Shown here: piece after piece, positions 1 to 64,000 of the stretch
How positions within the stretch are numbered: the first letter of the stretch is position 1
How the letters are laid out: every line of letters begins with the position of its first letter
Source: an uncultured Gemmatimonadaceae bacterium
Lineage (GTDB): Bacteria > Gemmatimonadota > Gemmatimonadetes > Gemmatimonadales > Gemmatimonadaceae
Direction of reading: 5' to 3'
Length of the DNA: 64,000 nt
Assembly (NCBI GenBank): GCA_963829055.1
Contig: CAWHHI010000010.1
Coordinates: forward strand, 96,001-160,000
Translations under genes and position numbers: made by a program
Notes under the pieces: generated by a model
What the model saw: the letters and a program-made list of their open reading frames with translations, nothing else
The model's database searches: none
Told to the model about the DNA's origin: nothing

Positions 1-344
1 TCGGAGCAGATGACGACGTACTTGATTGGCTGCGCCGTCGTCTTCGCGATCCAGTCGACCATCTCCCTCGTCTGCGTCGCGTTCCCCTGCCCGTCCGCGA
101 CGAGAACGCCGTCACTGGTGATCACGATGAGGCTGACCGTGGTCATCTTGCCGCCGGGGTCTCCCCCGCGTAACGCCTCGTACGAGTAGACGCCGGGCGC
201 GAGCTGCCTCGCGCGCGGGAAGTCGCGCTCGGTGAGGCCGCGCTTGGCGACGTCGGCAGTCTGCATCACCTGCGCAAACGACGCATGCGTTGGTGCGCCC
301 ACGAGTGTCAGGCCGAGGATCGTCGTCGTGACGAGTCGCTTCAT
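1..344 (-). CDS. Secreted MBL-fold metallo-hydrolase, N-terminal part (runs off the window)
   Basis: Own translation: MKRLVTTTILGLTLVG signal peptide, then ...TTVSLIVITSDGVLVADGQG...QPIKYVVICS, typical of the segment before the HxHxDH motif. ATG overlaps the upstream TGA (ATGA). Confidence 0.7.
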   Translation of the reverse strand, partial: MKRLVTTTILGLTLVGAPTHASFAQVMQTADVAKRGLTERDFPRARQLAPGVYSYEALRGGDPGGKMTTVSLIVITSDGVLVADGQGNATQTREMVDWIAKTTAQPIKYVVICS

Positions 345-1168
345 ACGCTGATGTGCTGGGTCAGTTGGCGGACATGCCGAGCTCCTTCGTCACGCGCATT
401 TCCGCCGTGTAGCGCAGCTCGGCGAACCGCACGAGGAGGTCCGCCTCGGTCACTCCGCTGCCGCTCGTCTCCTGTGAGGTCGGCGACGATCATCCCGCGG
501 TGCATCATGATCGTCCGATCGCCGAACCGCACCGCGTGATCCATGCTGTGCGTGACCATGAGCGTCGTGAGCGCGTGCGTGCGGACCACGTGGTCGGTCA
601 CGATCATGATCTGCTCCGCGGCGCGCGGGTCGAGCGCCGCGGTGTGCTCGTCCAGCAACAGGAGCTCCGGACGGGTGAGCGTCGCCATCAGGAGCGTCAC
701 CGCCTGCCGCTGCCCGCCGGACAGCGTCCCCATGGACGCTTCCAGTCGCCCCTCGAGCCGCATACCTAACGACTCCAGCCCGGCCCGGTACCGCTCGAGG
801 CACGCGCGGTCGAGGCCCACCCGCAACCCACGTCGCTTCCCGCGCAACTCGGCCATCCGCAGGTTCTCCGCGACCGTCATCGATGGGCAGGTTCCCTTGA
901 ACGGATCCTGAAAGACACGTCCCACCAGCGCAGCACGCCTGTGCTCCGACCAGCGCGTCACATCCGTGTCCGCAATGCGAATCGTGCCGGCGTCGGTGAG
1001 GTAGGTCCCGGCAATGACGTTCAGGATGGTCGACTTCCCCGATCCGTTGCTGCCGATCACGGTGAGGAACTGGCCGGCGGGAATCGTTAGGCTCACACCA
1101 CGGAGCGCGGGGACACGATCTCCACCCGGCTGGTCGAATGTCTTGTCCAGCGAAGCAACCTCGATCAT
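341..1168 (-). CDS. ABC transporter ATP-binding protein (COG1101 type)
   Basis: Walker A GSNGSGKS, signature LSGGQRQ, Walker B LLLLDEHTAALDP, H-loop VTHS. Confidence 0.95.
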   Translation of the reverse strand: MIEVASLDKTFDQPGGDRVPALRGVSLTIPAGQFLTVIGSNGSGKSTILNVIAGTYLTDAGTIRIADTDVTRWSEHRRAALVGRVFQDPFKGTCPSMTVAENLRMAELRGKRRGLRVGLDRACLERYRAGLESLGMRLEGRLEASMGTLSGGQRQAVTLLMATLTRPELLLLDEHTAALDPRAAEQIMIVTDHVVRTHALTTLMVTHSMDHAVRFGDRTIMMHRGMIVADLTGDERQRSDRGGPPRAVRRAALHGGNARDEGARHVRQLTQHISV

Positions 1169-3110
1169 CGCGTCGCCCCCCGGCGTCGGCCAAAGTTCAG
1201 GTTAGGCAGCGCCAGCGTCGCGAGCACGAACGCCGCGGTCGCGAGCTTGAGGTCGATTGGATTGAGGCCGACGCGGAGCGCCACGCCGATCAGGCCGCGA
1301 AAGACGATCGCGCCCACGGCCACCATCGCGATGGTCGCCCCGAGACGCCAGCGCCGAGGCTTGAGCGTCTCGCCGAGGATCACGGCCGCCATGCCGGCGA
1401 CGAGCGTGCCCACGCCCATGGTGACATCGGCGAACCCTTGGTACTGCGCGATCAGCGCGCCCGAAAACGCCACGAGCCCGTTCGCCAGCGCGAGCGCCAG
1501 CTCCACCATGCCGCGCCGGTCGACGCCCTGCGCGATGATCATCGCTGGATTGTCGCCCGCGGCCCGCATCGCCGTGCCGAAGTCCGTGCGCAGAAACCAC
1601 GTGAACCCCACCCCGAGCACGAGCGTGAGCGCGAGGAACACCGCACCGAACGAGAAGTCGTTAGGCCAGGCGGCAGTGGCCGGCAGCATCGCGTGCAGGC
1701 GAGTCGCAACCGTCGCGCGGTCGAGCAGCGAGATGTTGGATCGTCCCATCACGTGCAGGTTGACCGAGTACAGCGCGGTCATCACCAGAATGCCCGCGAG
1801 TAGTTCGGTGACGCGGAGTCGGGTGTGGAGCACGCCGGTGATGTAGCCCGCCACCATTCCGGCGAAGAACGCCACGACCGTCGCCACGAGTGGATCGACG
1901 CCGCCGGCGACCAGCGTTGCAGCCACCGCGGCGCCGAGCGGAAAGCTTCCGTCGGGAGTGATGTCCGGAAAACGCAGCACCCGCGACGCGATGTAGACTC
2001 CCCATGCGAGCGGAGCAAACGCGAGACCGAGCACCAGCGCGGATAACCAGAATTCCCATGCTGCCGCCGTGCGGTTGCCATCACCGGAGCGCGCGGCCGG
2101 CCTCGGCGCGACGTATCCGACGGTGTCTCCTCCGCGCTTGAGAGGGATGACGGTCGTTGCGCGCGCAATGACTTCCGGCGGAATCGTGACGCCGAAATCG
2201 GCGGCCGCACCGAGATCGACGATCATCTGCGGATTCGCCGAGACGCGAAACGGGATGTTCGCTGGACTCTCGCCACGGATCACGCGAATCATGATCAGCC
2301 CCTGCGCGTACCCGTTGTCGTAAAAGCTCGCGCCGAGCGAGAGCGGCGCACCGACGAATCCGGTGTTGGCAGAGACGACGGGGATGCCCAGCTCGCGCGC
2401 CTGTTTGACGAGCGCCGGAAAGCCGCCGCCGATCATGATGCTCGGGATCTGCATGATCCCACCGGCTCCCTGCGCGCGGAGCGCCTGGACTCCCGTCGCA
2501 ATGTCCTGCGGACTGGTGCAGGCAACGGTCAGGAACCGGATACCGAGTTGTTGTGCCTTCCGCTTGGCCATGTTGACGTAATGCTCGGCAAACGGATCGG
2601 CGGGATCGAACAGCGTGCCCCAGACTTTCGCGGCCGGGAACGTCGAGATCGCGACGGACAGCGCCGAATCGACGGGGAGCGGGATCTCGGCACCGGTGAC
2701 GTTAGGCCGATGTGCCGTGGGGCTCGTGCCAGCGCTGATGATGTAGGGGTTGGCGACCGAGCCGAAGACGATTGGCCGGTCGGTGATGACCTTCATCGCC
2801 GTCTGCGTCGCGACCGATGACATCGTGGCGACCTGCGTGACGCCCTGCTGCAGGAACTCGCGCATGATGAGCGACAGCGTCGGGATGTCGCCCTGGGCGT
2901 TGCGCTCGATGAACGTGATGTTGACGTCGCGGACGAAGCCCGAGTCGGCGAGCGCCTTGTAGAAGCCTTCGCGCGCCGCGTCGAGCTGAGCGACCGAGGA
3001 CACCTGGACGACGCCGACGATCGGTCGTCCGGCGTGTCCGTCGTCGCGGCAGCTCGCGAGAGCGGGATGATGCAAACGAGCCTCAGTGAGACCGCGGCAA
3101 GCGGCTTCAT
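1165..3110 (-). CDS. Fused ABC substrate-binding protein (ABC_sub_bind/COG2984) and permease (COG4120 type). Likely true start ATG 3110, with an indel in the signal peptide.
   Basis: Lipobox LASC; binding-domain motifs ERNAQGD, PIVFGSVANP, NVTG; permease motifs FPDITPDGSFPLG, LLAGILVMTALYSVNL, QYQGFADVTMGVG. Confidence 0.88.
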
Positions 3111-3404
3111 CACGCTATCGGGCGCCGAAACGATTCGTCGAAGGACGCTGCATGCGCGGGATCGAGGCCGAGCGGCTGTGTCATGTTCGCGGAGCTTCGG
3201 GGCGTCGATGGGTGCGGCGTTGGTGGGAGGCGCCGGCAAACCTACGAACGAGCCCGGTAAACTCGCGAGCAGGGCGCTCTCGTAGGTCCAATCCGATCGG
3301 ATCGGACGACTTCTCATCCCTGCGCACCCAGTTTCTGGCCGTTCACCAGGGCGACCCAGTCGCCGACCGAGATTCGCCAACGACCACGAGATAGTGAGGC
3401 ATCC

Positions 3405-4223
3405 ATGACGTATAGAAATCTGACCACCGCGGGCGTAGTGCTAGGCATCGCCCTGCATCCGGACAGCGGCGGCGGCGCAGACCGCCGGTCAACCGCAGCT
3501 CCATGTCAATCCGGAATGGAAGGAGTGCTCGTTCCAGCTGAGCCCCTCGCTGACCCAGACGGCGTGGCGTCAGTTCACGCAGGAGGCCGGCCTCGTCGCG
3601 TACTTCCGTCCCCTGTCCAATGCGCGGCCAATGGGCAAAGGGCATTTCGAGCTATCAATGCTCCAGTGGAAGACCGGTATCGACGCCAAGGACGCTGCGT
3701 GGAACGACACCTTCGTCCATCCCGACTCGGCGCATTGGCTGTTCGAGGGCGAGGGGCTCAAGTTCCCGGGCGTCATGGCTCGGGCGGGCGTCGGCGACGA
3801 CACGGACGTGGGCGTCTATTTCACCAAGAGCCCCGGCGCGAACTACGGGTTCTACGCCGCCCAGGCGCAGCACTCCATCGTCAACAACCCGGCCCGAGCC
3901 TGGGCCGCGGCGGCGCGCCTGAACTTCATGTCCTTGTACGGGCCCGACGACCTCGACTTGAGGGTGTACGGCGTGGACCTGGTCGCGAGCCGGAAGTTCG
4001 CGATCACTAGCTGGGCGGCAGTGTCGCCCTATGTCGGGGGTTCCACGTACCTCTCGACCTCGCACGAGAAGTCGGCCGTGGTGCGGATCTCGATGATGAA
4101 CACGTGCTCGGCACACAGGCGATGGTCGGCGCCACGCTCCAGGTGTCCACGGCCCGACTCGGCGTGGAGTACAACGCGGCGAAGGTAAGCTCGTTCTCGC
4201 TCAAGGTGGGCATCGGGGGATGA
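3405..4223 (+). CDS. Hypothetical exported protein, possibly an outer-membrane beta-barrel (frameshifted)
   Basis: Signal-like N-terminus. Coding continues across frames (QEAGLVAYFRPL...WNDTFVHPDSAHWLFEG...SPYVGG...SFSLKVGIGG*), with alternating amphipathic strands. Confidence 0.55.
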
Positions 4224-4369
4224 CTCTTGTCGACATTCTACCAGAGTATTGCGCCCTTCTAGTAGAATGTCAACCAGAGGGCCGGATTCGCCGGGCTCAC
4301 TGGCGCTTGAAACGATCACTCCGACGCTGTCGTACCCCCAGACAGTCCTCGAGTCCCCGGAGACCCGCC

Positions 4370-6820
4370 GTGCCTTCTCTCGTCAGCGATGTCCGCATCG
4401 CGATTCGCCGCGCCCGAAAGCGTCCCGGCTTCACCGTCGTTGCGCTGCTTTCATTGATGCTCGGTATCGGCGCCAACACGGCGGTGTTCAGCCTCGTGAA
4501 CGCGATCCTGCTCCGACACACTCCGGTCCCGCATCCCGAGCAGATCGCCGAAGTCTATCAACGACAGAGCGATTTTCCCTTCGCGCCGTTCTCGTACCCG
4601 GACTACGTCGACTTCCGCCGCGCCTCGGCAGGCACGTTCTCCGAAATCTCCATCTCGCAATTCTCCATCGCCGCGCTCGACGCCGGCGATCACGTCGAGT
4701 CGCTCACCGCGGAGCTGGTGAACGGCGATTACTTCCCGCTACTCGGCCTTCGCGCGCAGGTCGGCCGGCTGCTTGGCCCCGAGGACGACGTGGCACCTGG
4801 AGCGCACCCGGTTGTCGTTCTCTCGCACGACTACTGGCAGCGCGCGTTCGCCAGCGAGCCGACCGTTGTCGGACGCAAGATGCGGCTCGCGGGCCGCGAG
4901 TACACGATCATCGGCGTCGCCCCGGGCACGTACACCGGGACGATCAGCGGCATCGTGCCGGCCGTATTCGCGCCGATCATGATGGTCAACCAGCTACAGC
5001 CGGACGTCCGCGATCAGCTCGCGCAGCGCGGCACTCACTCGGCGTTCCTCAAGGCGCGCCTGGCGCCGGGCGCATCGATCGTGAACGCACGTGGAGTCGC
5101 CGAGCGGTTCACGGCGGATATGGCGAAGCGCTACCCATCGAACTGGCCGGATGGCACGTCGCTGGTCGTGATTCCGATGAAGGACATCGCCGTCAACCCA
5201 CTGGTCGACTCCGTCGTCGTACCTGCGGCGGCGGCCCTGATGGTCGTCGTCGGACTGGTCCTGCTCGTCGCGTGCGCAAATCTCGCGAGCTTTCTCCTGG
5301 CGCAGGCGCGCGATCGGCGGAAGGAAGTCGCCATTCGACTCGCGATCGGCGCGAAGCGGAGTGCGCTCGTCCGACAGTTCCTCGTCGAGTCGTTGCTGCT
5401 CGCCGCTGTCGGTGGTGTGCTCGGCGTCGTGCTGTCCGGCATCGCGCTGCGCATGCTGTTGCGCGCGGACCTGCCGGTACCGATCCCGATCACGCTCGAT
5501 GTCTCGGTCGATTGGCGCGTGCTCGCCTTCGCGTTAGGCGCGTCAGCCGTCGCCGGCGTGTTGTTCGGGTTGCTGCCCGCACTGCAAGCGACCCGTGCGA
5601 CGGTCGTCGAGACGATCAAGAACGAGAACGCCAGCGGTGGCCCGTCGCACAGGTTCACCGTTCGCAATGCGCTCGTCGTTGGACAGGTGGCGGTGTCGCT
5701 GTCATTGCTCATCACAGCGCTCCTGTTTCTCCGCAGCCTCCAGGCGCGTGCGAAGGTCGATCCGGGGTTCGGTACCGCGCCGGCGGGCATGCTCTGGCTC
5801 GCGATTCCGGCCGATCGGTATGACTCGACGCGACGCCAGCTACTGCTCGATGACATTGAACGGCGCATGGCCCGAATCCCGGGCGTCGTGACAGTCGGCG
5901 CGACGGACAACATTCTGCTCAGTTCGATCAGCCAGCAGTCAAAACGCATTCGCGTGCCTGGTGTCACGCCTCCCAAAGGCAAGGATGCGTTCGACGTCGA
6001 TTTCTCCGCCGCCGACTCCGGATATCTCGGAGCGATCGGTGTGTCGGTGATCAGCGGTCGAGGGATCACTGCCGCCGACAGTCGGAGCGCGCCCAAGGTG
6101 GCCGTCATCAACGAAGCGATGGCGCGGCAGTTCTGGCCAGGCAAAGAGGCGATCGGCCAAACCTTCAACACCGATTCGAGCGTGTACCGCGTCGTCGGCA
6201 TCACGCGGACGACGAAGGTTCGCTCGCTCGGCGAGGAGCCACGGCCGTTCATCATCACGTCGTACGCGCAGGAGTTTTCGGCGACGCCGATGATCATCGC
6301 GCGCACCAACGGCGACGCCGATCGCGTCGCGACGCAGATGCTCGCGACGCTTCGTGAGATCGACCCCGGCCTGATGGCGATTCAGGTCAAGACGATGTCA
6401 CGCCACCTTGCCGCAATGCTGCTCCCCGCGCGGCTGGGCGCAATCGCGTTCACGCTCTTCGCGGGGCTCGCGCTCGCGCTGGCCGTTCTCGGCGTCTACG
6501 GCGTGGTCAGCTACGCCGTGGCGCGACGCACACGCGAGGTCGGTATTCGGCTGGCCGTAGGCGCGCAGCCGCACGCCCTCGTGAGACTTCTCATGCGCGA
6601 AGGCGTCGGCCTCGTGACCGCCGGCATTGTGCTCGGACTGCTGCTCGGCTTCGGCAGCGCTCAGGTTCTCGGTTCACTGCTGTATGGCATCGGGGCGGTG
6701 GACCCGCTCACGTTCGTCGGCGCTCCAGTATTGCTGATGCTCGTCGGGGCACTCGCTGCTTTTCTGCCAGCTCGCCGAGCGAGTCGCGTCGATCCAGCGA
6801 GCGTGCTTCGCGCGGAGTGA
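4370..6820 (+). CDS. ADOP/MacB-like duplicated ABC permease (MacB_PCD + FtsX domains)
   Basis: RPGFTVVALLSLMLGIGANTAVFS, LLVACANLASFLLA, RRTREVGIRLAVGA, PARRASRVDP; GTG at 4370 after GGAG. Confidence 0.93.
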   Translation: MPSLVSDVRIAIRRARKRPGFTVVALLSLMLGIGANTAVFSLVNAILLRHTPVPHPEQIAEVYQRQSDFPFAPFSYPDYVDFRRASAGTFSEISISQFSIAALDAGDHVESLTAELVNGDYFPLLGLRAQVGRLLGPEDDVAPGAHPVVVLSHDYWQRAFASEPTVVGRKMRLAGREYTIIGVAPGTYTGTISGIVPAVFAPIMMVNQLQPDVRDQLAQRGTHSAFLKARLAPGASIVNARGVAERFTADMAKRYPSNWPDGTSLVVIPMKDIAVNPLVDSVVVPAAAALMVVVGLVLLVACANLASFLLAQARDRRKEVAIRLAIGAKRSALVRQFLVESLLLAAVGGVLGVVLSGIALRMLLRADLPVPIPITLDVSVDWRVLAFALGASAVAGVLFGLLPALQATRATVVETIKNENASGGPSHRFTVRNALVVGQVAVSLSLLITALLFLRSLQARAKVDPGFGTAPAGMLWLAIPADRYDSTRRQLLLDDIERRMARIPGVVTVGATDNILLSSISQQSKRIRVPGVTPPKGKDAFDVDFSAADSGYLGAIGVSVISGRGITAADSRSAPKVAVINEAMARQFWPGKEAIGQTFNTDSSVYRVVGITRTTKVRSLGEEPRPFIITSYAQEFSATPMIIARTNGDADRVATQMLATLREIDPGLMAIQVKTMSRHLAAMLLPARLGAIAFTLFAGLALALAVLGVYGVVSYAVARRTREVGIRLAVGAQPHALVRLLMREGVGLVTAGIVLGLLLGFGSAQVLGSLLYGIGAVDPLTFVGAPVLLMLVGALAAFLPARRASRVDPASVLRAE

Positions 6821-6873
6821 TGCCGCGAGGCGCGCGCCGCGTGTGGCGGCGCCTCCAAGGGCTGGCGCTTTCT

Positions 6874-9800
6874 TCATTGGCGTTCGCGGCGACGCAGCGC
6901 GTCGAGATCCTCGCGCTCCTGCACCCAGAACGGCTTCGGAAACTTGCGCGCCGACGGCCAGACGCGATCGAGCGTCGCCGCCTCGAACAGCTCGCCGTTC
7001 TTCATCACGTATTTGATCGAGGTCGAGTTGCGGATGTTCTCGAGCGGATTCGCGTCGAGCACCTGCAGGTCGGCCAGCTTGCCCGGCTCGATCGAGCCCA
7101 GGTCGGCGCCATAGCCGATCGACTCCGCGCCGTAGATCGTCGCGATGCGGAGCGCTTCCATCGGCGTCATGTCGCCGCTCTGGAGCATCCACAGCTCCCA
7201 GTGCGCGCCGATGCCGTCCTGCTGCCCGTGCGATCCGAGGCCAGCGCGGCCGCCGGCGCGAACCACGTCGCGCACGCCACGGGCGATCGCCGGGAAGTTG
7301 TAATCCTCTTCCACGATCAACGGGCGACGACGTGCCTGACGCTGGAGCACGTCCGCGGGGGTGAAGAACGATGTCTTCGGGTCGGTGTCGAGGTCCGTTC
7401 GCGCGCGCCAGTACGTGTCGCCTCCCGGCGCCCCGTACGCCACCACGAGGGTCGGCGTCCACACGATCTTCGACTCGGCGAGGACGGTGACGACGTCCTT
7501 GTAGAGCGGTACCTGGCCGATCGAGTGCTCGAGCGCGGTGTAGCCGTCGAGCGCCATGGTGATATCGGCCTTGAGATCCGCCGCGCCCTCGTTGGTCGCG
7601 TTGATCCCCTCGGCCAGCGCCGCCTGCAGGATCCACTGCCGCTGGATGCGGCGCGGCTGCAAATATTGCTTCAACGAGTTCACGCCCTGCGCCTTGTAGC
7701 GCCTAACGATCTTGAGCGCGTCGTCGTAGCTCTTGATCGGCGCGTTGTTGCTCGTGAGCGGGAAGCCGGTGGCGTAGATGCGTGAGCCGACCATCTCGCC
7801 GGCGTCGATCAACTCGCCCCACGCCACGTTCCAGCGCGTGCCGCTCGGGTTGCGCGTGGTGGTGACGCCGTACGCGAGGTTCGACGCGATCGACCACTCC
7901 TGTTCCTCGGGCATCTCGCGGCCCGTCTTCGGGTGCGCGTGGACGTCCACGTAACCCGGGATGATCGTCTTGCCAGTGACGTCGATCACGCGTGCGCCCG
8001 CGGGCGGCGTTAGGCTTGGGCCCACCTGCGCGATGCGGTCGTTCGTCACGAGCACGTCGCCCTTCTCGATGACCTCGTCGCCGCGCATGGTGACGACGCG
8101 CGCGCCGCGAAGCAGCACGCTGCCCTGCGGAACGGCGCGCGGCACCGTGAGCGAGACGACCGCGTGCGTGGTCCCCCACTTCGTCGCGTCGGCGTACTTG
8201 AGGATCGAGTCGGTCGGGGCGCGGTAGATGTGATTGGCGAACGACCAGACGATGGTGCGCCCACCGTCCCCCCAGTCGGCGTAGTTCGCGCCCTCGGTCG
8301 TCAGGCGACGGAGCGGCACCGTCGGCGACGCGAAGTTCACCGTCAGCCCCTCGCTCCCCACGTCGGTGAGCGGGAAGGCGTAGACGTCGTCCCGATCGAG
8401 GACGATGACGCCGCGCCCGTCCGGGGCGACCCGGGCCGTGATGCCGATCGCCTGGCTCGTCGTGATTTTGGCGTGCGTGCGCTTGTCGGATCCGTCGAGC
8501 CGCACCGACACGAGCGCCGTCGTCTGCGTGGCGCTGAAGCCCGGAGTCGCGTTAGGCACGACTTCGGTGTAGTAGACCCGCGCCAGCGCGCCGTTCGTCG
8601 CGGCGGTGACGCCGGCCGGTCCCGTCGTCCCGCCAGACCCGCCGCTCGCCGAGGTGATGCGGGCGGCCGCGCCGCCGTTCGCGCCGACGACGCGCAGCTC
8701 CCCCATCGCGGCGACCCCACCGCCGTCCACCCCCGCCTGGCGTGGTGAGGCGGCGAACACGATCCGGTCGCCTTCCGGCGTCCATCGGGGCCACGACACC
8801 CATGCCCCGTCATTCGTCAGGCGCACCGGCTGGCCGGCGCCGTCGGCGCGCGCCTTCCAGATCGCCCCGCCCGCCGAATCGGACCAGGACGCAAACGCGA
8901 CCCAGCGCCCGTCGGGGGAGAAGCTCGGGTAGTACTCTCGCCCGGTCGCGTTCGTGATCCGGCGCGGCGCGCCAAACGCCAACCCGTCGCGCGTCGCGAC
9001 GTACACCTTCCCGACGGCCGAGAACGCGATCCGCCGCGCGTCCGGCGACTCGGCCACCGTGACGAGCTGGGTCACCTGGACCGGCGCGTCGCTTGCCTTG
9101 AGCGGCACGAAGAGGTGCTGGCCAAGTCCCACCTCCACGTTCGCGGAGAACGGGATCACGCTGACCTGGCGCGTCGCGAGGTCCACCCGCTTGATCTTGC
9201 CGCCGCCGTAGAAGACGACGCTCTTCGAGTCCGGCGTGAACGCGTAGCCGGGGAAGACGTCGTTAGGCGCGTAGCCCTCGGCGTCGTCGCGCTGCGTCTC
9301 GCCGACGAGCCAATGGTCCTCCTGCGTCGTGAGATCGCGGACGCGGAGGGCGGTCTTCGTGCCCGCGCGCGTCGCGTAGACCAGCCATCGGCCGTCGCGG
9401 GACGTGACCGGCCGGTACGCGCCGCCGGAGCTCGCGGTGAGCGCGGTCTCGGTGCCGCGCTCGCGGTCGAAGGCGATGATCTGGTAGGCGGCGAAGTTCT
9501 CGCCGGTGTAGCCGCCGGGATGCGAGCCGAAGTACACCGTGCGGCCGTCCGCGGAGAAGGCGGCGCCGGTGTTCGTCGTCTTTCGCGTCGCGACCGACGG
9601 AAAGAGCTGCACGCCGTTACCGCCACCCACGTGGTAGAGCCAGAGCGGGACGTTCGTGAGGTAGTTCTCCTCCGTCGGGTACGCGCCGAAGCGGCGGACC
9701 ACGACGTATTGCCCGTCGGGAGACCAGCTCGGCGACGACAGCGCGTTGTCGACTTCCTTCGTGATCCTGCGCGCGCCCGTGCCGTCGGCGTTCACGAGCC

Positions 9801-10158
9801 ACAGGTTGTCGCCGCCGTCGCGGTCCGAGATGAAGGCTATCGTGCGGCCGTCCGGGCTCCAGCGCGGCATGCAGTCCCACGCCGTTCCAGTCGTGAGGCG
9901 TGTGGCGGTGCCGCCGGCGATCGGAATGGTGTAGAGGTCACCGAGGATGTCGAAGACGATCGTCTTCCCATCGGGCGAGACGTCCAGCGAGATCCACGTC
10001 GCTTCGTCGGTGGTGAAGCGGACGGTCCGAACCGACTTGATCGGAAGGGAGAGCGCGGTGTCGTTCGCGGCGGCGGTGGGTTGCTGCGCGGCCGCAGGCG
10101 TGGGGAACGACGCGCCGAGCGTGAGCGCGGCGAGAGCGGCGAGGCGGCGAGGCGACAT
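6874..10158 (-). CDS. Secreted amidohydrolase with N-terminal PD40/TolB-like beta-propeller
   Basis: Signal peptide; repeated WSPDG/FSPDG; PGYVDVHAH metal motif; GSIEPGKLADL. Confidence 0.92.
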   Translation of the reverse strand: MSPRRLAALAALTLGASFPTPAAAQQPTAAANDTALSLPIKSVRTVRFTTDEATWISLDVSPDGKTIVFDILGDLYTIPIAGGTATRLTTGTAWDCMPRWSPDGRTIAFISDRDGGDNLWLVNADGTGARRITKEVDNALSSPSWSPDGQYVVVRRFGAYPTEENYLTNVPLWLYHVGGGNGVQLFPSVATRKTTNTGAAFSADGRTVYFGSHPGGYTGENFAAYQIIAFDRERGTETALTASSGGAYRPVTSRDGRWLVYATRAGTKTALRVRDLTTQEDHWLVGETQRDDAEGYAPNDVFPGYAFTPDSKSVVFYGGGKIKRVDLATRQVSVIPFSANVEVGLGQHLFVPLKASDAPVQVTQLVTVAESPDARRIAFSAVGKVYVATRDGLAFGAPRRITNATGREYYPSFSPDGRWVAFASWSDSAGGAIWKARADGAGQPVRLTNDGAWVSWPRWTPEGDRIVFAASPRQAGVDGGGVAAMGELRVVGANGGAAARITSASGGSGGTTGPAGVTAATNGALARVYYTEVVPNATPGFSATQTTALVSVRLDGSDKRTHAKITTSQAIGITARVAPDGRGVIVLDRDDVYAFPLTDVGSEGLTVNFASPTVPLRRLTTEGANYADWGDGGRTIVWSFANHIYRAPTDSILKYADATKWGTTHAVVSLTVPRAVPQGSVLLRGARVVTMRGDEVIEKGDVLVTNDRIAQVGPSLTPPAGARVIDVTGKTIIPGYVDVHAHPKTGREMPEEQEWSIASNLAYGVTTTRNPSGTRWNVAWGELIDAGEMVGSRIYATGFPLTSNNAPIKSYDDALKIVRRYKAQGVNSLKQYLQPRRIQRQWILQAALAEGINATNEGAADLKADITMALDGYTALEHSIGQVPLYKDVVTVLAESKIVWTPTLVVAYGAPGGDTYWRARTDLDTDPKTSFFTPADVLQRQARRRPLIVEEDYNFPAIARGVRDVVRAGGRAGLGSHGQQDGIGAHWELWMLQSGDMTPMEALRIATIYGAESIGYGADLGSIEPGKLADLQVLDANPLENIRNSTSIKYVMKNGELFEAATLDRVWPSARKFPKPFWVQEREDLDALRRRERQ

Positions 10159-10290
10159 GGTGTCGGGTTCTCTAGAAGAAGGCTCTGTGCAATCGAACCG
10201 CGCGCAATACATCGGACAGTGGGTCCATTCCCAAATTTTCCAGCGCGCTATCCGAGTCGGCAAGGTGGCCGGACCCTCGCGGCACCGTCG

Positions 10291-10764
10291 CTATCGTGGC
10301 GGAAGCGGGATGCGGAGCCCGAGCGTATACACGGCGGCCTCCGCCCCGATCGGCGCATACGTCAGGCGCACGCTCGACGTATCGAAGTACGCATCGCCAG
10401 TTATCGCCCGAGGATACTTCGCGGCCGTGGCGCCCATGTACACGACGATGGTCCCGGTGTCCGGAGAAACCGGTGCGGGCCCCTCGCGGCGATGCACCGT
10501 CACGGAGAACCGACCGAGTGAGTCCACGTCGATCGCCACCGTGCGACACCCGCACTGCGGCGTGACTCGCACGACACCCGTCACGCCATCCAACCCCAAG
10601 CCGTCGGGCCCGACGACAGTTCCGTTGACCACCGCGCAGCCGAACGAGGGACTTCCGTCCGCCGGCCGGTCGCAGCGAACCGGGCCCGATACCGTGGGCG
10701 AGGTCTCGCTGAAGCAGCCGGCGATGATGACTACGAATACCATCACCACTGCCATCGATCGCAC
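10291..10764 (-). CDS. Hypothetical lipoprotein
   Basis: Hydrophobic stretch plus lipobox IIAGC; beta-rich body with Cys pairs. Confidence 0.55.
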   Translation of the reverse strand: MRSMAVVMVFVVIIAGCFSETSPTVSGPVRCDRPADGSPSFGCAVVNGTVVGPDGLGLDGVTGVVRVTPQCGCRTVAIDVDSLGRFSVTVHRREGPAPVSPDTGTIVVYMGATAAKYPRAITGDAYFDTSSVRLTYAPIGAEAAVYTLGLRIPLPPR

Positions 10765-11070
10765 CTGACGAGTCCTTCCGATGTTCAGTCGCAATTCATC
10801 ATCGTCCCTGTGGGAACAGGAACTATACCGCGCGTTGTCCGCTGCCCCGCACCCGGCGCCACATACCTCCGCGAATTTCAGGGAAGCGGCGCCTGGTCGA
10901 GCGCCGCGCCGCGACGAAGCGATCTCGGCCGGTCCTCTCGCGCGGGCATCGCCTAACGCGGAGCCGCTACGCGCTGTCGGCGTGCGAGCAGGCGATGGTG
11001 CTCTGGCAGAACGAGCCACGGCGGATACAATATCCTCCTGGAGCACGCCAACTCCCACGGAGCTTGTACC

Positions 11071-13415
<2,345 letters not shown>

Positions 13416-13441
13416 TCCACGGGCAGGAGAAAAAGTCCACT

Positions 13442-13798
13442 ATGTCCTCGACCCAGAAAGTGTTCGAGCACCATCTCGCGTGCTTCGCCGCTGGGGACCT
13501 CGAAGGTACGCTCAGCGATTATACCGAGCAGTCCGTGTTGATGACCCCGCTGGGTGCAATTCGCGGTCTCCCGGAGATCCGGAAGTTTTTCGAGGTCGCC
13601 TACGCCGAGTTCAGGGAGCCTGGGACCCAGTTCACGACGCATCTGATGCTGGTGGAGGGAGACTGCGCGTTCATCGCGTGGGACGCCGAAACGAGCGCCA
13701 ACAAGTACGAAGGAGCGTGCGATACCTTCATCATCCGCGACGGTCGGATCGCGGTGCAGACCTTCTCGGCAAAGGTGACGCCCAAACGCGCGACCTGA
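13442..13798 (+). CDS. SnoaL/NTF2-like protein
   Basis: Own RBS (CAGGAG) before the [20 protein letters not shown]...[15 protein letters not shown]. Confidence 0.8.
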
Positions 13799-13807
13799 CG
13801 CATCAGA

Positions 13808-16800
13808 CTAGGAAATCACTTTCGGTTTCGGCGTCAGGATACGCGGAGTCGTGCCGAACAGCTTGTTGATCGCGTCGATGCGCGTCCCGATCAGCCGATC
13901 GAGCCGCGCCTGCGCGGCGTCGGTCTCGGTCTTGAGCTCCGACGTGCGCAGCGTCTCGCCCGCCGTCGGCGCGTGAATGCCGCGCCACACCATGCCCGCC
14001 ACTCCGGTCACCTCCTCGCGGAGCCGCGGATATTGCCGATAGCCCATGACCGGCTCGGGCCTAACGAGCGTGGAGTCGCGGAAGTGCGTGAGCTCCTTGA
14101 TCGTGCTGTCCACGAGTGCCAGCGCCTGGTCGCGCTGCGCGACCTGACGCCCCCCTGAATCGAGCTGCTGTTTCAGGCCCTTGAGCTGCGTGAGCAGGTC
14201 GTTCGTGTTATCGACGATCCTGTTCACCCGCGCCGTGAGGTCTCGCAGCTCGAGTCCCGTGCGCTCCTGCGCGACGACGTCCGCCGGCGGCAGGTCATAC
14301 CGCGGATCGATCTCCACCACGACCGGCTTCGTGAGCTTCTTGCCGTCGACGTCGAGCGTGAGCGTGTATCGCCCGGCCTTCACCATCGGGCCCGGCGGCG
14401 TTCCGAAGCTCTCGAGCGTCACGTCGCGGTCGTAGACGCGCCACGGACCCTTGGGCGGCGGCGGCGCGTCGGGGCGCGGCCGCTCCACGCCGCCCTCGGG
14501 CGGCTCGAAGCGGAGATCCCACGTCGTGCGGTTGAGCCCCGACTGGTTAGGCAGCTTCTTGATCGTGCGGATGACGGCGCCGCTCGCATCGCTCACCGTC
14601 ATCGTCACCGCTTTGGCCGAGTCCTTGAGGACGTACGCGACGATCGCGCCGTACGGCGGATTTTCGCCGGCCCAGGCGCGGTAGCCGAGGTTGCCGTCAC
14701 GATTCGAGAAGTTCCAGCGGACCGCGGGGCGGACATCGAAGAGGGTGACGTCACTGCCTAACGCCGTTCGAATCTCCTGCAGCGGCGTGATGTCGTCGAG
14801 GACGTACAGGCCGCGGCCGTGCGTGGCGACGAGCAGATCGTTGTCGCGCGGGTGGATCTGGATGTCGCGGACCGGCACCACCGGCAGGTCGCCGCGGGCC
14901 GCGACCCAGTGGCCGCCGCGATCCCACGAGACCCACAGTCCCAGCTCGCTGCCGAAGTACAGGAGGTCGTGCCGGCGTGGATCCTCACGAATCACGTGGC
15001 CCCAGCCGGCGGTCTTCGGGAGATCGCCCACGATCGACTTCCACGTGCGCCCGAAGTCGGTCGTCATGAACACGTACGGCGCGTAGTCATCGTCCTGGTG
15101 GTGGTCGGCCACGACGTACGCGGTCCCGGCCGCGTCGCGCGACGCCTCCACCGTCGGAATCCAGGCGTTAGGCGCGAGGCCCGGGACGTTCTTGAAGACG
15201 TTCGCCCACGTCTTCCCGCCGTCGCGCGTGACCTGGACGTTGCCGTCGTCGGTGCCGACCCAGATGACGCTGGAGTCGAGCGGCGACGGCGCAATGCTGA
15301 GGAGCGTCGTGTGAAACTCTGCCGCCGTGTTGTCCACGACGATCTGACCGCCGGAGTTCTGCTGCTTCTTCGGGTCGTTCGTCGTGAGATCCGGCGAGAT
15401 CACGTCCCAGGAGTTTCCGAAATCGCGCGACCGGAAGAGCACGTTGCCGCCGAAGTACACGGTGCCCGGCTGGAGAGGCGTCACCGCGATGGGTGAGTTC
15501 CAGTTGAAGCGATACTTGTGGCCGAACATCATGTCGCCCACCGAGCCGACGCGGTTCGGGTAGGGGTAGATCGTCTTGATGTTGCCGGTGCGCGCGTCGG
15601 TGATGGTGATCATCCCGCCCTGCGCGTCGGAGTAGACGAGCCAGGGCTTCGCCACGTCCGGCACGGTGAAGAAGCCGTCGCCGTACGAGATCGGCACCCA
15701 GTCCGCGCGCTGCACGCCGCGCAGCGCGAAGCCCATGGTCGTGCCGCACCAGTTGCCGTTGTCCTGCAGCCCGCCGCACACGTGGTACGGCCGTTCCATA
15801 TCCACGTTGATGTGGTAGAACTGCGTGAACGGGTAGTTGTTCACCACGTCCCACGTGCGGCCGCCGTCGCCGCTCACTTGCCACCCGCCATCGGACCCTT
15901 CGAGAATGCGTCGCGGGTTCAACGGGTCGATCCACATCGCCTGATGGTCGCCATGCACATCGCCGCGAAGCTGCGTGAAGTTCGCGCCACCATCCTCCGA
16001 CAGGTACAGATTGCCGGAGAGCGCCCAGATGCGATTCGGGTTCTGCGGATCGACGCGGATGTCGGCGTAGTAGAAGGGGCGGAAGTTGATGTTCGGGTCC
16101 TTGTTCACCATGCGCCACGATTCGCCGGCGTCGTTGCTTCGCCACAGCTCTCCTTCATCCACCGTCTCGGTCACCACGTAGACGATGTTCGGATCACTCG
16201 GCGCCACGGCGACGCCGATCCGGTCCATCACCTTCTTCGGCAAGCCGCGTGTCTCGTTAGGCCCGCTCAGTCGGGTCCAGTGATCGCCGCCGTCCACCGA
16301 CTTCCACACCGACGTGTTCCCCGCCCCCGACTCGAGGTGCCATGCCCGCCGAAGGAACGTGTACATGCCGGCGTAGATCACGTTGCTGTTGCCCGCGTCG
16401 GCGGAGATGTCGGAGCAGCCCGTCTGCGCGTCGATGAACAGCACGCGCTTCCACGTGCGGCCGCCGTCAGTGGTCTTGAAGACGCCACGGTCCTCGTTCG
16501 GTCCCCACTCGCGCCCGAGTGCACACGCGTACACGACGTTCGCGTCGCGCGAATCGATGACGAGGCGTGCGATGCGGTCGGTCTTCTCGAGACCCATGCG
16601 GACCCAGTGCTCCCCACCATCGACCGATCTGTACACACCGTCGCCGAACGACGCATTGTTGCGCGGGTTCCCTTCACCGGTGCCGGCGTAGACCACGTTC
16701 GGATTCGACGGCGCCACCGCGATGGCCCCGATCGACGCGACGGACTGCCCGTCGAACACTGGCTTGAACGTCGTCCCGCCGTTGGTGGTCTTGATGATCC

Positions 16801-17023
16801 CTCCGTTGGCGCCGGCGACGAAGTACGTGGAGGGATCGCCCGCAATACCGGCGACGACCGAGACTCGGCCGGCATTGTTCGTTGGCCCGAGCGATCGCCA
16901 CGGCAGGCGGCCGAGCGTGGCGAGCTCGCGCGAGAGGCCGGGCGCTGGGGCGGGAACCTGCGCGTCGAGCGTAGGCGCGCCGGCGAAGACAACGGCGGTT
17001 GCGATTGCGAAGAGAGAGCGCAT
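13808..17023 (-). CDS. Secreted VPS10/sortilin-like (BNR/Asp-box) glycosyl hydrolase-like protein
   Basis: WRSLGPTNNAGRV, many S/TxDGGxTW Asp-boxes, GGLQDNG, ATHGRG. Confidence 0.9.
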   Translation of the reverse strand: MRSLFAIATAVVFAGAPTLDAQVPAPAPGLSRELATLGRLPWRSLGPTNNAGRVSVVAGIAGDPSTYFVAGANGGIIKTTNGGTTFKPVFDGQSVASIGAIAVAPSNPNVVYAGTGEGNPRNNASFGDGVYRSVDGGEHWVRMGLEKTDRIARLVIDSRDANVVYACALGREWGPNEDRGVFKTTDGGRTWKRVLFIDAQTGCSDISADAGNSNVIYAGMYTFLRRAWHLESGAGNTSVWKSVDGGDHWTRLSGPNETRGLPKKVMDRIGVAVAPSDPNIVYVVTETVDEGELWRSNDAGESWRMVNKDPNINFRPFYYADIRVDPQNPNRIWALSGNLYLSEDGGANFTQLRGDVHGDHQAMWIDPLNPRRILEGSDGGWQVSGDGGRTWDVVNNYPFTQFYHINVDMERPYHVCGGLQDNGNWCGTTMGFALRGVQRADWVPISYGDGFFTVPDVAKPWLVYSDAQGGMITITDARTGNIKTIYPYPNRVGSVGDMMFGHKYRFNWNSPIAVTPLQPGTVYFGGNVLFRSRDFGNSWDVISPDLTTNDPKKQQNSGGQIVVDNTAAEFHTTLLSIAPSPLDSSVIWVGTDDGNVQVTRDGGKTWANVFKNVPGLAPNAWIPTVEASRDAAGTAYVVADHHQDDDYAPYVFMTTDFGRTWKSIVGDLPKTAGWGHVIREDPRRHDLLYFGSELGLWVSWDRGGHWVAARGDLPVVPVRDIQIHPRDNDLLVATHGRGLYVLDDITPLQEIRTALGSDVTLFDVRPAVRWNFSNRDGNLGYRAWAGENPPYGAIVAYVLKDSAKAVTMTVSDASGAVIRTIKKLPNQSGLNRTTWDLRFEPPEGGVERPRPDAPPPPKGPWRVYDRDVTLESFGTPPGPMVKAGRYTLTLDVDGKKLTKPVVVEIDPRYDLPPADVVAQERTGLELRDLTARVNRIVDNTNDLLTQLKGLKQQLDSGGRQVAQRDQALALVDSTIKELTHFRDSTLVRPEPVMGYRQYPRLREEVTGVAGMVWRGIHAPTAGETLRTSELKTETDAAQARLDRLIGTRIDAINKLFGTTPRILTPKPKVIS

Positions 17024-17128
17024 TGGGCGTCTGGGTTCGTGACGCGGTGAAGGTCGCGCGATGAAGGCCAGCGCACAACCGAGACGCAGATTCCAGAGGG
17101 CGCTCGATGTTCGTTAGGTATGCGCGTT

Positions 17129-17258
17129 AGATGTTGATAGCAGGCGATTCTGGCCCCTAGCCAGAATTGGCAAATGCGCTCCGCATCGCGCCTGTCACGG
17201 AAGCGCTGTCCGTTGCCAATTCTGGCTATAGGGCCGGCCTCGCCTGCTATCAACATCT
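17129..17258. repeat. 130-bp imperfect inverted repeat (MITE-like or long hairpin)
   Basis: AGATGTTGATAGCAGGCGA (17129-17147) pairs with 17240-17258; TAGCCAGAATTGGCAA (17158-17173) pairs with 17213-17228. Confidence 0.85.
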
Positions 17259-17263
17259 CAAAC

Positions 17264-19928
17264 TCATCCGGCGGAGGGCCTGGAGCTGTCGATCTGGAAA
17301 TGCATGCGCTCCAGCAGCGCCGCAAACCGAGGATCCGAACGGAGGACGTCGAACCCGGGCGTCACCTTGAGCCCGTCCATGAACGACGCGTGCTCGGTGT
17401 ACCCGCGCTCCAGCCAGCGGAATGCCGCGTCCTTGTCACCGAGTCCGGCGTACGCGAGCGCGATGTGAAACGGCGGCAGGTAGCGACTTCCGTCGGAGGC
17501 CACCAGCGACTCGATGAGGCGTTTCCCATCGTCACGATGACCAGTGACGGCGTAGCCGTAGGCGAGGTGCGCGGAGTCGCGGACGCCGTTCAGCGCCGCC
17601 GCACGGCGAAACGCGTCGATTGCCTGGTCGTTCATTCCTTTCTGCAGGTACGCATGCCCGAGCAATTGAAGCGCCAGGTCGGATCGCGGGTTGAGCTCCA
17701 GCGTCTCCTGGAGGTCGCGGATCGCCTCGTCGGGCCGTCGGCTGCTCAGGTACACACGACCTGACATCAGGCCGGTAGGCGAAAGCGGGTCGAGCTCGCG
17801 CATAACGCGAAGTTGGGCCAGCGCTTCTTCCCCACGGCTCCGTCCCCACAGGAACGCGGCGTACCAGATGCGGGCCTGGGGGTACTTCGGATCCAACGCA
17901 ATGGCGGTCTTGAACGACGCTTCCGACGCCTTCCAATTCCATTCGTACGTCATCTGCTCGTGTGCGAGCGCGGCATGCGCTTCGCCCAGGTTCGGGTCGA
18001 GCGCGAGGGCGCGCTCCGCCGCCGCGCGAGCTTTCGGGGAAACGTCGCGCGGGCGCTCGAAGCCGAAAATGCCGAGCGACGCATACGCAGACGAGAGTCC
18101 AGCGTAGGCGCGCGCAAAGCCCGGATCCCGCTGCGTAGCCTCGGCGAAGTACTGCACTGCCCGGTGCAGCTCCGCCCGTCGCCGCGTGGAGACGAAGTAC
18201 TGGCCCTTCAAGTACAGCTGATACGCCTCGAAGTCTTCGGTCGGCCGCTCGGCGAGGCGGGTCGGCACGTCGCTCCCGGTCAGACGAACCGACAGCGCGG
18301 TCGCGATGGCACGCGCGATCTGTTCCTGAACGGCGAAGATGTCGCGGCGATCACGATCGTAGCTCGCCGACCACACCACGCGGTCGTCTCGTGCGTCGAC
18401 GAGCTGAGTCGCTACCTTCAGCCGCTCCTGGTCCCGTCGCACGGTGCCCTCGACCACGTAGTTCACGTGCAGCGTGTCGGCGATGGTTCGGGCGGCGAGA
18501 TTCTTCCCCTTGAGTGCAAAGCTCGAAGTGCGCGGGCGGACTGTCAGAGCCGGAACTCTGCCAAGCGCGGCGATCAGATCGTCCGTCAGCCCGTCGGTAA
18601 ACGGCTCGTCGTCGGCATTGCCGCTCGTGCTGACGAACGGAAGCACGGCAATCGACGGCGCCGCTGGCGCGACACGCGGGTCGGTGCGCCAAAGCGTCAC
18701 CAGCAACGCGGCGGCGGCAACGACGAACAACGAGACAGCACCGAACACGCACCCGCCTCGAGACGCGCGCGCGATACGACGTCGGACGAGTGACCGCTCG
18801 CGGGTCGGTGGCGATCGTGGCGTCGTCGAGGACGCGCAGCACCTGCGTCGCATCCTGCGGCCGCTCGGCGGGAGCCTTTGCCAGGAGCTGCATAACGAGA
18901 CTCCCGAGTGCCGATGGGACATCCGGCCGCAGGACGCCAATCGGTGTGGGAGGCTTGGTCAAATGCGCCTCCGTCAGCTCTCGCACGCTTCGGCCGGAGA
19001 ACGGCGTCGCGCCGGCAAGCATCTCATACGCCACCAGGCCGAGTGCGTAGAGATCTGCGCGGTGATCCGTCTCGGCATCGCCGAGCGCCTGTTCCGGCGC
19101 CATGTACGCGCGTGTGCCGATCACCAGACCGATCGCGCTGAGCGTTTCGTGCGCCTTCTGCTCGTCGGAACCCACAGCCGCAGCCAGCGCCTTTGCCACA
19201 CCAAAGTCGGCCACCAGCGCATCGCCATCGCGGTTGAGCAGGATGTTCTCGGGCTTGATGTCCCGGTGGACGACGCCGTGTCTGTGGGCGTGGGCCAGGG
19301 CGCGGGCGACATCGCGCAGCACGCGAACGGCATCCTCGATCGGCAGCGGGCCGTCGCGGGCGAGACGAGCGCGTAAGCTCTTCCCGTCCACGAAGGGCAT
19401 GATGTAGTACAGATGTCCGGAGCCCGCGCCGGAGTCGTACAGCGGCAGGATGTGCGGATGGTTGAGCTGTGCCGCGATCTCGATCTCGCGCTGAAATCGG
19501 CGGGCGCCTGACGACGCACCGACGACGGACGTGAGCGCCGGATGGACGACTTTGAGCGCGACGGCGCGGTGATGTCGTTCATCACGGGCGAGGTAGACGG
19601 TGGCCATGCCGCCGCGCCCGAGCTCTCGCTCGATGGTGTACCGGTCGCCTAACGCTGCCTGCAGCTCGGCGGGCACCTCGTGCGTTGCGCCGAAGTGGGC
19701 CGCGTCGACGTGCTCGAGCAACGGTGCGGCGAAGAATGGTGCGGGCTCTCTCAGAAACCCGTCCGCGGCGTCCGCCTGCTCGCACCCGCGCAGCAGATGC
19801 TCGACTTGCGCCCGCAGGTCCGGGTCGGTGCAAGCCTGCTCGAGGAACGCGACGCGCTCGTGCTCGGGCCGCTCGAGGGCATCGGCCGCGAGCCGCTTCA
19901 CCTCCTGCCAGCGTTCGACACTAGTCAC
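17264..19928 (-). CDS. Ser/Thr protein kinase with TM segment, TolB-like (SIAVLPF) domain and TPRs (frameshift near 18790)
   Basis: LGRGGMATVY, HRDIKPEN, DFG, YMAPEQ; SIAVLPFV...DGLTDDLI; TPR tail ending LRSDPRF; GTG overlaps the ECF stop. Confidence 0.92.
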
Positions 19929-20517
19929 GCCGGAGCTCCTGATAGAGCCAGCCCCTCGCGGTGACCCACTCGCGCGCGACGGTGCGTTGCGAGACACCGA
20001 GCGCCGTTGCCGTTTCCTCTTCCGTCAGGCCTCCAAAGAAGCGGCATTCCACCACGCGGGCTTGCCGCTCATCGAGTCGGGCGAGCCGCTCCAGCGCCTC
20101 ATCCAGCGCAACCAGTGCGTCGGCACGCTCGGCGACCGGAATGTCGGTGTCTTCGAGCGGAACGGGTCGCACCGGCGCGCCATCGTCCCCGCCGCCCCGG
20201 CGCGCAGCGCGATACCGGCGCGCGTAGTCCACCAGAATGCGGCGCATCGCGCCCGAGGCCACGGCAAAAAAGTGCCCGCGATCCTGCCACTCGGCCCGCG
20301 TCTGATCGACCAGCTTCAGATACGCTTCGTGCACGAGCACGGTCGTGGAGAACGTGTGCCCCACGGGTTCCGCGCGAAGCTGCAGGTGGGCGATGCGCCT
20401 CAACCGCTCGTAGACGAGGGGCACGAGACGGTCCATCGCGTCGGGCGCGCCGTTGCGCAAGGCGAACAGCGCCTCCGTGATCGCCTCCGGATCCTCCGGG
20501 CTCGGCTCAACGCGCAT
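19921..20517 (-). CDS. ECF sigma factor, TIGR02999/ECF43-like kinase-associated type
   Basis: LVPLVYERLRRIA, HTFSTTVLVHEAYLKL, MRRILVDYAR, VVECRFFGGLT, VAREWVTARGWL. Confidence 0.93.
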   Translation of the reverse strand: MRVEPSPEDPEAITEALFALRNGAPDAMDRLVPLVYERLRRIAHLQLRAEPVGHTFSTTVLVHEAYLKLVDQTRAEWQDRGHFFAVASGAMRRILVDYARRYRAARRGGGDDGAPVRPVPLEDTDIPVAERADALVALDEALERLARLDERQARVVECRFFGGLTEEETATALGVSQRTVAREWVTARGWLYQELRRD

Positions 20518-20626
20518 GCACCGTTGGCATCTTCTGTCGGTTTTCTGCGCGTGGCTTGATGGGGAAAGACTTCACGTTGGTTGCCCCCGAACGAAATCCA
20601 CCTGTCACCCATCAAGGAGATTTTCG

Positions 20627-21186
20627 ATGCGTCCCATGTCCGCACGAACTTCGCGCGCGGCGCGCGTTGCCGCCATGCCGCTCGTGGCCGCCGTCCTGGT
20701 CAGCTCAGCGTGTAGCGACCAGCCCACTGCCACGGCTCCGATTGGCGTCCGTCCGCGAAGTGTCCGCCCAGCCGGTTTCCACCAGCATCTCCACCGATCC
20801 GATAACGGACATCGTGACCGCCGTGACCGCGGCCTGGACTGCCAAGGACGCGTCGGCGTACACGGCAGCCTATGCGGAAGATGTGCAGGTGATCAATCCG
20901 CTCGGTGAGCTCCATCACCGGCCGGGACGCCCTTCGCGCGCAGCACGCGTTTCTCTTCGCCGGTCCATTCGCCGGCAGCACGCAGACGATCGAGGTGCGC
21001 GACATCCAATTCCTGACTGGAACGATCGCGATCGTTTACCAGGACGTGTCACTCACCGGGTACGCTTCTCTCCCGCCCGGGCTGCCGTCCAGCGGCGGAG
21101 TCGTGCGAACCCGCGTGACGTGGGTGGTGGAAAAGCGCGGCGGGAGCTGGGAGATCGTGTTCCAGCAGATGACGCCGCGCCTCTGA
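20627..21186 (+). CDS. Lipoprotein with SgcJ/EcaC (DUF4440, NTF2-like) domain (frameshifted)
   Basis: AAGGAG RBS, lipobox VSSAC, AWTAKDASAYTAAYAED, GRDALRAQHAFLFAGPF, WEIVFQQMT. Confidence 0.75.
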
Positions 21187-21214
21187 GCGGCATCGAGCTC
21201 ACGCGCGCGGCCGC

Positions 21215-21280
21215 CGAGCTGACCTCGACGTGCAACGTCGCCGGAGCCTAACGACTCGGCGACACGTCGAGGTCAGCTCG
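21215..21280. terminator. Hairpin between convergent genes; loop carries GCCTAACG
   Basis: 17-bp perfect stem 21215-21231/21264-21280 plus inner stem GTCGCCG/CGGCGAC. Confidence 0.6.
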
Positions 21281-21306
21281 CTGTGCGGCGACGGCGCACT
21301 GACACG

Positions 21307-22089
21307 CTAGAAGGCCGCCAGCCTCGCGTTCGGAATGTCCGTCACCAGCATGCAACCCGGCGCGTGCGTGATCGCGAACGGAATCCTTGCCGACACGATC
21401 GCCGCCTGGGGGGTGACACCACACGCCCAGAACACCGGCAGCTCATCCGCCGCGATGTCGACCGCGTCCCCGTAGTCCGGTCGTGCGAGATCTCGAATCC
21501 CGATCAGCGCCGGGTCGCCCAGGTGTACCGGCGCGCCGTGCACGGCCGGAAAGCGCGACGTGATCTGGATCGCGCGAATGGCATCCGCGGCGTTCATCGG
21601 CCGCATCGATACCACCAGCGGCCCTGAAAACCGGCCCGCGGGCTCGCACATCACGTTCGTCCGGTACATCGGGACCGTCGTGCCGGCGCTCAGGTGCTCG
21701 AGTGGAATCCCCTCGGCGGTGAGTGCCTCCTCGAACGAGAACGAGCACCCGATGACGAACGCGACGAGATCGTCGCGCCAGATATCGGCGACGCTCGGAG
21801 TCGACCCGACCAGGGCACCGTCGCGCCACACGCGGTAGCACGGAAGGTCGGTGCGGAGATCCACGTCTTCACCTAACGACGCGATGCGCGGATCACCCGG
21901 CTCCGACACCGCGATCAATGGGCACGGCTTGGGATTTCGCTGACAGAAGCGCAGGAAGTCGTCGGCGACGTTCGCGGGAAGCACCACGAGATTCCCTTGC
22001 ACGAACCCCGGCGCGAGGCCGGCGGTCTGCCCCGTGATGCGTTGCGCCCGAGCGGCCAGACGAACCGCGAGCGGGTCGGCGTTAGGCAT
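21307..22089 (-). CDS. Putative hydro-lyase, DUF1445/YcsI (D-glutamate cyclase family)
   Basis: [51 protein letters not shown]. Confidence 0.92.
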
Positions 22090-22111
22090 GTCAGTGCGCT
22101 GTCAGCGGTTG

Positions 22112-23784
22112 TCAGTAACCGACGGCCATCCCGTCCTTTCGCGGGTCACTCGCTGCGGCGAACCCCTTCGGAAGTCGCACGATCGCCTGCGCACCGCCGA
22201 ACGCGACCGGAGGCTGGTCGATGAGCACATGGCCAAGAGCCTCGAGCGCCTTCCGGACGGAATCGGTCACGGGCGCCTCGAGCGCGACCCGCAGCCCGTC
22301 GTAGTGCCGGAACCGCGGCGCGTCGATCGCCGCCTGCAGATCCATACCGAACACGAAATAGTTGAGCAGGAACTGCACGTGTCCCTGTGCCTGCACGCCG
22401 CCACCCATGAGCCCGAAGCTCATGTACGCCTGCTCGCGGCCGTTCACCGTCTGCGTGACGAACGCCGGGATCAGCGTATGGAAGGGACGCTTGCCCGGCG
22501 CGACCGTGTTCGGGAGACCCGGCGTCAGGGTGAACCCGGCGCCACGGTTGTGCAGCACGAAGCCCGTCCCCGGCACGACGATCCCCGATCCGAAGTAGTC
22601 GTAGTTCGAATTGATGAACGACACCATGTTGCCCTCGGCGTCGGCGACCGTGAGGTAGACGGTCTCGCTCTTCGTGCGCGCCGGCCCCGGATCGACGCGC
22701 TCCTGCGCCCGCGTCGGGTTCATGTGACTGCGGCGCTCGGCGATGAACTCGTCGGTGAGCAGCTGCTCGGCGGGCATGTCGAGGTGGTCCGCGTCGCCCA
22801 CGAACCGATCGAGGTCGGCATAGGCGAGCTTCTTGGCCTCGATGAGGTGGTGCAGGTACGTCGGCGAGTTGTGCCCCATCGCCTTGAGATCGTACGTCTC
22901 GAGAATGCGCAGCATCTCGAGCGCCGCGATCCCCTGGTTGTTAGGCGGCAGCTCCCACACGCGGTAGCCGCGGAACGGCACCGAGATCGGTGTCACCCAG
23001 GTGGGAGCGTTCTTCTTCAGGTCATCGAGCGTGACGAAGCCATTGAGCGCGGACAGTCGCGCCACGATGCGCTGCCCCAAGCGCGCCGCCGTAGAACGTG
23101 CCGATGCCGTTCTTCGCGATGTCCTGCAGCGTGCGGGCGTAGTCGGGATTCTGGAACCACTCGCCCGCCTTCGGGGCGTGCCCGCCTCGGAGAAACGTGG
23201 CGGCGGCCGCCGAGTCGCGCTGGAGAAACGCGGTCTCATTCGCCCACTGCGCGGCGATGATCGGCGAGACGGGGAATCCGTCACGCGCGTACGCAATGGC
23301 GGGCTGTAGCGCCTGCGCGAGCGTTCGCTTGCCATGCGTGCGCACGAGCATGTCCCACCCCGCGAGCGCGCCGGGGACGGTCACCGACATGACGCCCTGC
23401 TGCGATCCGGCGCGAAAGCCGCGCGCCTGGAGCGTCTCGCGCGTCATGAGCGAGCCGGCGCGCCCGCTCGCGTTGAGCGCGACGAGCTTCTGCTCCCTGG
23501 CGAGCCAGACGATCGCGAACATGTCGCCGCCGATGCCGGTCATGTGCGGTTCGGTCACGCTCAGCACGGCGGCGGCGGCGACGGCGGCGTCGATGGCGTT
23601 ACCGCCCTGGCGCAGCACCTCGAGGCCAGCCGCGGAGGCGAGCGGTTGGCTCGTCGCGACGGCGCCGTTGGGGGCATAGACGGTGGATCGGCCGGCCAGG
23701 GTGGTCGGCCGTTGGGCCTGAAGCGCGACAGGGGCGGCGAGGAGCGTGGTGAGGGCGACGGCGATCGCGGCTGAGTCGGTTCAT
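22112..23784 (-). CDS. ggt: Gamma-glutamyltransferase (frameshifts near 23700 and 23080)
   Basis: GGNAIDAAVA, GIGGDMF, LPPNNQG, autoprocessing Thr in ETVYLTV, PGKRPFHTLIP, MGG, SDPRKDG. Confidence 0.92.
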
Positions 23785-25772
23785 CCGAGCTCCGACGGAA
23801 TGGCGTTAGGCGGCGACGGATGTGGTCGCGCGGGCGTTGCGCTGCGACGCAGCGTGACAGTGAAGGTCGCTCCCCCGTCGGGATTCTCGTGGGCACTGAT
23901 GGTCCCGCCATGAGCCTCGACGATCGTCCGCGCGATCGTTAGGCCTACGCCGAGGCCATTCGTCTTCGTCGTAACGAATGGTGTGAACAGCTTGCCCATG
24001 ATTTCAGCCGGCAAACCCGTTCCGGTGTCACACACGGAGACCTCGACGTCGGCGGCCCTGACCACGCTTCGTAACGTGATCTGACGCCGTGCCGGCCGAC
24101 TCTCAGGCAGCGCGTCCATCGCGTTCCTCAGCAGGTTGACGAGCACCTGCTGCAAGAGCACCTGATCGCCGTCGATGACGCAAGGCGTGGAAGAGAGATC
24201 GAGGGTCGCCTCGATCCGCCGCGCTCGCATGTCGTGGGCGACGAGGGCGAGGCTTTCATACATCACGGAGTGCAGGTCGATCGGCTTCCTCTGCAGCTCA
24301 TGGCTGCGGAGCATTGTCCGATGGCGATCAATGACCTGTGTGGCGAGGACGGCTTCGGCCTGGATATCGGCCAGGATCTCCCCTGTCGTGTCGGGCGTCG
24401 CCCGGTTGGCTGTGACCATCATCTGAAGCGCCTGCGTGTTGTGCATGATCGCGCTGAGAGGTTGCCCGAGCTCATGTCCGATCGAGGTCGTCAGCGCCGA
24501 CATCGTCGCGCGGCGGTTGGTATCGGCGGCGAGAGCCAGGTTCCGCCGGCTGTCGATCTCGGCGCGATGCCGTGCGCGGCGCTCGTGCAGGAGCCGCACG
24601 ATGAGGAGCGCCTGGAGAATCAGCGCGCCGAGCACAGCGAGAACCGTGAGCTTGTATTCACCCCACAGGGTCGGGCCACGATACATGACGGTGCTTCCCG
24701 GCGGCAACCGACTCTCGGGAATACCCCACCGCTGTAACTCGCGCCAATCGAAGATCGGCTTCCCCGCCATTTGTGGCGGTAGTCTGATGGTTCCAGCTGG
24801 CTCGCCGGACAGGATTCGGCCGGCCACGTCGGCCGAGTTGCGAGCAATTTCGGGTACGGACATCAGTGACCCACCGACAATGCCATGTCCGAGATATGAG
24901 CTCATCGCTCCAAAGATCGGGGCATTCGCCTTCTCGTGAAGGGCGGCGAACACTTGCTCGTCCGGGTACGCCCCGCCCACCGCGTCCGTGCCGAAGGTGA
25001 GATAAACAATCGCCGAGTGGCGTGGAAGGTTCGCGGAGCGGCGCACTATGTCGGGAAGGGACAACTCGTTGGACCAGAGGAATGTCACGCGACCCTGAAA
25101 TCGCTTGAGCCCGGGCTCGAGCTCCGGCTGCCAGAACCTGCCGATCGGTCCGGCCCCGACAACCATTAAGACCTGTTTGGTCTCGGGTAGTACCCGCAGG
25201 ACTTCATCGATGATGTGAGGAAAATCGTTGCTGACCATGACCGCACTCTCGTTCTCGCCAAGAGGCGCCCCGCGGAGGTATCGCTGATCCACCGAGGCGA
25301 ACAGGAGCGGCGTCTCCGGGAAAAGCTCCTGCCGATGCTTGCGCGCGAACACAGCCGCAGGGCCGCCGGCAGTCACAATGAGGTCCGGGGACGTCCGACC
25401 GGCAAAAATCGATCGGATGTAGTCGACGAGGTCTTGGTCGGGCGCGCCGACAAATCCTGTGGGCCCCACGACCACCTGGATGACGTTCACGGGTTGCCCG
25501 ATGCGCTGGTCCAGGTCTACACGGAAACCGCCGGTGAAGTGATCGAGCGGCAGGGTCCCGCGGTCGAGCGATTGCAGTACCAGAACGTGTTTGACCGGGG
25601 GCTGCGCTTCGCTCGTCGCGGCGCCGATCGCCAGCAACCCCCCCAGCAACGCACACTGCAATCTGCTGCGAACGCGGCACTCCGGACGCGTTCGGCCTGC
25701 CAGGGCCCTGGCCCTGGTGTCCTGGGCTGTGACCAAATTTCGGGTGCGGGCTGAAATCGCTGAGTCGACCAT
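23781..25772 (-). CDS. Sensor histidine kinase with periplasmic substrate-binding-like sensor domain (start uncertain)
   Basis: H-box IGHELGQPL, QQVLVNLLRNA, DTGTG, GLGVGL; periplasmic domain ending FDWRELQRWGI followed by a TM segment. Confidence 0.88.
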   Translation of the reverse strand: MVDSAISARTRNLVTAQDTRARALAGRTRPECRVRSRLQCALLGGLLAIGAATSEAQPPVKHVLVLQSLDRGTLPLDHFTGGFRVDLDQRIGQPVNVIQVVVGPTGFVGAPDQDLVDYIRSIFAGRTSPDLIVTAGGPAAVFARKHRQELFPETPLLFASVDQRYLRGAPLGENESAVMVSNDFPHIIDEVLRVLPETKQVLMVVGAGPIGRFWQPELEPGLKRFQGRVTFLWSNELSLPDIVRRSANLPRHSAIVYLTFGTDAVGGAYPDEQVFAALHEKANAPIFGAMSSYLGHGIVGGSLMSVPEIARNSADVAGRILSGEPAGTIRLPPQMAGKPIFDWRELQRWGIPESRLPPGSTVMYRGPTLWGEYKLTVLAVLGALILQALLIVRLLHERRARHRAEIDSRRNLALAADTNRRATMSALTTSIGHELGQPLSAIMHNTQALQMMVTANRATPDTTGEILADIQAEAVLATQVIDRHRTMLRSHELQRKPIDLHSVMYESLALVAHDMRARRIEATLDLSSTPCVIDGDQVLLQQVLVNLLRNAMDALPESRPARRQITLRSVVRAADVEVSVCDTGTGLPAEIMGKLFTPFVTTKTNGLGVGLTIARTIVEAHGGTISAHENPDGGATFTVTLRRSATPARPHPSPPNAIPSELG

Positions 25773-25865
25773 TGGAGTCGGCCAATCTGGGGGCCAAGCC
25801 TGCACAGCGGCAATACCGTTGGCACTAAGCGCGCCCGCGCGCCCGGGAAGAATATTCTTCACGTC

Positions 25866-27831
25866 GTGACCCATCCTTCGGCCGAGTTCCTCGACCTGCA
25901 GGCCGCCCTGGCCGGCGAGTATTCGCTCCAGCGCGAGCTCGGCCGCGGAGGCATGGGAGTGGTGTACCTCGCTCGCGACGTGCAGCTCGATCGCGACGTC
26001 GCCATCAAGGTCCTGCCCACGCACCTCGCCCGCGATCCGGAGGCGCGCGAGCGGTTCGTGCGAGAGGCCCGCATGGCCGCCGGCCTCTCGCACCCGCACA
26101 TCGTCCCGATCCATCGCGTGGGCGAGGTGCCCGCAGGGCATCCCGAGCGGAGCGAGGAACCTCGCTTCGTCTTCTTCGTCATGAGCTACGTGGAGGGCGA
26201 GACGCTCGGCGAGCGACTCCGCACGCGCGGCCCGCTTCCGCCCGCCGAGGCGACGCGCGTGATGCGCGAGGTCGCCTGGGCACTCGCCTACGCGCACGGA
26301 CGCGGCATCGTCCACCGCGACGTGAAGCCGGACAACATCCTGCTCGAGGCGGGCACTGGCCGCGCGCTGGTGACGGATTTCGGCATCGCCGCATGGCGGT
26401 GGCAGACCCGGTCACCGCGACCGACCCGGGAAAGATCATGGGGACCGCGCACTTCATGAGCCCGGAGCAGGCCGCGGGCGAAGCCGTCGATGGCCGCAGC
26501 GACATCTACGCGCTCGGCGTCGTCGGCTATCTCGCGGTGAGCGGCCGCCTGCCGTTCGAGTCGTCCAACCTGCCGGCGCTGCTCGTGCGCCAGGCCACCG
26601 AGCCGGCCGCCGAGCGTGATGCGCGCGGCGCCCGGGCTGCCTCCCGCGCTCGGCGCCGCGATCGACCGGTGCCTAACGCGCGATCCTGCCGGCCGATTCG
26701 CCGACGGCGAAGCGCTGGCCGAAGCGCTCGCGCCAGCGCCTGACGCGCGGCCCGCACTGCCGCCCGACGCTGCGCGCGTGGCTCGCGGCGCGAAATCCGC
26801 TTCTCGCTCCCGTATCTGGCCTGGTCCGGCGGGTTCAGCCTTCTCACGCTGGCGAACCTCGTTGCGTGGGTGACCGGCAACCGGCCCGACGGGCCGGCGG
26901 ACATCGTACTCCTGGCCGCGATCACGGCGTTGCCGCTGCTGCCGATCGTCGGTTTCCATCTGAACCAGGCGCACAGGCAATTCCGGGCCGGGCACACGCT
27001 CGCCGACCTGCGGGCGGCGCTCGCCGTCGCGCGTCGCGAGCGCGCGGAGACCGAAGCCATCACGCGAGAGGAAACCGAGACCCCGTACTCATCGCGTCCT
27101 GCGGCTCGCTCACGATCGCCTCGACGACGTGGCTTGGCATCACCGTCGGGCTGGTGATCTCAGGGGCGATCCACGAGAATCGGACGGCACCGAGTCGTGT
27201 TCATCGCGCCGCTGCTCACGACGATGTTTCTGGGAGCGGTGAGCAACGCGCTCGACGTGCAGTTCATTCCGGACAAGATCCGCGACTGGTGGCAGACGGG
27301 GATTCGTGAGCGCCTCTGGAACAGCCGCGCGGGTGAGTGGCTCGCGCGCCGGCTCGGCGCGCCCGAGCGCACGCAGTTGGCCGGCGCGTCGGCGTTTCGC
27401 GCAACGGAGGCGGCGTTAGGCGTGGCGGCGTCGGAGCTGTTCGCGGCGCTGCCGAAGGAGTACCGCGAGCAGTTGTCGGAGCTGCCGGCGATCGTCGCGT
27501 CGCTCGAGGCGCGCGCAGCCGAGGCGCGCGCCGAGATGGACGTGGTTGCCGCCCTGGCTCCGTCAGGGTCGGCGAACGCCGACGCACTGGCTGCGCGAAA
27601 GAACGCGGCGGCCACGCACCTCGCGGAGAGCGTCGCCGCGCTGGAGGGACTGCGTCTCGACCTGCTGCGCCTGCACGCGGGCGCCGCCGATCTCGCGCCG
27701 CTCACCACGCTGATGGATGCCGCGCGACTGGTTGGCGAGGACCTGAGCCGGTTGGCGGAGGCGCAGCGGGAGGCGGAGCACGCCGCGAGCGGCACCCTCT
27801 CGCCCCGGCGACTCCCGCCATCCACGCCTAA
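25866..27831 (+). CDS. Ser/Thr protein kinase with C-terminal membrane domain (several frameshifts; end approximate)
   Basis: LGRGGMGVVY, HRDVKPDN, DFG, GTAHFMSPEQ, SDIYALG; C-terminal LRLDLLRLHAG. Confidence 0.85.
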
Positions 27832-27879
27832 CGAGTCGTCCGACGCGTTAGGATCCCGTATTGCGGCACCCGCCGCGAA

Positions 27880-28409
27880 TCAGCGCCGTCCCGAGTCGGC
27901 GGGGGGACGCACCGGCGGCGCGGTGCGTGGATCAATCGACTCGTCCTCGAGCCGAATTCGGAGCGATCCGTCCTGCCGCTTGAGAAGCGCGGTATACGAG
28001 AGAATGATCGGGCGCTCTCGGATCTGCTCGTCCACGCGCCCAGGCCGGCCACGAGGACGGCATCCGACCCGACCGGCTCGAACGAGAGGTCGCGCCACTC
28101 GAAGGCGGCAGGCGGAGTCCAACGGGCGTCGCGATACTGCGCGACAACCGAATCATACGGCATGAATTCCTTTGAGCCGTTCCCGAGGCGATATGCTCCG
28201 GTCCGATCGTACCGCGCGCCGATCGCCGCACGATCACCGGCAAGCAAATCACGGGCGTACGTGTCCATGAACGCACGCGCCTCGTCGGTAATGGCGGCTC
28301 CCGGCGCCGGCGAGTCGCCCTGCCTAACGTTGCCGGCTTGCGAGCCATCGCACGCAACGATCCATGCCAGTGCGGCAACGCACAGTCCGACGCTGAATGC
28401 CGGCTTCAT
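27880..28409 (-). CDS. Hypothetical lipoprotein, NTF2/DUF4440-like (frameshifted)
   Basis: Lipobox IVAC; FMDTYARDLLAGDRAAIGARY...FEWRDLSFEP...SYTALLKRQDGSLRIRLEDES. Confidence 0.65.
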
Positions 28410-28458
28410 ATCACACTCGTAGACGTTAGGGACACCGCACTTGTTCCAGCTTCGCCAC

Positions 28459-29124
28459 TCACCGCACTGCGCGCAACGACGAGTGTTGATACATCGCCCA
28501 CGCGTGACCGCTCCACTGATACAGGTACTCCTTTCCCAATATCCTGATTCCGTCGCCTCCCGCCCCGACCGGCGACCGACAGCGCAATTCCACCGTGAGT
28601 CTTCCCTCCCAGCGTCCTTCGTACACGCCGACGACCGGTGCGGTCACTCTCGCGAGCAGCACGCGCGGCCCGCCTGCACGATCGAGGTCTGTCGGGCACG
28701 TGGGAAACGCGACCGCGCTGTCACCTTCCGCTCTCTCGCCCAGCGGCGCCTCGATGCCGCGTGCGAAGGCCGCGGCAATCGCCGCCGCTCTGGTCGTGGT
28801 CAGCGCCGCGCAGGCCGCGAGTGACGCGCTATCGACGAGCGGATGCGAAGGCTCGCAGAGGAGCGCTTCCGCCACCGCGCGGATCGGGTGGAGGCGGCTG
28901 GCGCGTCCGGCTTCCATCGCCAGCAGTTCCAGGGGCGGCATGCCGGTGGAGTCCAACGCCTGTGCCGTGAGGCTGCGGCAAGGCACGGCCAGCACGCCGG
29001 CCACGCCGAACAGCGACACACAGACAGCTGAGGTCGCGGACGAGAACCACCGCAGCCAGCATGAAACTCTGAGCTGGGACATCGACCCATCCTCCGACGT
29101 AACCTCGCGCGGGAGCTCGTCCAT
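28459..29124 (-). CDS. Hypothetical exported protein
   Basis: 221-aa ORF with hydrophobic N-terminal region, collinear with its neighbour; no family recognised. Confidence 0.45.
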   Translation of the reverse strand: MDELPREVTSEDGSMSQLRVSCWLRWFSSATSAVCVSLFGVAGVLAVPCRSLTAQALDSTGMPPLELLAMEAGRASRLHPIRAVAEALLCEPSHPLVDSASLAACAALTTTRAAAIAAAFARGIEAPLGERAEGDSAVAFPTCPTDLDRAGGPRVLLARVTAPVVGVYEGRWEGRLTVELRCRSPVGAGGDGIRILGKEYLYQWSGHAWAMYQHSSLRAVR

Positions 29125-29277
29125 GCGAGGGCTCGCGACCCTGACGAGCAGCTCGACCTGAACGAAAGCATCGATCCCACACGCACCGCGCCGGCGAAGT
29201 CAGCCGCCTGCGCCATAGCCAAACGCTGGTGCGCCACTGCAAAATACGCGAGACCCCCACCTCCACTGGAGCCCCGC

Positions 29278-31356
29278 ATGGTTTCTCTCCTGACGCGCCG
29301 AATGGCATGCGTCGTCGCGCTGCTCGCCACGGCCGCCACGGCCGACGCGCAGAGCAAGCGCCCCATGACCATCATGGACATCATGGACCTGAAGAACGTG
29401 GGCGGCGTTTCGCTCTCGCCCGACGGGTCGAAGGTCGCCTACGCCGTCAGCACCTGGGAGCACCCCAGCGCGCGTTCGTCCGCGGATTCCACGAAGCCGG
29501 ATACCGCGAAGGGCGACAAGCACGAGATGCGGTCGCACATCTGGATGGTTCCCGCCGGCGGCGGCACGCCGCGGCAGCTCACGTTCAGCGAGCGTGGCGA
29601 GAACGGCCCGCAGTGGTCACCCGACGGCCGCTCGCTCGCCTTCGTCTCGTCGCGCGGCAGCGGCACGGACGCGAAGACGCAGATCTGGATCCTGCCGATG
29701 GACGGCGGCGAAGCGTACCAGCTGACGACGTCGAAGGAGAACGTGACGGGCTTCGAGTGGTCGAAGGACGGGTCGCGTATCGCGTTCCTGGCGGTGGACA
29801 CGCTGCCGAAGACCGACGAGGCGAAGACGGCGCGGCGCGACGATCCGCAGGTGTTCGAGGACAACTTCCGACTCTCGCACGCCTGGGTGATCGACGTCGC
29901 GACGAAGCGCGCCACCGAAGTCGCCCATGGCAATCTCACCGTGGCCGGTGCGCCGAGCTGGTCGCCGGATGGGACGCACCTCGCGTTCCAGGCTGCGCCG
30001 ACGACGATGATCCGCGATACCCGCTCGGACATCTACGTCGTCACGATCGCCGACAAGTCGATGAAGAAGATCACGGCGAAGCCCGAGGCGGGATCGGCGC
30101 CGGCGTGGTCGCCGGATGGAAAGACGATCGCGTTCACGTGCTTCCGCAGAGTCACACGGCTCGCGCCGACAGCATCATGGATCGCGAGATCGGCAACGAC
30201 CATCTCATTCTCTATGACGTCGCGTCCGGAAAAGCGAAGGACACGTACGACGCGAAGATGGACATCTCGGCCGGCACGCCGCGCTGGACGCCTGATGGCT
30301 CGCGCGTGCTGTTCACGACGGGCGAGCGCGCGTGGTCCGCGGTGTACGCGTACGACGTCGCGTCCAACAAGCTGAGTCGCGTCATCGACAAGGTGCTGAT
30401 CGGCAACCCGTCGATCTCGAAGGACGGAAAGCTGGCCGCGTACACGTTAGGCTCGCCGAACGCGCCGGGGGAGGTGTACGTGAGCGACCTGACGTTCGCG
30501 TCGCCGAAGAAGCTCACGGACATCAACCCGCAGCTCCGCGAGATAGCGTTAGGCGAGACGGAAGTGATCACGTGGAAGAGCACCGACGGCACGCCGGTGG
30601 AAGGCATCCTGCTCAAGCCCGTCGGCTATCAGGCCGGACGAAAGTACCCGTTGCTCGTCGAGGCGCACGGCGGCCCGACCGGCGCCACGAACGCGGGGTT
30701 CAAGGCGAACTGGGGATCGCCGGGACAGGTGTGGGCGGGACAGGGCTGGGCGGTGTTGTACCCGAACCCGCGCGGCTCGACCAACTACGGCGAGAAGTTC
30801 ACGCGCGCGAACATCATGGACTGGGGCGGCGGCGACTACCGCGACATCATGACCGGCGTCGATGACGTGATCAAGCGCGGCATCGCCGACTCGTCGAAGA
30901 TGGCGTTCGAGGGCTGGAGCTACGGCGGCTACATGACGGCGTGGGTCGTGAGCCAGACGAGCCGGTTCAAGGCGGCGCGCATGGGCGCCGGCCTGTCGGA
31001 CCTGCAGAGCATGTACGGGACGACGGACATCCCGGGCTACATCGGCACGTTCTTCAGCGGCGTCCCGACGCAGAAGACGCTCGACTTCTATCGCGCGCGC
31101 TCAGCGATCACGTTCGTGGACAACGTGACGACGCCGCTCCTGATTCAGCATGGCGGAAACGATCAGCGCGTGCCGGTCGGTCAGGCGATGGAGTACTACC
31201 GCGCGCTCAAGGATCGAGGGAAGACCGGTGCAGCTGGTGTTCTATCCGCGCGAGGGACACGGCCTCGCGGAGTACTACCACCAGGTCGACAAGATGCAGC
31301 GCGAGCTGGACTGGATGACGAAGTACACGTTAGGCTCGCAGAAGATTGTTCCGTGA
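29278..31356 (+). CDS. S9C acylaminoacyl-peptidase family protein with PD40 repeats (frameshifts near 30140 and 31225)
   Basis: WSPDG repeats, HGGP, NPRGS, nucleophile GWSYGG, DQRVP, YPREGH. Confidence 0.92.
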
Positions 31357-31362
31357 CGCGAT

Positions 31363-31398
31363 GACGAGAGGGCGGTGCCTAGGCACCGCCCTCTCGTC
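31363..31398. terminator. Perfect 36-bp palindrome between convergent genes (probable bidirectional terminator)
   Basis: GACGAGAGGGCGGTGCCT-AGGCACCGCCCTCTCGTC. Confidence 0.7.
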
Positions 31399-31431
31399 TG
31401 ACGCTCCCTGCAGTAAAGGAATCCGGCCGGC

Positions 31432-33600
31432 CTAACGACTTGGAGCTCGGCCGCGCGCCGCTTTTGGCGCCTCCGCTGCGACGACGGGTTGGGCGGCGTC
31501 TGGCGGCAACGCCGATGGTGGCCGCGTCGATCGTGCATCCTCCTCGGCCAGAGGCAACGCGACATAGAAGGCGGCGCCGCGGTCGGCCCTGCGCTCCGCC
31601 CACAGCCGCCCGCCTTGCGAGGTTATCAGTGTGCGGCAGATCGAAAGGCCCATGCCCAGGCCGCCAGCCTTGGTGCTGTGGAACGGCTGAAACAACGTCT
31701 CAACGTCGTCCGGCAAGCCGACTCCGCAGTCCAGCACGCCGATGCGCACCTCGTCCTCCGTGATGAAAGCCTTGAGCGTGAGGGTGCGGTCTTCCCGTGG
31801 ATTCGATTCCATGGCATCGCACGCGTTCACGATCAGGTTGAGGAGGACCTGCTGGAGTTGCACGCGATTCGTCCTGGCTGCGGGAAGGTCGCTGGGCGCG
31901 AGCTTCGAGACGGAGACACCGCGGGCAATGAGATCGGTGCGGACGAGGCGGAGGAGTTCGTCGAGACTCTCACTCACGCTCACCGCCTGGAGCACGACCT
32001 CGCCGCGGCGCATCATGGTGCGCAGGCTGTCGATGATCTCTCCGGCGCGGCGGTCCGCACTGACGATGTCCGCGAAGATGTCGCGAAGCTCGACGAGGTC
32101 GGGCGCGTCCCGCGTCATGATGCGCTGGCCCGCCTGGGCATTGTTGAGGATGCTGCCGAGCGGCTGACCCAACTCGTGCGCGAGGGAACCCGAGAGCGCG
32201 CTCAGCGTCGCCACGCGGGAAAGGTGCGCCAGCTCCTCCCGCTGCAGCTGCGCCTCCGCACCAGCCTGTTTTTGGCGCGTGATGTCCATCGAGACGCCGA
32301 GCATTCGCGGAGGTGCGTCATTGGCGGCGGGGCTAACGCGGCCGCGCCCGGCGATCCATCGCACCGAGCCATCGGGCAGGATGATGCGATACTCCGCCTC
32401 ATAAGAACCGGACGTCTCCAGCGCGTGCTGGATCGCTTTCGCACGCACAGCACTATCGTCTGGATGGACGCGCCCGGTCAGGCTGGAGAAATGAACGGGT
32501 TCGCCCGGCGCGAAGCCGAAGAACTTCCGTCCTTCGTCCGTCATCCAGACCCTGTCGTTCGCCACGTCCCAATCCCACACCGCCAATTGTGCGCTCTCCA
32601 CCGCCAGGCTCATACGCTCCTCACTGACGCGCAACGCCTCCTTGGACCGTCTTTCGTCATCGATGGCGACCGCGAGCAACATCAGTGGAGTGGCCACCAT
32701 CAGCAGGAACAACTGCAGGTCCAGTGCGTTTTCCGAGGGGGTTTGCGTCAGGAACGGCCCACGTCCCTGCATTGTTCCCCAGATCGCCATGATCGTGATG
32801 ACGAGCATGGAGGTGCCAATGCCTCCAAGCCCAAAGCGGAGGGCCGCCCAGATGAGAAAGGGAACTGGCGCATAGAGGAGCGCGGGCGAAGTGTTCGGTC
32901 CCGCGGGCGACCAGTTGAAGGCGACCCATCCGACCGCGAGAATGCCCACGGCAAGGAAGCATGCTTCCAGAAAGCGTCTGGGTGAGGCTTTAGACCGTTT
33001 TACGAATAGCTGGTGGACGCCAATCAGGATGACCGGCACCAGCACGATCGCTGTCACTCCATTCGAGATGCCGAGATTGCGCCATTCGACCCAGTAGCGA
33101 GCTCCAAAGCCATAGGCGACGGTGAAGGCAGCGCCCCAGAAGGCCGTCCCGAACGGAACGATGACTACCGCAATCAGAACAAAAATGATGGCTTCACGAA
33201 GCGTGATGCGATTGAACGGCGACCTTATGAAGATGCGAATCCCGCCGGCCGTCAAAACGGTCTTCACGGCATTGAACGCCTCGCACTGCAGTGCATAGAG
33301 AAGCGGCCAGTGCGCTTGCTGCGTAGCGAAGAAGTGACTGGAAGCGGCGGCCAGCACATAGGCCCACCAGTGCCGGGTGGGGACGAGCAGCAGAATGGAA
33401 ACGAGGACCGCGTGCGGAGGAAAGAACAGCGATACCTTGCTATCGGGAAACGTCAGTACCCAGGCGGTTCGCGTCGCGAGATAATAGCCGGCACCAGCGG
33501 CCAGAATCCGGACTATGGTGCGGAGAGAGAACCCGGGTTGCTCGGTAGGCCGGGGGTCAGCGTGGAATTCCAGGTCGCCGTTCGCTCTTACTTGCGGCAC
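31432..33600 (-). CDS. MASE1-PAS histidine kinase (FixL-like)
   Basis: MASE1 TM region (FLIWAALRFG), PAS (VHPDD, YRIILPDGSVRWI), LAHELGQPL, QVLLNLIVNA, GLGMGL. Confidence 0.92.
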   Translation of the reverse strand: MPQVRANGDLEFHADPRPTEQPGFSLRTIVRILAAGAGYYLATRTAWVLTFPDSKVSLFFPPHAVLVSILLLVPTRHWWAYVLAAASSHFFATQQAHWPLLYALQCEAFNAVKTVLTAGGIRIFIRSPFNRITLREAIIFVLIAVVIVPFGTAFWGAAFTVAYGFGARYWVEWRNLGISNGVTAIVLVPVILIGVHQLFVKRSKASPRRFLEACFLAVGILAVGWVAFNWSPAGPNTSPALLYAPVPFLIWAALRFGLGGIGTSMLVITIMAIWGTMQGRGPFLTQTPSENALDLQLFLLMVATPLMLLAVAIDDERRSKEALRVSEERMSLAVESAQLAVWDWDVANDRVWMTDEGRKFFGFAPGEPVHFSSLTGRVHPDDSAVRAKAIQHALETSGSYEAEYRIILPDGSVRWIAGRGRVSPAANDAPPRMLGVSMDITRQKQAGAEAQLQREELAHLSRVATLSALSGSLAHELGQPLGSILNNAQAGQRIMTRDAPDLVELRDIFADIVSADRRAGEIIDSLRTMMRRGEVVLQAVSVSESLDELLRLVRTDLIARGVSVSKLAPSDLPAARTNRVQLQQVLLNLIVNACDAMESNPREDRTLTLKAFITEDEVRIGVLDCGVGLPDDVETLFQPFHSTKAGGLGMGLSICRTLITSQGGRLWAERRADRGAAFYVALPLAEEDARSTRPPSALPPDAAQPVVAAEAPKAARGRAPSR

Positions 33601-33921
33601 TGCGTCCTCATTCGAGCCATTCGGTCTCCTCCAGGTTGCGCGAGACCGCGCAACGGCGAATCAGGGAGACAAGCGACGGCAGGATGCCCTCCCCGCTACG
33701 GTCGATGTGGGCGAGTTCGACAGCTGAGCGCAAGGGTCTCGAGGGGACGATAATCACCATCAGCAACAGGTTTGGCGCCGATGCGCTGCGTTCGATCAGT
33801 TGGGATTGCCGGGGTTCCAGTTCATCCAGGATCCGCTTGATTACGAAAGCCGTACCCATCATTCCAACATGGGCGCTAAGCCACAGCATCACCTAACGAG
33901 CAATTGTTCTTGGGAGGCTTC

Positions 33922-35229
33922 ATGAGCACGCTCTCGCGTCGTGACTTCGCCCGCTTCCTCGGCATCTCCGGTACGGCTGCCCTGGTTCCCCGCCCCGGGG
34001 GCGCGCAACGATTCGAGTCGTTCGCCGCGCTCTCTCGCGAGCTCGGCCCTCTTCCACGCACGCCCATCGAGCCGGACGAGGCATTCTGGCAATCGGTGCG
34101 CGCACGATTTCTGATTCCTCGAAACCTCGGATTTCTCAACGCCGCGAACTTGTGTCCGATGTCGCTTCCCGTGCTCGAGGCGATCGAGAAGAACGCGCGC
34201 AGCTACGAGCTCAATCCATCCCCCGACGCTCGGTCCCCGCTCCTGCACGCGCGTGAGGACGCGCGAGGGCTCCTGGCCGAGGCGCTCCGTGTCACGCCCG
34301 AAGAGTTAGTGCTTACCAGAAACACGACCGAAGGCAACAACTTCGTGTCGAGTGGACTGACGCTCGGCGCGGGCGATGAAGTGATCGTCTCGTCGGACAA
34401 CCATCCGAGCAACCTCAACGCATGGCGGCAGAAGGCGACGCGATTTGGTTTCACGGTCGTCACCGTCGCGCCGCCACCGTCGCATCCGGGCACTCGAGGG
34501 TATGTCGATCTGTTCGCGAAGGCGTTCACGCCGCGAACGAAGGTCCTCGCCGTCACGTATGTGAGCAGCAACTCGGGCGACATGCTTCCCGTTGCGGAGC
34601 TATGTGCCCTCGCCCGCGAGAAGGGCGTGCTCTCACTCGTCGACGGCGCCCAGGCATTCGGAGTGCTCGACGTCGACCTGAGCAAGATCAAGCCAGACTT
34701 CTTCACGGGGTCGATGCACAAGTGGCCGTGCGGCCCGAAGGAGAAGGGCGTGCTGTTTGTGAACAATGCCGTGCACGACCGGATCACGCCGTCGATCTAC
34801 GGTGTGTATGGAGGTGCGGTGGGCATTTCGAAGACGTTCGAGGCGGAAGGGCAGCGCGATGACGCAGCAATCGCCGCGGTCGTCGACGCGCTCAATTTCC
34901 AGGGCGGAATCGGGCGCGCGACGATCGAACAGCGTTCGCGGGCCTTGGCCGCCCATCTGATGACGAGCCTTCAGCGGCTGAACGGCGTCAAGCTCTGGAC
35001 CGATCCGTCGCCCGATCGCTCGGCCGCGATCGTGATCTTCAAACCAGGCAATCTCGATCCGCGGCCGCTCGGTGAGGCGCTGGCGAAGAACGAGAAGATC
35101 GTCGTGACGGCGCGTGCGGCGAATGGATCGAATCCGGGACTTCGCGCCGCGCCGCACTTCTACAACACGATGGAAGACGTCGATCGCTTCGTCGGCGCGA
35201 TCGGGAAGTACGTGAAGAATGGCGCATGA
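33922..35229 (+). CDS. Tat-exported class V aminotransferase (isopenicillin N epimerase/cysteine desulfurase-like)
   Basis: Twin-arginine [24 protein letters not shown] lysine in [17 protein letters not shown]. Confidence 0.9.
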
Positions 35230-35314
35230 GCCGGTGAATCTAAAGTTCCCAACCGCCTGCCGCCGTTGGCCCGGCTATTCGGACTGAGATCATGTCAGAC
35301 GCCCAACACCGCCC

Positions 35315-36586
35315 ATGCCTACGATTCGCGATTTCCTAATGCTCGCCGCCGCACTGGCCACCGTCACGTCCTCGAGCGCGGCGCAGCGCCGGCCCGCTGC
35401 CGCAGACACGGCGTCACTGCTGGCGCACGCGCGCCGACTGCACCGGGAAGTGCCGATGATCGATACACACAACGATCTCCCGGAGATGATTCATAGCGGT
35501 GCTCATGGTGATCTCGACGCGATGGACCCAGACAAGACGCTCCCGATCGACACGGACATTCCGCGACTCAAGAAAGGGCTCGTCGGCGCCCAGTTCTTCG
35601 CCGCGTACGTGCCTTCATCGTTCATCGAGAAGGGCGGCGCCAGGTTCGCGCTCGAGGAGATCGACATCATCGATCGCTTCACTAGGGCGTCGCCGTCGCT
35701 CGAAGCTGCCCGCACCGCGGACGACATCACCCGGATTCACGCCAAGGGGAAGATCGCGTCGCTGATCGGGATAGAGGGCGGGCAGGCGATCGAAAATTCG
35801 TTAGGCGCGCTCCGCCTGTTCTTTCGCCTCGGCGTGCGATACATGACACTGACTCACAGCAGCACGACGCTGTGGGCCGACGCCGCGACCGACGAACCGA
35901 AGCACGGAGGCCTCACCCGCTTCGGCGAAGAGGTCGTGCGCGAGATGAATCGCCTCGGGATGATGGTCGACATCTCGCACGTGTCCGACGGGACGATGGA
36001 CGACGTCCTTCGCATCAGCGAAGCGCCGGTGATCTTCAGTCATTCCTCCGCGCGCGCGCTCGCCGATCATTGCCGCAACGTTCCCGACAGCATTCTGACT
36101 CGGCTCGCGAAGAACGGCGGAGTCGTGATGGTGAACATCTATCCAGGGTTCATCAACGCAACCGCGGCGAAGCAGGCCGCCAACGTGCTGGACAAGGAAC
36201 GCGAGTTCAAAGCCATGTACCCGAACGATCCGGATAAATCGGCCAAGGCGTTCACGGATTTCTTGAGCACATTCAAAACCGAGACGGGCACGCTCGAGGA
36301 AGTCGCGGATCACATCGACTACATCCGGAAAGTCGCCGGCATCGACCACGTGGGGATTGGCGCCGATTTTGGCTCGCTCACGCAGCATCCGACCGGACTC
36401 GACGATGTGTCCCGGTACCCGTATCTTACCGCCGAGCTGATTCGCCGGGGCTATACGGATTCCGAGGTGAAAAAGGTCTTGGGGCTCAACATCCTCCGCG
36501 TGATGCGGGAGGTGGAGCGAGCAGCTGTGCGAATCCAGCGAACGCGCGGGCCGTCCACCGCGACGATCGAGGAGTTACGCCAGTGA
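35315..36586 (+). CDS. Secreted M19 membrane dipeptidase
   Basis: IDTHND, IEGG, RYMTLTH, DISHVS, FSHS, GIGADF. Confidence 0.93.
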   Translation: MPTIRDFLMLAAALATVTSSSAAQRRPAAADTASLLAHARRLHREVPMIDTHNDLPEMIHSGAHGDLDAMDPDKTLPIDTDIPRLKKGLVGAQFFAAYVPSSFIEKGGARFALEEIDIIDRFTRASPSLEAARTADDITRIHAKGKIASLIGIEGGQAIENSLGALRLFFRLGVRYMTLTHSSTTLWADAATDEPKHGGLTRFGEEVVREMNRLGMMVDISHVSDGTMDDVLRISEAPVIFSHSSARALADHCRNVPDSILTRLAKNGGVVMVNIYPGFINATAAKQAANVLDKEREFKAMYPNDPDKSAKAFTDFLSTFKTETGTLEEVADHIDYIRKVAGIDHVGIGADFGSLTQHPTGLDDVSRYPYLTAELIRRGYTDSEVKKVLGLNILRVMREVERAAVRIQRTRGPSTATIEELRQ

Positions 36587-36624
36587 GTTCCTATTAGGCC
36601 CGCACTCCAGCCTTCCACGTCAGG

Positions 36625-37974
36625 TCAGCGATTGACCGGGAATTCCTGTATCCAGTGGAATCCGCGCGATATCAGCAAGAACTTGTTCAGGTCGTGCTGC
36701 GTCATTGCCATGCGCACGCGCTTGCCGCCCAGGTCTCCCTCGAATGTGAGCTTCGTCGGTGACGGCCGCTCGTATGCCAGCACCGACTTCCATGTACTGT
36801 CGCTGCCTTTCTTCAGATCGATCGTGCGCTTCACGGTGTCGATCGTACCGACGAAGCGATCGAACGACTGATCCATCTTCTGGAACGAGATGCCGCCGTT
36901 CAATGACTGAAACACCGCGTGCCCATATCGCAGACTGTCGGTCGTGAGCGGTGGCCGAATCTCGCCGTTGATCGCCATCGAGTCTACGTCCCAGATGCCA
37001 TAGAGCGGGGACTTCGGCGCACCGGGGCCGTACTGCTTGTAGCCCTGCGTTCCGCCATACACCGCGAGGCCGAGCGCCCAGACGGTGAACACCAGCAGTG
37101 CGGCGATCCAGCGGCGGTGTGACGACGCGCTCGGACCATAACGCGGCGCCGACGCCGGCACGACCGGGCGATTCAGCACGAACCAGTTGATCAGGCGACG
37201 CGCATCTGGCGCGATGAGAAAAATCGACATCAGCACCAGATGAAACGCGAACAGCTTCACCGGTACATCGTACGTCATGTTCACCATGAACACGCCGAAC
37301 GTCACGCCGAACGTCACGAGTGCGCCGATCAACCCCGTCCACGGCAACAACAACAGCAGCCCACCGAGCACCTCGGCCGATCCGATGAAGCGTTCGTATC
37401 CTGGTGCGGCGCCGATCGAGTACCAGATCACTCCCATCGGCGAGAAGTCGCCGTATGGCTCGAGCAATCGACTGAGGAACACCGTCGGCATCTGCAGCGG
37501 AAATACTTTCGCGAAGCCGTACGAGAACATCGTTGTGCCAAGCGCGACTCGAAGAAACAGTCGGAACCATTTCTGGAGACGGGGATAGCTCGTCGTTCGG
37601 CGCGCGACGATCGACCAGACGACGGTGCCGAGGGCTGCCAGTAATACCAGGGTGAAGGCGTGCGTCCAGTCGAACAGCGTGTCGCCACTTCCGGTCGGAT
37701 GCACCGTGGGCGTTACACCGAGTACGTGATTGCCGACCCAGAGCACGAGAGGGCGTATCGGCAACTTTTCGGCAAGCACCGGCACGCGGAACTTCGGGAT
37801 CGGCAGCATGCCCGCAAGCATCTGCGTCGTGAGGACGTAGATGCCGAAGTAGAGGAAGCAGAACCGGAAGGCAATGCGGGCGGCGGGAGACCACGCGCCT
37901 TCGCTCTGTTGTTGCGGTTCTGGCACCACGCTCGACGGCGAGCGCTCCGTGATGTAGTCGGCGGTGAGAGTCAT
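36625..37974 (-). CDS. DoxX-like membrane protein
   Basis: YGFAKVFPLQMP, YGDFSPMG, NMTYDVPVK, RGFHWIQEFP. Confidence 0.82.
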   Translation of the reverse strand: MTLTADYITERSPSSVVPEPQQQSEGAWSPAARIAFRFCFLYFGIYVLTTQMLAGMLPIPKFRVPVLAEKLPIRPLVLWVGNHVLGVTPTVHPTGSGDTLFDWTHAFTLVLLAALGTVVWSIVARRTTSYPRLQKWFRLFLRVALGTTMFSYGFAKVFPLQMPTVFLSRLLEPYGDFSPMGVIWYSIGAAPGYERFIGSAEVLGGLLLLLPWTGLIGALVTFGVTFGVFMVNMTYDVPVKLFAFHLVLMSIFLIAPDARRLINWFVLNRPVVPASAPRYGPSASSHRRWIAALLVFTVWALGLAVYGGTQGYKQYGPGAPKSPLYGIWDVDSMAINGEIRPPLTTDSLRYGHAVFQSLNGGISFQKMDQSFDRFVGTIDTVKRTIDLKKGSDSTWKSVLAYERPSPTKLTFEGDLGGKRVRMAMTQHDLNKFLLISRGFHWIQEFPVNR

Positions 37975-38025
37975 GAGGTGTGACGATCGTGGAGGGTCCC
38001 GGTCCGCGTTCGAACCGACAACCGT

Positions 38026-38754
38026 ATGACAGGTGCCGGTCGTCCGCCATACTGGTCTGCGCGATCCGCCCCGGCAGGCCTACCGCGAAGATGTCCGATG
38101 GTGGCATGGGGACACATGCTGTGCTCGGCGTCGCGTCGAGTCGCCGCTTGCGGCGACGCCGGCCCAGGCTACGAGCTCGAGCCCGGAGCGCTGGCTGCTG
38201 CCCAGTGCTACCCGGAGCTTATCCCCGCAACGCTTCTCGGCTACGCGTGGGGTCTCGGATTGCTGGGAGCGGGATCGGCGATCATCGCGGCGGGGCGCCG
38301 ATGGTTCAACGTGCCGTACCCGCCAGTCCCCATCGCCGACTTTGCGTTTCAGCAGCGATTTCCGTGGGCCGCACCGCTCTTGCCGATCGGTTTTGCTCTC
38401 GTGTTGAGTGCGATCATCCTGTTCGCGACTGGATCGATGCAGCGGCGTCGCGGAATGCTGCCGCTTCTCTGCGTGCTGATCGGTGTCGCGGTCGTCAGCA
38501 CGTTCGCGGGCGTCGTATATCCGTTCGAGGCGGTCGCGTTCTCATCGCTGCTCGCGCTCGTCCCGATCTGCGTCGTGAGCGCCGGATTTCTGGCGAGCGT
38601 GATCGCGATCTCGGTCGCGATGGGCGTTCCGATCGCGATCGACCTGATGTGGGCGGGCGGGGAGTTCATGTCGTCCGGCATCATCGCCTTGCTGCTGCTG
38701 CTCGTGCCCGCAGCGTGGGCGATGCGGTTGTACGCGGCGGAACGGAAGGCCTGA
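38026..38754 (+). CDS. Multi-TM membrane protein, possibly a 5'-truncated fragment
   Basis: About six hydrophobic segments in the C-terminal 170 aa; the N-terminus looks non-coding. Confidence 0.45.
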   Translation: MTGAGRPPYWSARSAPAGLPRRCPMVAWGHMLCSASRRVAACGDAGPGYELEPGALAAAQCYPELIPATLLGYAWGLGLLGAGSAIIAAGRRWFNVPYPPVPIADFAFQQRFPWAAPLLPIGFALVLSAIILFATGSMQRRRGMLPLLCVLIGVAVVSTFAGVVYPFEAVAFSSLLALVPICVVSAGFLASVIAISVAMGVPIAIDLMWAGGEFMSSGIIALLLLLVPAAWAMRLYAAERKA

Positions 38755-38801
38755 TGTAGCCGGGTTTCCACCGCACGAGGACTGGAAGGGCGCTCGGTAG
38801 T

Positions 38802-40247
38802 TCACCGCGACTTCGCGGCCGGCTGCGCTGCGCGAAGTGCGCGCTCGCGCAGCGCCGCGAGCGCGGCCGGCGCGTATGCGCGACCGTCCGCAACCACGAG
38901 TGCGATGCGACGGGTGTTGCGAATGTCGCGGAGCGGGTCGGCATCGAGGACCATGAGGTCCGCGACGCACCCCGCGCACACGGTGCCGACCGTATCGCTG
39001 GCGAAGTAGCGTGCCGGCTCCGCCGTCGCGGTCCGCAGCGCGCGCCACGGGGAGAGGCCGGATCGCACCAGCGCTTCGAGCTCCGCGTGCATCCCAAACC
39101 CTGGGATGCTGTTGGGGAGTGGCGCGTCGGTGCCCGCGAGGATCGGAACTCCACTCTGCGCCAGCCCTCTCACCACCTCGAGCCGCTTCGTCCAGAGCGC
39201 GCGTCCGAGCACGCTCGCGTCCGGGGGCATGTCGGGCGGGATCTCTAGCGCGGCCGCCATCGCGGCGCGCAGCGTCGGCGGCAGGTAGTGCGCGAGCGTG
39301 TCCGACGGCAGTCGCTCCTTCGGGAGCGCCGCGAGCATCTCGAGCGCGACGAACGTCGGAGTCACCCATGTCGGGTCGGCGGCGATGTGGCGATAGACCG
39401 CCGTCTGGTCGCTCGTGCTGCACTCGCCGAGGACGGCCAGGTCGAGAGGATACGCGGCCGACAGTCGGACCGAGTCGGCTGCGGAGCACGGGTTCAGAAA
39501 GCCGTCGAGGTGCTCGAGGCTGCGCTGCCCGGAGTCCGCCGCTTCTTCGACGGTGACGTCGGACTGCAGGTGACCGGCGAGCGGCAGGCCGCGCGCACGG
39601 GCGGCGCGGGCGAGAGCGAAGAACGCGTCGCGCGGTACCAGCGCGTGCACCTTCACGAAATCCACGCCGAGTCCGGCGAGTGAATCAACGGCGGCGCGTG
39701 CCTGCTCGGGCGTGCGGACGACGAAGTGCGGAAGCGCCGCCTCGCCGCCCTGGACGTACGGACCCGAGGCGACGATGCGCGGCCCGGCGCGCGTGCCTCC
39801 GCGGATCTCGTCCCTCCACCGCCGGATGACGGCGAAGTCGCCGCCCATGTCCCGGACGCCGGTCACACCGTTCGCGATGTAGAGACCGAGCAGCGCCGCT
39901 CCATCCGGAACAGCCGTGTGCACGTGCATGTCCCACAGGCCCGGGATGACGAACTTGCCCGATGCGTCGACGACGCGGGCGTTCGCCGGGACCTTGATCG
40001 TGCTCCCCGCGCCCACGCTGACAATGCGTCCGCCATCGACGACGACGGTGCCGTCCCGGATCGGGATGGAGTCGGTCATCGTGTGGATCGTGGCGTGGAT
40101 GATGGCGAGGGGGCGGCGCGCGGGGACGGTCGGCGAGCCGCCCTGCTGCGCGTGGGCGGGCGCGGCGAGAGCGATGGCAAAGAGCGCGAGCGCGCGGCGA
40201 AGCGCCGGTCGCGGCTCGGGGATCTCGAACGAACTGGTGCTCGGCAT
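38802..40247 (-). CDS. Secreted amidohydrolase family protein
   Basis: IPGLWDMHVH, GVTGVRDMG, FVKVH, SLEH, LAGTD, ADLMVLDADP. Confidence 0.9.
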   Translation of the reverse strand: MPSTSSFEIPEPRPALRRALALFAIALAAPAHAQQGGSPTVPARRPLAIIHATIHTMTDSIPIRDGTVVVDGGRIVSVGAGSTIKVPANARVVDASGKFVIPGLWDMHVHTAVPDGAALLGLYIANGVTGVRDMGGDFAVIRRWRDEIRGGTRAGPRIVASGPYVQGGEAALPHFVVRTPEQARAAVDSLAGLGVDFVKVHALVPRDAFFALARAARARGLPLAGHLQSDVTVEEAADSGQRSLEHLDGFLNPCSAADSVRLSAAYPLDLAVLGECSTSDQTAVYRHIAADPTWVTPTFVALEMLAALPKERLPSDTLAHYLPPTLRAAMAAALEIPPDMPPDASVLGRALWTKRLEVVRGLAQSGVPILAGTDAPLPNSIPGFGMHAELEALVRSGLSPWRALRTATAEPARYFASDTVGTVCAGCVADLMVLDADPLRDIRNTRRIALVVADGRAYAPAALAALRERALRAAQPAAKSR

Positions 40248-40511
40248 TCGTGAGGGAGTGGCCGGAGTCGGGTCGAAGAAGCCTCGAAAGCTAAGGGGCG
40301 CGCTCGGCAGCGCTGGCATCATGGAACAGCCGTCCACGCTTTGATGACGTAGCGGATCGCGTTCGTGCTCTCGAGGTCCTCGGGTCGGTTGCGTCGAGCG
40401 CCATCGGCGAGCGCGATGGTTGCTACTTGGCACCGCTCGCGAGCTTCGACGCCCCGTTAGCCGGCGGCTCGGCGGCATCATCCCGGCTCGGCTTGGCGGA
40501 CTCCGCTCGGC

Positions 40512-40853
40512 TCAGTCCTGCTCGAAGCCGTCGGCGTCGCCCGCATCGCCGGCATCACCGGCATCGCCGGCGTCGTGCCCCCAATCGCCGCCGTCATGGT
40601 CGTTATGGTCGTGATGGTGGCTGTCGTCGGAGCCGTGATGGTGGTCGTGGTCGTGATGGTGATGGTGGCGATCGTGGCGACCCCGATGCGCGTCGCCGCC
40701 TGTGTGCGGGCCGTCGTCGGCCGCCCGGACGTCGGAGACGAGGCTGTCGTCCGCCGCATCGGCCTGCGTCGCCCGAGCGCGCCGGCGATACTGCGCGATC
40801 AGGTAGCCGCCGATCAGGAGCGCGACCGCCCCGGGGACCCAGCCGGTCATCAC
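40512..40853 (-). CDS. Small membrane-anchored His/Asp/Gly-rich protein
   Basis: N-terminal TM, then HHHHHDHDHHHG...HHHDHNDHD and GDA x4. Confidence 0.65.
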   Translation of the reverse strand: MMTGWVPGAVALLIGGYLIAQYRRRARATQADAADDSLVSDVRAADDGPHTGGDAHRGRHDRHHHHHDHDHHHGSDDSHHHDHNDHDGGDWGHDAGDAGDAGDAGDADGFEQD

Positions 40854-40955
40854 GACTCTCCGCGACAGAGGTGTCGTTCGCCGTCCAGTATCTGGCTCTT
40901 TGCGGACGTTAGGTGGGAATCGGTTGGGGCGCTAGCTCCATGCCATCCTCGAGCG

Positions 40956-41183
40956 AAGGTGCAGATCGGGCTGGGGGCCATGATCGGTCTTCCGATCGCC
41001 GCACGGTCTATGTTCGAGCTCACCGGTACGCCCGATGGCGGTGGCTCCGTGGCGCAATCGATGGCGGTCGCGCTCGGCCTCTCGGCGGGGATCGTGCTAG
41101 CCGTGGGATTGGGGTCCTGTCTCGTGCCTACGCGGCGAGTCCTCGCGATCCAGGCGAGTGAGGCATTGCACGCGGACGCTTGA
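40956..41183 (+). pseudogene. C-terminal fragment of an ADOP/FtsX-type ABC permease
   Basis: QIGLGAMIGLP...GLGSCLVPTRRVLAIQASEALHADA* matches the ADOP C-terminus; no upstream body is present. Confidence 0.7.
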
Positions 41184-41213
41184 TAAGGACTCCATCACGA
41201 TCGCCGTCCTGCC

Positions 41214-41714
41214 CTAGGCGCCACGTTCACGACCGACGTAGGCGAAAGCAACGTAGTCGTTTCCGTTGAACACGAAGCCAGCCACTTCGTGCATTCCCAT
41301 CTTGGCGTGCGCGCGCAGCGATGCCGGGTTATCGCGCCGGATAAAAAGAATACCCTCCCGTCCTGGCAACAAGCACTGCAATTCCGCGAACATGGCCTGT
41401 GCCAAGCCTTTGCCACGCTCCTCGGCGCTCACGCAGATCGGGCCGTAAACATAGGCATCAGTTGCACCGGGATACGCGGCGAGCATCGCACGGATGATGG
41501 GAACATCGGCATTCATCTCCCGCGCGCTGGTCATCAGGTAGCCGGTGATGCGGCCACTGGATCGTGCGACGATCAACGGCATGGCACGCATCATTTCGGC
41601 GATTCGCGGACGTGGCAGGCTGGCCGAGAGCATGCCACCGCGCTCGGGCTGGTTTGCCGCCTGCAGTTCCAGGATACCGTCCAGATCGATCTCGGTTGCT
41701 CGGCTAATCTCCAC
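41214..41714 (-). CDS. GNAT family N-acetyltransferase
   Basis: YGPICVSAEERGKGLA, NPASLRAHAKMG; RBS GGAGG. Confidence 0.88.
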   Translation of the reverse strand: MEISRATEIDLDGILELQAANQPERGGMLSASLPRPRIAEMMRAMPLIVARSSGRITGYLMTSAREMNADVPIIRAMLAAYPGATDAYVYGPICVSAEERGKGLAQAMFAELQCLLPGREGILFIRRDNPASLRAHAKMGMHEVAGFVFNGNDYVAFAYVGRERGA

Positions 41715-41819
41715 GCGCCTCCTCCAGCGCCTAACGCCCGAGTGATGGCACTTGCGTGAGCGCCGGTGATCGAGGATAGAATGGCATCGCCCGGGAAGAC
41801 GTCGGCGCGCGGCACCCGA

Positions 41820-42053
41820 TTACACCCGTCGACCGCGGACGCCCGAGGCAACCACCAGCAATCCCACAACGAGCACGAGCGCACCGGCTGTCATCCAGCC
41901 GACCGATCCCCCCTCCAGAGGCTTGCAGTTCGCCACACACAGGATCGGGCGGATGTGGACCAAGTCAGCCCCCTGCAACAGCCAGAGCAAGCCGAGGAGC
42001 GTCAGCGCAACGCCCAACAGGATCCGCGCGATGGCCCAGGAGCTCATGATCAT
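41820..42053 (-). CDS. Small two-TM membrane protein
   Basis: LLGLLWLLQGADLVHIRPILCVANCKPL, then a second TM; RBS GAGGT. Confidence 0.65.
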   Translation of the reverse strand: MIMSSWAIARILLGVALTLLGLLWLLQGADLVHIRPILCVANCKPLEGGSVGWMTAGALVLVVGLLVVASGVRGRRV

Positions 42054-42147
42054 ACCTCGAGGCTGACGCCTAACGTTCATCGGCCTGTTCCGTCGTAACC
42101 CGACCACCACGGCAACCGCTGATGACGGGACTCAAAGCCGGGCAGCC

Positions 42148-42232
42148 CTACGCCAGGGCGTTCCGGGCGATGACCTCGCGATGGAACGCGGCGCTCAGTT
42201 TGGGCCTGCGACGCTGCGTGGCGTAGTCCACA
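42148..42232 (-). pseudogene. C-terminal tail of a GH1 beta-glucosidase
   Basis: VDYATQRRRPKLSAAFHREVIARNALA* resembles the GH1 end motif VDyxTqkRxPKxSa. Confidence 0.6.
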
Positions 42233-42244
42233 CAGCGCCGCGGC

Positions 42245-42475
42245 GCACTCCTCGCGCTCGAGGTGCGAATAACGCGGGTGCACGTGGCCGAAGCGGTACG
42301 ACTGCCCGGGCACCGGAATCGCATCGACCCCGATCGCTGGCGTCCGCTCATCATGAGCTTCCAGCAGTTCTACGGTCTCGGGGACCGCGTGCAGCCGTCG
42401 ACGCTCGCCGAGATTCCCGAGGAGGCGTATCGGCCGCGCGGGCCGGTCGTGCCTAACGTTACCCAGGCGGCGTGA
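42245..42475 (+). pseudogene. C-terminal fragment of a flavin-reductase-like protein
   Basis: ALEVRITRVHV...NRIDPDRWRPLIMSFQQFYGL...STLAEIPE, recognised from memory as a flavin reductase C-terminus; no start codon or N-terminus. Confidence 0.55.
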
Positions 42476-42511
42476 GCGAAGCCAACGAGCGCGGCCCGAG
42501 GAATCGAGGAT

Positions 42512-43403
42512 CTACCGTTCGCTGCTGTCCGGGACGCGCGCGCGGGCCGCGGCGACCGCTCGCTCGGCATCTCGCACCTGTGCCGCCGCGGCCTCGGCGG
42601 CGCGTCGCGCACGTTCGACGTCGGCGCGTCGCGCCTTTGCCTCGGCCTGCGCGTCCAATAGCGCGCGCTCGGCGGCATCGAGCGTCGCCTGGGTCTCTCG
42701 AACCGATTGCTCGGCACGCTCCGACTGTTCGCGCGCGTCCGCGAGCGACGCTTCGGCGCGGTGCAGATCGGCGCGGGCGGCAATCGCGCGCTCGGCCTCC
42801 TGCGCGGCTTGCTTCGCCGCCTGCGCGCTCGGCTCCGCCTTCGGCGGCTCGGGGACGGGTGCAGCGGTCGATTGCGGCGATGCAGCAACCGATGGCGACG
42901 ACGGGACGCTGATCGTGATGGCCGTGAGGATATCGAGTCCACCGCCGTCAGGCACGTCGACCAACCGTCCGGCGCGCAGGTCGCTGAACGCGCTTGTCTC
43001 GCCGATCACCGCGTGCACAGCGGTCACGAGTGCATGCGCGTCGATCGGCTGCCCTGCGCGGATCGCGACGCGCGCACCCGCCGCGGCCACGTCGCGTATG
43101 GCCGTGCGTACGTTGTCCATCGCGACGCGCAGGTCGGCGCCGGACTGCACGGTTTGCGCTGCACCTGATTGCAGCCGTGAGCTGTTCGATGGACGCCGGG
43201 TCCTCGTGCACGATGTTGTCGAGCACCCACGCGGTGCGGCTCGGCTTGCGCAGTGCCTTGACGCGGTCGGCGTCCTCGCGCCGTTTGGCCGCGCGCAACT
43301 GCTTGGCCAGCGCATCGCGCCGGCTGACGAACTCCTCGAGCGGTCCACGGTAGACCGCGAGTAGCGCCGTTTCGAGCTCGCTCGGCTCCGGAGGCTGGGT
43401 CAT
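42512..43403 (-). CDS. Conserved hypothetical coiled-coil protein (frameshift near 43170)
   Basis: YRGPLEEFVSRRDALAKQLR...VKALRKPSRTAW; Ala/Glu/Arg-rich coiled coil. Confidence 0.7.
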
Positions 43404-43408
43404 ACGCG

Positions 43409-43967
43409 TCAACCTACCCCGCTGAGCTCCCGCGCCAGCCATGCCTGCGCGAATCGCAGGTCCCGCATCGCCGTCGGCGCGGAGGTGCCGAGCACCTCGG
43501 CTGTCTCCTCGAGCGTGAGGCCGCCGAAGAAGCGGAGCTCGACCGCCTTCGCTTGCCGCGGGCTGATCGCCTCCAGCCGTGAGAGAGCGTCATCGAGCTC
43601 GAGCACCGTGTCGAGGTCCACCTCCGGCGCGGCAATCTTCTCGTCGAGTGAGAGCTGCTGGCGAGCCCCGCCACGCTTCGCCGCGTTGCGCTGGTTGGCG
43701 TAGTCGATGAGCACGCGTCGCATCGTGCGCGACGCCATCGCGAGGAAGTGCGCCCGGTCCTGCCACTCCACGCGCTCCACATCGACCAGCCGCAGATACG
43801 CCTCGTGCACGAGCCCCGTCGTGCCGAGCGTGTGGCCGGCGCGCTCGCCACGCAGCCGCGCCCGGGCGAGCTGCCGCAGCTCCTCGTAGACGACGGGCAG
43901 TACGCGATCCATCGCCTCGGGATCGCCCTTCCCGCCAGCGGCGGAGCATCTGGGTGACGTCGGTCAT
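43409..43967 (-). CDS. ECF sigma factor, TIGR02999/ECF43-like (indel near 43925)
   Basis: MTDVTQMLRRWREG, VYEELRQLA, HTLGTTGLVHEAYLRL, VELRFFGGLT, RDLRFAQAWL. Confidence 0.92.
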
Positions 43968-44049
43968 GGGCGCGGGGAGGGGGGCAATCGCCGTGATTTG
44001 GGTGCGATGAAAAATCGGGGGGTCGTTTGCCGCCATACAAGGTGAAGCA

Positions 44050-44919
44050 GTGAACCAGCCGACCTCGCCCCCACTGGAGTCATGCCATGCAGACCACCAT
44101 TCGCGCGCGCCGCGCCCGTCGTTCACCGGCCATGCGGTCGTCGCTACCCTCATCGTCCTCCCCGTCCTCGCCGCCTGCAGCGAATCCATCGCGAGCGAGA
44201 CGAAGAGCGCCATTACCTACGCTGCTCCGACGCCCATCGGTGATGGGACTGTCCGCACCTACGTCGTCCGTGACTCCCGGGGCGTCCCCACATCGGTCGG
44301 TGTCGAGCTCTCCGAGTCCGCACTTCGCGGCCTGCCGGCCACGAAGACGATGCTTCACCTCCCGTTCCCGAAGGAAGCGGGCGACCAGTACACGTTCGCC
44401 ATGTTCGACTGGAACCCCGCCGGGCACGTGCCCGACCACGTCTATACGATCCCACATTTCGACTTCCATTTCTACATGGCGAAGGAGGACGATGTCATGG
44501 CGATCTCGGGTGGGCCCGACCCGGTCGTCGCGGAATCCCGCTTCGTCCCGAAGGACTACATCTCGCCCGGGAACGAGGCGTTCCCCGCGATGGGTGTGCA
44601 CTGGGTCGACGCGACGTCTGGAGAGTTCAATGGAAAGACCTTCGACCAGACGTTCATCTGGGGCTTCAGCCGCGGACAGCTCCTGTTCATCGAGCCGATG
44701 ATCACGAAGGCGTTCCTCGAGTCGACGTCCTCGTTCACGACGGAGCTCAGGCAGCCGGAGTCGGTCCAGCGCGCCGGGCTCTATCCCAAGCGGTACTCGA
44801 TCCGCCATGACACCGCCGCCAAGGTCTACCGCGTCACGCTCGACGACCTGACGCCGAGAGATGAGCTAGCCCCATGGACTCCACCAAGCGCAGTCAATGG
44901 ATCTTCCCCGCCCTGTTGA
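44050..44919 (+). CDS. DUF5602-like lipoprotein (termini uncertain)
   Basis: Lipobox LAAC; DWNPAGH, PHFDFHFY, PAMGVHWVD, FIEPMIT. Confidence 0.8.
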   Translation: MNQPTSPPLESCHADHHSRAPRPSFTGHAVVATLIVLPVLAACSESIASETKSAITYAAPTPIGDGTVRTYVVRDSRGVPTSVGVELSESALRGLPATKTMLHLPFPKEAGDQYTFAMFDWNPAGHVPDHVYTIPHFDFHFYMAKEDDVMAISGGPDPVVAESRFVPKDYISPGNEAFPAMGVHWVDATSGEFNGKTFDQTFIWGFSRGQLLFIEPMITKAFLESTSSFTTELRQPESVQRAGLYPKRYSIRHDTAAKVYRVTLDDLTPRDELAPWTPPSAVNGSSPPC

Positions 44920-45042
44920 TCCTCATGAACGTGGGCGCCTCTGTGGTGGCGTTTAAGGCGGGGGATTGGCGTCGTGGGGTGTACTGGATCGCGAGTGCCT
45001 TGTGCCTTGGGATGTTCGCGGCGTACGTCAGGGTTCGATCGT

Positions 45043-48000
45043 CTACTGCGAGCGTGGCGCAGCCGGCTCGTCCTCGTCCCACGCTTCCGCGAATGCTTCG
45101 GCGCCTAACGCCTCACGCAGCGAGTCGATCTCGCGCGCGTGAGGCGCGCGGCGTCGCGGTGGCAAAACGGCCCCGATCGCCGCCCGCTGCCGCTCCGCCG
45201 CACCGAAGAGCCGCGCTGCTGCCCGTGCATCTCCCTCATCACGCCGCACGCGTGCCAGCACATCGAGGCACTCGGGCAGAAGGAACCGGCTCCCGAGACG
45301 CCGCGTGATTGCGAACGCCTCATCGAGAGCGTCATGCGCCGCGGTCAACGCTCCCGCGCTGGCGCCGCGCGTCGGCCTGCCGGGTGAGGACCTGAGCGAG
45401 ACTCGCGACGTCGCCCCGACGGTGGAGCGCGACACTCTCCGCGTACAGCGGCTCCGCGCCAGCGGCATCGCCGGCGTCGCGGCGAAGGTCGCCGGCGGTC
45501 CGAAGGGCGAGTCCCGTCGCCCAGAGAAACCCATGCGCGCGGAGGGTTGGGAGCCAGGCGTCGATTGATGCCACAGCGTCGTCCGACCCGAGCGTCTCAT
45601 AAGCGATGACTACCGACGACAGGCTCGTGCTCGCGCGATGGATGACATCACCCGTCCGGTAGGCGGCATCGGTCCCGTCCTTCAGGATCGCACGGGCGCG
45701 GTCGACATTTCCCATCCACATCTCGAGCGCGGCGAGCGACGTCGACATGAACGCAACGCCACGCGGGTCGCCTAACGACCGATGAGCGCGGAACGCATAC
45801 GCGAGATGTTCGCGCGCCTGCGCCAACTCGCCCCGATGGTAAAAGCGCACCCAACCCAGATTGTTGTGCGCGAGCGCAATACCGCGCACGTCGCCGAAGC
45901 GCTCGTGAACCGCGAGCGCCTCCTCGGCGAGCGCTATCGCACGGGTTGGCTCGCCCGTGAGGTACATCGACCAGCTCAGGTGATTGAGCGTGGCCGCGAC
46001 GGCATGCTCGTCGCCCGCCTCACGGAAGAGCCGCTCCGCCTCCTCGAACAGCAATCCCGCCTCCACAGGAGCGCCCTGCATGTGCGTCATCACACCGTGC
46101 GACAGGATGAGCCGCGCGCGTGCCTCGTGGTTGCGTTCGGAACCGGCCGCACCGAGCACGCGATCGATCCGATTCCGTCCTTCGGTGAGGAACCCCCCGG
46201 TCCAGAAGCGGACGAGCGCCTCGGCCATCCGGATGGCTTCGTCGACGTGTCCGCGGTCGAGCGCATAGTCCAGCGCTGCGCGAAGGTTGTCGTGCTCACG
46301 CTCGAGTCGCTCGAACCACGTCCGCTGCTCGGGGCCACGGAGGTGGGGCGCGGCCTCCTCGGCCGTGGCGAGCATGGTCTGCAAGTGAGCGCGGCGCGCG
46401 CCGTCTTCTTCGCCGGCCTCGGCGAGCCGCTCGCGGGCGAAGCCGTGAATCGTCTCCAGCATCGCAAAGCGCGGCTCACCGTCCGGCTGCTCGTCCTGTC
46501 GCAGCAGGCTGTGGCTCACGAGCGCCGTCAGCGGCTCGAGCACGTCGCGCGGATCACCAAGCGATGCGGCCAGTGCCTCGGCGGCACCGACCGTGAAGCC
46601 GCCGGCGAAGACGGCGAGTCGGCGGAAAACGGTCTGCTCCGGGGCGCCGAGGAGTGCGTGACTCCACCCGATCACCTCGCGAAGGGTCCGGTGGCGCTCG
46701 GGAAGATCACGCGCGTCGCTCCGCAACACGTCGAGGCGCTGGTCGAGCCGCGCCAGCAACGCGCGCGGCGGAAGAAGGCGCGTGCGTGCCGCCGCGAGCT
46801 CGATCGCCAGCGGCATCCCATCGAGGCGCCGACAGATGCGGGCGACGGTCGACGCGTTCTCGATGCTGAGCGCGAAGTCGGGACGCACTGCCTGGGCGCG
46901 TTGGACGAACAGGCGGACTGCGTCGCCGGGGTCGGCGAGCCGCTCCGGCGTGGTCATCTCCTCGGGGGTAGCGACGAAGAGCGGTGGCACCGGGAGCTCG
47001 TGCTCGCCGCCAATGCCTAACGGGGCACGGCTCGTGGCGAGCACCGCGACGCCGTGGCAGTTGGCGAGCAGCTCGGCCACGAAGGGAGCTGCCTCGAGCA
47101 GGTGCTCGAAGTTGTCGAGGACGAGGAGCACGCGCCGCTCGCGCAGATGGCCGATGAGCCGCTCCCCGTGCGTGCCCCCTCCGGCGTCACGCAGACCGAG
47201 GGTCTGGGCGACGGTTTGCGGCACGAGCGCCGGGTCCGTGACGGGGACGAGCGAGACGAAGTGCACGCCGCCCTGAAAGCGTACTCATCTGGGCATGCAG
47301 CCGCGTGGAGCGCGAGGCGCGTCTTCCCCATCCCGCCCGGCCCGGTGAGCGTGACGAGGCGCTCGTGCTCGAGCAGCGCATCGATGCGCGCCACCTCGCG
47401 CTGACGCCCGATGAAGCTGGTGAGCGGCGCGGGGAGTATCGGTGCATCGCCCGCCAGCGCCGGCTCCGCCGTCGCGTCGGCGACCGTCTCCGCTCCCGCC
47501 TCCGATCTGCCAGCTGGTCGCGGGCTCCCGCCGATTTGCCGGAGCGCATCCCGCACCTCGGCGGCGCTCGCGTAGCGTTTGTCCAGGTTGCGGGCGAGCA
47601 GCCGATCGAGCAGCCGCCGCACGCCCGTCGGAACATCGTCAGGGAGCGGAGCCGAGGGCTTGTCCAGCACCGCGTGGAGGATGGCTGCCACGCTCTCGCC
47701 CGACCACGGGCGCTCGCTGGTGAGCATCTCGTGGAGCACGACCCCCAGCGCCCACAGGTCGGCCCGCGCGTCGACGGCATCGCCCCGCACCTGCTCCGGC
47801 GCCATGTAGTGCGGTGTCCCGAGCGCGTCACCGGTTCGCGTCCAGGCGTGGCCCGCTATCTTGGCGATCCCGAAGTCCACGATCTTGGCTACGCCGTTCG
47901 TGGTGATGAGGATGTTCTCGGGCTTGATGTCGCGGTGAACGATCCCTCGCTCGTGCGCCGCGCCGAGCCCTTCGGCGATCTGCTGCGCGATGCCTAACGC

Positions 48001-48537
48001 GTCGGCCAGCGGCAGCGGGCCGCGGGCGATGCGCTCGCGCAACGTCTCCTCGCCGTAGTACGCCATGGCGATGAAGAGCCCGCCGTCGCGCGTCTCGCCG
48101 ATCTCGTAGATCGTCGCCACGTTCGGGTGATCGAGCGCGGCCGCCGACCGTGCCTCGGCGAGAAAGCGGGCGTTGCGCCCCGGATCGCTGCGAAGGTCGC
48201 CGGGGAGGAGCTTGAGCGCGACGTGCCGATCGAGGCGAGGGTCGTGGGCGAGATACACCCGTCCCATGCCGCCGCGCCCTATCTCGCGCAGCAGCGTGTA
48301 CGTGCCCTCCAACGGGGGAACGGGCTCCGAGGTCGGCGTGGGATCAGCCGGAGGAGCGCCGAGCAGGTTGAGGAAGTCGCCCGCGCGCTCGTGCGCGTCG
48401 ACGAGCGAACGGAGCTCGTCAGACAGTTCCGGGTCGGTGCGCGACAGCAACTCCAGCCGCGCGCCTCGGTGGCCGGTGTCGAGCTCGATCAGCTCGTCGA
48501 AGAGGAGCTGAATCCGCTCCCAGTGCTCGCCGGACAT
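45043..48537 (-). CDS. Ser/Thr kinase fused to a STAND/NB-ARC-type ATPase (COG3903) and TPRs (frameshifts near 47290 and 45350)
   Basis: IGRGGMGRVY, HRDIKPEN, DFG; TSFIGR, GPGGMGKTRL, LLVLDNFEH, LDGMPLAIELAAAR; TPR tail. Confidence 0.92.
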
Positions 48538-48736
48538 CACCGACAATAACGCGCCGAAGCGGTGAGGACCATGGTGGCCTACGGCGAGGCCTCCGCGCGC
48601 GCCTCGAGCGCCGCGTTCAGCGCGTCGTGGCTCGACTGCACGCGGGACCCGAGCGCCAGGCTGTGCGTCTTCGATGGTCGCTATCAATGCCATCGGCGGG
48701 CGACCCAGGGATCCTGACGCGACAGCGCAACGCACG

Positions 48737-49222
48737 TCAGGCGGCAGGTGGCGATGCGCGCTGGACCGCCTCGAGCAGGCGATGGGCGTTGAACGGTTGG
48801 AGCAAGAACGTCATCCGCATTCCTTCGCCCGCCGGGAGATGATCCGGTAGCTCGGCGCCGGTCAGAAGCACCGGAATGCCACGCGCGCGCGTGGCGTCCT
48901 CGGCGACGATGGACAGGTCGGTGATGAGCAGGCGCGCTGAAAGACGGCGAGCGACGTCGAACGGATCGTCTCCAGAGCGACTTTCGACGATCCGAAGCTC
49001 GGCCTGCGCTCGGAGACACTGTCTGATGTAGTCGCGAATGTCCGGGTCGGACACCGCGAGGAGGATGGCCGAGCCGCCGTCCCCAGCGCGTTCGGTGTCG
49101 TCCGCCGTGGGACTCGGCTCCGCAGCGAGGAGCGCAATCTCCAATTGCAGCCGGTCCGACGCCGGCACTCGCGGCGCCTCTGCATCGTGTCCGGCGGCAC
49201 CTGCCTGGTGTGGTGCATCCAT
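48737..49222 (-). CDS. Atypical (pseudo-)receiver domain protein
   Basis: ILLAVSDPDIRDYIRQCL, LLITDL, IPVLLTG, FLLQPF; lacks the acidic pair and the conserved Lys. Confidence 0.65.
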   Translation of the reverse strand: MDAPHQAGAAGHDAEAPRVPASDRLQLEIALLAAEPSPTADDTERAGDGGSAILLAVSDPDIRDYIRQCLRAQAELRIVESRSGDDPFDVARRLSARLLITDLSIVAEDATRARGIPVLLTGAELPDHLPAGEGMRMTFLLQPFNAHRLLEAVQRASPPAA

Positions 49223-49240
49223 TGTCGCGTCGTACTCCTG

Positions 49241-49278
49241 AAAAAAATCCCCACTCTCCCGGCCGCGGAGAGTGGGGA
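49241..49278 (-). terminator. Rho-independent terminator
   Basis: 12-bp stem TCCCCACTCTCC/GGAGAGTGGGGA followed by T7 on the minus strand, 17 nt after the stop at 49296. Confidence 0.88.
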
Positions 49279-49295
49279 CTGGGGTTCTCGTTAGG

Positions 49296-51385
49296 TCACT
49301 TGAGCTTGAAGCTCGCCTGGTGCGTCGTCCCGTCGGCGAGCGTGAGGTTCAGCATGCGGCACGTACCGGCCCACGCCTTGTCCGTCTTCCACGTGTAGCT
49401 GTACTGCTGCGTGCTCGCGTCGTACGCGAGACTGCTGTTGCCGGCGGTCACCGTCGCCTCGATGTCATCCTGCGGCGCGCTGGCGCTGCACGACACCTGC
49501 TGCGACGCGGGGGATCCGGCGGCGAAGATGGCGAGGCCTCGATTACCGCCGAGACCGAAGGTCACCTGCACGGCTGCCCCAGCCTTCACGACGTTCACCG
49601 TCGGCATGGGGTCGACCGGCTGCAGGAAGCCGGTGAAGGGGTACGCCACCGTATAGTTGGCGGCGACGGTGTTCGTGTTGCCGGCGTTGTCGGTGGCGGT
49701 GCAGCTGACCGACTTGCTTCCCACGGTGGTCGTGGTCGGCGTCCCGCAGCTCGCCGATGCGAGACCCGACCTCTGGTCTGTCGCGTTAGGCGTCGCGGTG
49801 GCGGTGCCGTTCAGGAGCACCGGATTGGGCGAGACCACGGGTGCGAGGGTGGGTACGGTACCGTCGCGCTTGATCGTGACGGTCTGGACGTTCGTGCCAC
49901 CGGCGCTGGTGGCGCTACAGGTCACGTCTTGACCCTGCGTGTCGGCGCTGATCGTCGTCGGCGCGCACGGTGCGGACGTGACGGCCGACTCGCCGTCGTT
50001 CACCGACCAGCGTCACCGTGACGTCGCTCGTGTACCAGCCGTTGCTGCCTAACGTGCCGTCGATGCTCGGCGTGATGACGGGCGGCGTGTCGTCGGACGA
50101 TGGCTCCGCCTCGTACGCGCCGATGTCGCAGCCGGCGCCCTGCGGCCGGGCGACGCCCCGCTGATCCTGTGTCGCGCAAACGCTCGCGATGCGCCGCGTC
50201 GATCGCCGCACTTCCCGCGCCGAGCGCCATGGTGGCCGTGGTGCCGGGCGCGTTGAGCGAGAGCGATCCGAGCTTCGGGTCACCGGTAGTGGCCGGCACG
50301 ATGCCCGCGCAGGCAGCCGCCGCCGGATACACCAGGTTACCGCCACCGTCGGCGATGGCTGGAGTCCCGAAGCTGCCGCAGTGTCCCTCCACTGTTGTTC
50401 GCCACGATCGTGTTCACCAGCGAATACGTTCGGCCTGTCGGTGAGCGAGTAGATGCCTCCGTACGTGCTCGCACTGTTCCCCGCGACCGTCACGTGGATG
50501 AACAGCGCCCGGAAGCCTCTTTGCCGAAGCCGCCGCCGATCGGCGCGCTGTTGCCCGTGACGGTGACGTTCATGAGCGACACGGTGCCGCCGTTCTGGAA
50601 GATCCCGCCACCAATGGAGCCGGCGGCGTTCCCCGAGATCGTGCTGTTGGTGACGGTCAGGTTGCCACCGGCGGCGTAGATGCCCCCACCCTTGCCGTTG
50701 GACCCGTTGGCCTGGTTGTCCGAGATCGTGCTGCTGTCGATGGTCATCTGCGCCGCGGTGTATGATGGCACCGCCGCCGCTGCTCGTCGTCGTGTTGCCC
50801 GAGAGGACGACGCCCTTCAACGTGATCCAGGTGTCGGTGAAGAAGCTGGCGATGCCTGCGCCGTTGCCGCCGCGGCCGCCGGAGATCGTGAGTCCCCTGA
50901 TTTCTACCGCGACGTTTCCGCGGATATCAATGATCCCGAACTCGGCCGCCGCATCAGCCGCCCGGCGCACGGTCAGGAGATTGGCGCCCGGACCGACGAT
51001 AGTCACACTCTTCTGGATCTGGAGCTGACCACCCAGCGTGATCACCTGAGGCCCGGCGGCGGTCAATGCCGGGTCGAACGTGATGGTAGCCCCAGCCATA
51101 CCGGGCGGCAAAATCGATCGCCTCGCGGAGCGTGCATCCGTTGCCCGTACCCGCATCGTCGCACGCGCCGTCACTCTGATCGGCGAGGCTGTTGACCACA
51201 GGACTAAAGCTTTCCTGGCTGAAGTGAGGAGCCCGAACGGCCGGTGCCACGATTGGATCACGGTCGCTGCAGCCCGCGAGCGTGGCGACCGCCAGCACGA
51301 CCGCGGCGTATCGGATGTAGGATGGCCTGGGGGCGAGCTCGGCAGAGCGACGAGCCGGCCAACCGGAGCGGCGATTCGGATTCAT
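49296..51385 (-). CDS. Surface lipoprotein: CSLREA-like start, beta-helix/choice-of-anchor Q region, Ig-like repeats, PxKF-like C-terminus (several frameshifts)
   Basis: Lipobox LAGC; GCTLREAI; STISGN repeats; DQRGVARPQGAGCDIGAYE; FTGFLQPV...YTWKTDKAWAGTCR. Confidence 0.82.
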
Positions 51386-51511
51386 ATGAGGCTCTCACGT
51401 CGAAGAGGTCCGGAGCGGTGCGCGCCACTCACGAACCGGCGCGCCAGCCGAGGCGGGTGCCTCTGGCTGGCGCGCAATCTTCCCGGAACCCTCGAACCGC
51501 TCTAACCAGGG

Positions 51512-51567
51512 CGTTGCCGCGTTTGGCCTCCACGTTGCCTGCAACGTCCTGCACAATTGCGCGCAAC
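51512..51567 (-). promoter_or_regulatory. Putative AraC-family operator upstream of the surface-protein gene
   Basis: CGTTGCC at 51512 and 51533 (21-bp period); inverted GCAAC at 51541 and 51563. Confidence 0.4.
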
Positions 51568-51589
51568 ATTGAGGCAAGTGACTGGGCGT

Positions 51590-51719
51590 GTCATTCCGAG
51601 CGAAGCGGCCGTAGGCCGCGAAGTCGAGGAATCGGCTATGCCGGTAGAAGGATCAGTCCCTCTTCCGGGAGAACTGCGATTCCTCGACTCCGGCCCGTCG
51701 GGCCTCCGCTCGGAATGAC
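51590..51719. repeat. REP/MITE-like composite palindrome overlapping the 3' end of the hybrid sensor gene
   Basis: Terminal IR GTCATTCCGAGCG/CGCTCGGAATGAC, inner IR GTCGAGGAATCG/CGATTCCTCGAC, small side hairpins. Confidence 0.82.
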
Positions 51720-54700
51720 CCGCTGCGGTACTCGGATGGGCTCACGCCGTGCGCCTCGCGGAACGACCGCGAGAAGTGCGACAGGCTCTGAAACCCCACC
51801 GCATACGCCACCTCGGCCACGTTGCCCGCGCCTTCCTTGAGAAGCTGCGCCGCGCGCTCGAGGCGGAGCCGCCGGATGAGGTCAGATGGAGTCTCGCCCA
51901 CCAGCTCACGCGTGCGACGGAACAGGTGTGATCGATCGAGAAAGACATGCTCCGCCAGCTCCGCGACGCCGAACTCCGACTCGGTCAGATGCGCCGCGAT
52001 CGTCGCGTGGAGCCTATCGACGAACGCCTGGTCCGCGGATCCCAACGCGGACTGTGGCGCGGGCGCCGGAAGCTCCACACCCTCGGCCGCAAACCGCTCG
52101 CGAAGGCGTCGCCGAGTCGTGATGAGGTTCTCCACGCGCGCGTCGAGCTCGCGCATCTCGAATGGCTTGGCCAGGTAGTCGTCCGCGCCGACCGCCGAGC
52201 CCGGTCGACCCGGTCGTCGGTCGAGGCCAACGCGGTCAGCAGGATGATCGGAATGAAGTCGGTTTCAGGATCGCTCTTGAGCGTCCGGCAGAGCGCGTTG
52301 CCGTCGATCCCCGGCATCATCACGTCGCTGATCACGAGATCGGGCAGGAGCGACCTGGCTCGCTCGATGCCGTCCCCGCCGTCGCCCGCCTCCACGATCC
52401 GATACCGCGACTCGAAGTGCGATCGGATGTACGCCCGCAGATCGGCGCTGTCGTCGACGATGAGCAGCGTCGTGACGTCGGCTGCGCCGTCAGCACCTCG
52501 CGTCTCGGTCTCGCCGTTGCCGGCGATGGCGTGATCGACTTCCAGCTCGTCCGTTCGTGCCAGCGAGCCTTCAGGTCCGGCGACGATCTGATCATCGCGC
52601 AGATGCGCGCGGCCTAACGGGAGCGTGACGGTGAACGTAGCGCCACCGGCACTCTCGACGGCGATGCTCCCGCCGTGCAGCTCGACCAGCTCTTTGGCGA
52701 GCGCGAGGCCGATGCCGGTGCCCGGCTGCGCGCGCGTGCTCGATTCGTCGACCTGATAGAACCGCTCGAAGACATGCGCCAGGTGCTCGGGCGGAATTCC
52801 TGGTCCGCTATCGATGACGTTGACCCGCGCGATGCTGTCTTCCGTCTCGACGCGCAGGGCGATGCGGCCGCCATCCGGCGTGAACTTGAAGGCGTTCGAG
52901 AGCAGGTTGCCTAACACCTTCTCGAGCGCGTCCGCGTCGAACCAGACATCGATCGGTTCGGGCGGCGCGACGACGTCGAAGTCGATGTGGTTCTGCGCCG
53001 CGATCTGTCCGAAGGCCGCGGCAACGCCGCGCGCAAACGTCACCAGGTCCTGTCGACGCGCGCGGAGCTTCATCTGCCCCGCCTCCAGCTTCGCGACGTC
53101 GAGAATCTGATTCACCAGCCGCAGGAGACGCCGCGAGTTGCGAAGCGCCATGTCGAGCTCCCTCGGCGGCTCGAGGATCGGCTGGTGCTCGACGCGCGCG
53201 CGAAGATCCTCGAGCGGGCCAATCGTCAGGGTCAGCGGCGTTCGGAACTCGTGACTGACGTTGGCGAAGAACCGGGACTTCGCCTGGTCGAGCTCCTTGA
53301 GCTGCTCGGCCTGCAGCTCGAGCTGATGTTGATTCTCGCGCAGCTCGCGCGTCCGCTCATCGACGAGTCGGCCGAGCTCCAGCGCACGTGCGCGAAGATT
53401 TCGAACACGCCATCCAACGAGGCCGGCCACGATGAGGCCGGCGGCCAGCAGCGACAGCAGTCGAAAGCTTCTGGTCTCCCACAGATGCGGCGCCAGATCG
53501 AGCTGGAGCGCCGCGCCCCGCTCGTTCCAGACGCCGTCGTTGTTGCTTGCCGCCACCCGGAACGTGTATCGGCCGGGCGGCACCTTCGTATAGAACGCCG
53601 TGCGACGGTTGCCGGCATCGACCCACGTCGCATCGTATGGCTCGAGTCGATAGCGGAAGCGCACGTTGGCTGGCGCCAGAAAGCTGAGCGCCGTGTACCG
53701 GATCTCGAGATCCCGTTGCGTCGTGCCTAACGATATGCCGTTTCGACCGGCCGGTACCGTCGTTCCGCCCGAGGTGACCTGCTCGACGACGACGTTAGGC
53801 GGAATGGGGTTCCGCCGGATCCGTGCCGGATCGACGACCGCGACACCAGCCTGCGTCGCGAACCAGAGTCGCCCGTCGCGCGATCGGATGGCGGCCGGCT
53901 GCGAGCCACCGTTCGCCTCGCGATTCCGCAGTCCATCCCGCTCGGTGTACGCCGTCGAGTTGATCGTCGGCCGCCGACCCGCCGCAAACTCGAGCAGCTC
54001 GCGACGGTCCACCCAGAAGATCCCGCGGTTGCCGCTCATCCAGAGGCGATCGGCGTCGTCCTCGAGAATGGTGTGGATCACCTCATCGAAGAGCCCGTCG
54101 CGCGCACGCAGCGTGATGATTCGACCGCGCTCGCTTCCCTTCTTCCCAGTCGCGTGGATCGAGGCGCGCGAGCCCGCGACCTTCGGTGCCGACCCAGAGC
54201 CAACCGTCGCGGTCCACGTGGAGCGACCGAACACGATCGAACGGAAGTCCGTCGGCCGTCGTGATCGAGCGGAAGCGCCCGTCCTTGTATCGCAGCAGAC
54301 CGTCGGCGGCAGTTGCCATCCAGAGAGCGCCGTCGCGAGAGCGCTCGAAGGCTCGCACGACTGGTTGCCGGTCGCCGGTGCCGACGCGCGGCGTCGTCCA
54401 CCGATCTCCGTCGAGCCGAAGCAGCCCCACGTCCGATCCAAACCAGAGCACGCCAGTCGAGTCCTCATACATCGCGTGAGCCTGGGCGCGGCGAGCGACG
54501 TCATTCGGAGCGAGCGCGCATTGCATCGTGGTCGGCATGCACTCCAACAGTCCGATGGCGCCGATCCACAGACGCCCGGTGCGGTCTTCCTTGAACGAGA
54601 GCACGACACTCGAGTTCCCAACCGGCGCGACCACGCGCGTGATGCGATCTCCGTCGATGCGGCTCATCCCGCCGTTGAGCGTGCCGATCCACATGGTGCC

Positions 54701-55876
54701 ACGAGGGTCTTCGTAGACCGAGTACACGTTGTCTGCCGAGAGACCTTCGGGAGCGCCGATGACGGTGAACGACGCGGGCTTCAGCCGGTGAAGACCGGCG
54801 CCCCAGGTGCCGAGCCAGATGCTGCCTTCGTGATCGCGCATGATCGCGGTGATGCTCGACGGGATCGTAGGCGCCGCGCGCGAAAGGACCGGGAGCGTGT
54901 AGATGCGGCGACCATCGCGATACAGCTCTGGCCCGGACGTGTAGAGCATTCTCCCGGACTCATCCGGGACCAGCACCTGCGTGTTGTGCGAAGCCCCGAC
55001 TCTCGGCTGCACTGCGACCGCCCGGCCGGGCTCGAGCCGATAGATCTCGCCCGGCGTGAGTGCCCACGCGACTCCGGTTGCCGGCGAGACGGAGAAATCC
55101 ATCACCTCCCCCCGGTCAACGACCTTCTCCGCTCGATCGCGGAGCCGCCAGATGCCGCCTTCACGGAGGCCAAGCCACAGTGCTCGAGCCGAATCTTCGG
55201 TTATCGCCTGAATGGCCCCTCGCTTCGCCTCATCGGGCTGGCCAATCGCGGCACTCGCGCTATCGCCGTCGATGCGGAACAGACCGCGGCCGCGCACTCC
55301 GACCCACATCGATCCGTCGGAGCGTTGCGCGATCGAGTACACCGGGGCGTCTATGCTCTCCCCTGCAACGCGGACGAATCGGTCGTCGCGGATGATGCCC
55401 AGTCCGTGCTGCGTTCCGATCCAGAGCGTGGCTGCCTTGTCCTCGAAGATGGTCCACACGTCAGTCGTGATCCCGCGGTCGCGTCCGAACGTCGTGAAGC
55501 GTCCATCGCGAAACCGGACCAGCTGATTGTCTTCGGTGCGGAGCCAGAGCGCGCCGTCACGCGCCTCCTGCAGGCTGATGATCCGATTGTTCGGGAGGCC
55601 AGGCGATGTGGCGGAGTTGAAGACGGTGAAGCGGACGCCGTCGAAGCGGGCGAGTCCGTCGAATGTCGCAATCCAGATGTATCCGTCCCGGCTCTGGAGC
55701 AGCGCATTGACGGAGTTGACGGGCAACCCATCCTGCACCGTCCACGACTCGTGGACGAAGGTCTCGGCCGATCGAGGAGCGCGGGTCGGTGCGCTCGGAC
55801 CCTGCGCCGCTGCCACGATGGGAGCAGCGATGAACGCGATGGCGTTCGACAATCCGAGGTGCACGACGTAACCCAT
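51653..55876 (-). CDS. Hybrid two-component sensor/regulator (Reg_prop propellers, Y_Y_Y, HisKA, HATPase, REC, AraC HTH; frameshifts near 54140 and 52190)
   Basis: DGLPVNSV, SRDGYIWIAT, YTKVPPGRYTFRV, SHEFRTPLT, NLLSNAFKF, ISDVMMP, VGFQSLSHFSRSF. Confidence 0.93.
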
Positions 55877-56026
55877 CGCAACAACGTCTCGCTGGAAATT
55901 GCGAAGCGGAAGGTGTCCGGTTTCCCAAATGCGTAATCGTCCGCCGCGGACCTGCATGGCGAAGGGCCGCAGTTGCTGAACACAGAGCTGCGCACGCAGT
56001 TTAGGACGCCCCCAGGCTCAGGCAGG

Positions 56027-57673
56027 ATGATGACACGTCTCAATCCCTACGACGTCGGTCTCGACAAGACTCCCGCGAACTACGCTCCGCTGACGCCACT
56101 CAGCTTTCTCAAGTGGAGCGCGCGCGTATGCCCGGATCGCCTCGCGGTCGTGCACGAGACGCGCCGGTTCACGTGGGCCGAGACCTACGCGCGCGCGCGC
56201 CGGCTGGCCTCCGCGCTCGTGGCCCGAGGGGTAACGACGGGCGACACCGTCGCCACGCTGCTGCCTAACGTGCCGGCGATGTACGAGGCACACTTCGGCG
56301 TGCCGATGACGGGCGCGGTGCTCAACACCCTCAACACACGCCTGGACGCGGCGACCATCCGGTTCATGCTGGAGCATGGCGAGGCGAAGGTGCTCCTCGT
56401 CGACCGCGAGTACGCGAGCCTCGCGGCCACGGCGCTTGCCGGGATCGACTCCCGCCCGCTCGTGATCGACGTCGACGATCCCGCCTACGACGGCGACGGC
56501 AACCCGTTAGGCGAAGTAGAATACGAGGCGCTACTGCGCGACGGCGATCCGGCGTACGACTGGCAGCCGCCGTCAGACGAATGGAACGCGATCTCCCTCA
56601 ACTACACGTCCGGGACCACCGGGAATCCAAAGGGAGTCGTCTACCATCATCGCGGCGCGTATCTCAACGCGATCGGCAACATCCTCTCGTGGAGCATGCC
56701 GCGGTATCCGGTCTATCTCTGGACGTTGCCGATGTTCCACTGCAACGGGTGGTGCTTCCCCTGGAGCATCGCCGCGCAGAGCGGGACGAACGTGTGTCTG
56801 CGGAAGGTCGACGCCGAAGTGATCTTCCGCCTGATCGCCAGGCATCGCGTCACGCACTACTGCGGCGCTCCCATCGTACACAACACACTCACGGGCGCGC
56901 CGCCCGAGATGCGTGAAGGGATCACGCACCGCATCGCGGCGATGGTGGCTGGTGCCTCGCCACCGCCATCGACGATCGAAGCGCTCGAGGCGATCAATAT
57001 CGACCTCACGCACACCTACGGGCTCACCGAGGTCTATGGACCCGCGACCGTGTGCACGAAGCAGGAAGAGTGGGACGATCTCGATCCACACGACCAGGCG
57101 CTTCGCAACGGGCGACAGGGTGTTCCGTATCTGGTCGAGGAAGATGCCGCGGTACTCGACCCCGAGCGCATGGAGCCGGTGCCCGCCGACGGTGAGACCA
57201 TCGGCGAGATCATGTTTCGCGGGAACATCGTGATGAAGGGGTATCTCAAGAACCCGTCCGCCACCGCGAAGGCGTTCGAAGGCGGATGGTTTCACTCGGG
57301 CGATCTCGCCGTCACGCAGCCCGACCAGTACATGAAGATCAAGGACCGCGCGAAGGACATCATCATCTCCGGCGGCGAGAACATCTCGTCACTCGAGGTG
57401 GAGGACGCCCTGCACCGCCATCCGGCCGTGTTCGCCGCGGCGGTGGTGGCGGAGCCGCACGAGAAGTGGGGCGAGACGCCGTGCGCGTTCGTCGAGCTCA
57501 AGCCTAACGCTGTGGTGGCAGAGGGCGACCTCATCGAGCACTGCCGGCAACTCCTCGCGCGCTTCAAGGTGCCGCGCCGCATCGTCTTCGGACCGCTCCC
57601 GAAGACGTCGACGGGGAAGATTCAGAAGTTCATCCTGCGCGAGCGGGCGAAGTCGGCGGCCGCGATCGTCTGA
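56027..57673 (+). CDS. Acyl-CoA synthetase (AMP-binding)
   Basis: YTSGTTGNPKG, YGLTE, WFHSGD, DRAKDIIISGGENI, LPKTSTGKIQK. Confidence 0.95.
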   Translation: MMTRLNPYDVGLDKTPANYAPLTPLSFLKWSARVCPDRLAVVHETRRFTWAETYARARRLASALVARGVTTGDTVATLLPNVPAMYEAHFGVPMTGAVLNTLNTRLDAATIRFMLEHGEAKVLLVDREYASLAATALAGIDSRPLVIDVDDPAYDGDGNPLGEVEYEALLRDGDPAYDWQPPSDEWNAISLNYTSGTTGNPKGVVYHHRGAYLNAIGNILSWSMPRYPVYLWTLPMFHCNGWCFPWSIAAQSGTNVCLRKVDAEVIFRLIARHRVTHYCGAPIVHNTLTGAPPEMREGITHRIAAMVAGASPPPSTIEALEAINIDLTHTYGLTEVYGPATVCTKQEEWDDLDPHDQALRNGRQGVPYLVEEDAAVLDPERMEPVPADGETIGEIMFRGNIVMKGYLKNPSATAKAFEGGWFHSGDLAVTQPDQYMKIKDRAKDIIISGGENISSLEVEDALHRHPAVFAAAVVAEPHEKWGETPCAFVELKPNAVVAEGDLIEHCRQLLARFKVPRRIVFGPLPKTSTGKIQKFILRERAKSAAAIV

Positions 57674-57674
57674 T

Positions 57675-58001
57675 TCAGGTCGCGGGAAAGAGCATCCGCA
57701 GCACAAACACTGACAATAGGGCGGCGAGGCTCAGCGCGGCCGGCCAGAAGCGAGCAAGGCGCCGGAGCCGGGTCGGGGCCGATCCCGCCGCGCCAGGATC
57801 ACGCGCGCGCAGTTCGGCCAACGCCTGCTCGAACGCACCGGGCGCGATCCCAGCTTCACGTGCCGCCTCGCGCAGCTCGCCAACGGACAGCTCGGCGACA
57901 CGGGCGGCCTCGAGCTCGCTCGCTCGCGCGAGGAGCTGCCGGGCCGCCTTCTCAGGCAGCCGCTCAGCGTCGCGGGTCTGATCGCGCTCGGTCATCGGCA
58001 T
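57675..58001 (-). CDS. Hypothetical protein with C-terminal TM
   Basis: RBS AGGAGG; LLARASELE...LREAAREAGI. Confidence 0.7.
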   Translation of the reverse strand: MPMTERDQTRDAERLPEKAARQLLARASELEAARVAELSVGELREAAREAGIAPGAFEQALAELRARDPGAAGSAPTRLRRLARFWPAALSLAALLSVFVLRMLFPAT

Positions 58002-58119
58002 CCTCCTGCGAAGTGAGTGCGGCGGGGTGGGCGGCGGGATGCTCGGAAAATAGCGCCGCGGCCGGGAGGCGCCCACTCGACATCCCGGCGAGCCAGGGCG
58101 CGTGGCGTCGAATCAGGGG

Positions 58120-58957
58120 CTACGCGCCTATCGCGAGCGACTCGGCTCCGCGCGGCGCGCTGGGCCCGCGACTCCGCCACCACACCACGAGCCAGCGCGG
58201 CGGCGAGGAGTAACGCGTTCGCCGTCCACATGGCGACAAACGGGGAGACCAGTAGCCGCTCGGCGAGCGCTTCGCCCGCAATGAGGGCGACGTAGTACAT
58301 CGCAATGACGTTGGGGAAAGCGACGATCGCCAACGCGACGCCGTCGTGTGGGGAGAGAAGTGCGAGCGCCACGCCGGTCAGCGCCAGGACCACGGACGCC
58401 GCGGAGAGGGCGTACTTCTTCTGGATCTCGACCTCGTACGAGACCGCGCGCGCCGCGGAGGCCGACCCGGCGTCCGCCCGGGCGCCGCGTGCCGCCGTCC
58501 GCAGCTCGGCGATCGTCATCTCGCGGTCGCCCCGCTCGACTGCGCGGCCCGCCTGCACGAGCCGCCAGCCGCTGGTTCGCGCGGGGGAGGATCTGGTCGT
58601 TCGAACACGAACATCAGCGTGGCGACGCCGGCCGCGGCCACGAGTACGGGCACGACCAGGCGGCGGATGCCGTGGTGCTCCGTGCGAGCCGCCGTGAGCA
58701 CTCCCTCCCGGCCGAGCTGGGTGAAGACCCAGAGCACGGCGAGGAGGACCGCCATCGGGACCGTCATCGCCGCCGTGAACGGCACCGCGAGCAGCACAGC
58801 CGCGACGAGGGCGCCGGTCGGGACTCCCCGCGCGCGCAGCTCCGGCAGCTGCTTCGTCGCGTAATTGGCGAGCAGGAACGTCGTCACCGACGACGAAGGC
58901 AACGGCGAAGGCGATGGCGTGGCGGTGCAGGAGCTGCCGGGTCGTGGGGTTCGGCAT
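58120..58957 (-). CDS. Short LptF/LptG-like permease (frameshifted)
   Basis: AMTVPMAVLLAVL, LGREG, EMTIAELR, YEVEIQKKYALS. Confidence 0.75.
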
Positions 58958-59083
58958 TGACGGACCTCAGGAGATGTGCGCCGTCCTACAGACTGGATAC
59001 GACCTTCGCCAGCGAGAGTGTGCGTCGCGGGGTGTGAGCGCCAGTCGTTCGTCAGCTCGGGTCGAGCGGTGGAGACGCTTCCG

Positions 59084-61529
59084 CTACTCCGCGCGAAGCG
59101 CTTCCGCCGGGTCGACGTGCGCCGCCCGCCTCGCGGGGAACCAACTCGCCAGCGAGGCCGTCGCGACGAGCACCAGCGCTGCTCCAGCCAGTGTCAGAGG
59201 ATCACTCGGCGTGACGCCATACAGAAATGCTCGCAGGAACGGCGCCGCGATCGCGTAGAGCACGAAACCGGCAGCGACGCCGCTCGCGGTCAACGCCAGT
59301 CCGCGCATCGCGACTGACTGAGCGAGTTGCTGGGGGGAGGCGCCGAGCGCGACGCGCACGCCGAACTCGCGGGTTCTGAGTGCGACCGTGTACGCCATCA
59401 CGCCATACAACCCGATCGTTCCGAGCAGCAGCGTGATCGCGGCCGCAGCCAGTCATGAGCGTCAGCGCCAGCGAGAGACGCGACGTGGACGCGCGGACGA
59501 CGTCGCTCATGGTCTCGACATTGAAGATCGGAACCGTCGGGTCGAGGTCGCGCACAACCCGCCTAACGGCTGCCACCACGGCGGCCGGCGGCCCGGATGT
59601 CCTGACGACGAGCGCCATCGTGTGTCGCGCACTCGGTTCCGTCGTCGGATCGATCGGGACGACCTGGGGCACGTAGACCGTTGCGGACGGTGGCGTGGCC
59701 AGGTCATAGTCGCGCACGTCTCCGACGACGCCGATGATCGTGTATGTCGGTCCCGAAGGCGCCAACCCCAGACGCTTTCCTAACGCGGCCTTGCCGGTGG
59801 GATCCTGCCAGATCGTCGCCGCGGCCCGCTGGCTGATGATCACGTCGCCGTCGCGTTGGAGCCCGAGGCGCTGAAAGCCGCGGCCAGCAACGAGAGGAAT
59901 CCGCATGGTCGCGAAGTATCCGTCGTCGACGACGTTCGTGGGCAGAGACAGCGTTCGCCCTTCGACACGAAACGACTGCTCACGCGTTTCACCGGCGCCA
60001 AGCGGGAGTCGCGTCGTCAGGCCGGCCGCGCGAACACCCGGGAGCTGCCCAGCCAACTCGGTCAGCCGTGCGTAGAAGGCCACGGACGACGAATCGCCAT
60101 AGCGCGCGAACGGCAGTTGGGTCCAGATCGTCACGACGTTGGTGGCGTCGAACCCCGGACGCTCCTGATACAATCGGTGGAAGGTGCGCAGCAACAGCGC
60201 GGATCCCACTGAGACCATGAGCGCCACGGCGATCTGAAGGACGGCAATCGCTGCTCGGAGTCGCTGCCGCGTCCTTCCCGCCGTCTCGCCGCGCCCTCCG
60301 TCACGCAGGTTGATCGAAAGGGTCGCGCGTCGAATACGAATCGTGGGCATCACGCCGCAGATGACCGCCCCCAGAATCGAAATGACGACGGCGAATCCCA
60401 CCGTCGTTAGGCCCGGCCTCAACTCCGCGAGACGAGGGACGTCGGCCGGACCGAACGCCACCAGCGCGTGGACTGCCCCCCACGCCGCGAGGAGCGCGAC
60501 AGCGGCGGCGGCTGCGGTGAGCACGATCGATTCGCCCATGAAATGGGTGGCGATGCGCAGGCGGCTTGCGCCGAGCGCCTCGCGGACCGCGAGCTCGAGT
60601 TGGCGCCCGTCGGCACGGATCAACAGGAGATTGGCGACGTTGGCCCACGCGACGAGCAACACGAGGCCCGCGGCGGCGGCCAGCATCCACAGCGTACGCG
60701 CGATTCCGCTCGTGACCTCGTCGCGCAACGGAAGCACGATGGGCCTGGGGTTCGCCTGATCGAGCCACTCCGCCGTCGCCGTTCCCGATTCCAGACGCGG
60801 GAACGACTCGGCCATTCGTGGCAGCACGTCCGCGAGCTCGCGCTGCGCCTGCTGGAGTGTGGCGTTAGGCGCGAGCCGCGCCACACTCGAGTAGGTGAAG
60901 TCTCCCAACGCCGGGCTGCTCTGATCGAGCCTCACGGGGAGCCAGAGCCGCGTGTCGGCCGCCGGGAAGACGAACCGCTCCGGCATGACGCCGACAATTT
61001 CACGCGGGACGCTGTTGGCGATCAGCGTCTTTCCGATGACGTCGCGAGCCGCGTTGAAGCGCGTTCGCCACAGGGACTCGCTCAGGATGACGGCGTTCGG
61101 ACCGTTCAGCCGCTCCTCATCCGTCGTGAACGAGCGACCGAGAAGCGGCCTCACCTGAAGGAGTGGGATCATCGACGCGGTCACCCACGTCGCGGTCACG
61201 CGCTCGGGGAGGTCGTCGCCGTCACCCATCCAGATATTGGCGTTGCCGGTTCTATAGAAGCCGACATCGTCGAGACGTCGCGCGAAGCGCCTGTAGGTGA
61301 AGTAGACACCGGGCGGCTGCTGTATGCGGCGGAGCTCGGTCGTTTGCAGGCCGACGCTGACCAGGCGATCCGGGTGTCCGTACGGCAGCGGCTCGAGCAA
61401 CACGCCATACACGATGGCGAACATCGACGTGACCGAGCCGATACCGAGAACGAGTGTGAGGATCACCGCGACGGTGAACACCGGCGTGCGCTTCAGTGAT
61501 CTCAACGCGTGTCGGAGCGAAGTCGGCAT
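59084..61529 (-). CDS. ADOP/MacB-like duplicated ABC permease (frameshift near 59450)
   Basis: TPVFTVAVILTLVLGIG, NVANLLL, RTREFGVRVALGA, PARRAAHVDPAEALRAE. Confidence 0.92.
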
Positions 61530-61774
61530 GATCAGCTCATTGCTTTCTTCACGAGTGCGCCGATACGTGCTTCTCGGCGAAGCACCTAACGCCTTGACTC
61601 AGTATGATCTGGTGACGAACCGAACGCACATTGCCTGTCGACGCACCGTCACTGCGCCCTAGATTGGGCTCATTGCCGCCCGAGCGGTAGGACTTCCCAA
61701 AGATTCTGCTCCCGCCCCCTCACGCGGCGATCATCGGTTCGTGCAGATCGCCCGGATAATCCAGGTATCGAGGT

Positions 61775-63100
61775 ATGCGCAGACTCCCCCTCCTCATCGC
61801 GGTGCTCGCTCTCACGGACGGCGCCGTCGGAGCGCAGCAACCGTCGCTCCCGACACCGCCACGAGGACACCCGATCTTGCCCGCGCCGGAATCACCGCGC
61901 ATGGCTGAGCTCCGTGAACGATTGCGGCGCGGCGACTCGACAGCGCTCGCGACATTCTGGACGCGCGCCGCGTCCGAGCGGACACCGATCATCGAGACCA
62001 TTCCTGGAGATAGCGCTCGCGTTCTCGCGACATTCGTGTACCGGGACACCACACCGCTGTCGAATGTCGTCATCTCCGGCGGCGTCGCAGGCTGGGTCGA
62101 TGCGCTCACCGTGATGGAACACGTGGCCGGCACCGACCTGTGGTACAAGAGCGTTCCCGTGCGGAAGGACATACGCATCGGTATCAGTTCCGGAAGAACG
62201 ACTCCCTGTTCCCGTGGTTCGTGGATCCGAACTTCGCCAAACGCTGGGCCGCGGGGTTTGCGGATCCGCTGAACCCGAAGGTCGAAGCGCTTCCTGCGGG
62301 ACCACGTTCGGCATTCGACGCGGCCGTCGCCCACGCACGCAGCCGTGGGACGCGGTCCGCCGGGGCCGCGCCGGCAAGCTGAGCGCCGCCACGTTCACCA
62401 GCTCACACGGCACGAGCAGCGCGATCTCTGGAAGTACACGCCACCGGTTACGACACCACGGCAGCACGGCGAGCGGGTGGCCTGCCAGATCTCGTGCGTT
62501 TGACGGTGGCGCGTGTACGGGACGCCTGGTGCCACACCGCACCATCCTCGACAACATGCTCGCCGATCGTCGGATCGCGCCGATCATCGTCGTGCTTCAT
62601 CGCCAACGGTAGCCAGCGGATGCAGGAGCTTGCCGCGAATCCAGACTTCGCCGACTTCGTCGCCGATGAAGTGATGCCGTGGGTTCGTCAACGTTATGCG
62701 GTGACGTCATCTCCAGGGAAAACAGCGATCGGCGGATCGAGTCACGGCGCCCAGGCAACGTCGTGGCGCTCCGCTACCCGGGGCTGTTCGGCCAGGTGAT
62801 CTCGCAGTCCGCGTCGCAGGTGGGGGCCCGAGGGCGAGGACGGCGAGTGGCTTCGCGCCGTCGCGACGATCGCAAGCTCCCGGTGCGGTTCTACAGGGGT
62901 CGGAGTCTACGAGACGGATCGCTCGGCCAACCAGGGGCCGGGCCAGGTGTGGCCAAACCGTCACTTCCGTGACGTGCTGCGAGCGAAGGGATACGACGTC
63001 GACTATCGCGAGTTCGCCGAAGCGCACGAGTACCTCAACGGCGCGGGACGATCACGAGGCACTCATGCCGATCTTCCCGGCGCCGCATCGCGATCGGCCA
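61775..63100 (+). CDS. Enterochelin-esterase (Fes)-like alpha/beta hydrolase, heavily frameshifted (end approximate)
   Basis: Signal peptide, TPIIE, GTDLWY, DPLNP, ILDNMLA, FADFVADEVMPWVR, GGSSHG, NRHFRDVLRAKGY. Confidence 0.7.
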
Positions 63101-63122
63101 ACTCGCACGGAATTTCAGCGCC

Positions 63123-64000
63123 TTACTCCCCGTACGGCACCCAGATGTTCTTGACCTGCGTCGCCTCGCGGAGGAACTCGCGCCCTTCCCCGTGACGCGC
63201 GTCGAGCCAGTCGCGGCGCTGCCACGTCGCCCACGTCCGCTTCATGTTCACCGCCGACGCCTCCTCGACCAGCTTCACGCCGGCCGCGGCACCGAAGTAC
63301 CAGACCGCCTCCACGTCATCATGCTCGGCAAGCACGCGCGCGAGCGCGTCCTTCGCGCCGGTGACGATGTTGACGACTCCAGCCGGCACGTCCGACGTCT
63401 CGAGCACGCTGTAGAAGTCCGTGGCGGAGAGTGGCATGCGGCTCCGACGGGATCACCACCGTCGCGTTTCCCATCGCGATCGCCGGCGCGACGAGCGAGA
63501 TGAGGCCGAGCAGCGGACGCTCGGAGGGGCACGCGATGCCGACGACGCCGATCGGCTCGTTCATCGCGAGCGCGACGCCGCGGATCGGCACGTTATGCAC
63601 GGCGCCGTCGTACTTGTCCGCCCACGCGGCGTACGTGAACAGCCGCGAGATCGACGCGTCCACTTCACGCGACGCCTCGATCTCGCCGCAGCCGGTCTGG
63701 GCATCTACTCGCCGCGCGAACTCCTCGGCGCGCGCCGCCAGGTTCTCCCCGATGTAGAACAGGATCTGTGCGCGCAGGTGCCCGGTCGCCTTCCCCCACC
63801 CCTTCCACGCCGAGTGGGCGGCCTCGACGGCGTTGCGGATGTCCTTGCGGTTGCCTTCGCCAACCTCTCCGATCAGCGCCCCGTTAGGCGCGTGAACGCG
63901 GCGGACATGCCCCTGGTCGGGGCGCGTCTGCTTACCGCCGATGAACAGCTTGGGGGTACGGTTGATGGCTGGAACCCGTAGCGGTCGGCGACCGTCGTGC
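63123..64000 (-). CDS. Large aldehyde dehydrogenase (ALDH16-like), C-terminal part
   Basis: RTPKLFIGGKQTRPD, YAAWADKYDG, EPIGVVGI, VPAGVVNIVTG, TQVKNIWVPYGE. Confidence 0.88.

Follow-up and report, generated by a model that had tools for sequence, protein, structure and literature searches.

The octamer in the window and the genome

Across the window, the stretch of 64,000 nucleotides analysed here, genes in both orientations are interspersed with 48 copies of the octamer CGTTAGGC (25 on the forward strand, 23 on the reverse; Table 1), the number claimed in an earlier note on this DNA. One hundred dinucleotide-preserving shuffles of the window yielded a mean of 1.23 copies and a maximum of 5, with none of the 100 reaching 48, and a zero-order model at 66.96% GC predicts 2.43, within the two to three copies roughly estimated before. 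The shorter core GTTAGG/CCTAAC is found 64 times against 5.6 expected, and its lack of strand bias (34 forward, 30 reverse) was reproduced exactly on recounting. Cores whose flank departs from the full octamer are referred to as one-off variants. The remark that most TTAG/CTAA tetramers belong to the motif also holds, 64 of the 81 in the window lying within a core.

Table 1. Positions of CGTTAGGC and of one-off GTTAGG cores in the window.
Feature	Position	Strand	Context
CGTTAGGC	1085..1092	+	xGC-CTA-ACG in - strand gene 344-1168
CGTTAGGC	1659..1666	+	
CGTTAGGC	2700..2707	+	xxG-CCT-AAC-G in - strand gene 1168-3075
CGTTAGGC	5532..5539	+	NCG-TTA-GGC in + strand gene 4370-6817
CGTTAGGC	7701..7708	-	xxC-GTT-AGG-C in - strand gene 6877-10158; orthologous place in G005 and G002 without the word (3 differences)
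CGTTAGGC	8008..8015	+	common to G005, not G002
CGTTAGGC	8550..8557	+	G005 has CGTTAGGT at same place
CGTTAGGC	9261..9268	+	common to G005
CGTTAGGC	10951..10958	-	
CGTTAGGC	11417..11424	+	common to G002
CGTTAGGC	12630..12637	+	common to G002
CGTTAGGC	14059..14066	-	orthologues different at site
CGTTAGGC	14756..14763	-	common to G002; one-off in G005
CGTTAGGC	15166..15173	+	kept in G005, G002, G001
CGTTAGGC	16255..16262	+	kept in G005, G002, G001
CGTTAGGC	19647..19654	-	
CGTTAGGC	21246..21253	-	
CGTTAGGC	22080..22087	+	
CGTTAGGC	23804..23811	+	
CGTTAGGC	23937..23944	+	
CGTTAGGC	26671..26678	-	
CGTTAGGC	27414..27421	+	
CGTTAGGC	27826..27833	-	
CGTTAGGC	28322..28329	-	
CGTTAGGC	30445..30452	+	
CGTTAGGC	30547..30554	+	
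CGTTAGGC	31328..31335	+	
CGTTAGGC	31430..31437	-	
CGTTAGGC	35799..35806	+	NCG-TTA-GGC in + strand gene 35315-36583 (M19 dipeptidase)
CGTTAGGC	41729..41736	-	
CGTTAGGC	42068..42075	-	
CGTTAGGC	42451..42458	-	
CGTTAGGC	45103..45110	-	
CGTTAGGC	45770..45777	-	
CGTTAGGC	47015..47022	-	
CGTTAGGC	47992..47999	-	
CGTTAGGC	49784..49791	+	
CGTTAGGC	50047..50054	-	
CGTTAGGC	52612..52619	-	
CGTTAGGC	53725..53732	-	
CGTTAGGC	53793..53800	+	
CGTTAGGC	56263..56270	-	
CGTTAGGC	56505..56512	+	
CGTTAGGC	57502..57509	-	
CGTTAGGC	59561..59568	-	
CGTTAGGC	60405..60412	+	
CGTTAGGC	60863..60870	+	
CGTTAGGC	63882..63889	+	
One-off core	765..770	-	
One-off core	1201..1206	+	
One-off core	11983..11988	-	
One-off core	13348..13353	+	
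One-off core	14546..14551	+	
One-off core	17113..17118	+	
One-off core	21872..21877	-	
One-off core	22940..22945	+	
One-off core	27847..27852	+	
One-off core	28425..28430	+	
One-off core	33892..33897	-	
One-off core	40908..40913	+	
One-off core	49290..49295	+	
One-off core	52910..52915	-	
One-off core	59779..59784	-	
One-off core	61585..61590	-	

The 7.78 Mb genome (G000) holds 5,004 copies, or 0.64 per kb (2,547 forward, 2,457 reverse), and far from being confined to one contig the word occurs on all 20 of its 20 contigs, at 0.48-0.80 copies per kb on each. It is enriched 83-fold over a motif-masked order-3 Markov model, and it has the highest observed/expected ratio among 8-mers with at least 300 copies. 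The enrichment also survives a null that preserves protein sequence and per-gene codon usage: called coding sequences carry 3,215 copies, 21 times the 149 ± 13 (maximum 177) found in 20 such shuffles. Flanking positions hold at most 0.13 bits each; CGTTAGGC is therefore a bare 8-mer with uninformative flanks and not a mobile element. The only sign of replication polarity is on contig C16, where 55.6% of copies are co-oriented with GC skew (summed bins), and polarity of the Chi/KOPS type is absent. Four one-off words also exceed expectation, namely CGTTAGGT (21-fold), TGTTAGGC (17-fold), CGTTAGGG (14-fold), and CGTTATGC (9-fold), while the remaining inner single changes range from 0.4- to 2.9-fold.

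Use inside genes

When octamer positions in the window were set against gene calls, the four reading phases named earlier were confirmed: NCG-TTA-GGC at 5532 and 35799, CCT-AAC at 2700, GTT-AGG at 7701, and CTA-ACG at 1085. The word occupies all four stop-free frames on both strands, with additional intergenic copies, and 46% of all TTA codons in G000 lie within it. These observations, together with the codon-shuffle null, bear out the claim that a DNA-level force rather than protein coding stands behind CGTTAGGC. The proteome carries its mark: P-N-[ADEGV] tripeptides reach 1.96 times expectation compared with 1.2 for order controls, [APST]-L-G tripeptides 1.22 compared with 0.98, and amino-acid changes were found among lineage-specific sites.

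Spacing, origin, and conservation

Regardless of orientation, pairs of neighbouring copies less than about 200-300 bp apart are depleted. Gaps below 100 bp number 71 versus 315 expected and gaps of 100-200 bp 144 versus 296, with a similar deficit in all four orientation pairs and again in samples of genomes G014, G005, and G004. Among 14,245 synonymous-capable peptide sites, 3.5% carry the word within 50 bp of another copy, compared with 26-32% at 300-2,000 bp.

Orthologues align without indels at CGTTAGGC sites, and where the word is missing they have ordinary GC-rich codons; judging from these alignments, the sites arise by point substitution, in some cases altering amino acids. Over 79 kb aligned between G000 and G005, 44 sites are common, 30 are confined to G000, and 17 to G005, so that the word persists in the partner genome at 59% of the G000 sites (44/74) and 72% of the G005 sites (44/61); for aligned 8-mers in general, 35% are identical.

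Three islands of 31-50 kb in G000 lack the word entirely. One of them (C6:25,001-45,000) has no close orthologue in the six congeners searched (identity 72% at best), and G000 has second copies of this island's housekeeping genes elsewhere. Such CGTTAGGC-free islands are foreign or mis-assembled DNA. The G000 assembly apparently has many frame breaks, and its motif-free segments may be chimeric.

Distribution among relatives

The word is present at high density in seven other independently assembled genomes of 260 to 1,170 contigs, which counters the doubt that it is a sequencing artefact. Copies are abundant throughout the genus and the sister genus, with weaker enrichment in two separate lineages; at least three separated lineages (g1 plus g9, g5, and g20) show enrichment. 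Sister lineages lack the word entirely, and these counts support the lineage specificity that had been claimed. The recurrence in separate lineages had been overlooked. Genome G010, from one of the weaker lineages, uses the dialect CGTTWGGC: CGTTTGGC, at control level in the 30 other genomes, occurs 925 times and CGTTAGGC 605 times, the two being interleaved with flank preferences in common.

A candidate self-tag for DNA uptake

CGTTAGGC bears the genomic signature of a self-tag, proposed to be of the same kind as the Pasteurellaceae USS and Neisseriaceae DUS, the known forms of which are longer than its 8 bp. As described by Findlay & Redfield 2009 (PMC2817400), uptake sequences are evenly spaced in both orientations, approximately double tripeptides, and are absent from genes without homologues; intergenic dyad pairs, which that account reports for DUS and USS, are not seen for CGTTAGGC. 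Even spacing, tripeptide enrichment, the dialect, and absence from foreign DNA make uptake-tag-like behaviour the best fit among the options left open by the earlier note (uptake tag, methylation/repair, nucleoid protein, or recombination core), of which methylation/repair is unsupported. We tentatively give close to an even chance to the reading that CGTTAGGC is a protein-recognised, DNA-uptake-sequence-like self-tag kept by biased uptake and recombination. From the signature we infer an uptake bias, a receptor, and an ability of these uncultured bacteria to be transformed. Briefly, the type IV pilus/ComEA/ComEC machinery of the clade would prefer word-bearing fragments for uptake, and better-matching alleles would be passed on more often via transformation and homologous recombination. 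The word would then build up by point substitution where proteins tolerate the changes, and one copy per fragment would suffice, giving even spacing.

Every one of the 31 genomes has ComEC. There is also a comEA-pilB-pilT-pilC cluster, and G000 encodes DprA, a PilQ-type secretin, and three PilA-like pilins. Motif-poor relatives are equally well equipped with competence and pilus genes, which thus do not explain the distribution of the word. No gene emerged as a specificity factor: the single pilin tested (C3:516,829-517,212) has orthologues in motif-poor genomes, and motif-rich genomes carry no additional gene in their comEA-pil cluster. The co-distributed methyltransferase or competence pilin suggested earlier did not emerge, since no methyltransferase, Vsr, or tested pilin co-varies with the word. 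Transformation in this phylum is not documented in the literature searched. As a receptor's choice of word would be arbitrary, the presence of the same word in at least three lineages would require either an ancient origin followed by repeated loss or receptor transfer, which counts against the tag. The octamer of this soil bacterium suggests a new case of self-tagging in a phylum unrelated to the known self-DNA-recognising bacteria.

Alternative explanations

Even spacing and conservation would also be expected from selection for any function needing genome coverage. An abundant chromosomal protein that binds or cuts the word, with selection for coverage and no DNA uptake, is rather unlikely; it might be a nucleoid-associated protein, a nicking or strand-discrimination repair factor, or the reader of a Chi-like recombination signal. 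Exclusion at short range irrespective of orientation, sites conserved above background, and use of coding and non-coding DNA alike would suit such a protein, and position-specific tolerance with a one-position dialect in G010 is as for protein specificity. However, no candidate protein was found, and Chi and KOPS are strand-polarised coverage signals far less enriched than CGTTAGGC, whose polarity is at most 55.6% and whose enrichment is 83-fold. Moreover, the cost is large (rare codons, amino-acid changes, thousands of sites) and sister lineages do without the word, so that drive fits better than need. Drive by a methyltransferase and repair, in which all or part of the word would be modified and mismatch correction biased towards the modified sequence would make and preserve copies, as proposed for cyanobacterial HIP1, appears quite improbable. 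G000 does encode an Eco57I/MmeI-type N6-adenine methyltransferase fused to an SNF2 helicase (C8:73.5-78.4 kb), of a family reading non-palindromic 6-8 bp sites, as well as one D12-class methyltransferase, and in Campylobacter methylated motifs can double as uptake tags. However, the fused enzyme occurs in 30 of 31 relatives regardless of motif count, and the D12 enzyme, though present in motif-poor genomes, was not detected in motif-rich G014 or in G010. PF00145 (C5 methylase), PF01555, PF02384, and Vsr PF03852 had no match in G000 (86% complete). The word is also non-palindromic, several one-off neighbours exceed expectation instead of falling short of it, and site-by-site repair drive predicts Poisson spacing, whereas mutual exclusion is observed. 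That the word is artefactual, a chance effect of composition, or a short mobile repeat has a negligible probability and is refuted by these data: despite the frame breaks and possibly chimeric motif-free segments of G000, the word is dense in the seven other assemblies, all null models are exceeded 20- to 80-fold, flanks are unconserved, and gaps that break frames do not cluster at copies (13/391 within 10 bp, such columns making up 3.3%).

The core of CGTTAGGC coincides with the canonical integron core site, GTTRRRY, and this raises a tie to integrons or another tyrosine recombinase, in which dispersed copies would serve IntI or a related enzyme, perhaps as decoys or as attG-like points of entry or exit. 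GTTAGGC matches GTTRRRY and GCCTAAC matches RYYYAAC; the same octamer forms the R' end of attC sites in relatives, including 24 octamer-ended sites in a cassette array (G021:C95:1-20,000), and attC-like pairs adjoin intI in G007, G012, and G016. Eighteen of the 31 genomes from the order, G000 among them, encode integron integrases above the curated cut-off, and an order-wide recogniser would account for the word recurring in separate lineages. We nevertheless regard this link as very improbable, and none of the tests run supports a causal one. Dispersed copies lack L boxes and a paired inverse core, inverted pairs at attC distances are not in excess, no cassette array lies beside the intI of G000, and sites were made by substitution within conserved genes rather than by insertion. 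IntI does not track the word: many motif-poor genomes have it, no intact copy was found in G004 or G010, and that of G014 is fragmented. Variants permitted by GTTRRRY are not enriched (CGTTGGGC 0.65-fold, CGTTAGAC 0.41-fold), the G010 dialect CGTTTGGC violates that consensus, and attG sites, as presented in a preprint (bioRxiv 10.1101/2022.09.11.507474), require only GWT. Ends of G000-G005 conserved blocks fall within 30 bp of copies in 3 of 70 cases, compared with 3.9% at random. The identity of the core with the integron core site had been overlooked in the earlier note.

Abundance and Coding Context of the Octamer

The octamer CGTTAGGC, which is not palindromic (reverse complement, GCCTAACG), occurs 48 times in the window, with 25 copies on the forward and 23 on the reverse strand, whereas dinucleotide-preserving shuffles gave a mean of 1.23 copies and a maximum of 5, with 0 of 100 reaching 48. 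The count of the GTTAGG/CCTAAC core given in the earlier note was reproduced (64 sites, 34 forward and 30 reverse, versus 5.6 expected), as were its rough expectation of two to three octamers (2.43 from a zero-order model at 66.96% GC) and its remark that most TTAG/CTAA tetramers belong to the motif (64 of 81 lie inside the core). The four reading phases that it named also agree with the octamer positions relative to the gene calls, namely NCG-TTA-GGC at 5532 and 35799, CCT-AAC at 2700, GTT-AGG at 7701, and CTA-ACG at 1085. Orientation is uneven across the window (19 forward and 10 reverse copies up to 38,000; 6 and 13 beyond), which is probably a local gene-strand effect, the orientation being balanced genome-wide.

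The assembly of the source genome (7.78 Mb in 20 contigs, 66.7% GC, with a completeness of 86% and a contamination estimate of 3.95%) contains 5,004 copies, 2,547 forward and 2,457 reverse, with 0.48–0.80 per kb on each contig; the window occupies positions 96,001–160,000 of contig C10. Under an order-3 Markov model, no other 8-mer present 300 times or more reaches the observed/expected ratio of the octamer (19-fold). Masking the word from the background model lowers the expectation to 60 copies, an enrichment of 83-fold. By raw count it ranks about 30th among 65,147 observed 8-mers, its AT-rich centre notwithstanding.

Genes were called with a crude self-trained caller covering 73% of the genome, which is an underestimate because of the many frame breaks in the assembly. 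These calls place 3,216 copies within genes and the other 1,788 at gene edges or in uncalled DNA. Copies in coding DNA use the frames NCG-TTA-GGC (1,282 copies), G-CCT-AAC-G (885), GC-CTA-ACG (605), and C-GTT-AGG-C (423), and only 21 copies occupy the two stop-containing frames. Sense and antisense copies are about equally frequent in genes (1,705 vs 1,490), and the word is thus no signal at the RNA level. When genes were shuffled while keeping each protein and the codon usage of each gene, 149 ± 13 copies remained (20 shuffles, maximum 177), against 3,215 in called genes as counted by the same script. The DNA-level signal proposed in the earlier note thus survives a codon- and protein-preserving shuffle, and it extends well beyond the contig of the window, since all 20 of the 20 contigs carry the word.

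Anatomy and Polarity of the Word

The word is exactly 8 bp long. Flanking positions in the source genome hold at most 0.13 bits each, with a weak dislike of C upstream, a liking for G/A downstream, and codon periodicity. Flanks so devoid of information indicate that the octamer is not part of a longer repeat. Among the one-off variants, CGTTAGGT (21-fold), TGTTAGGC (17-fold), CGTTAGGG (14-fold), and CGTTATGC (9-fold) are enriched in this genome and two inner transitions mildly so (CGTCAGGC, 2.9-fold; CGCTAGGC, 2.7-fold), the remaining inner changes being near 1-fold or depleted (e.g., CGTTAGAC, 0.41-fold, and CGTTAGTC, 0.38-fold). Tolerance that depends on position in this way resembles the sequence specificity of a protein.

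Chi and KOPS/AIMS, too, are non-palindromic 8-mers that are over-represented and act across the whole genome, and they are co-oriented with replication. As origin and terminus could not be placed in an assembly of 20 contigs, orientation was compared with GC skew on C16, the only contig showing a switch in skew (near 550 kb). Of the 639 copies on this contig, 355 (55.6%, summed over bins) are co-oriented with the skew, a share to be expected of any word rich in G and T. The octamer therefore differs from Chi and KOPS both in this respect and in its far higher enrichment (83-fold), and the absence of strong replication polarity bears out the earlier note, which had set it apart from strand-polarised signals.

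Spacing and Mutual Exclusion of Copies

Copies in the source genome avoid one another at short range, with 71 gaps below 100 bp versus 315 expected. Such close pairs are similarly frequent in all orientations (++ 18, -- 23, +- 16, -+ 14), and a deficit alike for all orientation pairs is not slippage avoidance; nor are there hairpin pairs. The short-gap deficit was repeated in samples of G014, from the sister genus (196 kb), and of the congeners G005 (270 kb) and G004 (240 kb).

The same exclusion is seen in the choice of codons. There are 14,245 peptide sites at which synonymous codons would spell the word, and 3,212 (22.5%) of them carry it, the share reaching 57.7% at x-P-N-[VADEG] sites. 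The share varies with how far away the next copy lies, so the unit on which the force acts is a stretch of a few hundred bases, not a single site. Exclusion over such a distance is a prediction of a benefit of one tag per fragment and speaks against a repair drive working on each site by itself.

Gaps between copies (expected values from an exponential distribution) and share of possible sites encoding the word by distance to the nearest other copy
Distance class	Observed gaps	Expected gaps	Possible sites encoding the word
Gap <20 bp	10	65	
Gap 20–50 bp	20	96	
Gap 50–100 bp	41	155	
Gap 100–200 bp	144	296	
Gap 400–1,600 bp	in excess		
Nearest copy <50 bp			3.5%
Nearest copy 50–100 bp			4.1%
Nearest copy 100–200 bp			11%
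Nearest copy 200–300 bp			19%
Nearest copy 300–2,000 bp			26–32%
Nearest copy >4,000 bp			5%

Gain, Persistence, and Effect on the Proteome

Orthologues in congeners align without indels at octamer sites and differ by substitution only. Where one genome has a copy and the other does not, the latter shows ordinary GC-rich codons that differ at up to four positions (CGTCAGGC, CGCTCGGC, and CGTTCGGC are examples). Together with flanks of at most 0.13 bits, this is unlike a REP, a MITE, or another mobile repeat. Alignment of the source genome with G005 (79 kb in 35 blocks of at least 80% identity, from 270 kb of G005) revealed 44 shared sites, 30 found only in the source genome, and 17 only in G005. 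The word is thus unchanged in the other genome at 59% (44/74) of the source-genome sites and 72% (44/61) of the G005 sites, compared with 35% of all aligned 8-mers. Thirteen of the 47 lineage-specific sites are in uncalled DNA and 1 is at a gap, while the other 33 include several residue changes (e.g., N/D, T/E, VA/LG, F/L, and A/N). The tally of 9 synonymous versus 24 nonsynonymous cases overstates the latter, as a window of 4–5 codons was counted.

An imprint on the proteome is also detectable. P-N-[ADEGV] tripeptides occur at 1.96-fold the amino-acid-frequency expectation, versus 1.19- to 1.20-fold for order controls, and [APST]-L-G at 1.22-fold versus 0.98-fold for controls. The word contains 46% of all TTA, 16% of CTA, 11% of CCT, and 7% of AGG codons. 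Since it distorts both codon usage and protein sequence, it matters for annotation and codon-based inference.

A sequencing-error origin of the copies was rejected, as frame-breaking gaps are not enriched at them. Part of the window at 28,000–36,000 is contained in 20 of the 24 read runs listed (15 studies of soil, rhizosphere, and freshwater sediment). When contigs from 4 runs were compared with window positions 20,001–40,000, 0 of the 40 differences listed fell in the 13 copies there, which says little given 1,285 further differences beyond those. Several genes are split by frame breaks, including those for a gamma-glutamyltranspeptidase, a DPP-IV/S9 peptidase, and chorismate synthase, which suggest assembly indel errors or pseudogenes.

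Distribution among Relatives and a Dialect

The source organism belongs to Gemmatimonadota. The best-matching relatives of the M19 dipeptidase encoded in the window are Gemmatimonadota MAGs with at most 64% identity, and the gene content fits. Among the loci fetched for these relatives, 76 of 80 lack the octamer and the richest contains 3 in a stretch of 21 kb; the motif-rich clade is not represented among these loci. A tally over 31 genomes of the order includes one unpublished genome (G013), a motif-poor row with 9 copies on which no conclusion depends.

Copies of the octamer in 31 genomes of the order
Genomes	Copies	Density or remark
Genus of the source genome, 7 of 7 genomes	2,501–5,112	0.35–0.68 per kb
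G014 (sister genus)	6,360	1.25 per kb
G010 (a separate genus)	605	
G030 (another family)	345	
G018	194	near its own control word
Other 20 genomes	3–65	

The octamer also has the top observed/expected ratio among 8-mers in samples of G014 and G010, with dispersed copies, and the first 100 copies listed for G030 are spread over many contigs in both orientations. An RpoB tree of 16 usable rows places the source genus as sister to G014 (support, 0.889); 7 of its 24 rows were a neighbouring longer gene taken by mistake, forming a long-branch cluster that was ignored, the partial G007 sequence was left out, and G010 gave no hit. The two genera also pair in a PilB tree of 9 genomes (0.931, a value of that tree only) and in a PilB+PilT+PilC tree of 8 genomes with no outgroup. 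G010 pairs with the motif-poor G008 in both of these (0.976 and 1.0, respectively). Taken together, the trees and counts divide the genomes enriched in the word into three or more lineages that are separate from one another.

A dialect, CGTTTGGC, is present in 925 copies in G010 and stays at the level of the control word in the other 30 genomes. Over 118 kb of G010, octamer and dialect are interleaved in both orientations, with flank preferences like those of the source genome. Within the source genus, G003 and G004 have about half the density of the others (0.35–0.40 vs 0.62–0.68 per kb), and the ratio of CGTTAGGT to the perfect word is 0.31 in G004 versus 0.17–0.20; in these two genomes the tag may be decaying or at a lower equilibrium. 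The top word of G018, GTCAGATG, proved not to be a dispersed word, being derived from clusters of a heptad microsatellite. Its units resemble GTCAGAT/GTCGGAT, often as inverted pairs 40–90 bp apart (L131–L135, L212), and account for the top 8-mers of that genome.

Candidate Machinery

The earlier note had suggested looking for a methyltransferase or a competence pilin co-distributed with the word, and neither search produced one. Profile searches of the source genome (86% complete) for PF01555, PF02384, PF00145, and PF03852 (Vsr) gave no match. Its one D12-class methyltransferase gave no hit in G014 or G010 and is present in motif-poor genomes. An MmeI/Eco57I-type N6-adenine methyltransferase, fused to a SNF2 helicase and encoded together with DUF7814, is interrupted by several broken frames in the source genome. 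The methyltransferase part is an open frame of about 1,000–1,100 aa in 30 of the 31 genomes, and the DUF7814/methyltransferase/SNF2 protein is an order-wide core methyltransferase-helicase. Neither the D12 nor the Eco57I-type enzyme follows the word among the 31 genomes.

ComEC is encoded in 31 of 31 genomes, and a small ComEA-like HHH_3 protein adjoins pilB-pilT-pilC in motif-rich and motif-poor genomes alike, this comEA-pilB-pilT-pilC neighbourhood looking alike in both. The source genome also has DprA, a PilQ-type secretin, and three PilA-like pilins found by a regex scan. A solitary pilin on contig C3, the one pilin tested for co-variation, does not track the word and has orthologues in motif-poor genomes. 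The uptake machinery is therefore present and not clade-specific.

Identity with the Integron Core Site

The sequence GTTAGGC matches the integron core consensus GTTRRRY, and integron integrases score above the curated cut-off in 18 of the 31 genomes, including the source genome. In G021, from another family, the octamer is sparse and concentrated on contig C95, where a large chromosomal cassette array has 24 copies within 20 kb. These lie about 500–650 bp apart and, with a single exception, on the same strand, each ending an element of about 100 nt that starts with GCCTAAC, i.e., an attC site with the octamer as R′. Octamers on G021:C80, G021:C43, G019:C3, G023:C113, and G029:C1 are positioned likewise. 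The array contig of G021 (203 kb) also carries the ComEC of that genome. Elements resembling attC lie beside intI in G007, G012, and G016, and the octamer ends the attC of G021, G007, and G012.

The dispersed octamers have neither an attC partner nor L″/L′ boxes, as judged from the flanks and the lack of an excess of inverted pairs in the source genome. The intI gene of that genome has no array beside it, copies adjoining it have flanks without attC structure, and a scan for attC-type pairs returned chance pairs only (156 hits on both strands). Across the 31 genomes intI does not track the octamer, core variants allowed by GTTRRRY are not clearly enriched (0.41- to 2.2-fold), the G010 dialect breaks the consensus, and the ends of conserved blocks between the source genome and G005 are not at octamer copies. 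Integron attG sites are likewise dispersed in genomes and need only GWT (bioRxiv 10.1101/2022.09.11.507474). The core is thus identical to that of integron sites, but hairpin partners, arrays, insertion scars, and intI co-variation are lacking here. It is very unlikely that the self-tag is by design the integron core site, in that an uptake system recognises the R box at the end of each gene cassette of the many chromosomal integrons in the order, preferentially importing arrays together with self DNA, or in that dispersed cores serve as entry or exit points for the integrase; the first version would couple natural transformation to integron cassette capture. The identity of octamer and integron core is an unexplained coincidence with no causal link found and, in an order with intI in 18 of 31 genomes, one worth an experiment.

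Likeness to Known Systems and Interpretation

Like the USS of Pasteurellaceae and the DUS of Neisseriaceae, the octamer is present about once per kb in either orientation, is spaced more evenly than at random, arises by point mutation, falls in several frames, enriches the tripeptides that it encodes, has enriched one-off variants, is absent from DNA that lacks homologues in relatives, and comes in lineage dialects; DUS dialects were reportedly described by Frye et al. in 2013. It differs in its phylum, Gemmatimonadota, in being 8 bp without extended flanks, in having no dyad pairs or terminator use, in imposing rare AT-rich codons on a 67% GC genome, and in the recurrence of the same word in separate lineages. 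HIP1 of cyanobacteria (GCGATCGC) is also an 8-mer present at about 1 per kb in genic and intergenic DNA. It is palindromic and linked to methyltransferases, and its function is disputed or not established; the octamer is not palindromic and has no co-varying methyltransferase. According to Findlay and Redfield (PMC2817400), uptake sequences have in common that they are abundant, lie evenly spaced in both orientations, arise by mutation and recombination, are spread over reading frames, roughly double the tripeptides they encode, and are missing from genes that have no homologues. A USS spacing of about 1 kb is given in PMC7811141.

Every one of these properties listed by Findlay and Redfield is found here, and an uptake-sequence-like tag is accordingly ranked first. 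We hold tentatively that the octamer may well be such a tag, a claim about the behaviour of the word, as seen in its genomic signature, rather than about membership of the USS/DUS family. A selected array of binding sites for a putative chromosomal protein, to which the protein-like tolerance profile would also be suited, is unlikely, though it deserves to be taken seriously. We regard a methylation or repair drive as improbable, as mutual exclusion over a few hundred bases argues against repair acting site by site. The shared core speaks for an integron-linked role, which the missing attC structure and intI co-variation make distinctly doubtful, and an artefact, chance, or a mobile repeat is barely credible given the enrichment and the uninformative flanks. 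Part of the probability is assigned to none of these readings.

Among the full-text matches listed, strings of the octamer appear as primers or unrelated sequence, and no full text joined Gemmatimonadota with a DNA uptake sequence. Matches on natural transformation or competence in Gemmatimonadota were unrelated, judging by title and abstract. Within the main-text literature searched, the octamer thus appears to be undescribed so far, and it adds to the class of hyper-abundant genomic words a member from a phylum with no known case. To our knowledge, no more than two families, both proteobacterial, are established as taking up DNA sequence-specifically by means of a genomic self-tag. If the tag reading is true, a third case, showing the full genomic signature with a dialect and found in uncultured soil Gemmatimonadota, would mean that tags evolve repeatedly, would provide a marker separating native from foreign or mis-binned DNA in these genomes, and would make the share of transformation in shaping soil bacterial genomes testable.

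Octamer-Free Islands

Three islands of 31–50 kb in the source genome are free of the octamer and carry housekeeping genes (trp, aro, FtsK, GreA, and others). The part at C6:25,001–45,000 was searched in the genus and has no close orthologue in 6 congeners (best identity, 72%), and other copies of its genes are present elsewhere in the source genome. The islands are therefore either acquired or mis-assembled/mis-binned, probably as chimeric or wrongly binned segments or as acquisitions of large size, a chimeric assembly looking the same as a recent acquisition in this respect. Whichever their origin, the word marks native DNA, and octamer density could be used to check bin purity.

Coordinates of octamer-free islands and of other loci
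Feature	Location	GC
Octamer-free island	G000:C6:5,440–55,037	0.699
Octamer-free island	G000:C11:1–46,789	0.663
Octamer-free island	G000:C6:591,808–623,330	0.728
Gamma-glutamyltranspeptidase, two overlapping ORFs	window 22115–23618	
DPP-IV/S9 peptidase, N and C domains in different frames	window 11071–13795	
Chorismate synthase, frame-broken	G000:C6:21580–22801	
MmeI/Eco57I-type methyltransferase, SNF2 helicase, and DUF7814 (L138, L139)	G000:C8:73500–78400	
Cassette array (L113)	G021:C95:1–20000	

G000, source genome; G021, genome from another family of the order.

Gene order is heavily shuffled between congeners, one 68 kb contig of G005 (C325; L096–L098) matching C5, C10, C11, and C20 of the source genome at 80–92% identity.
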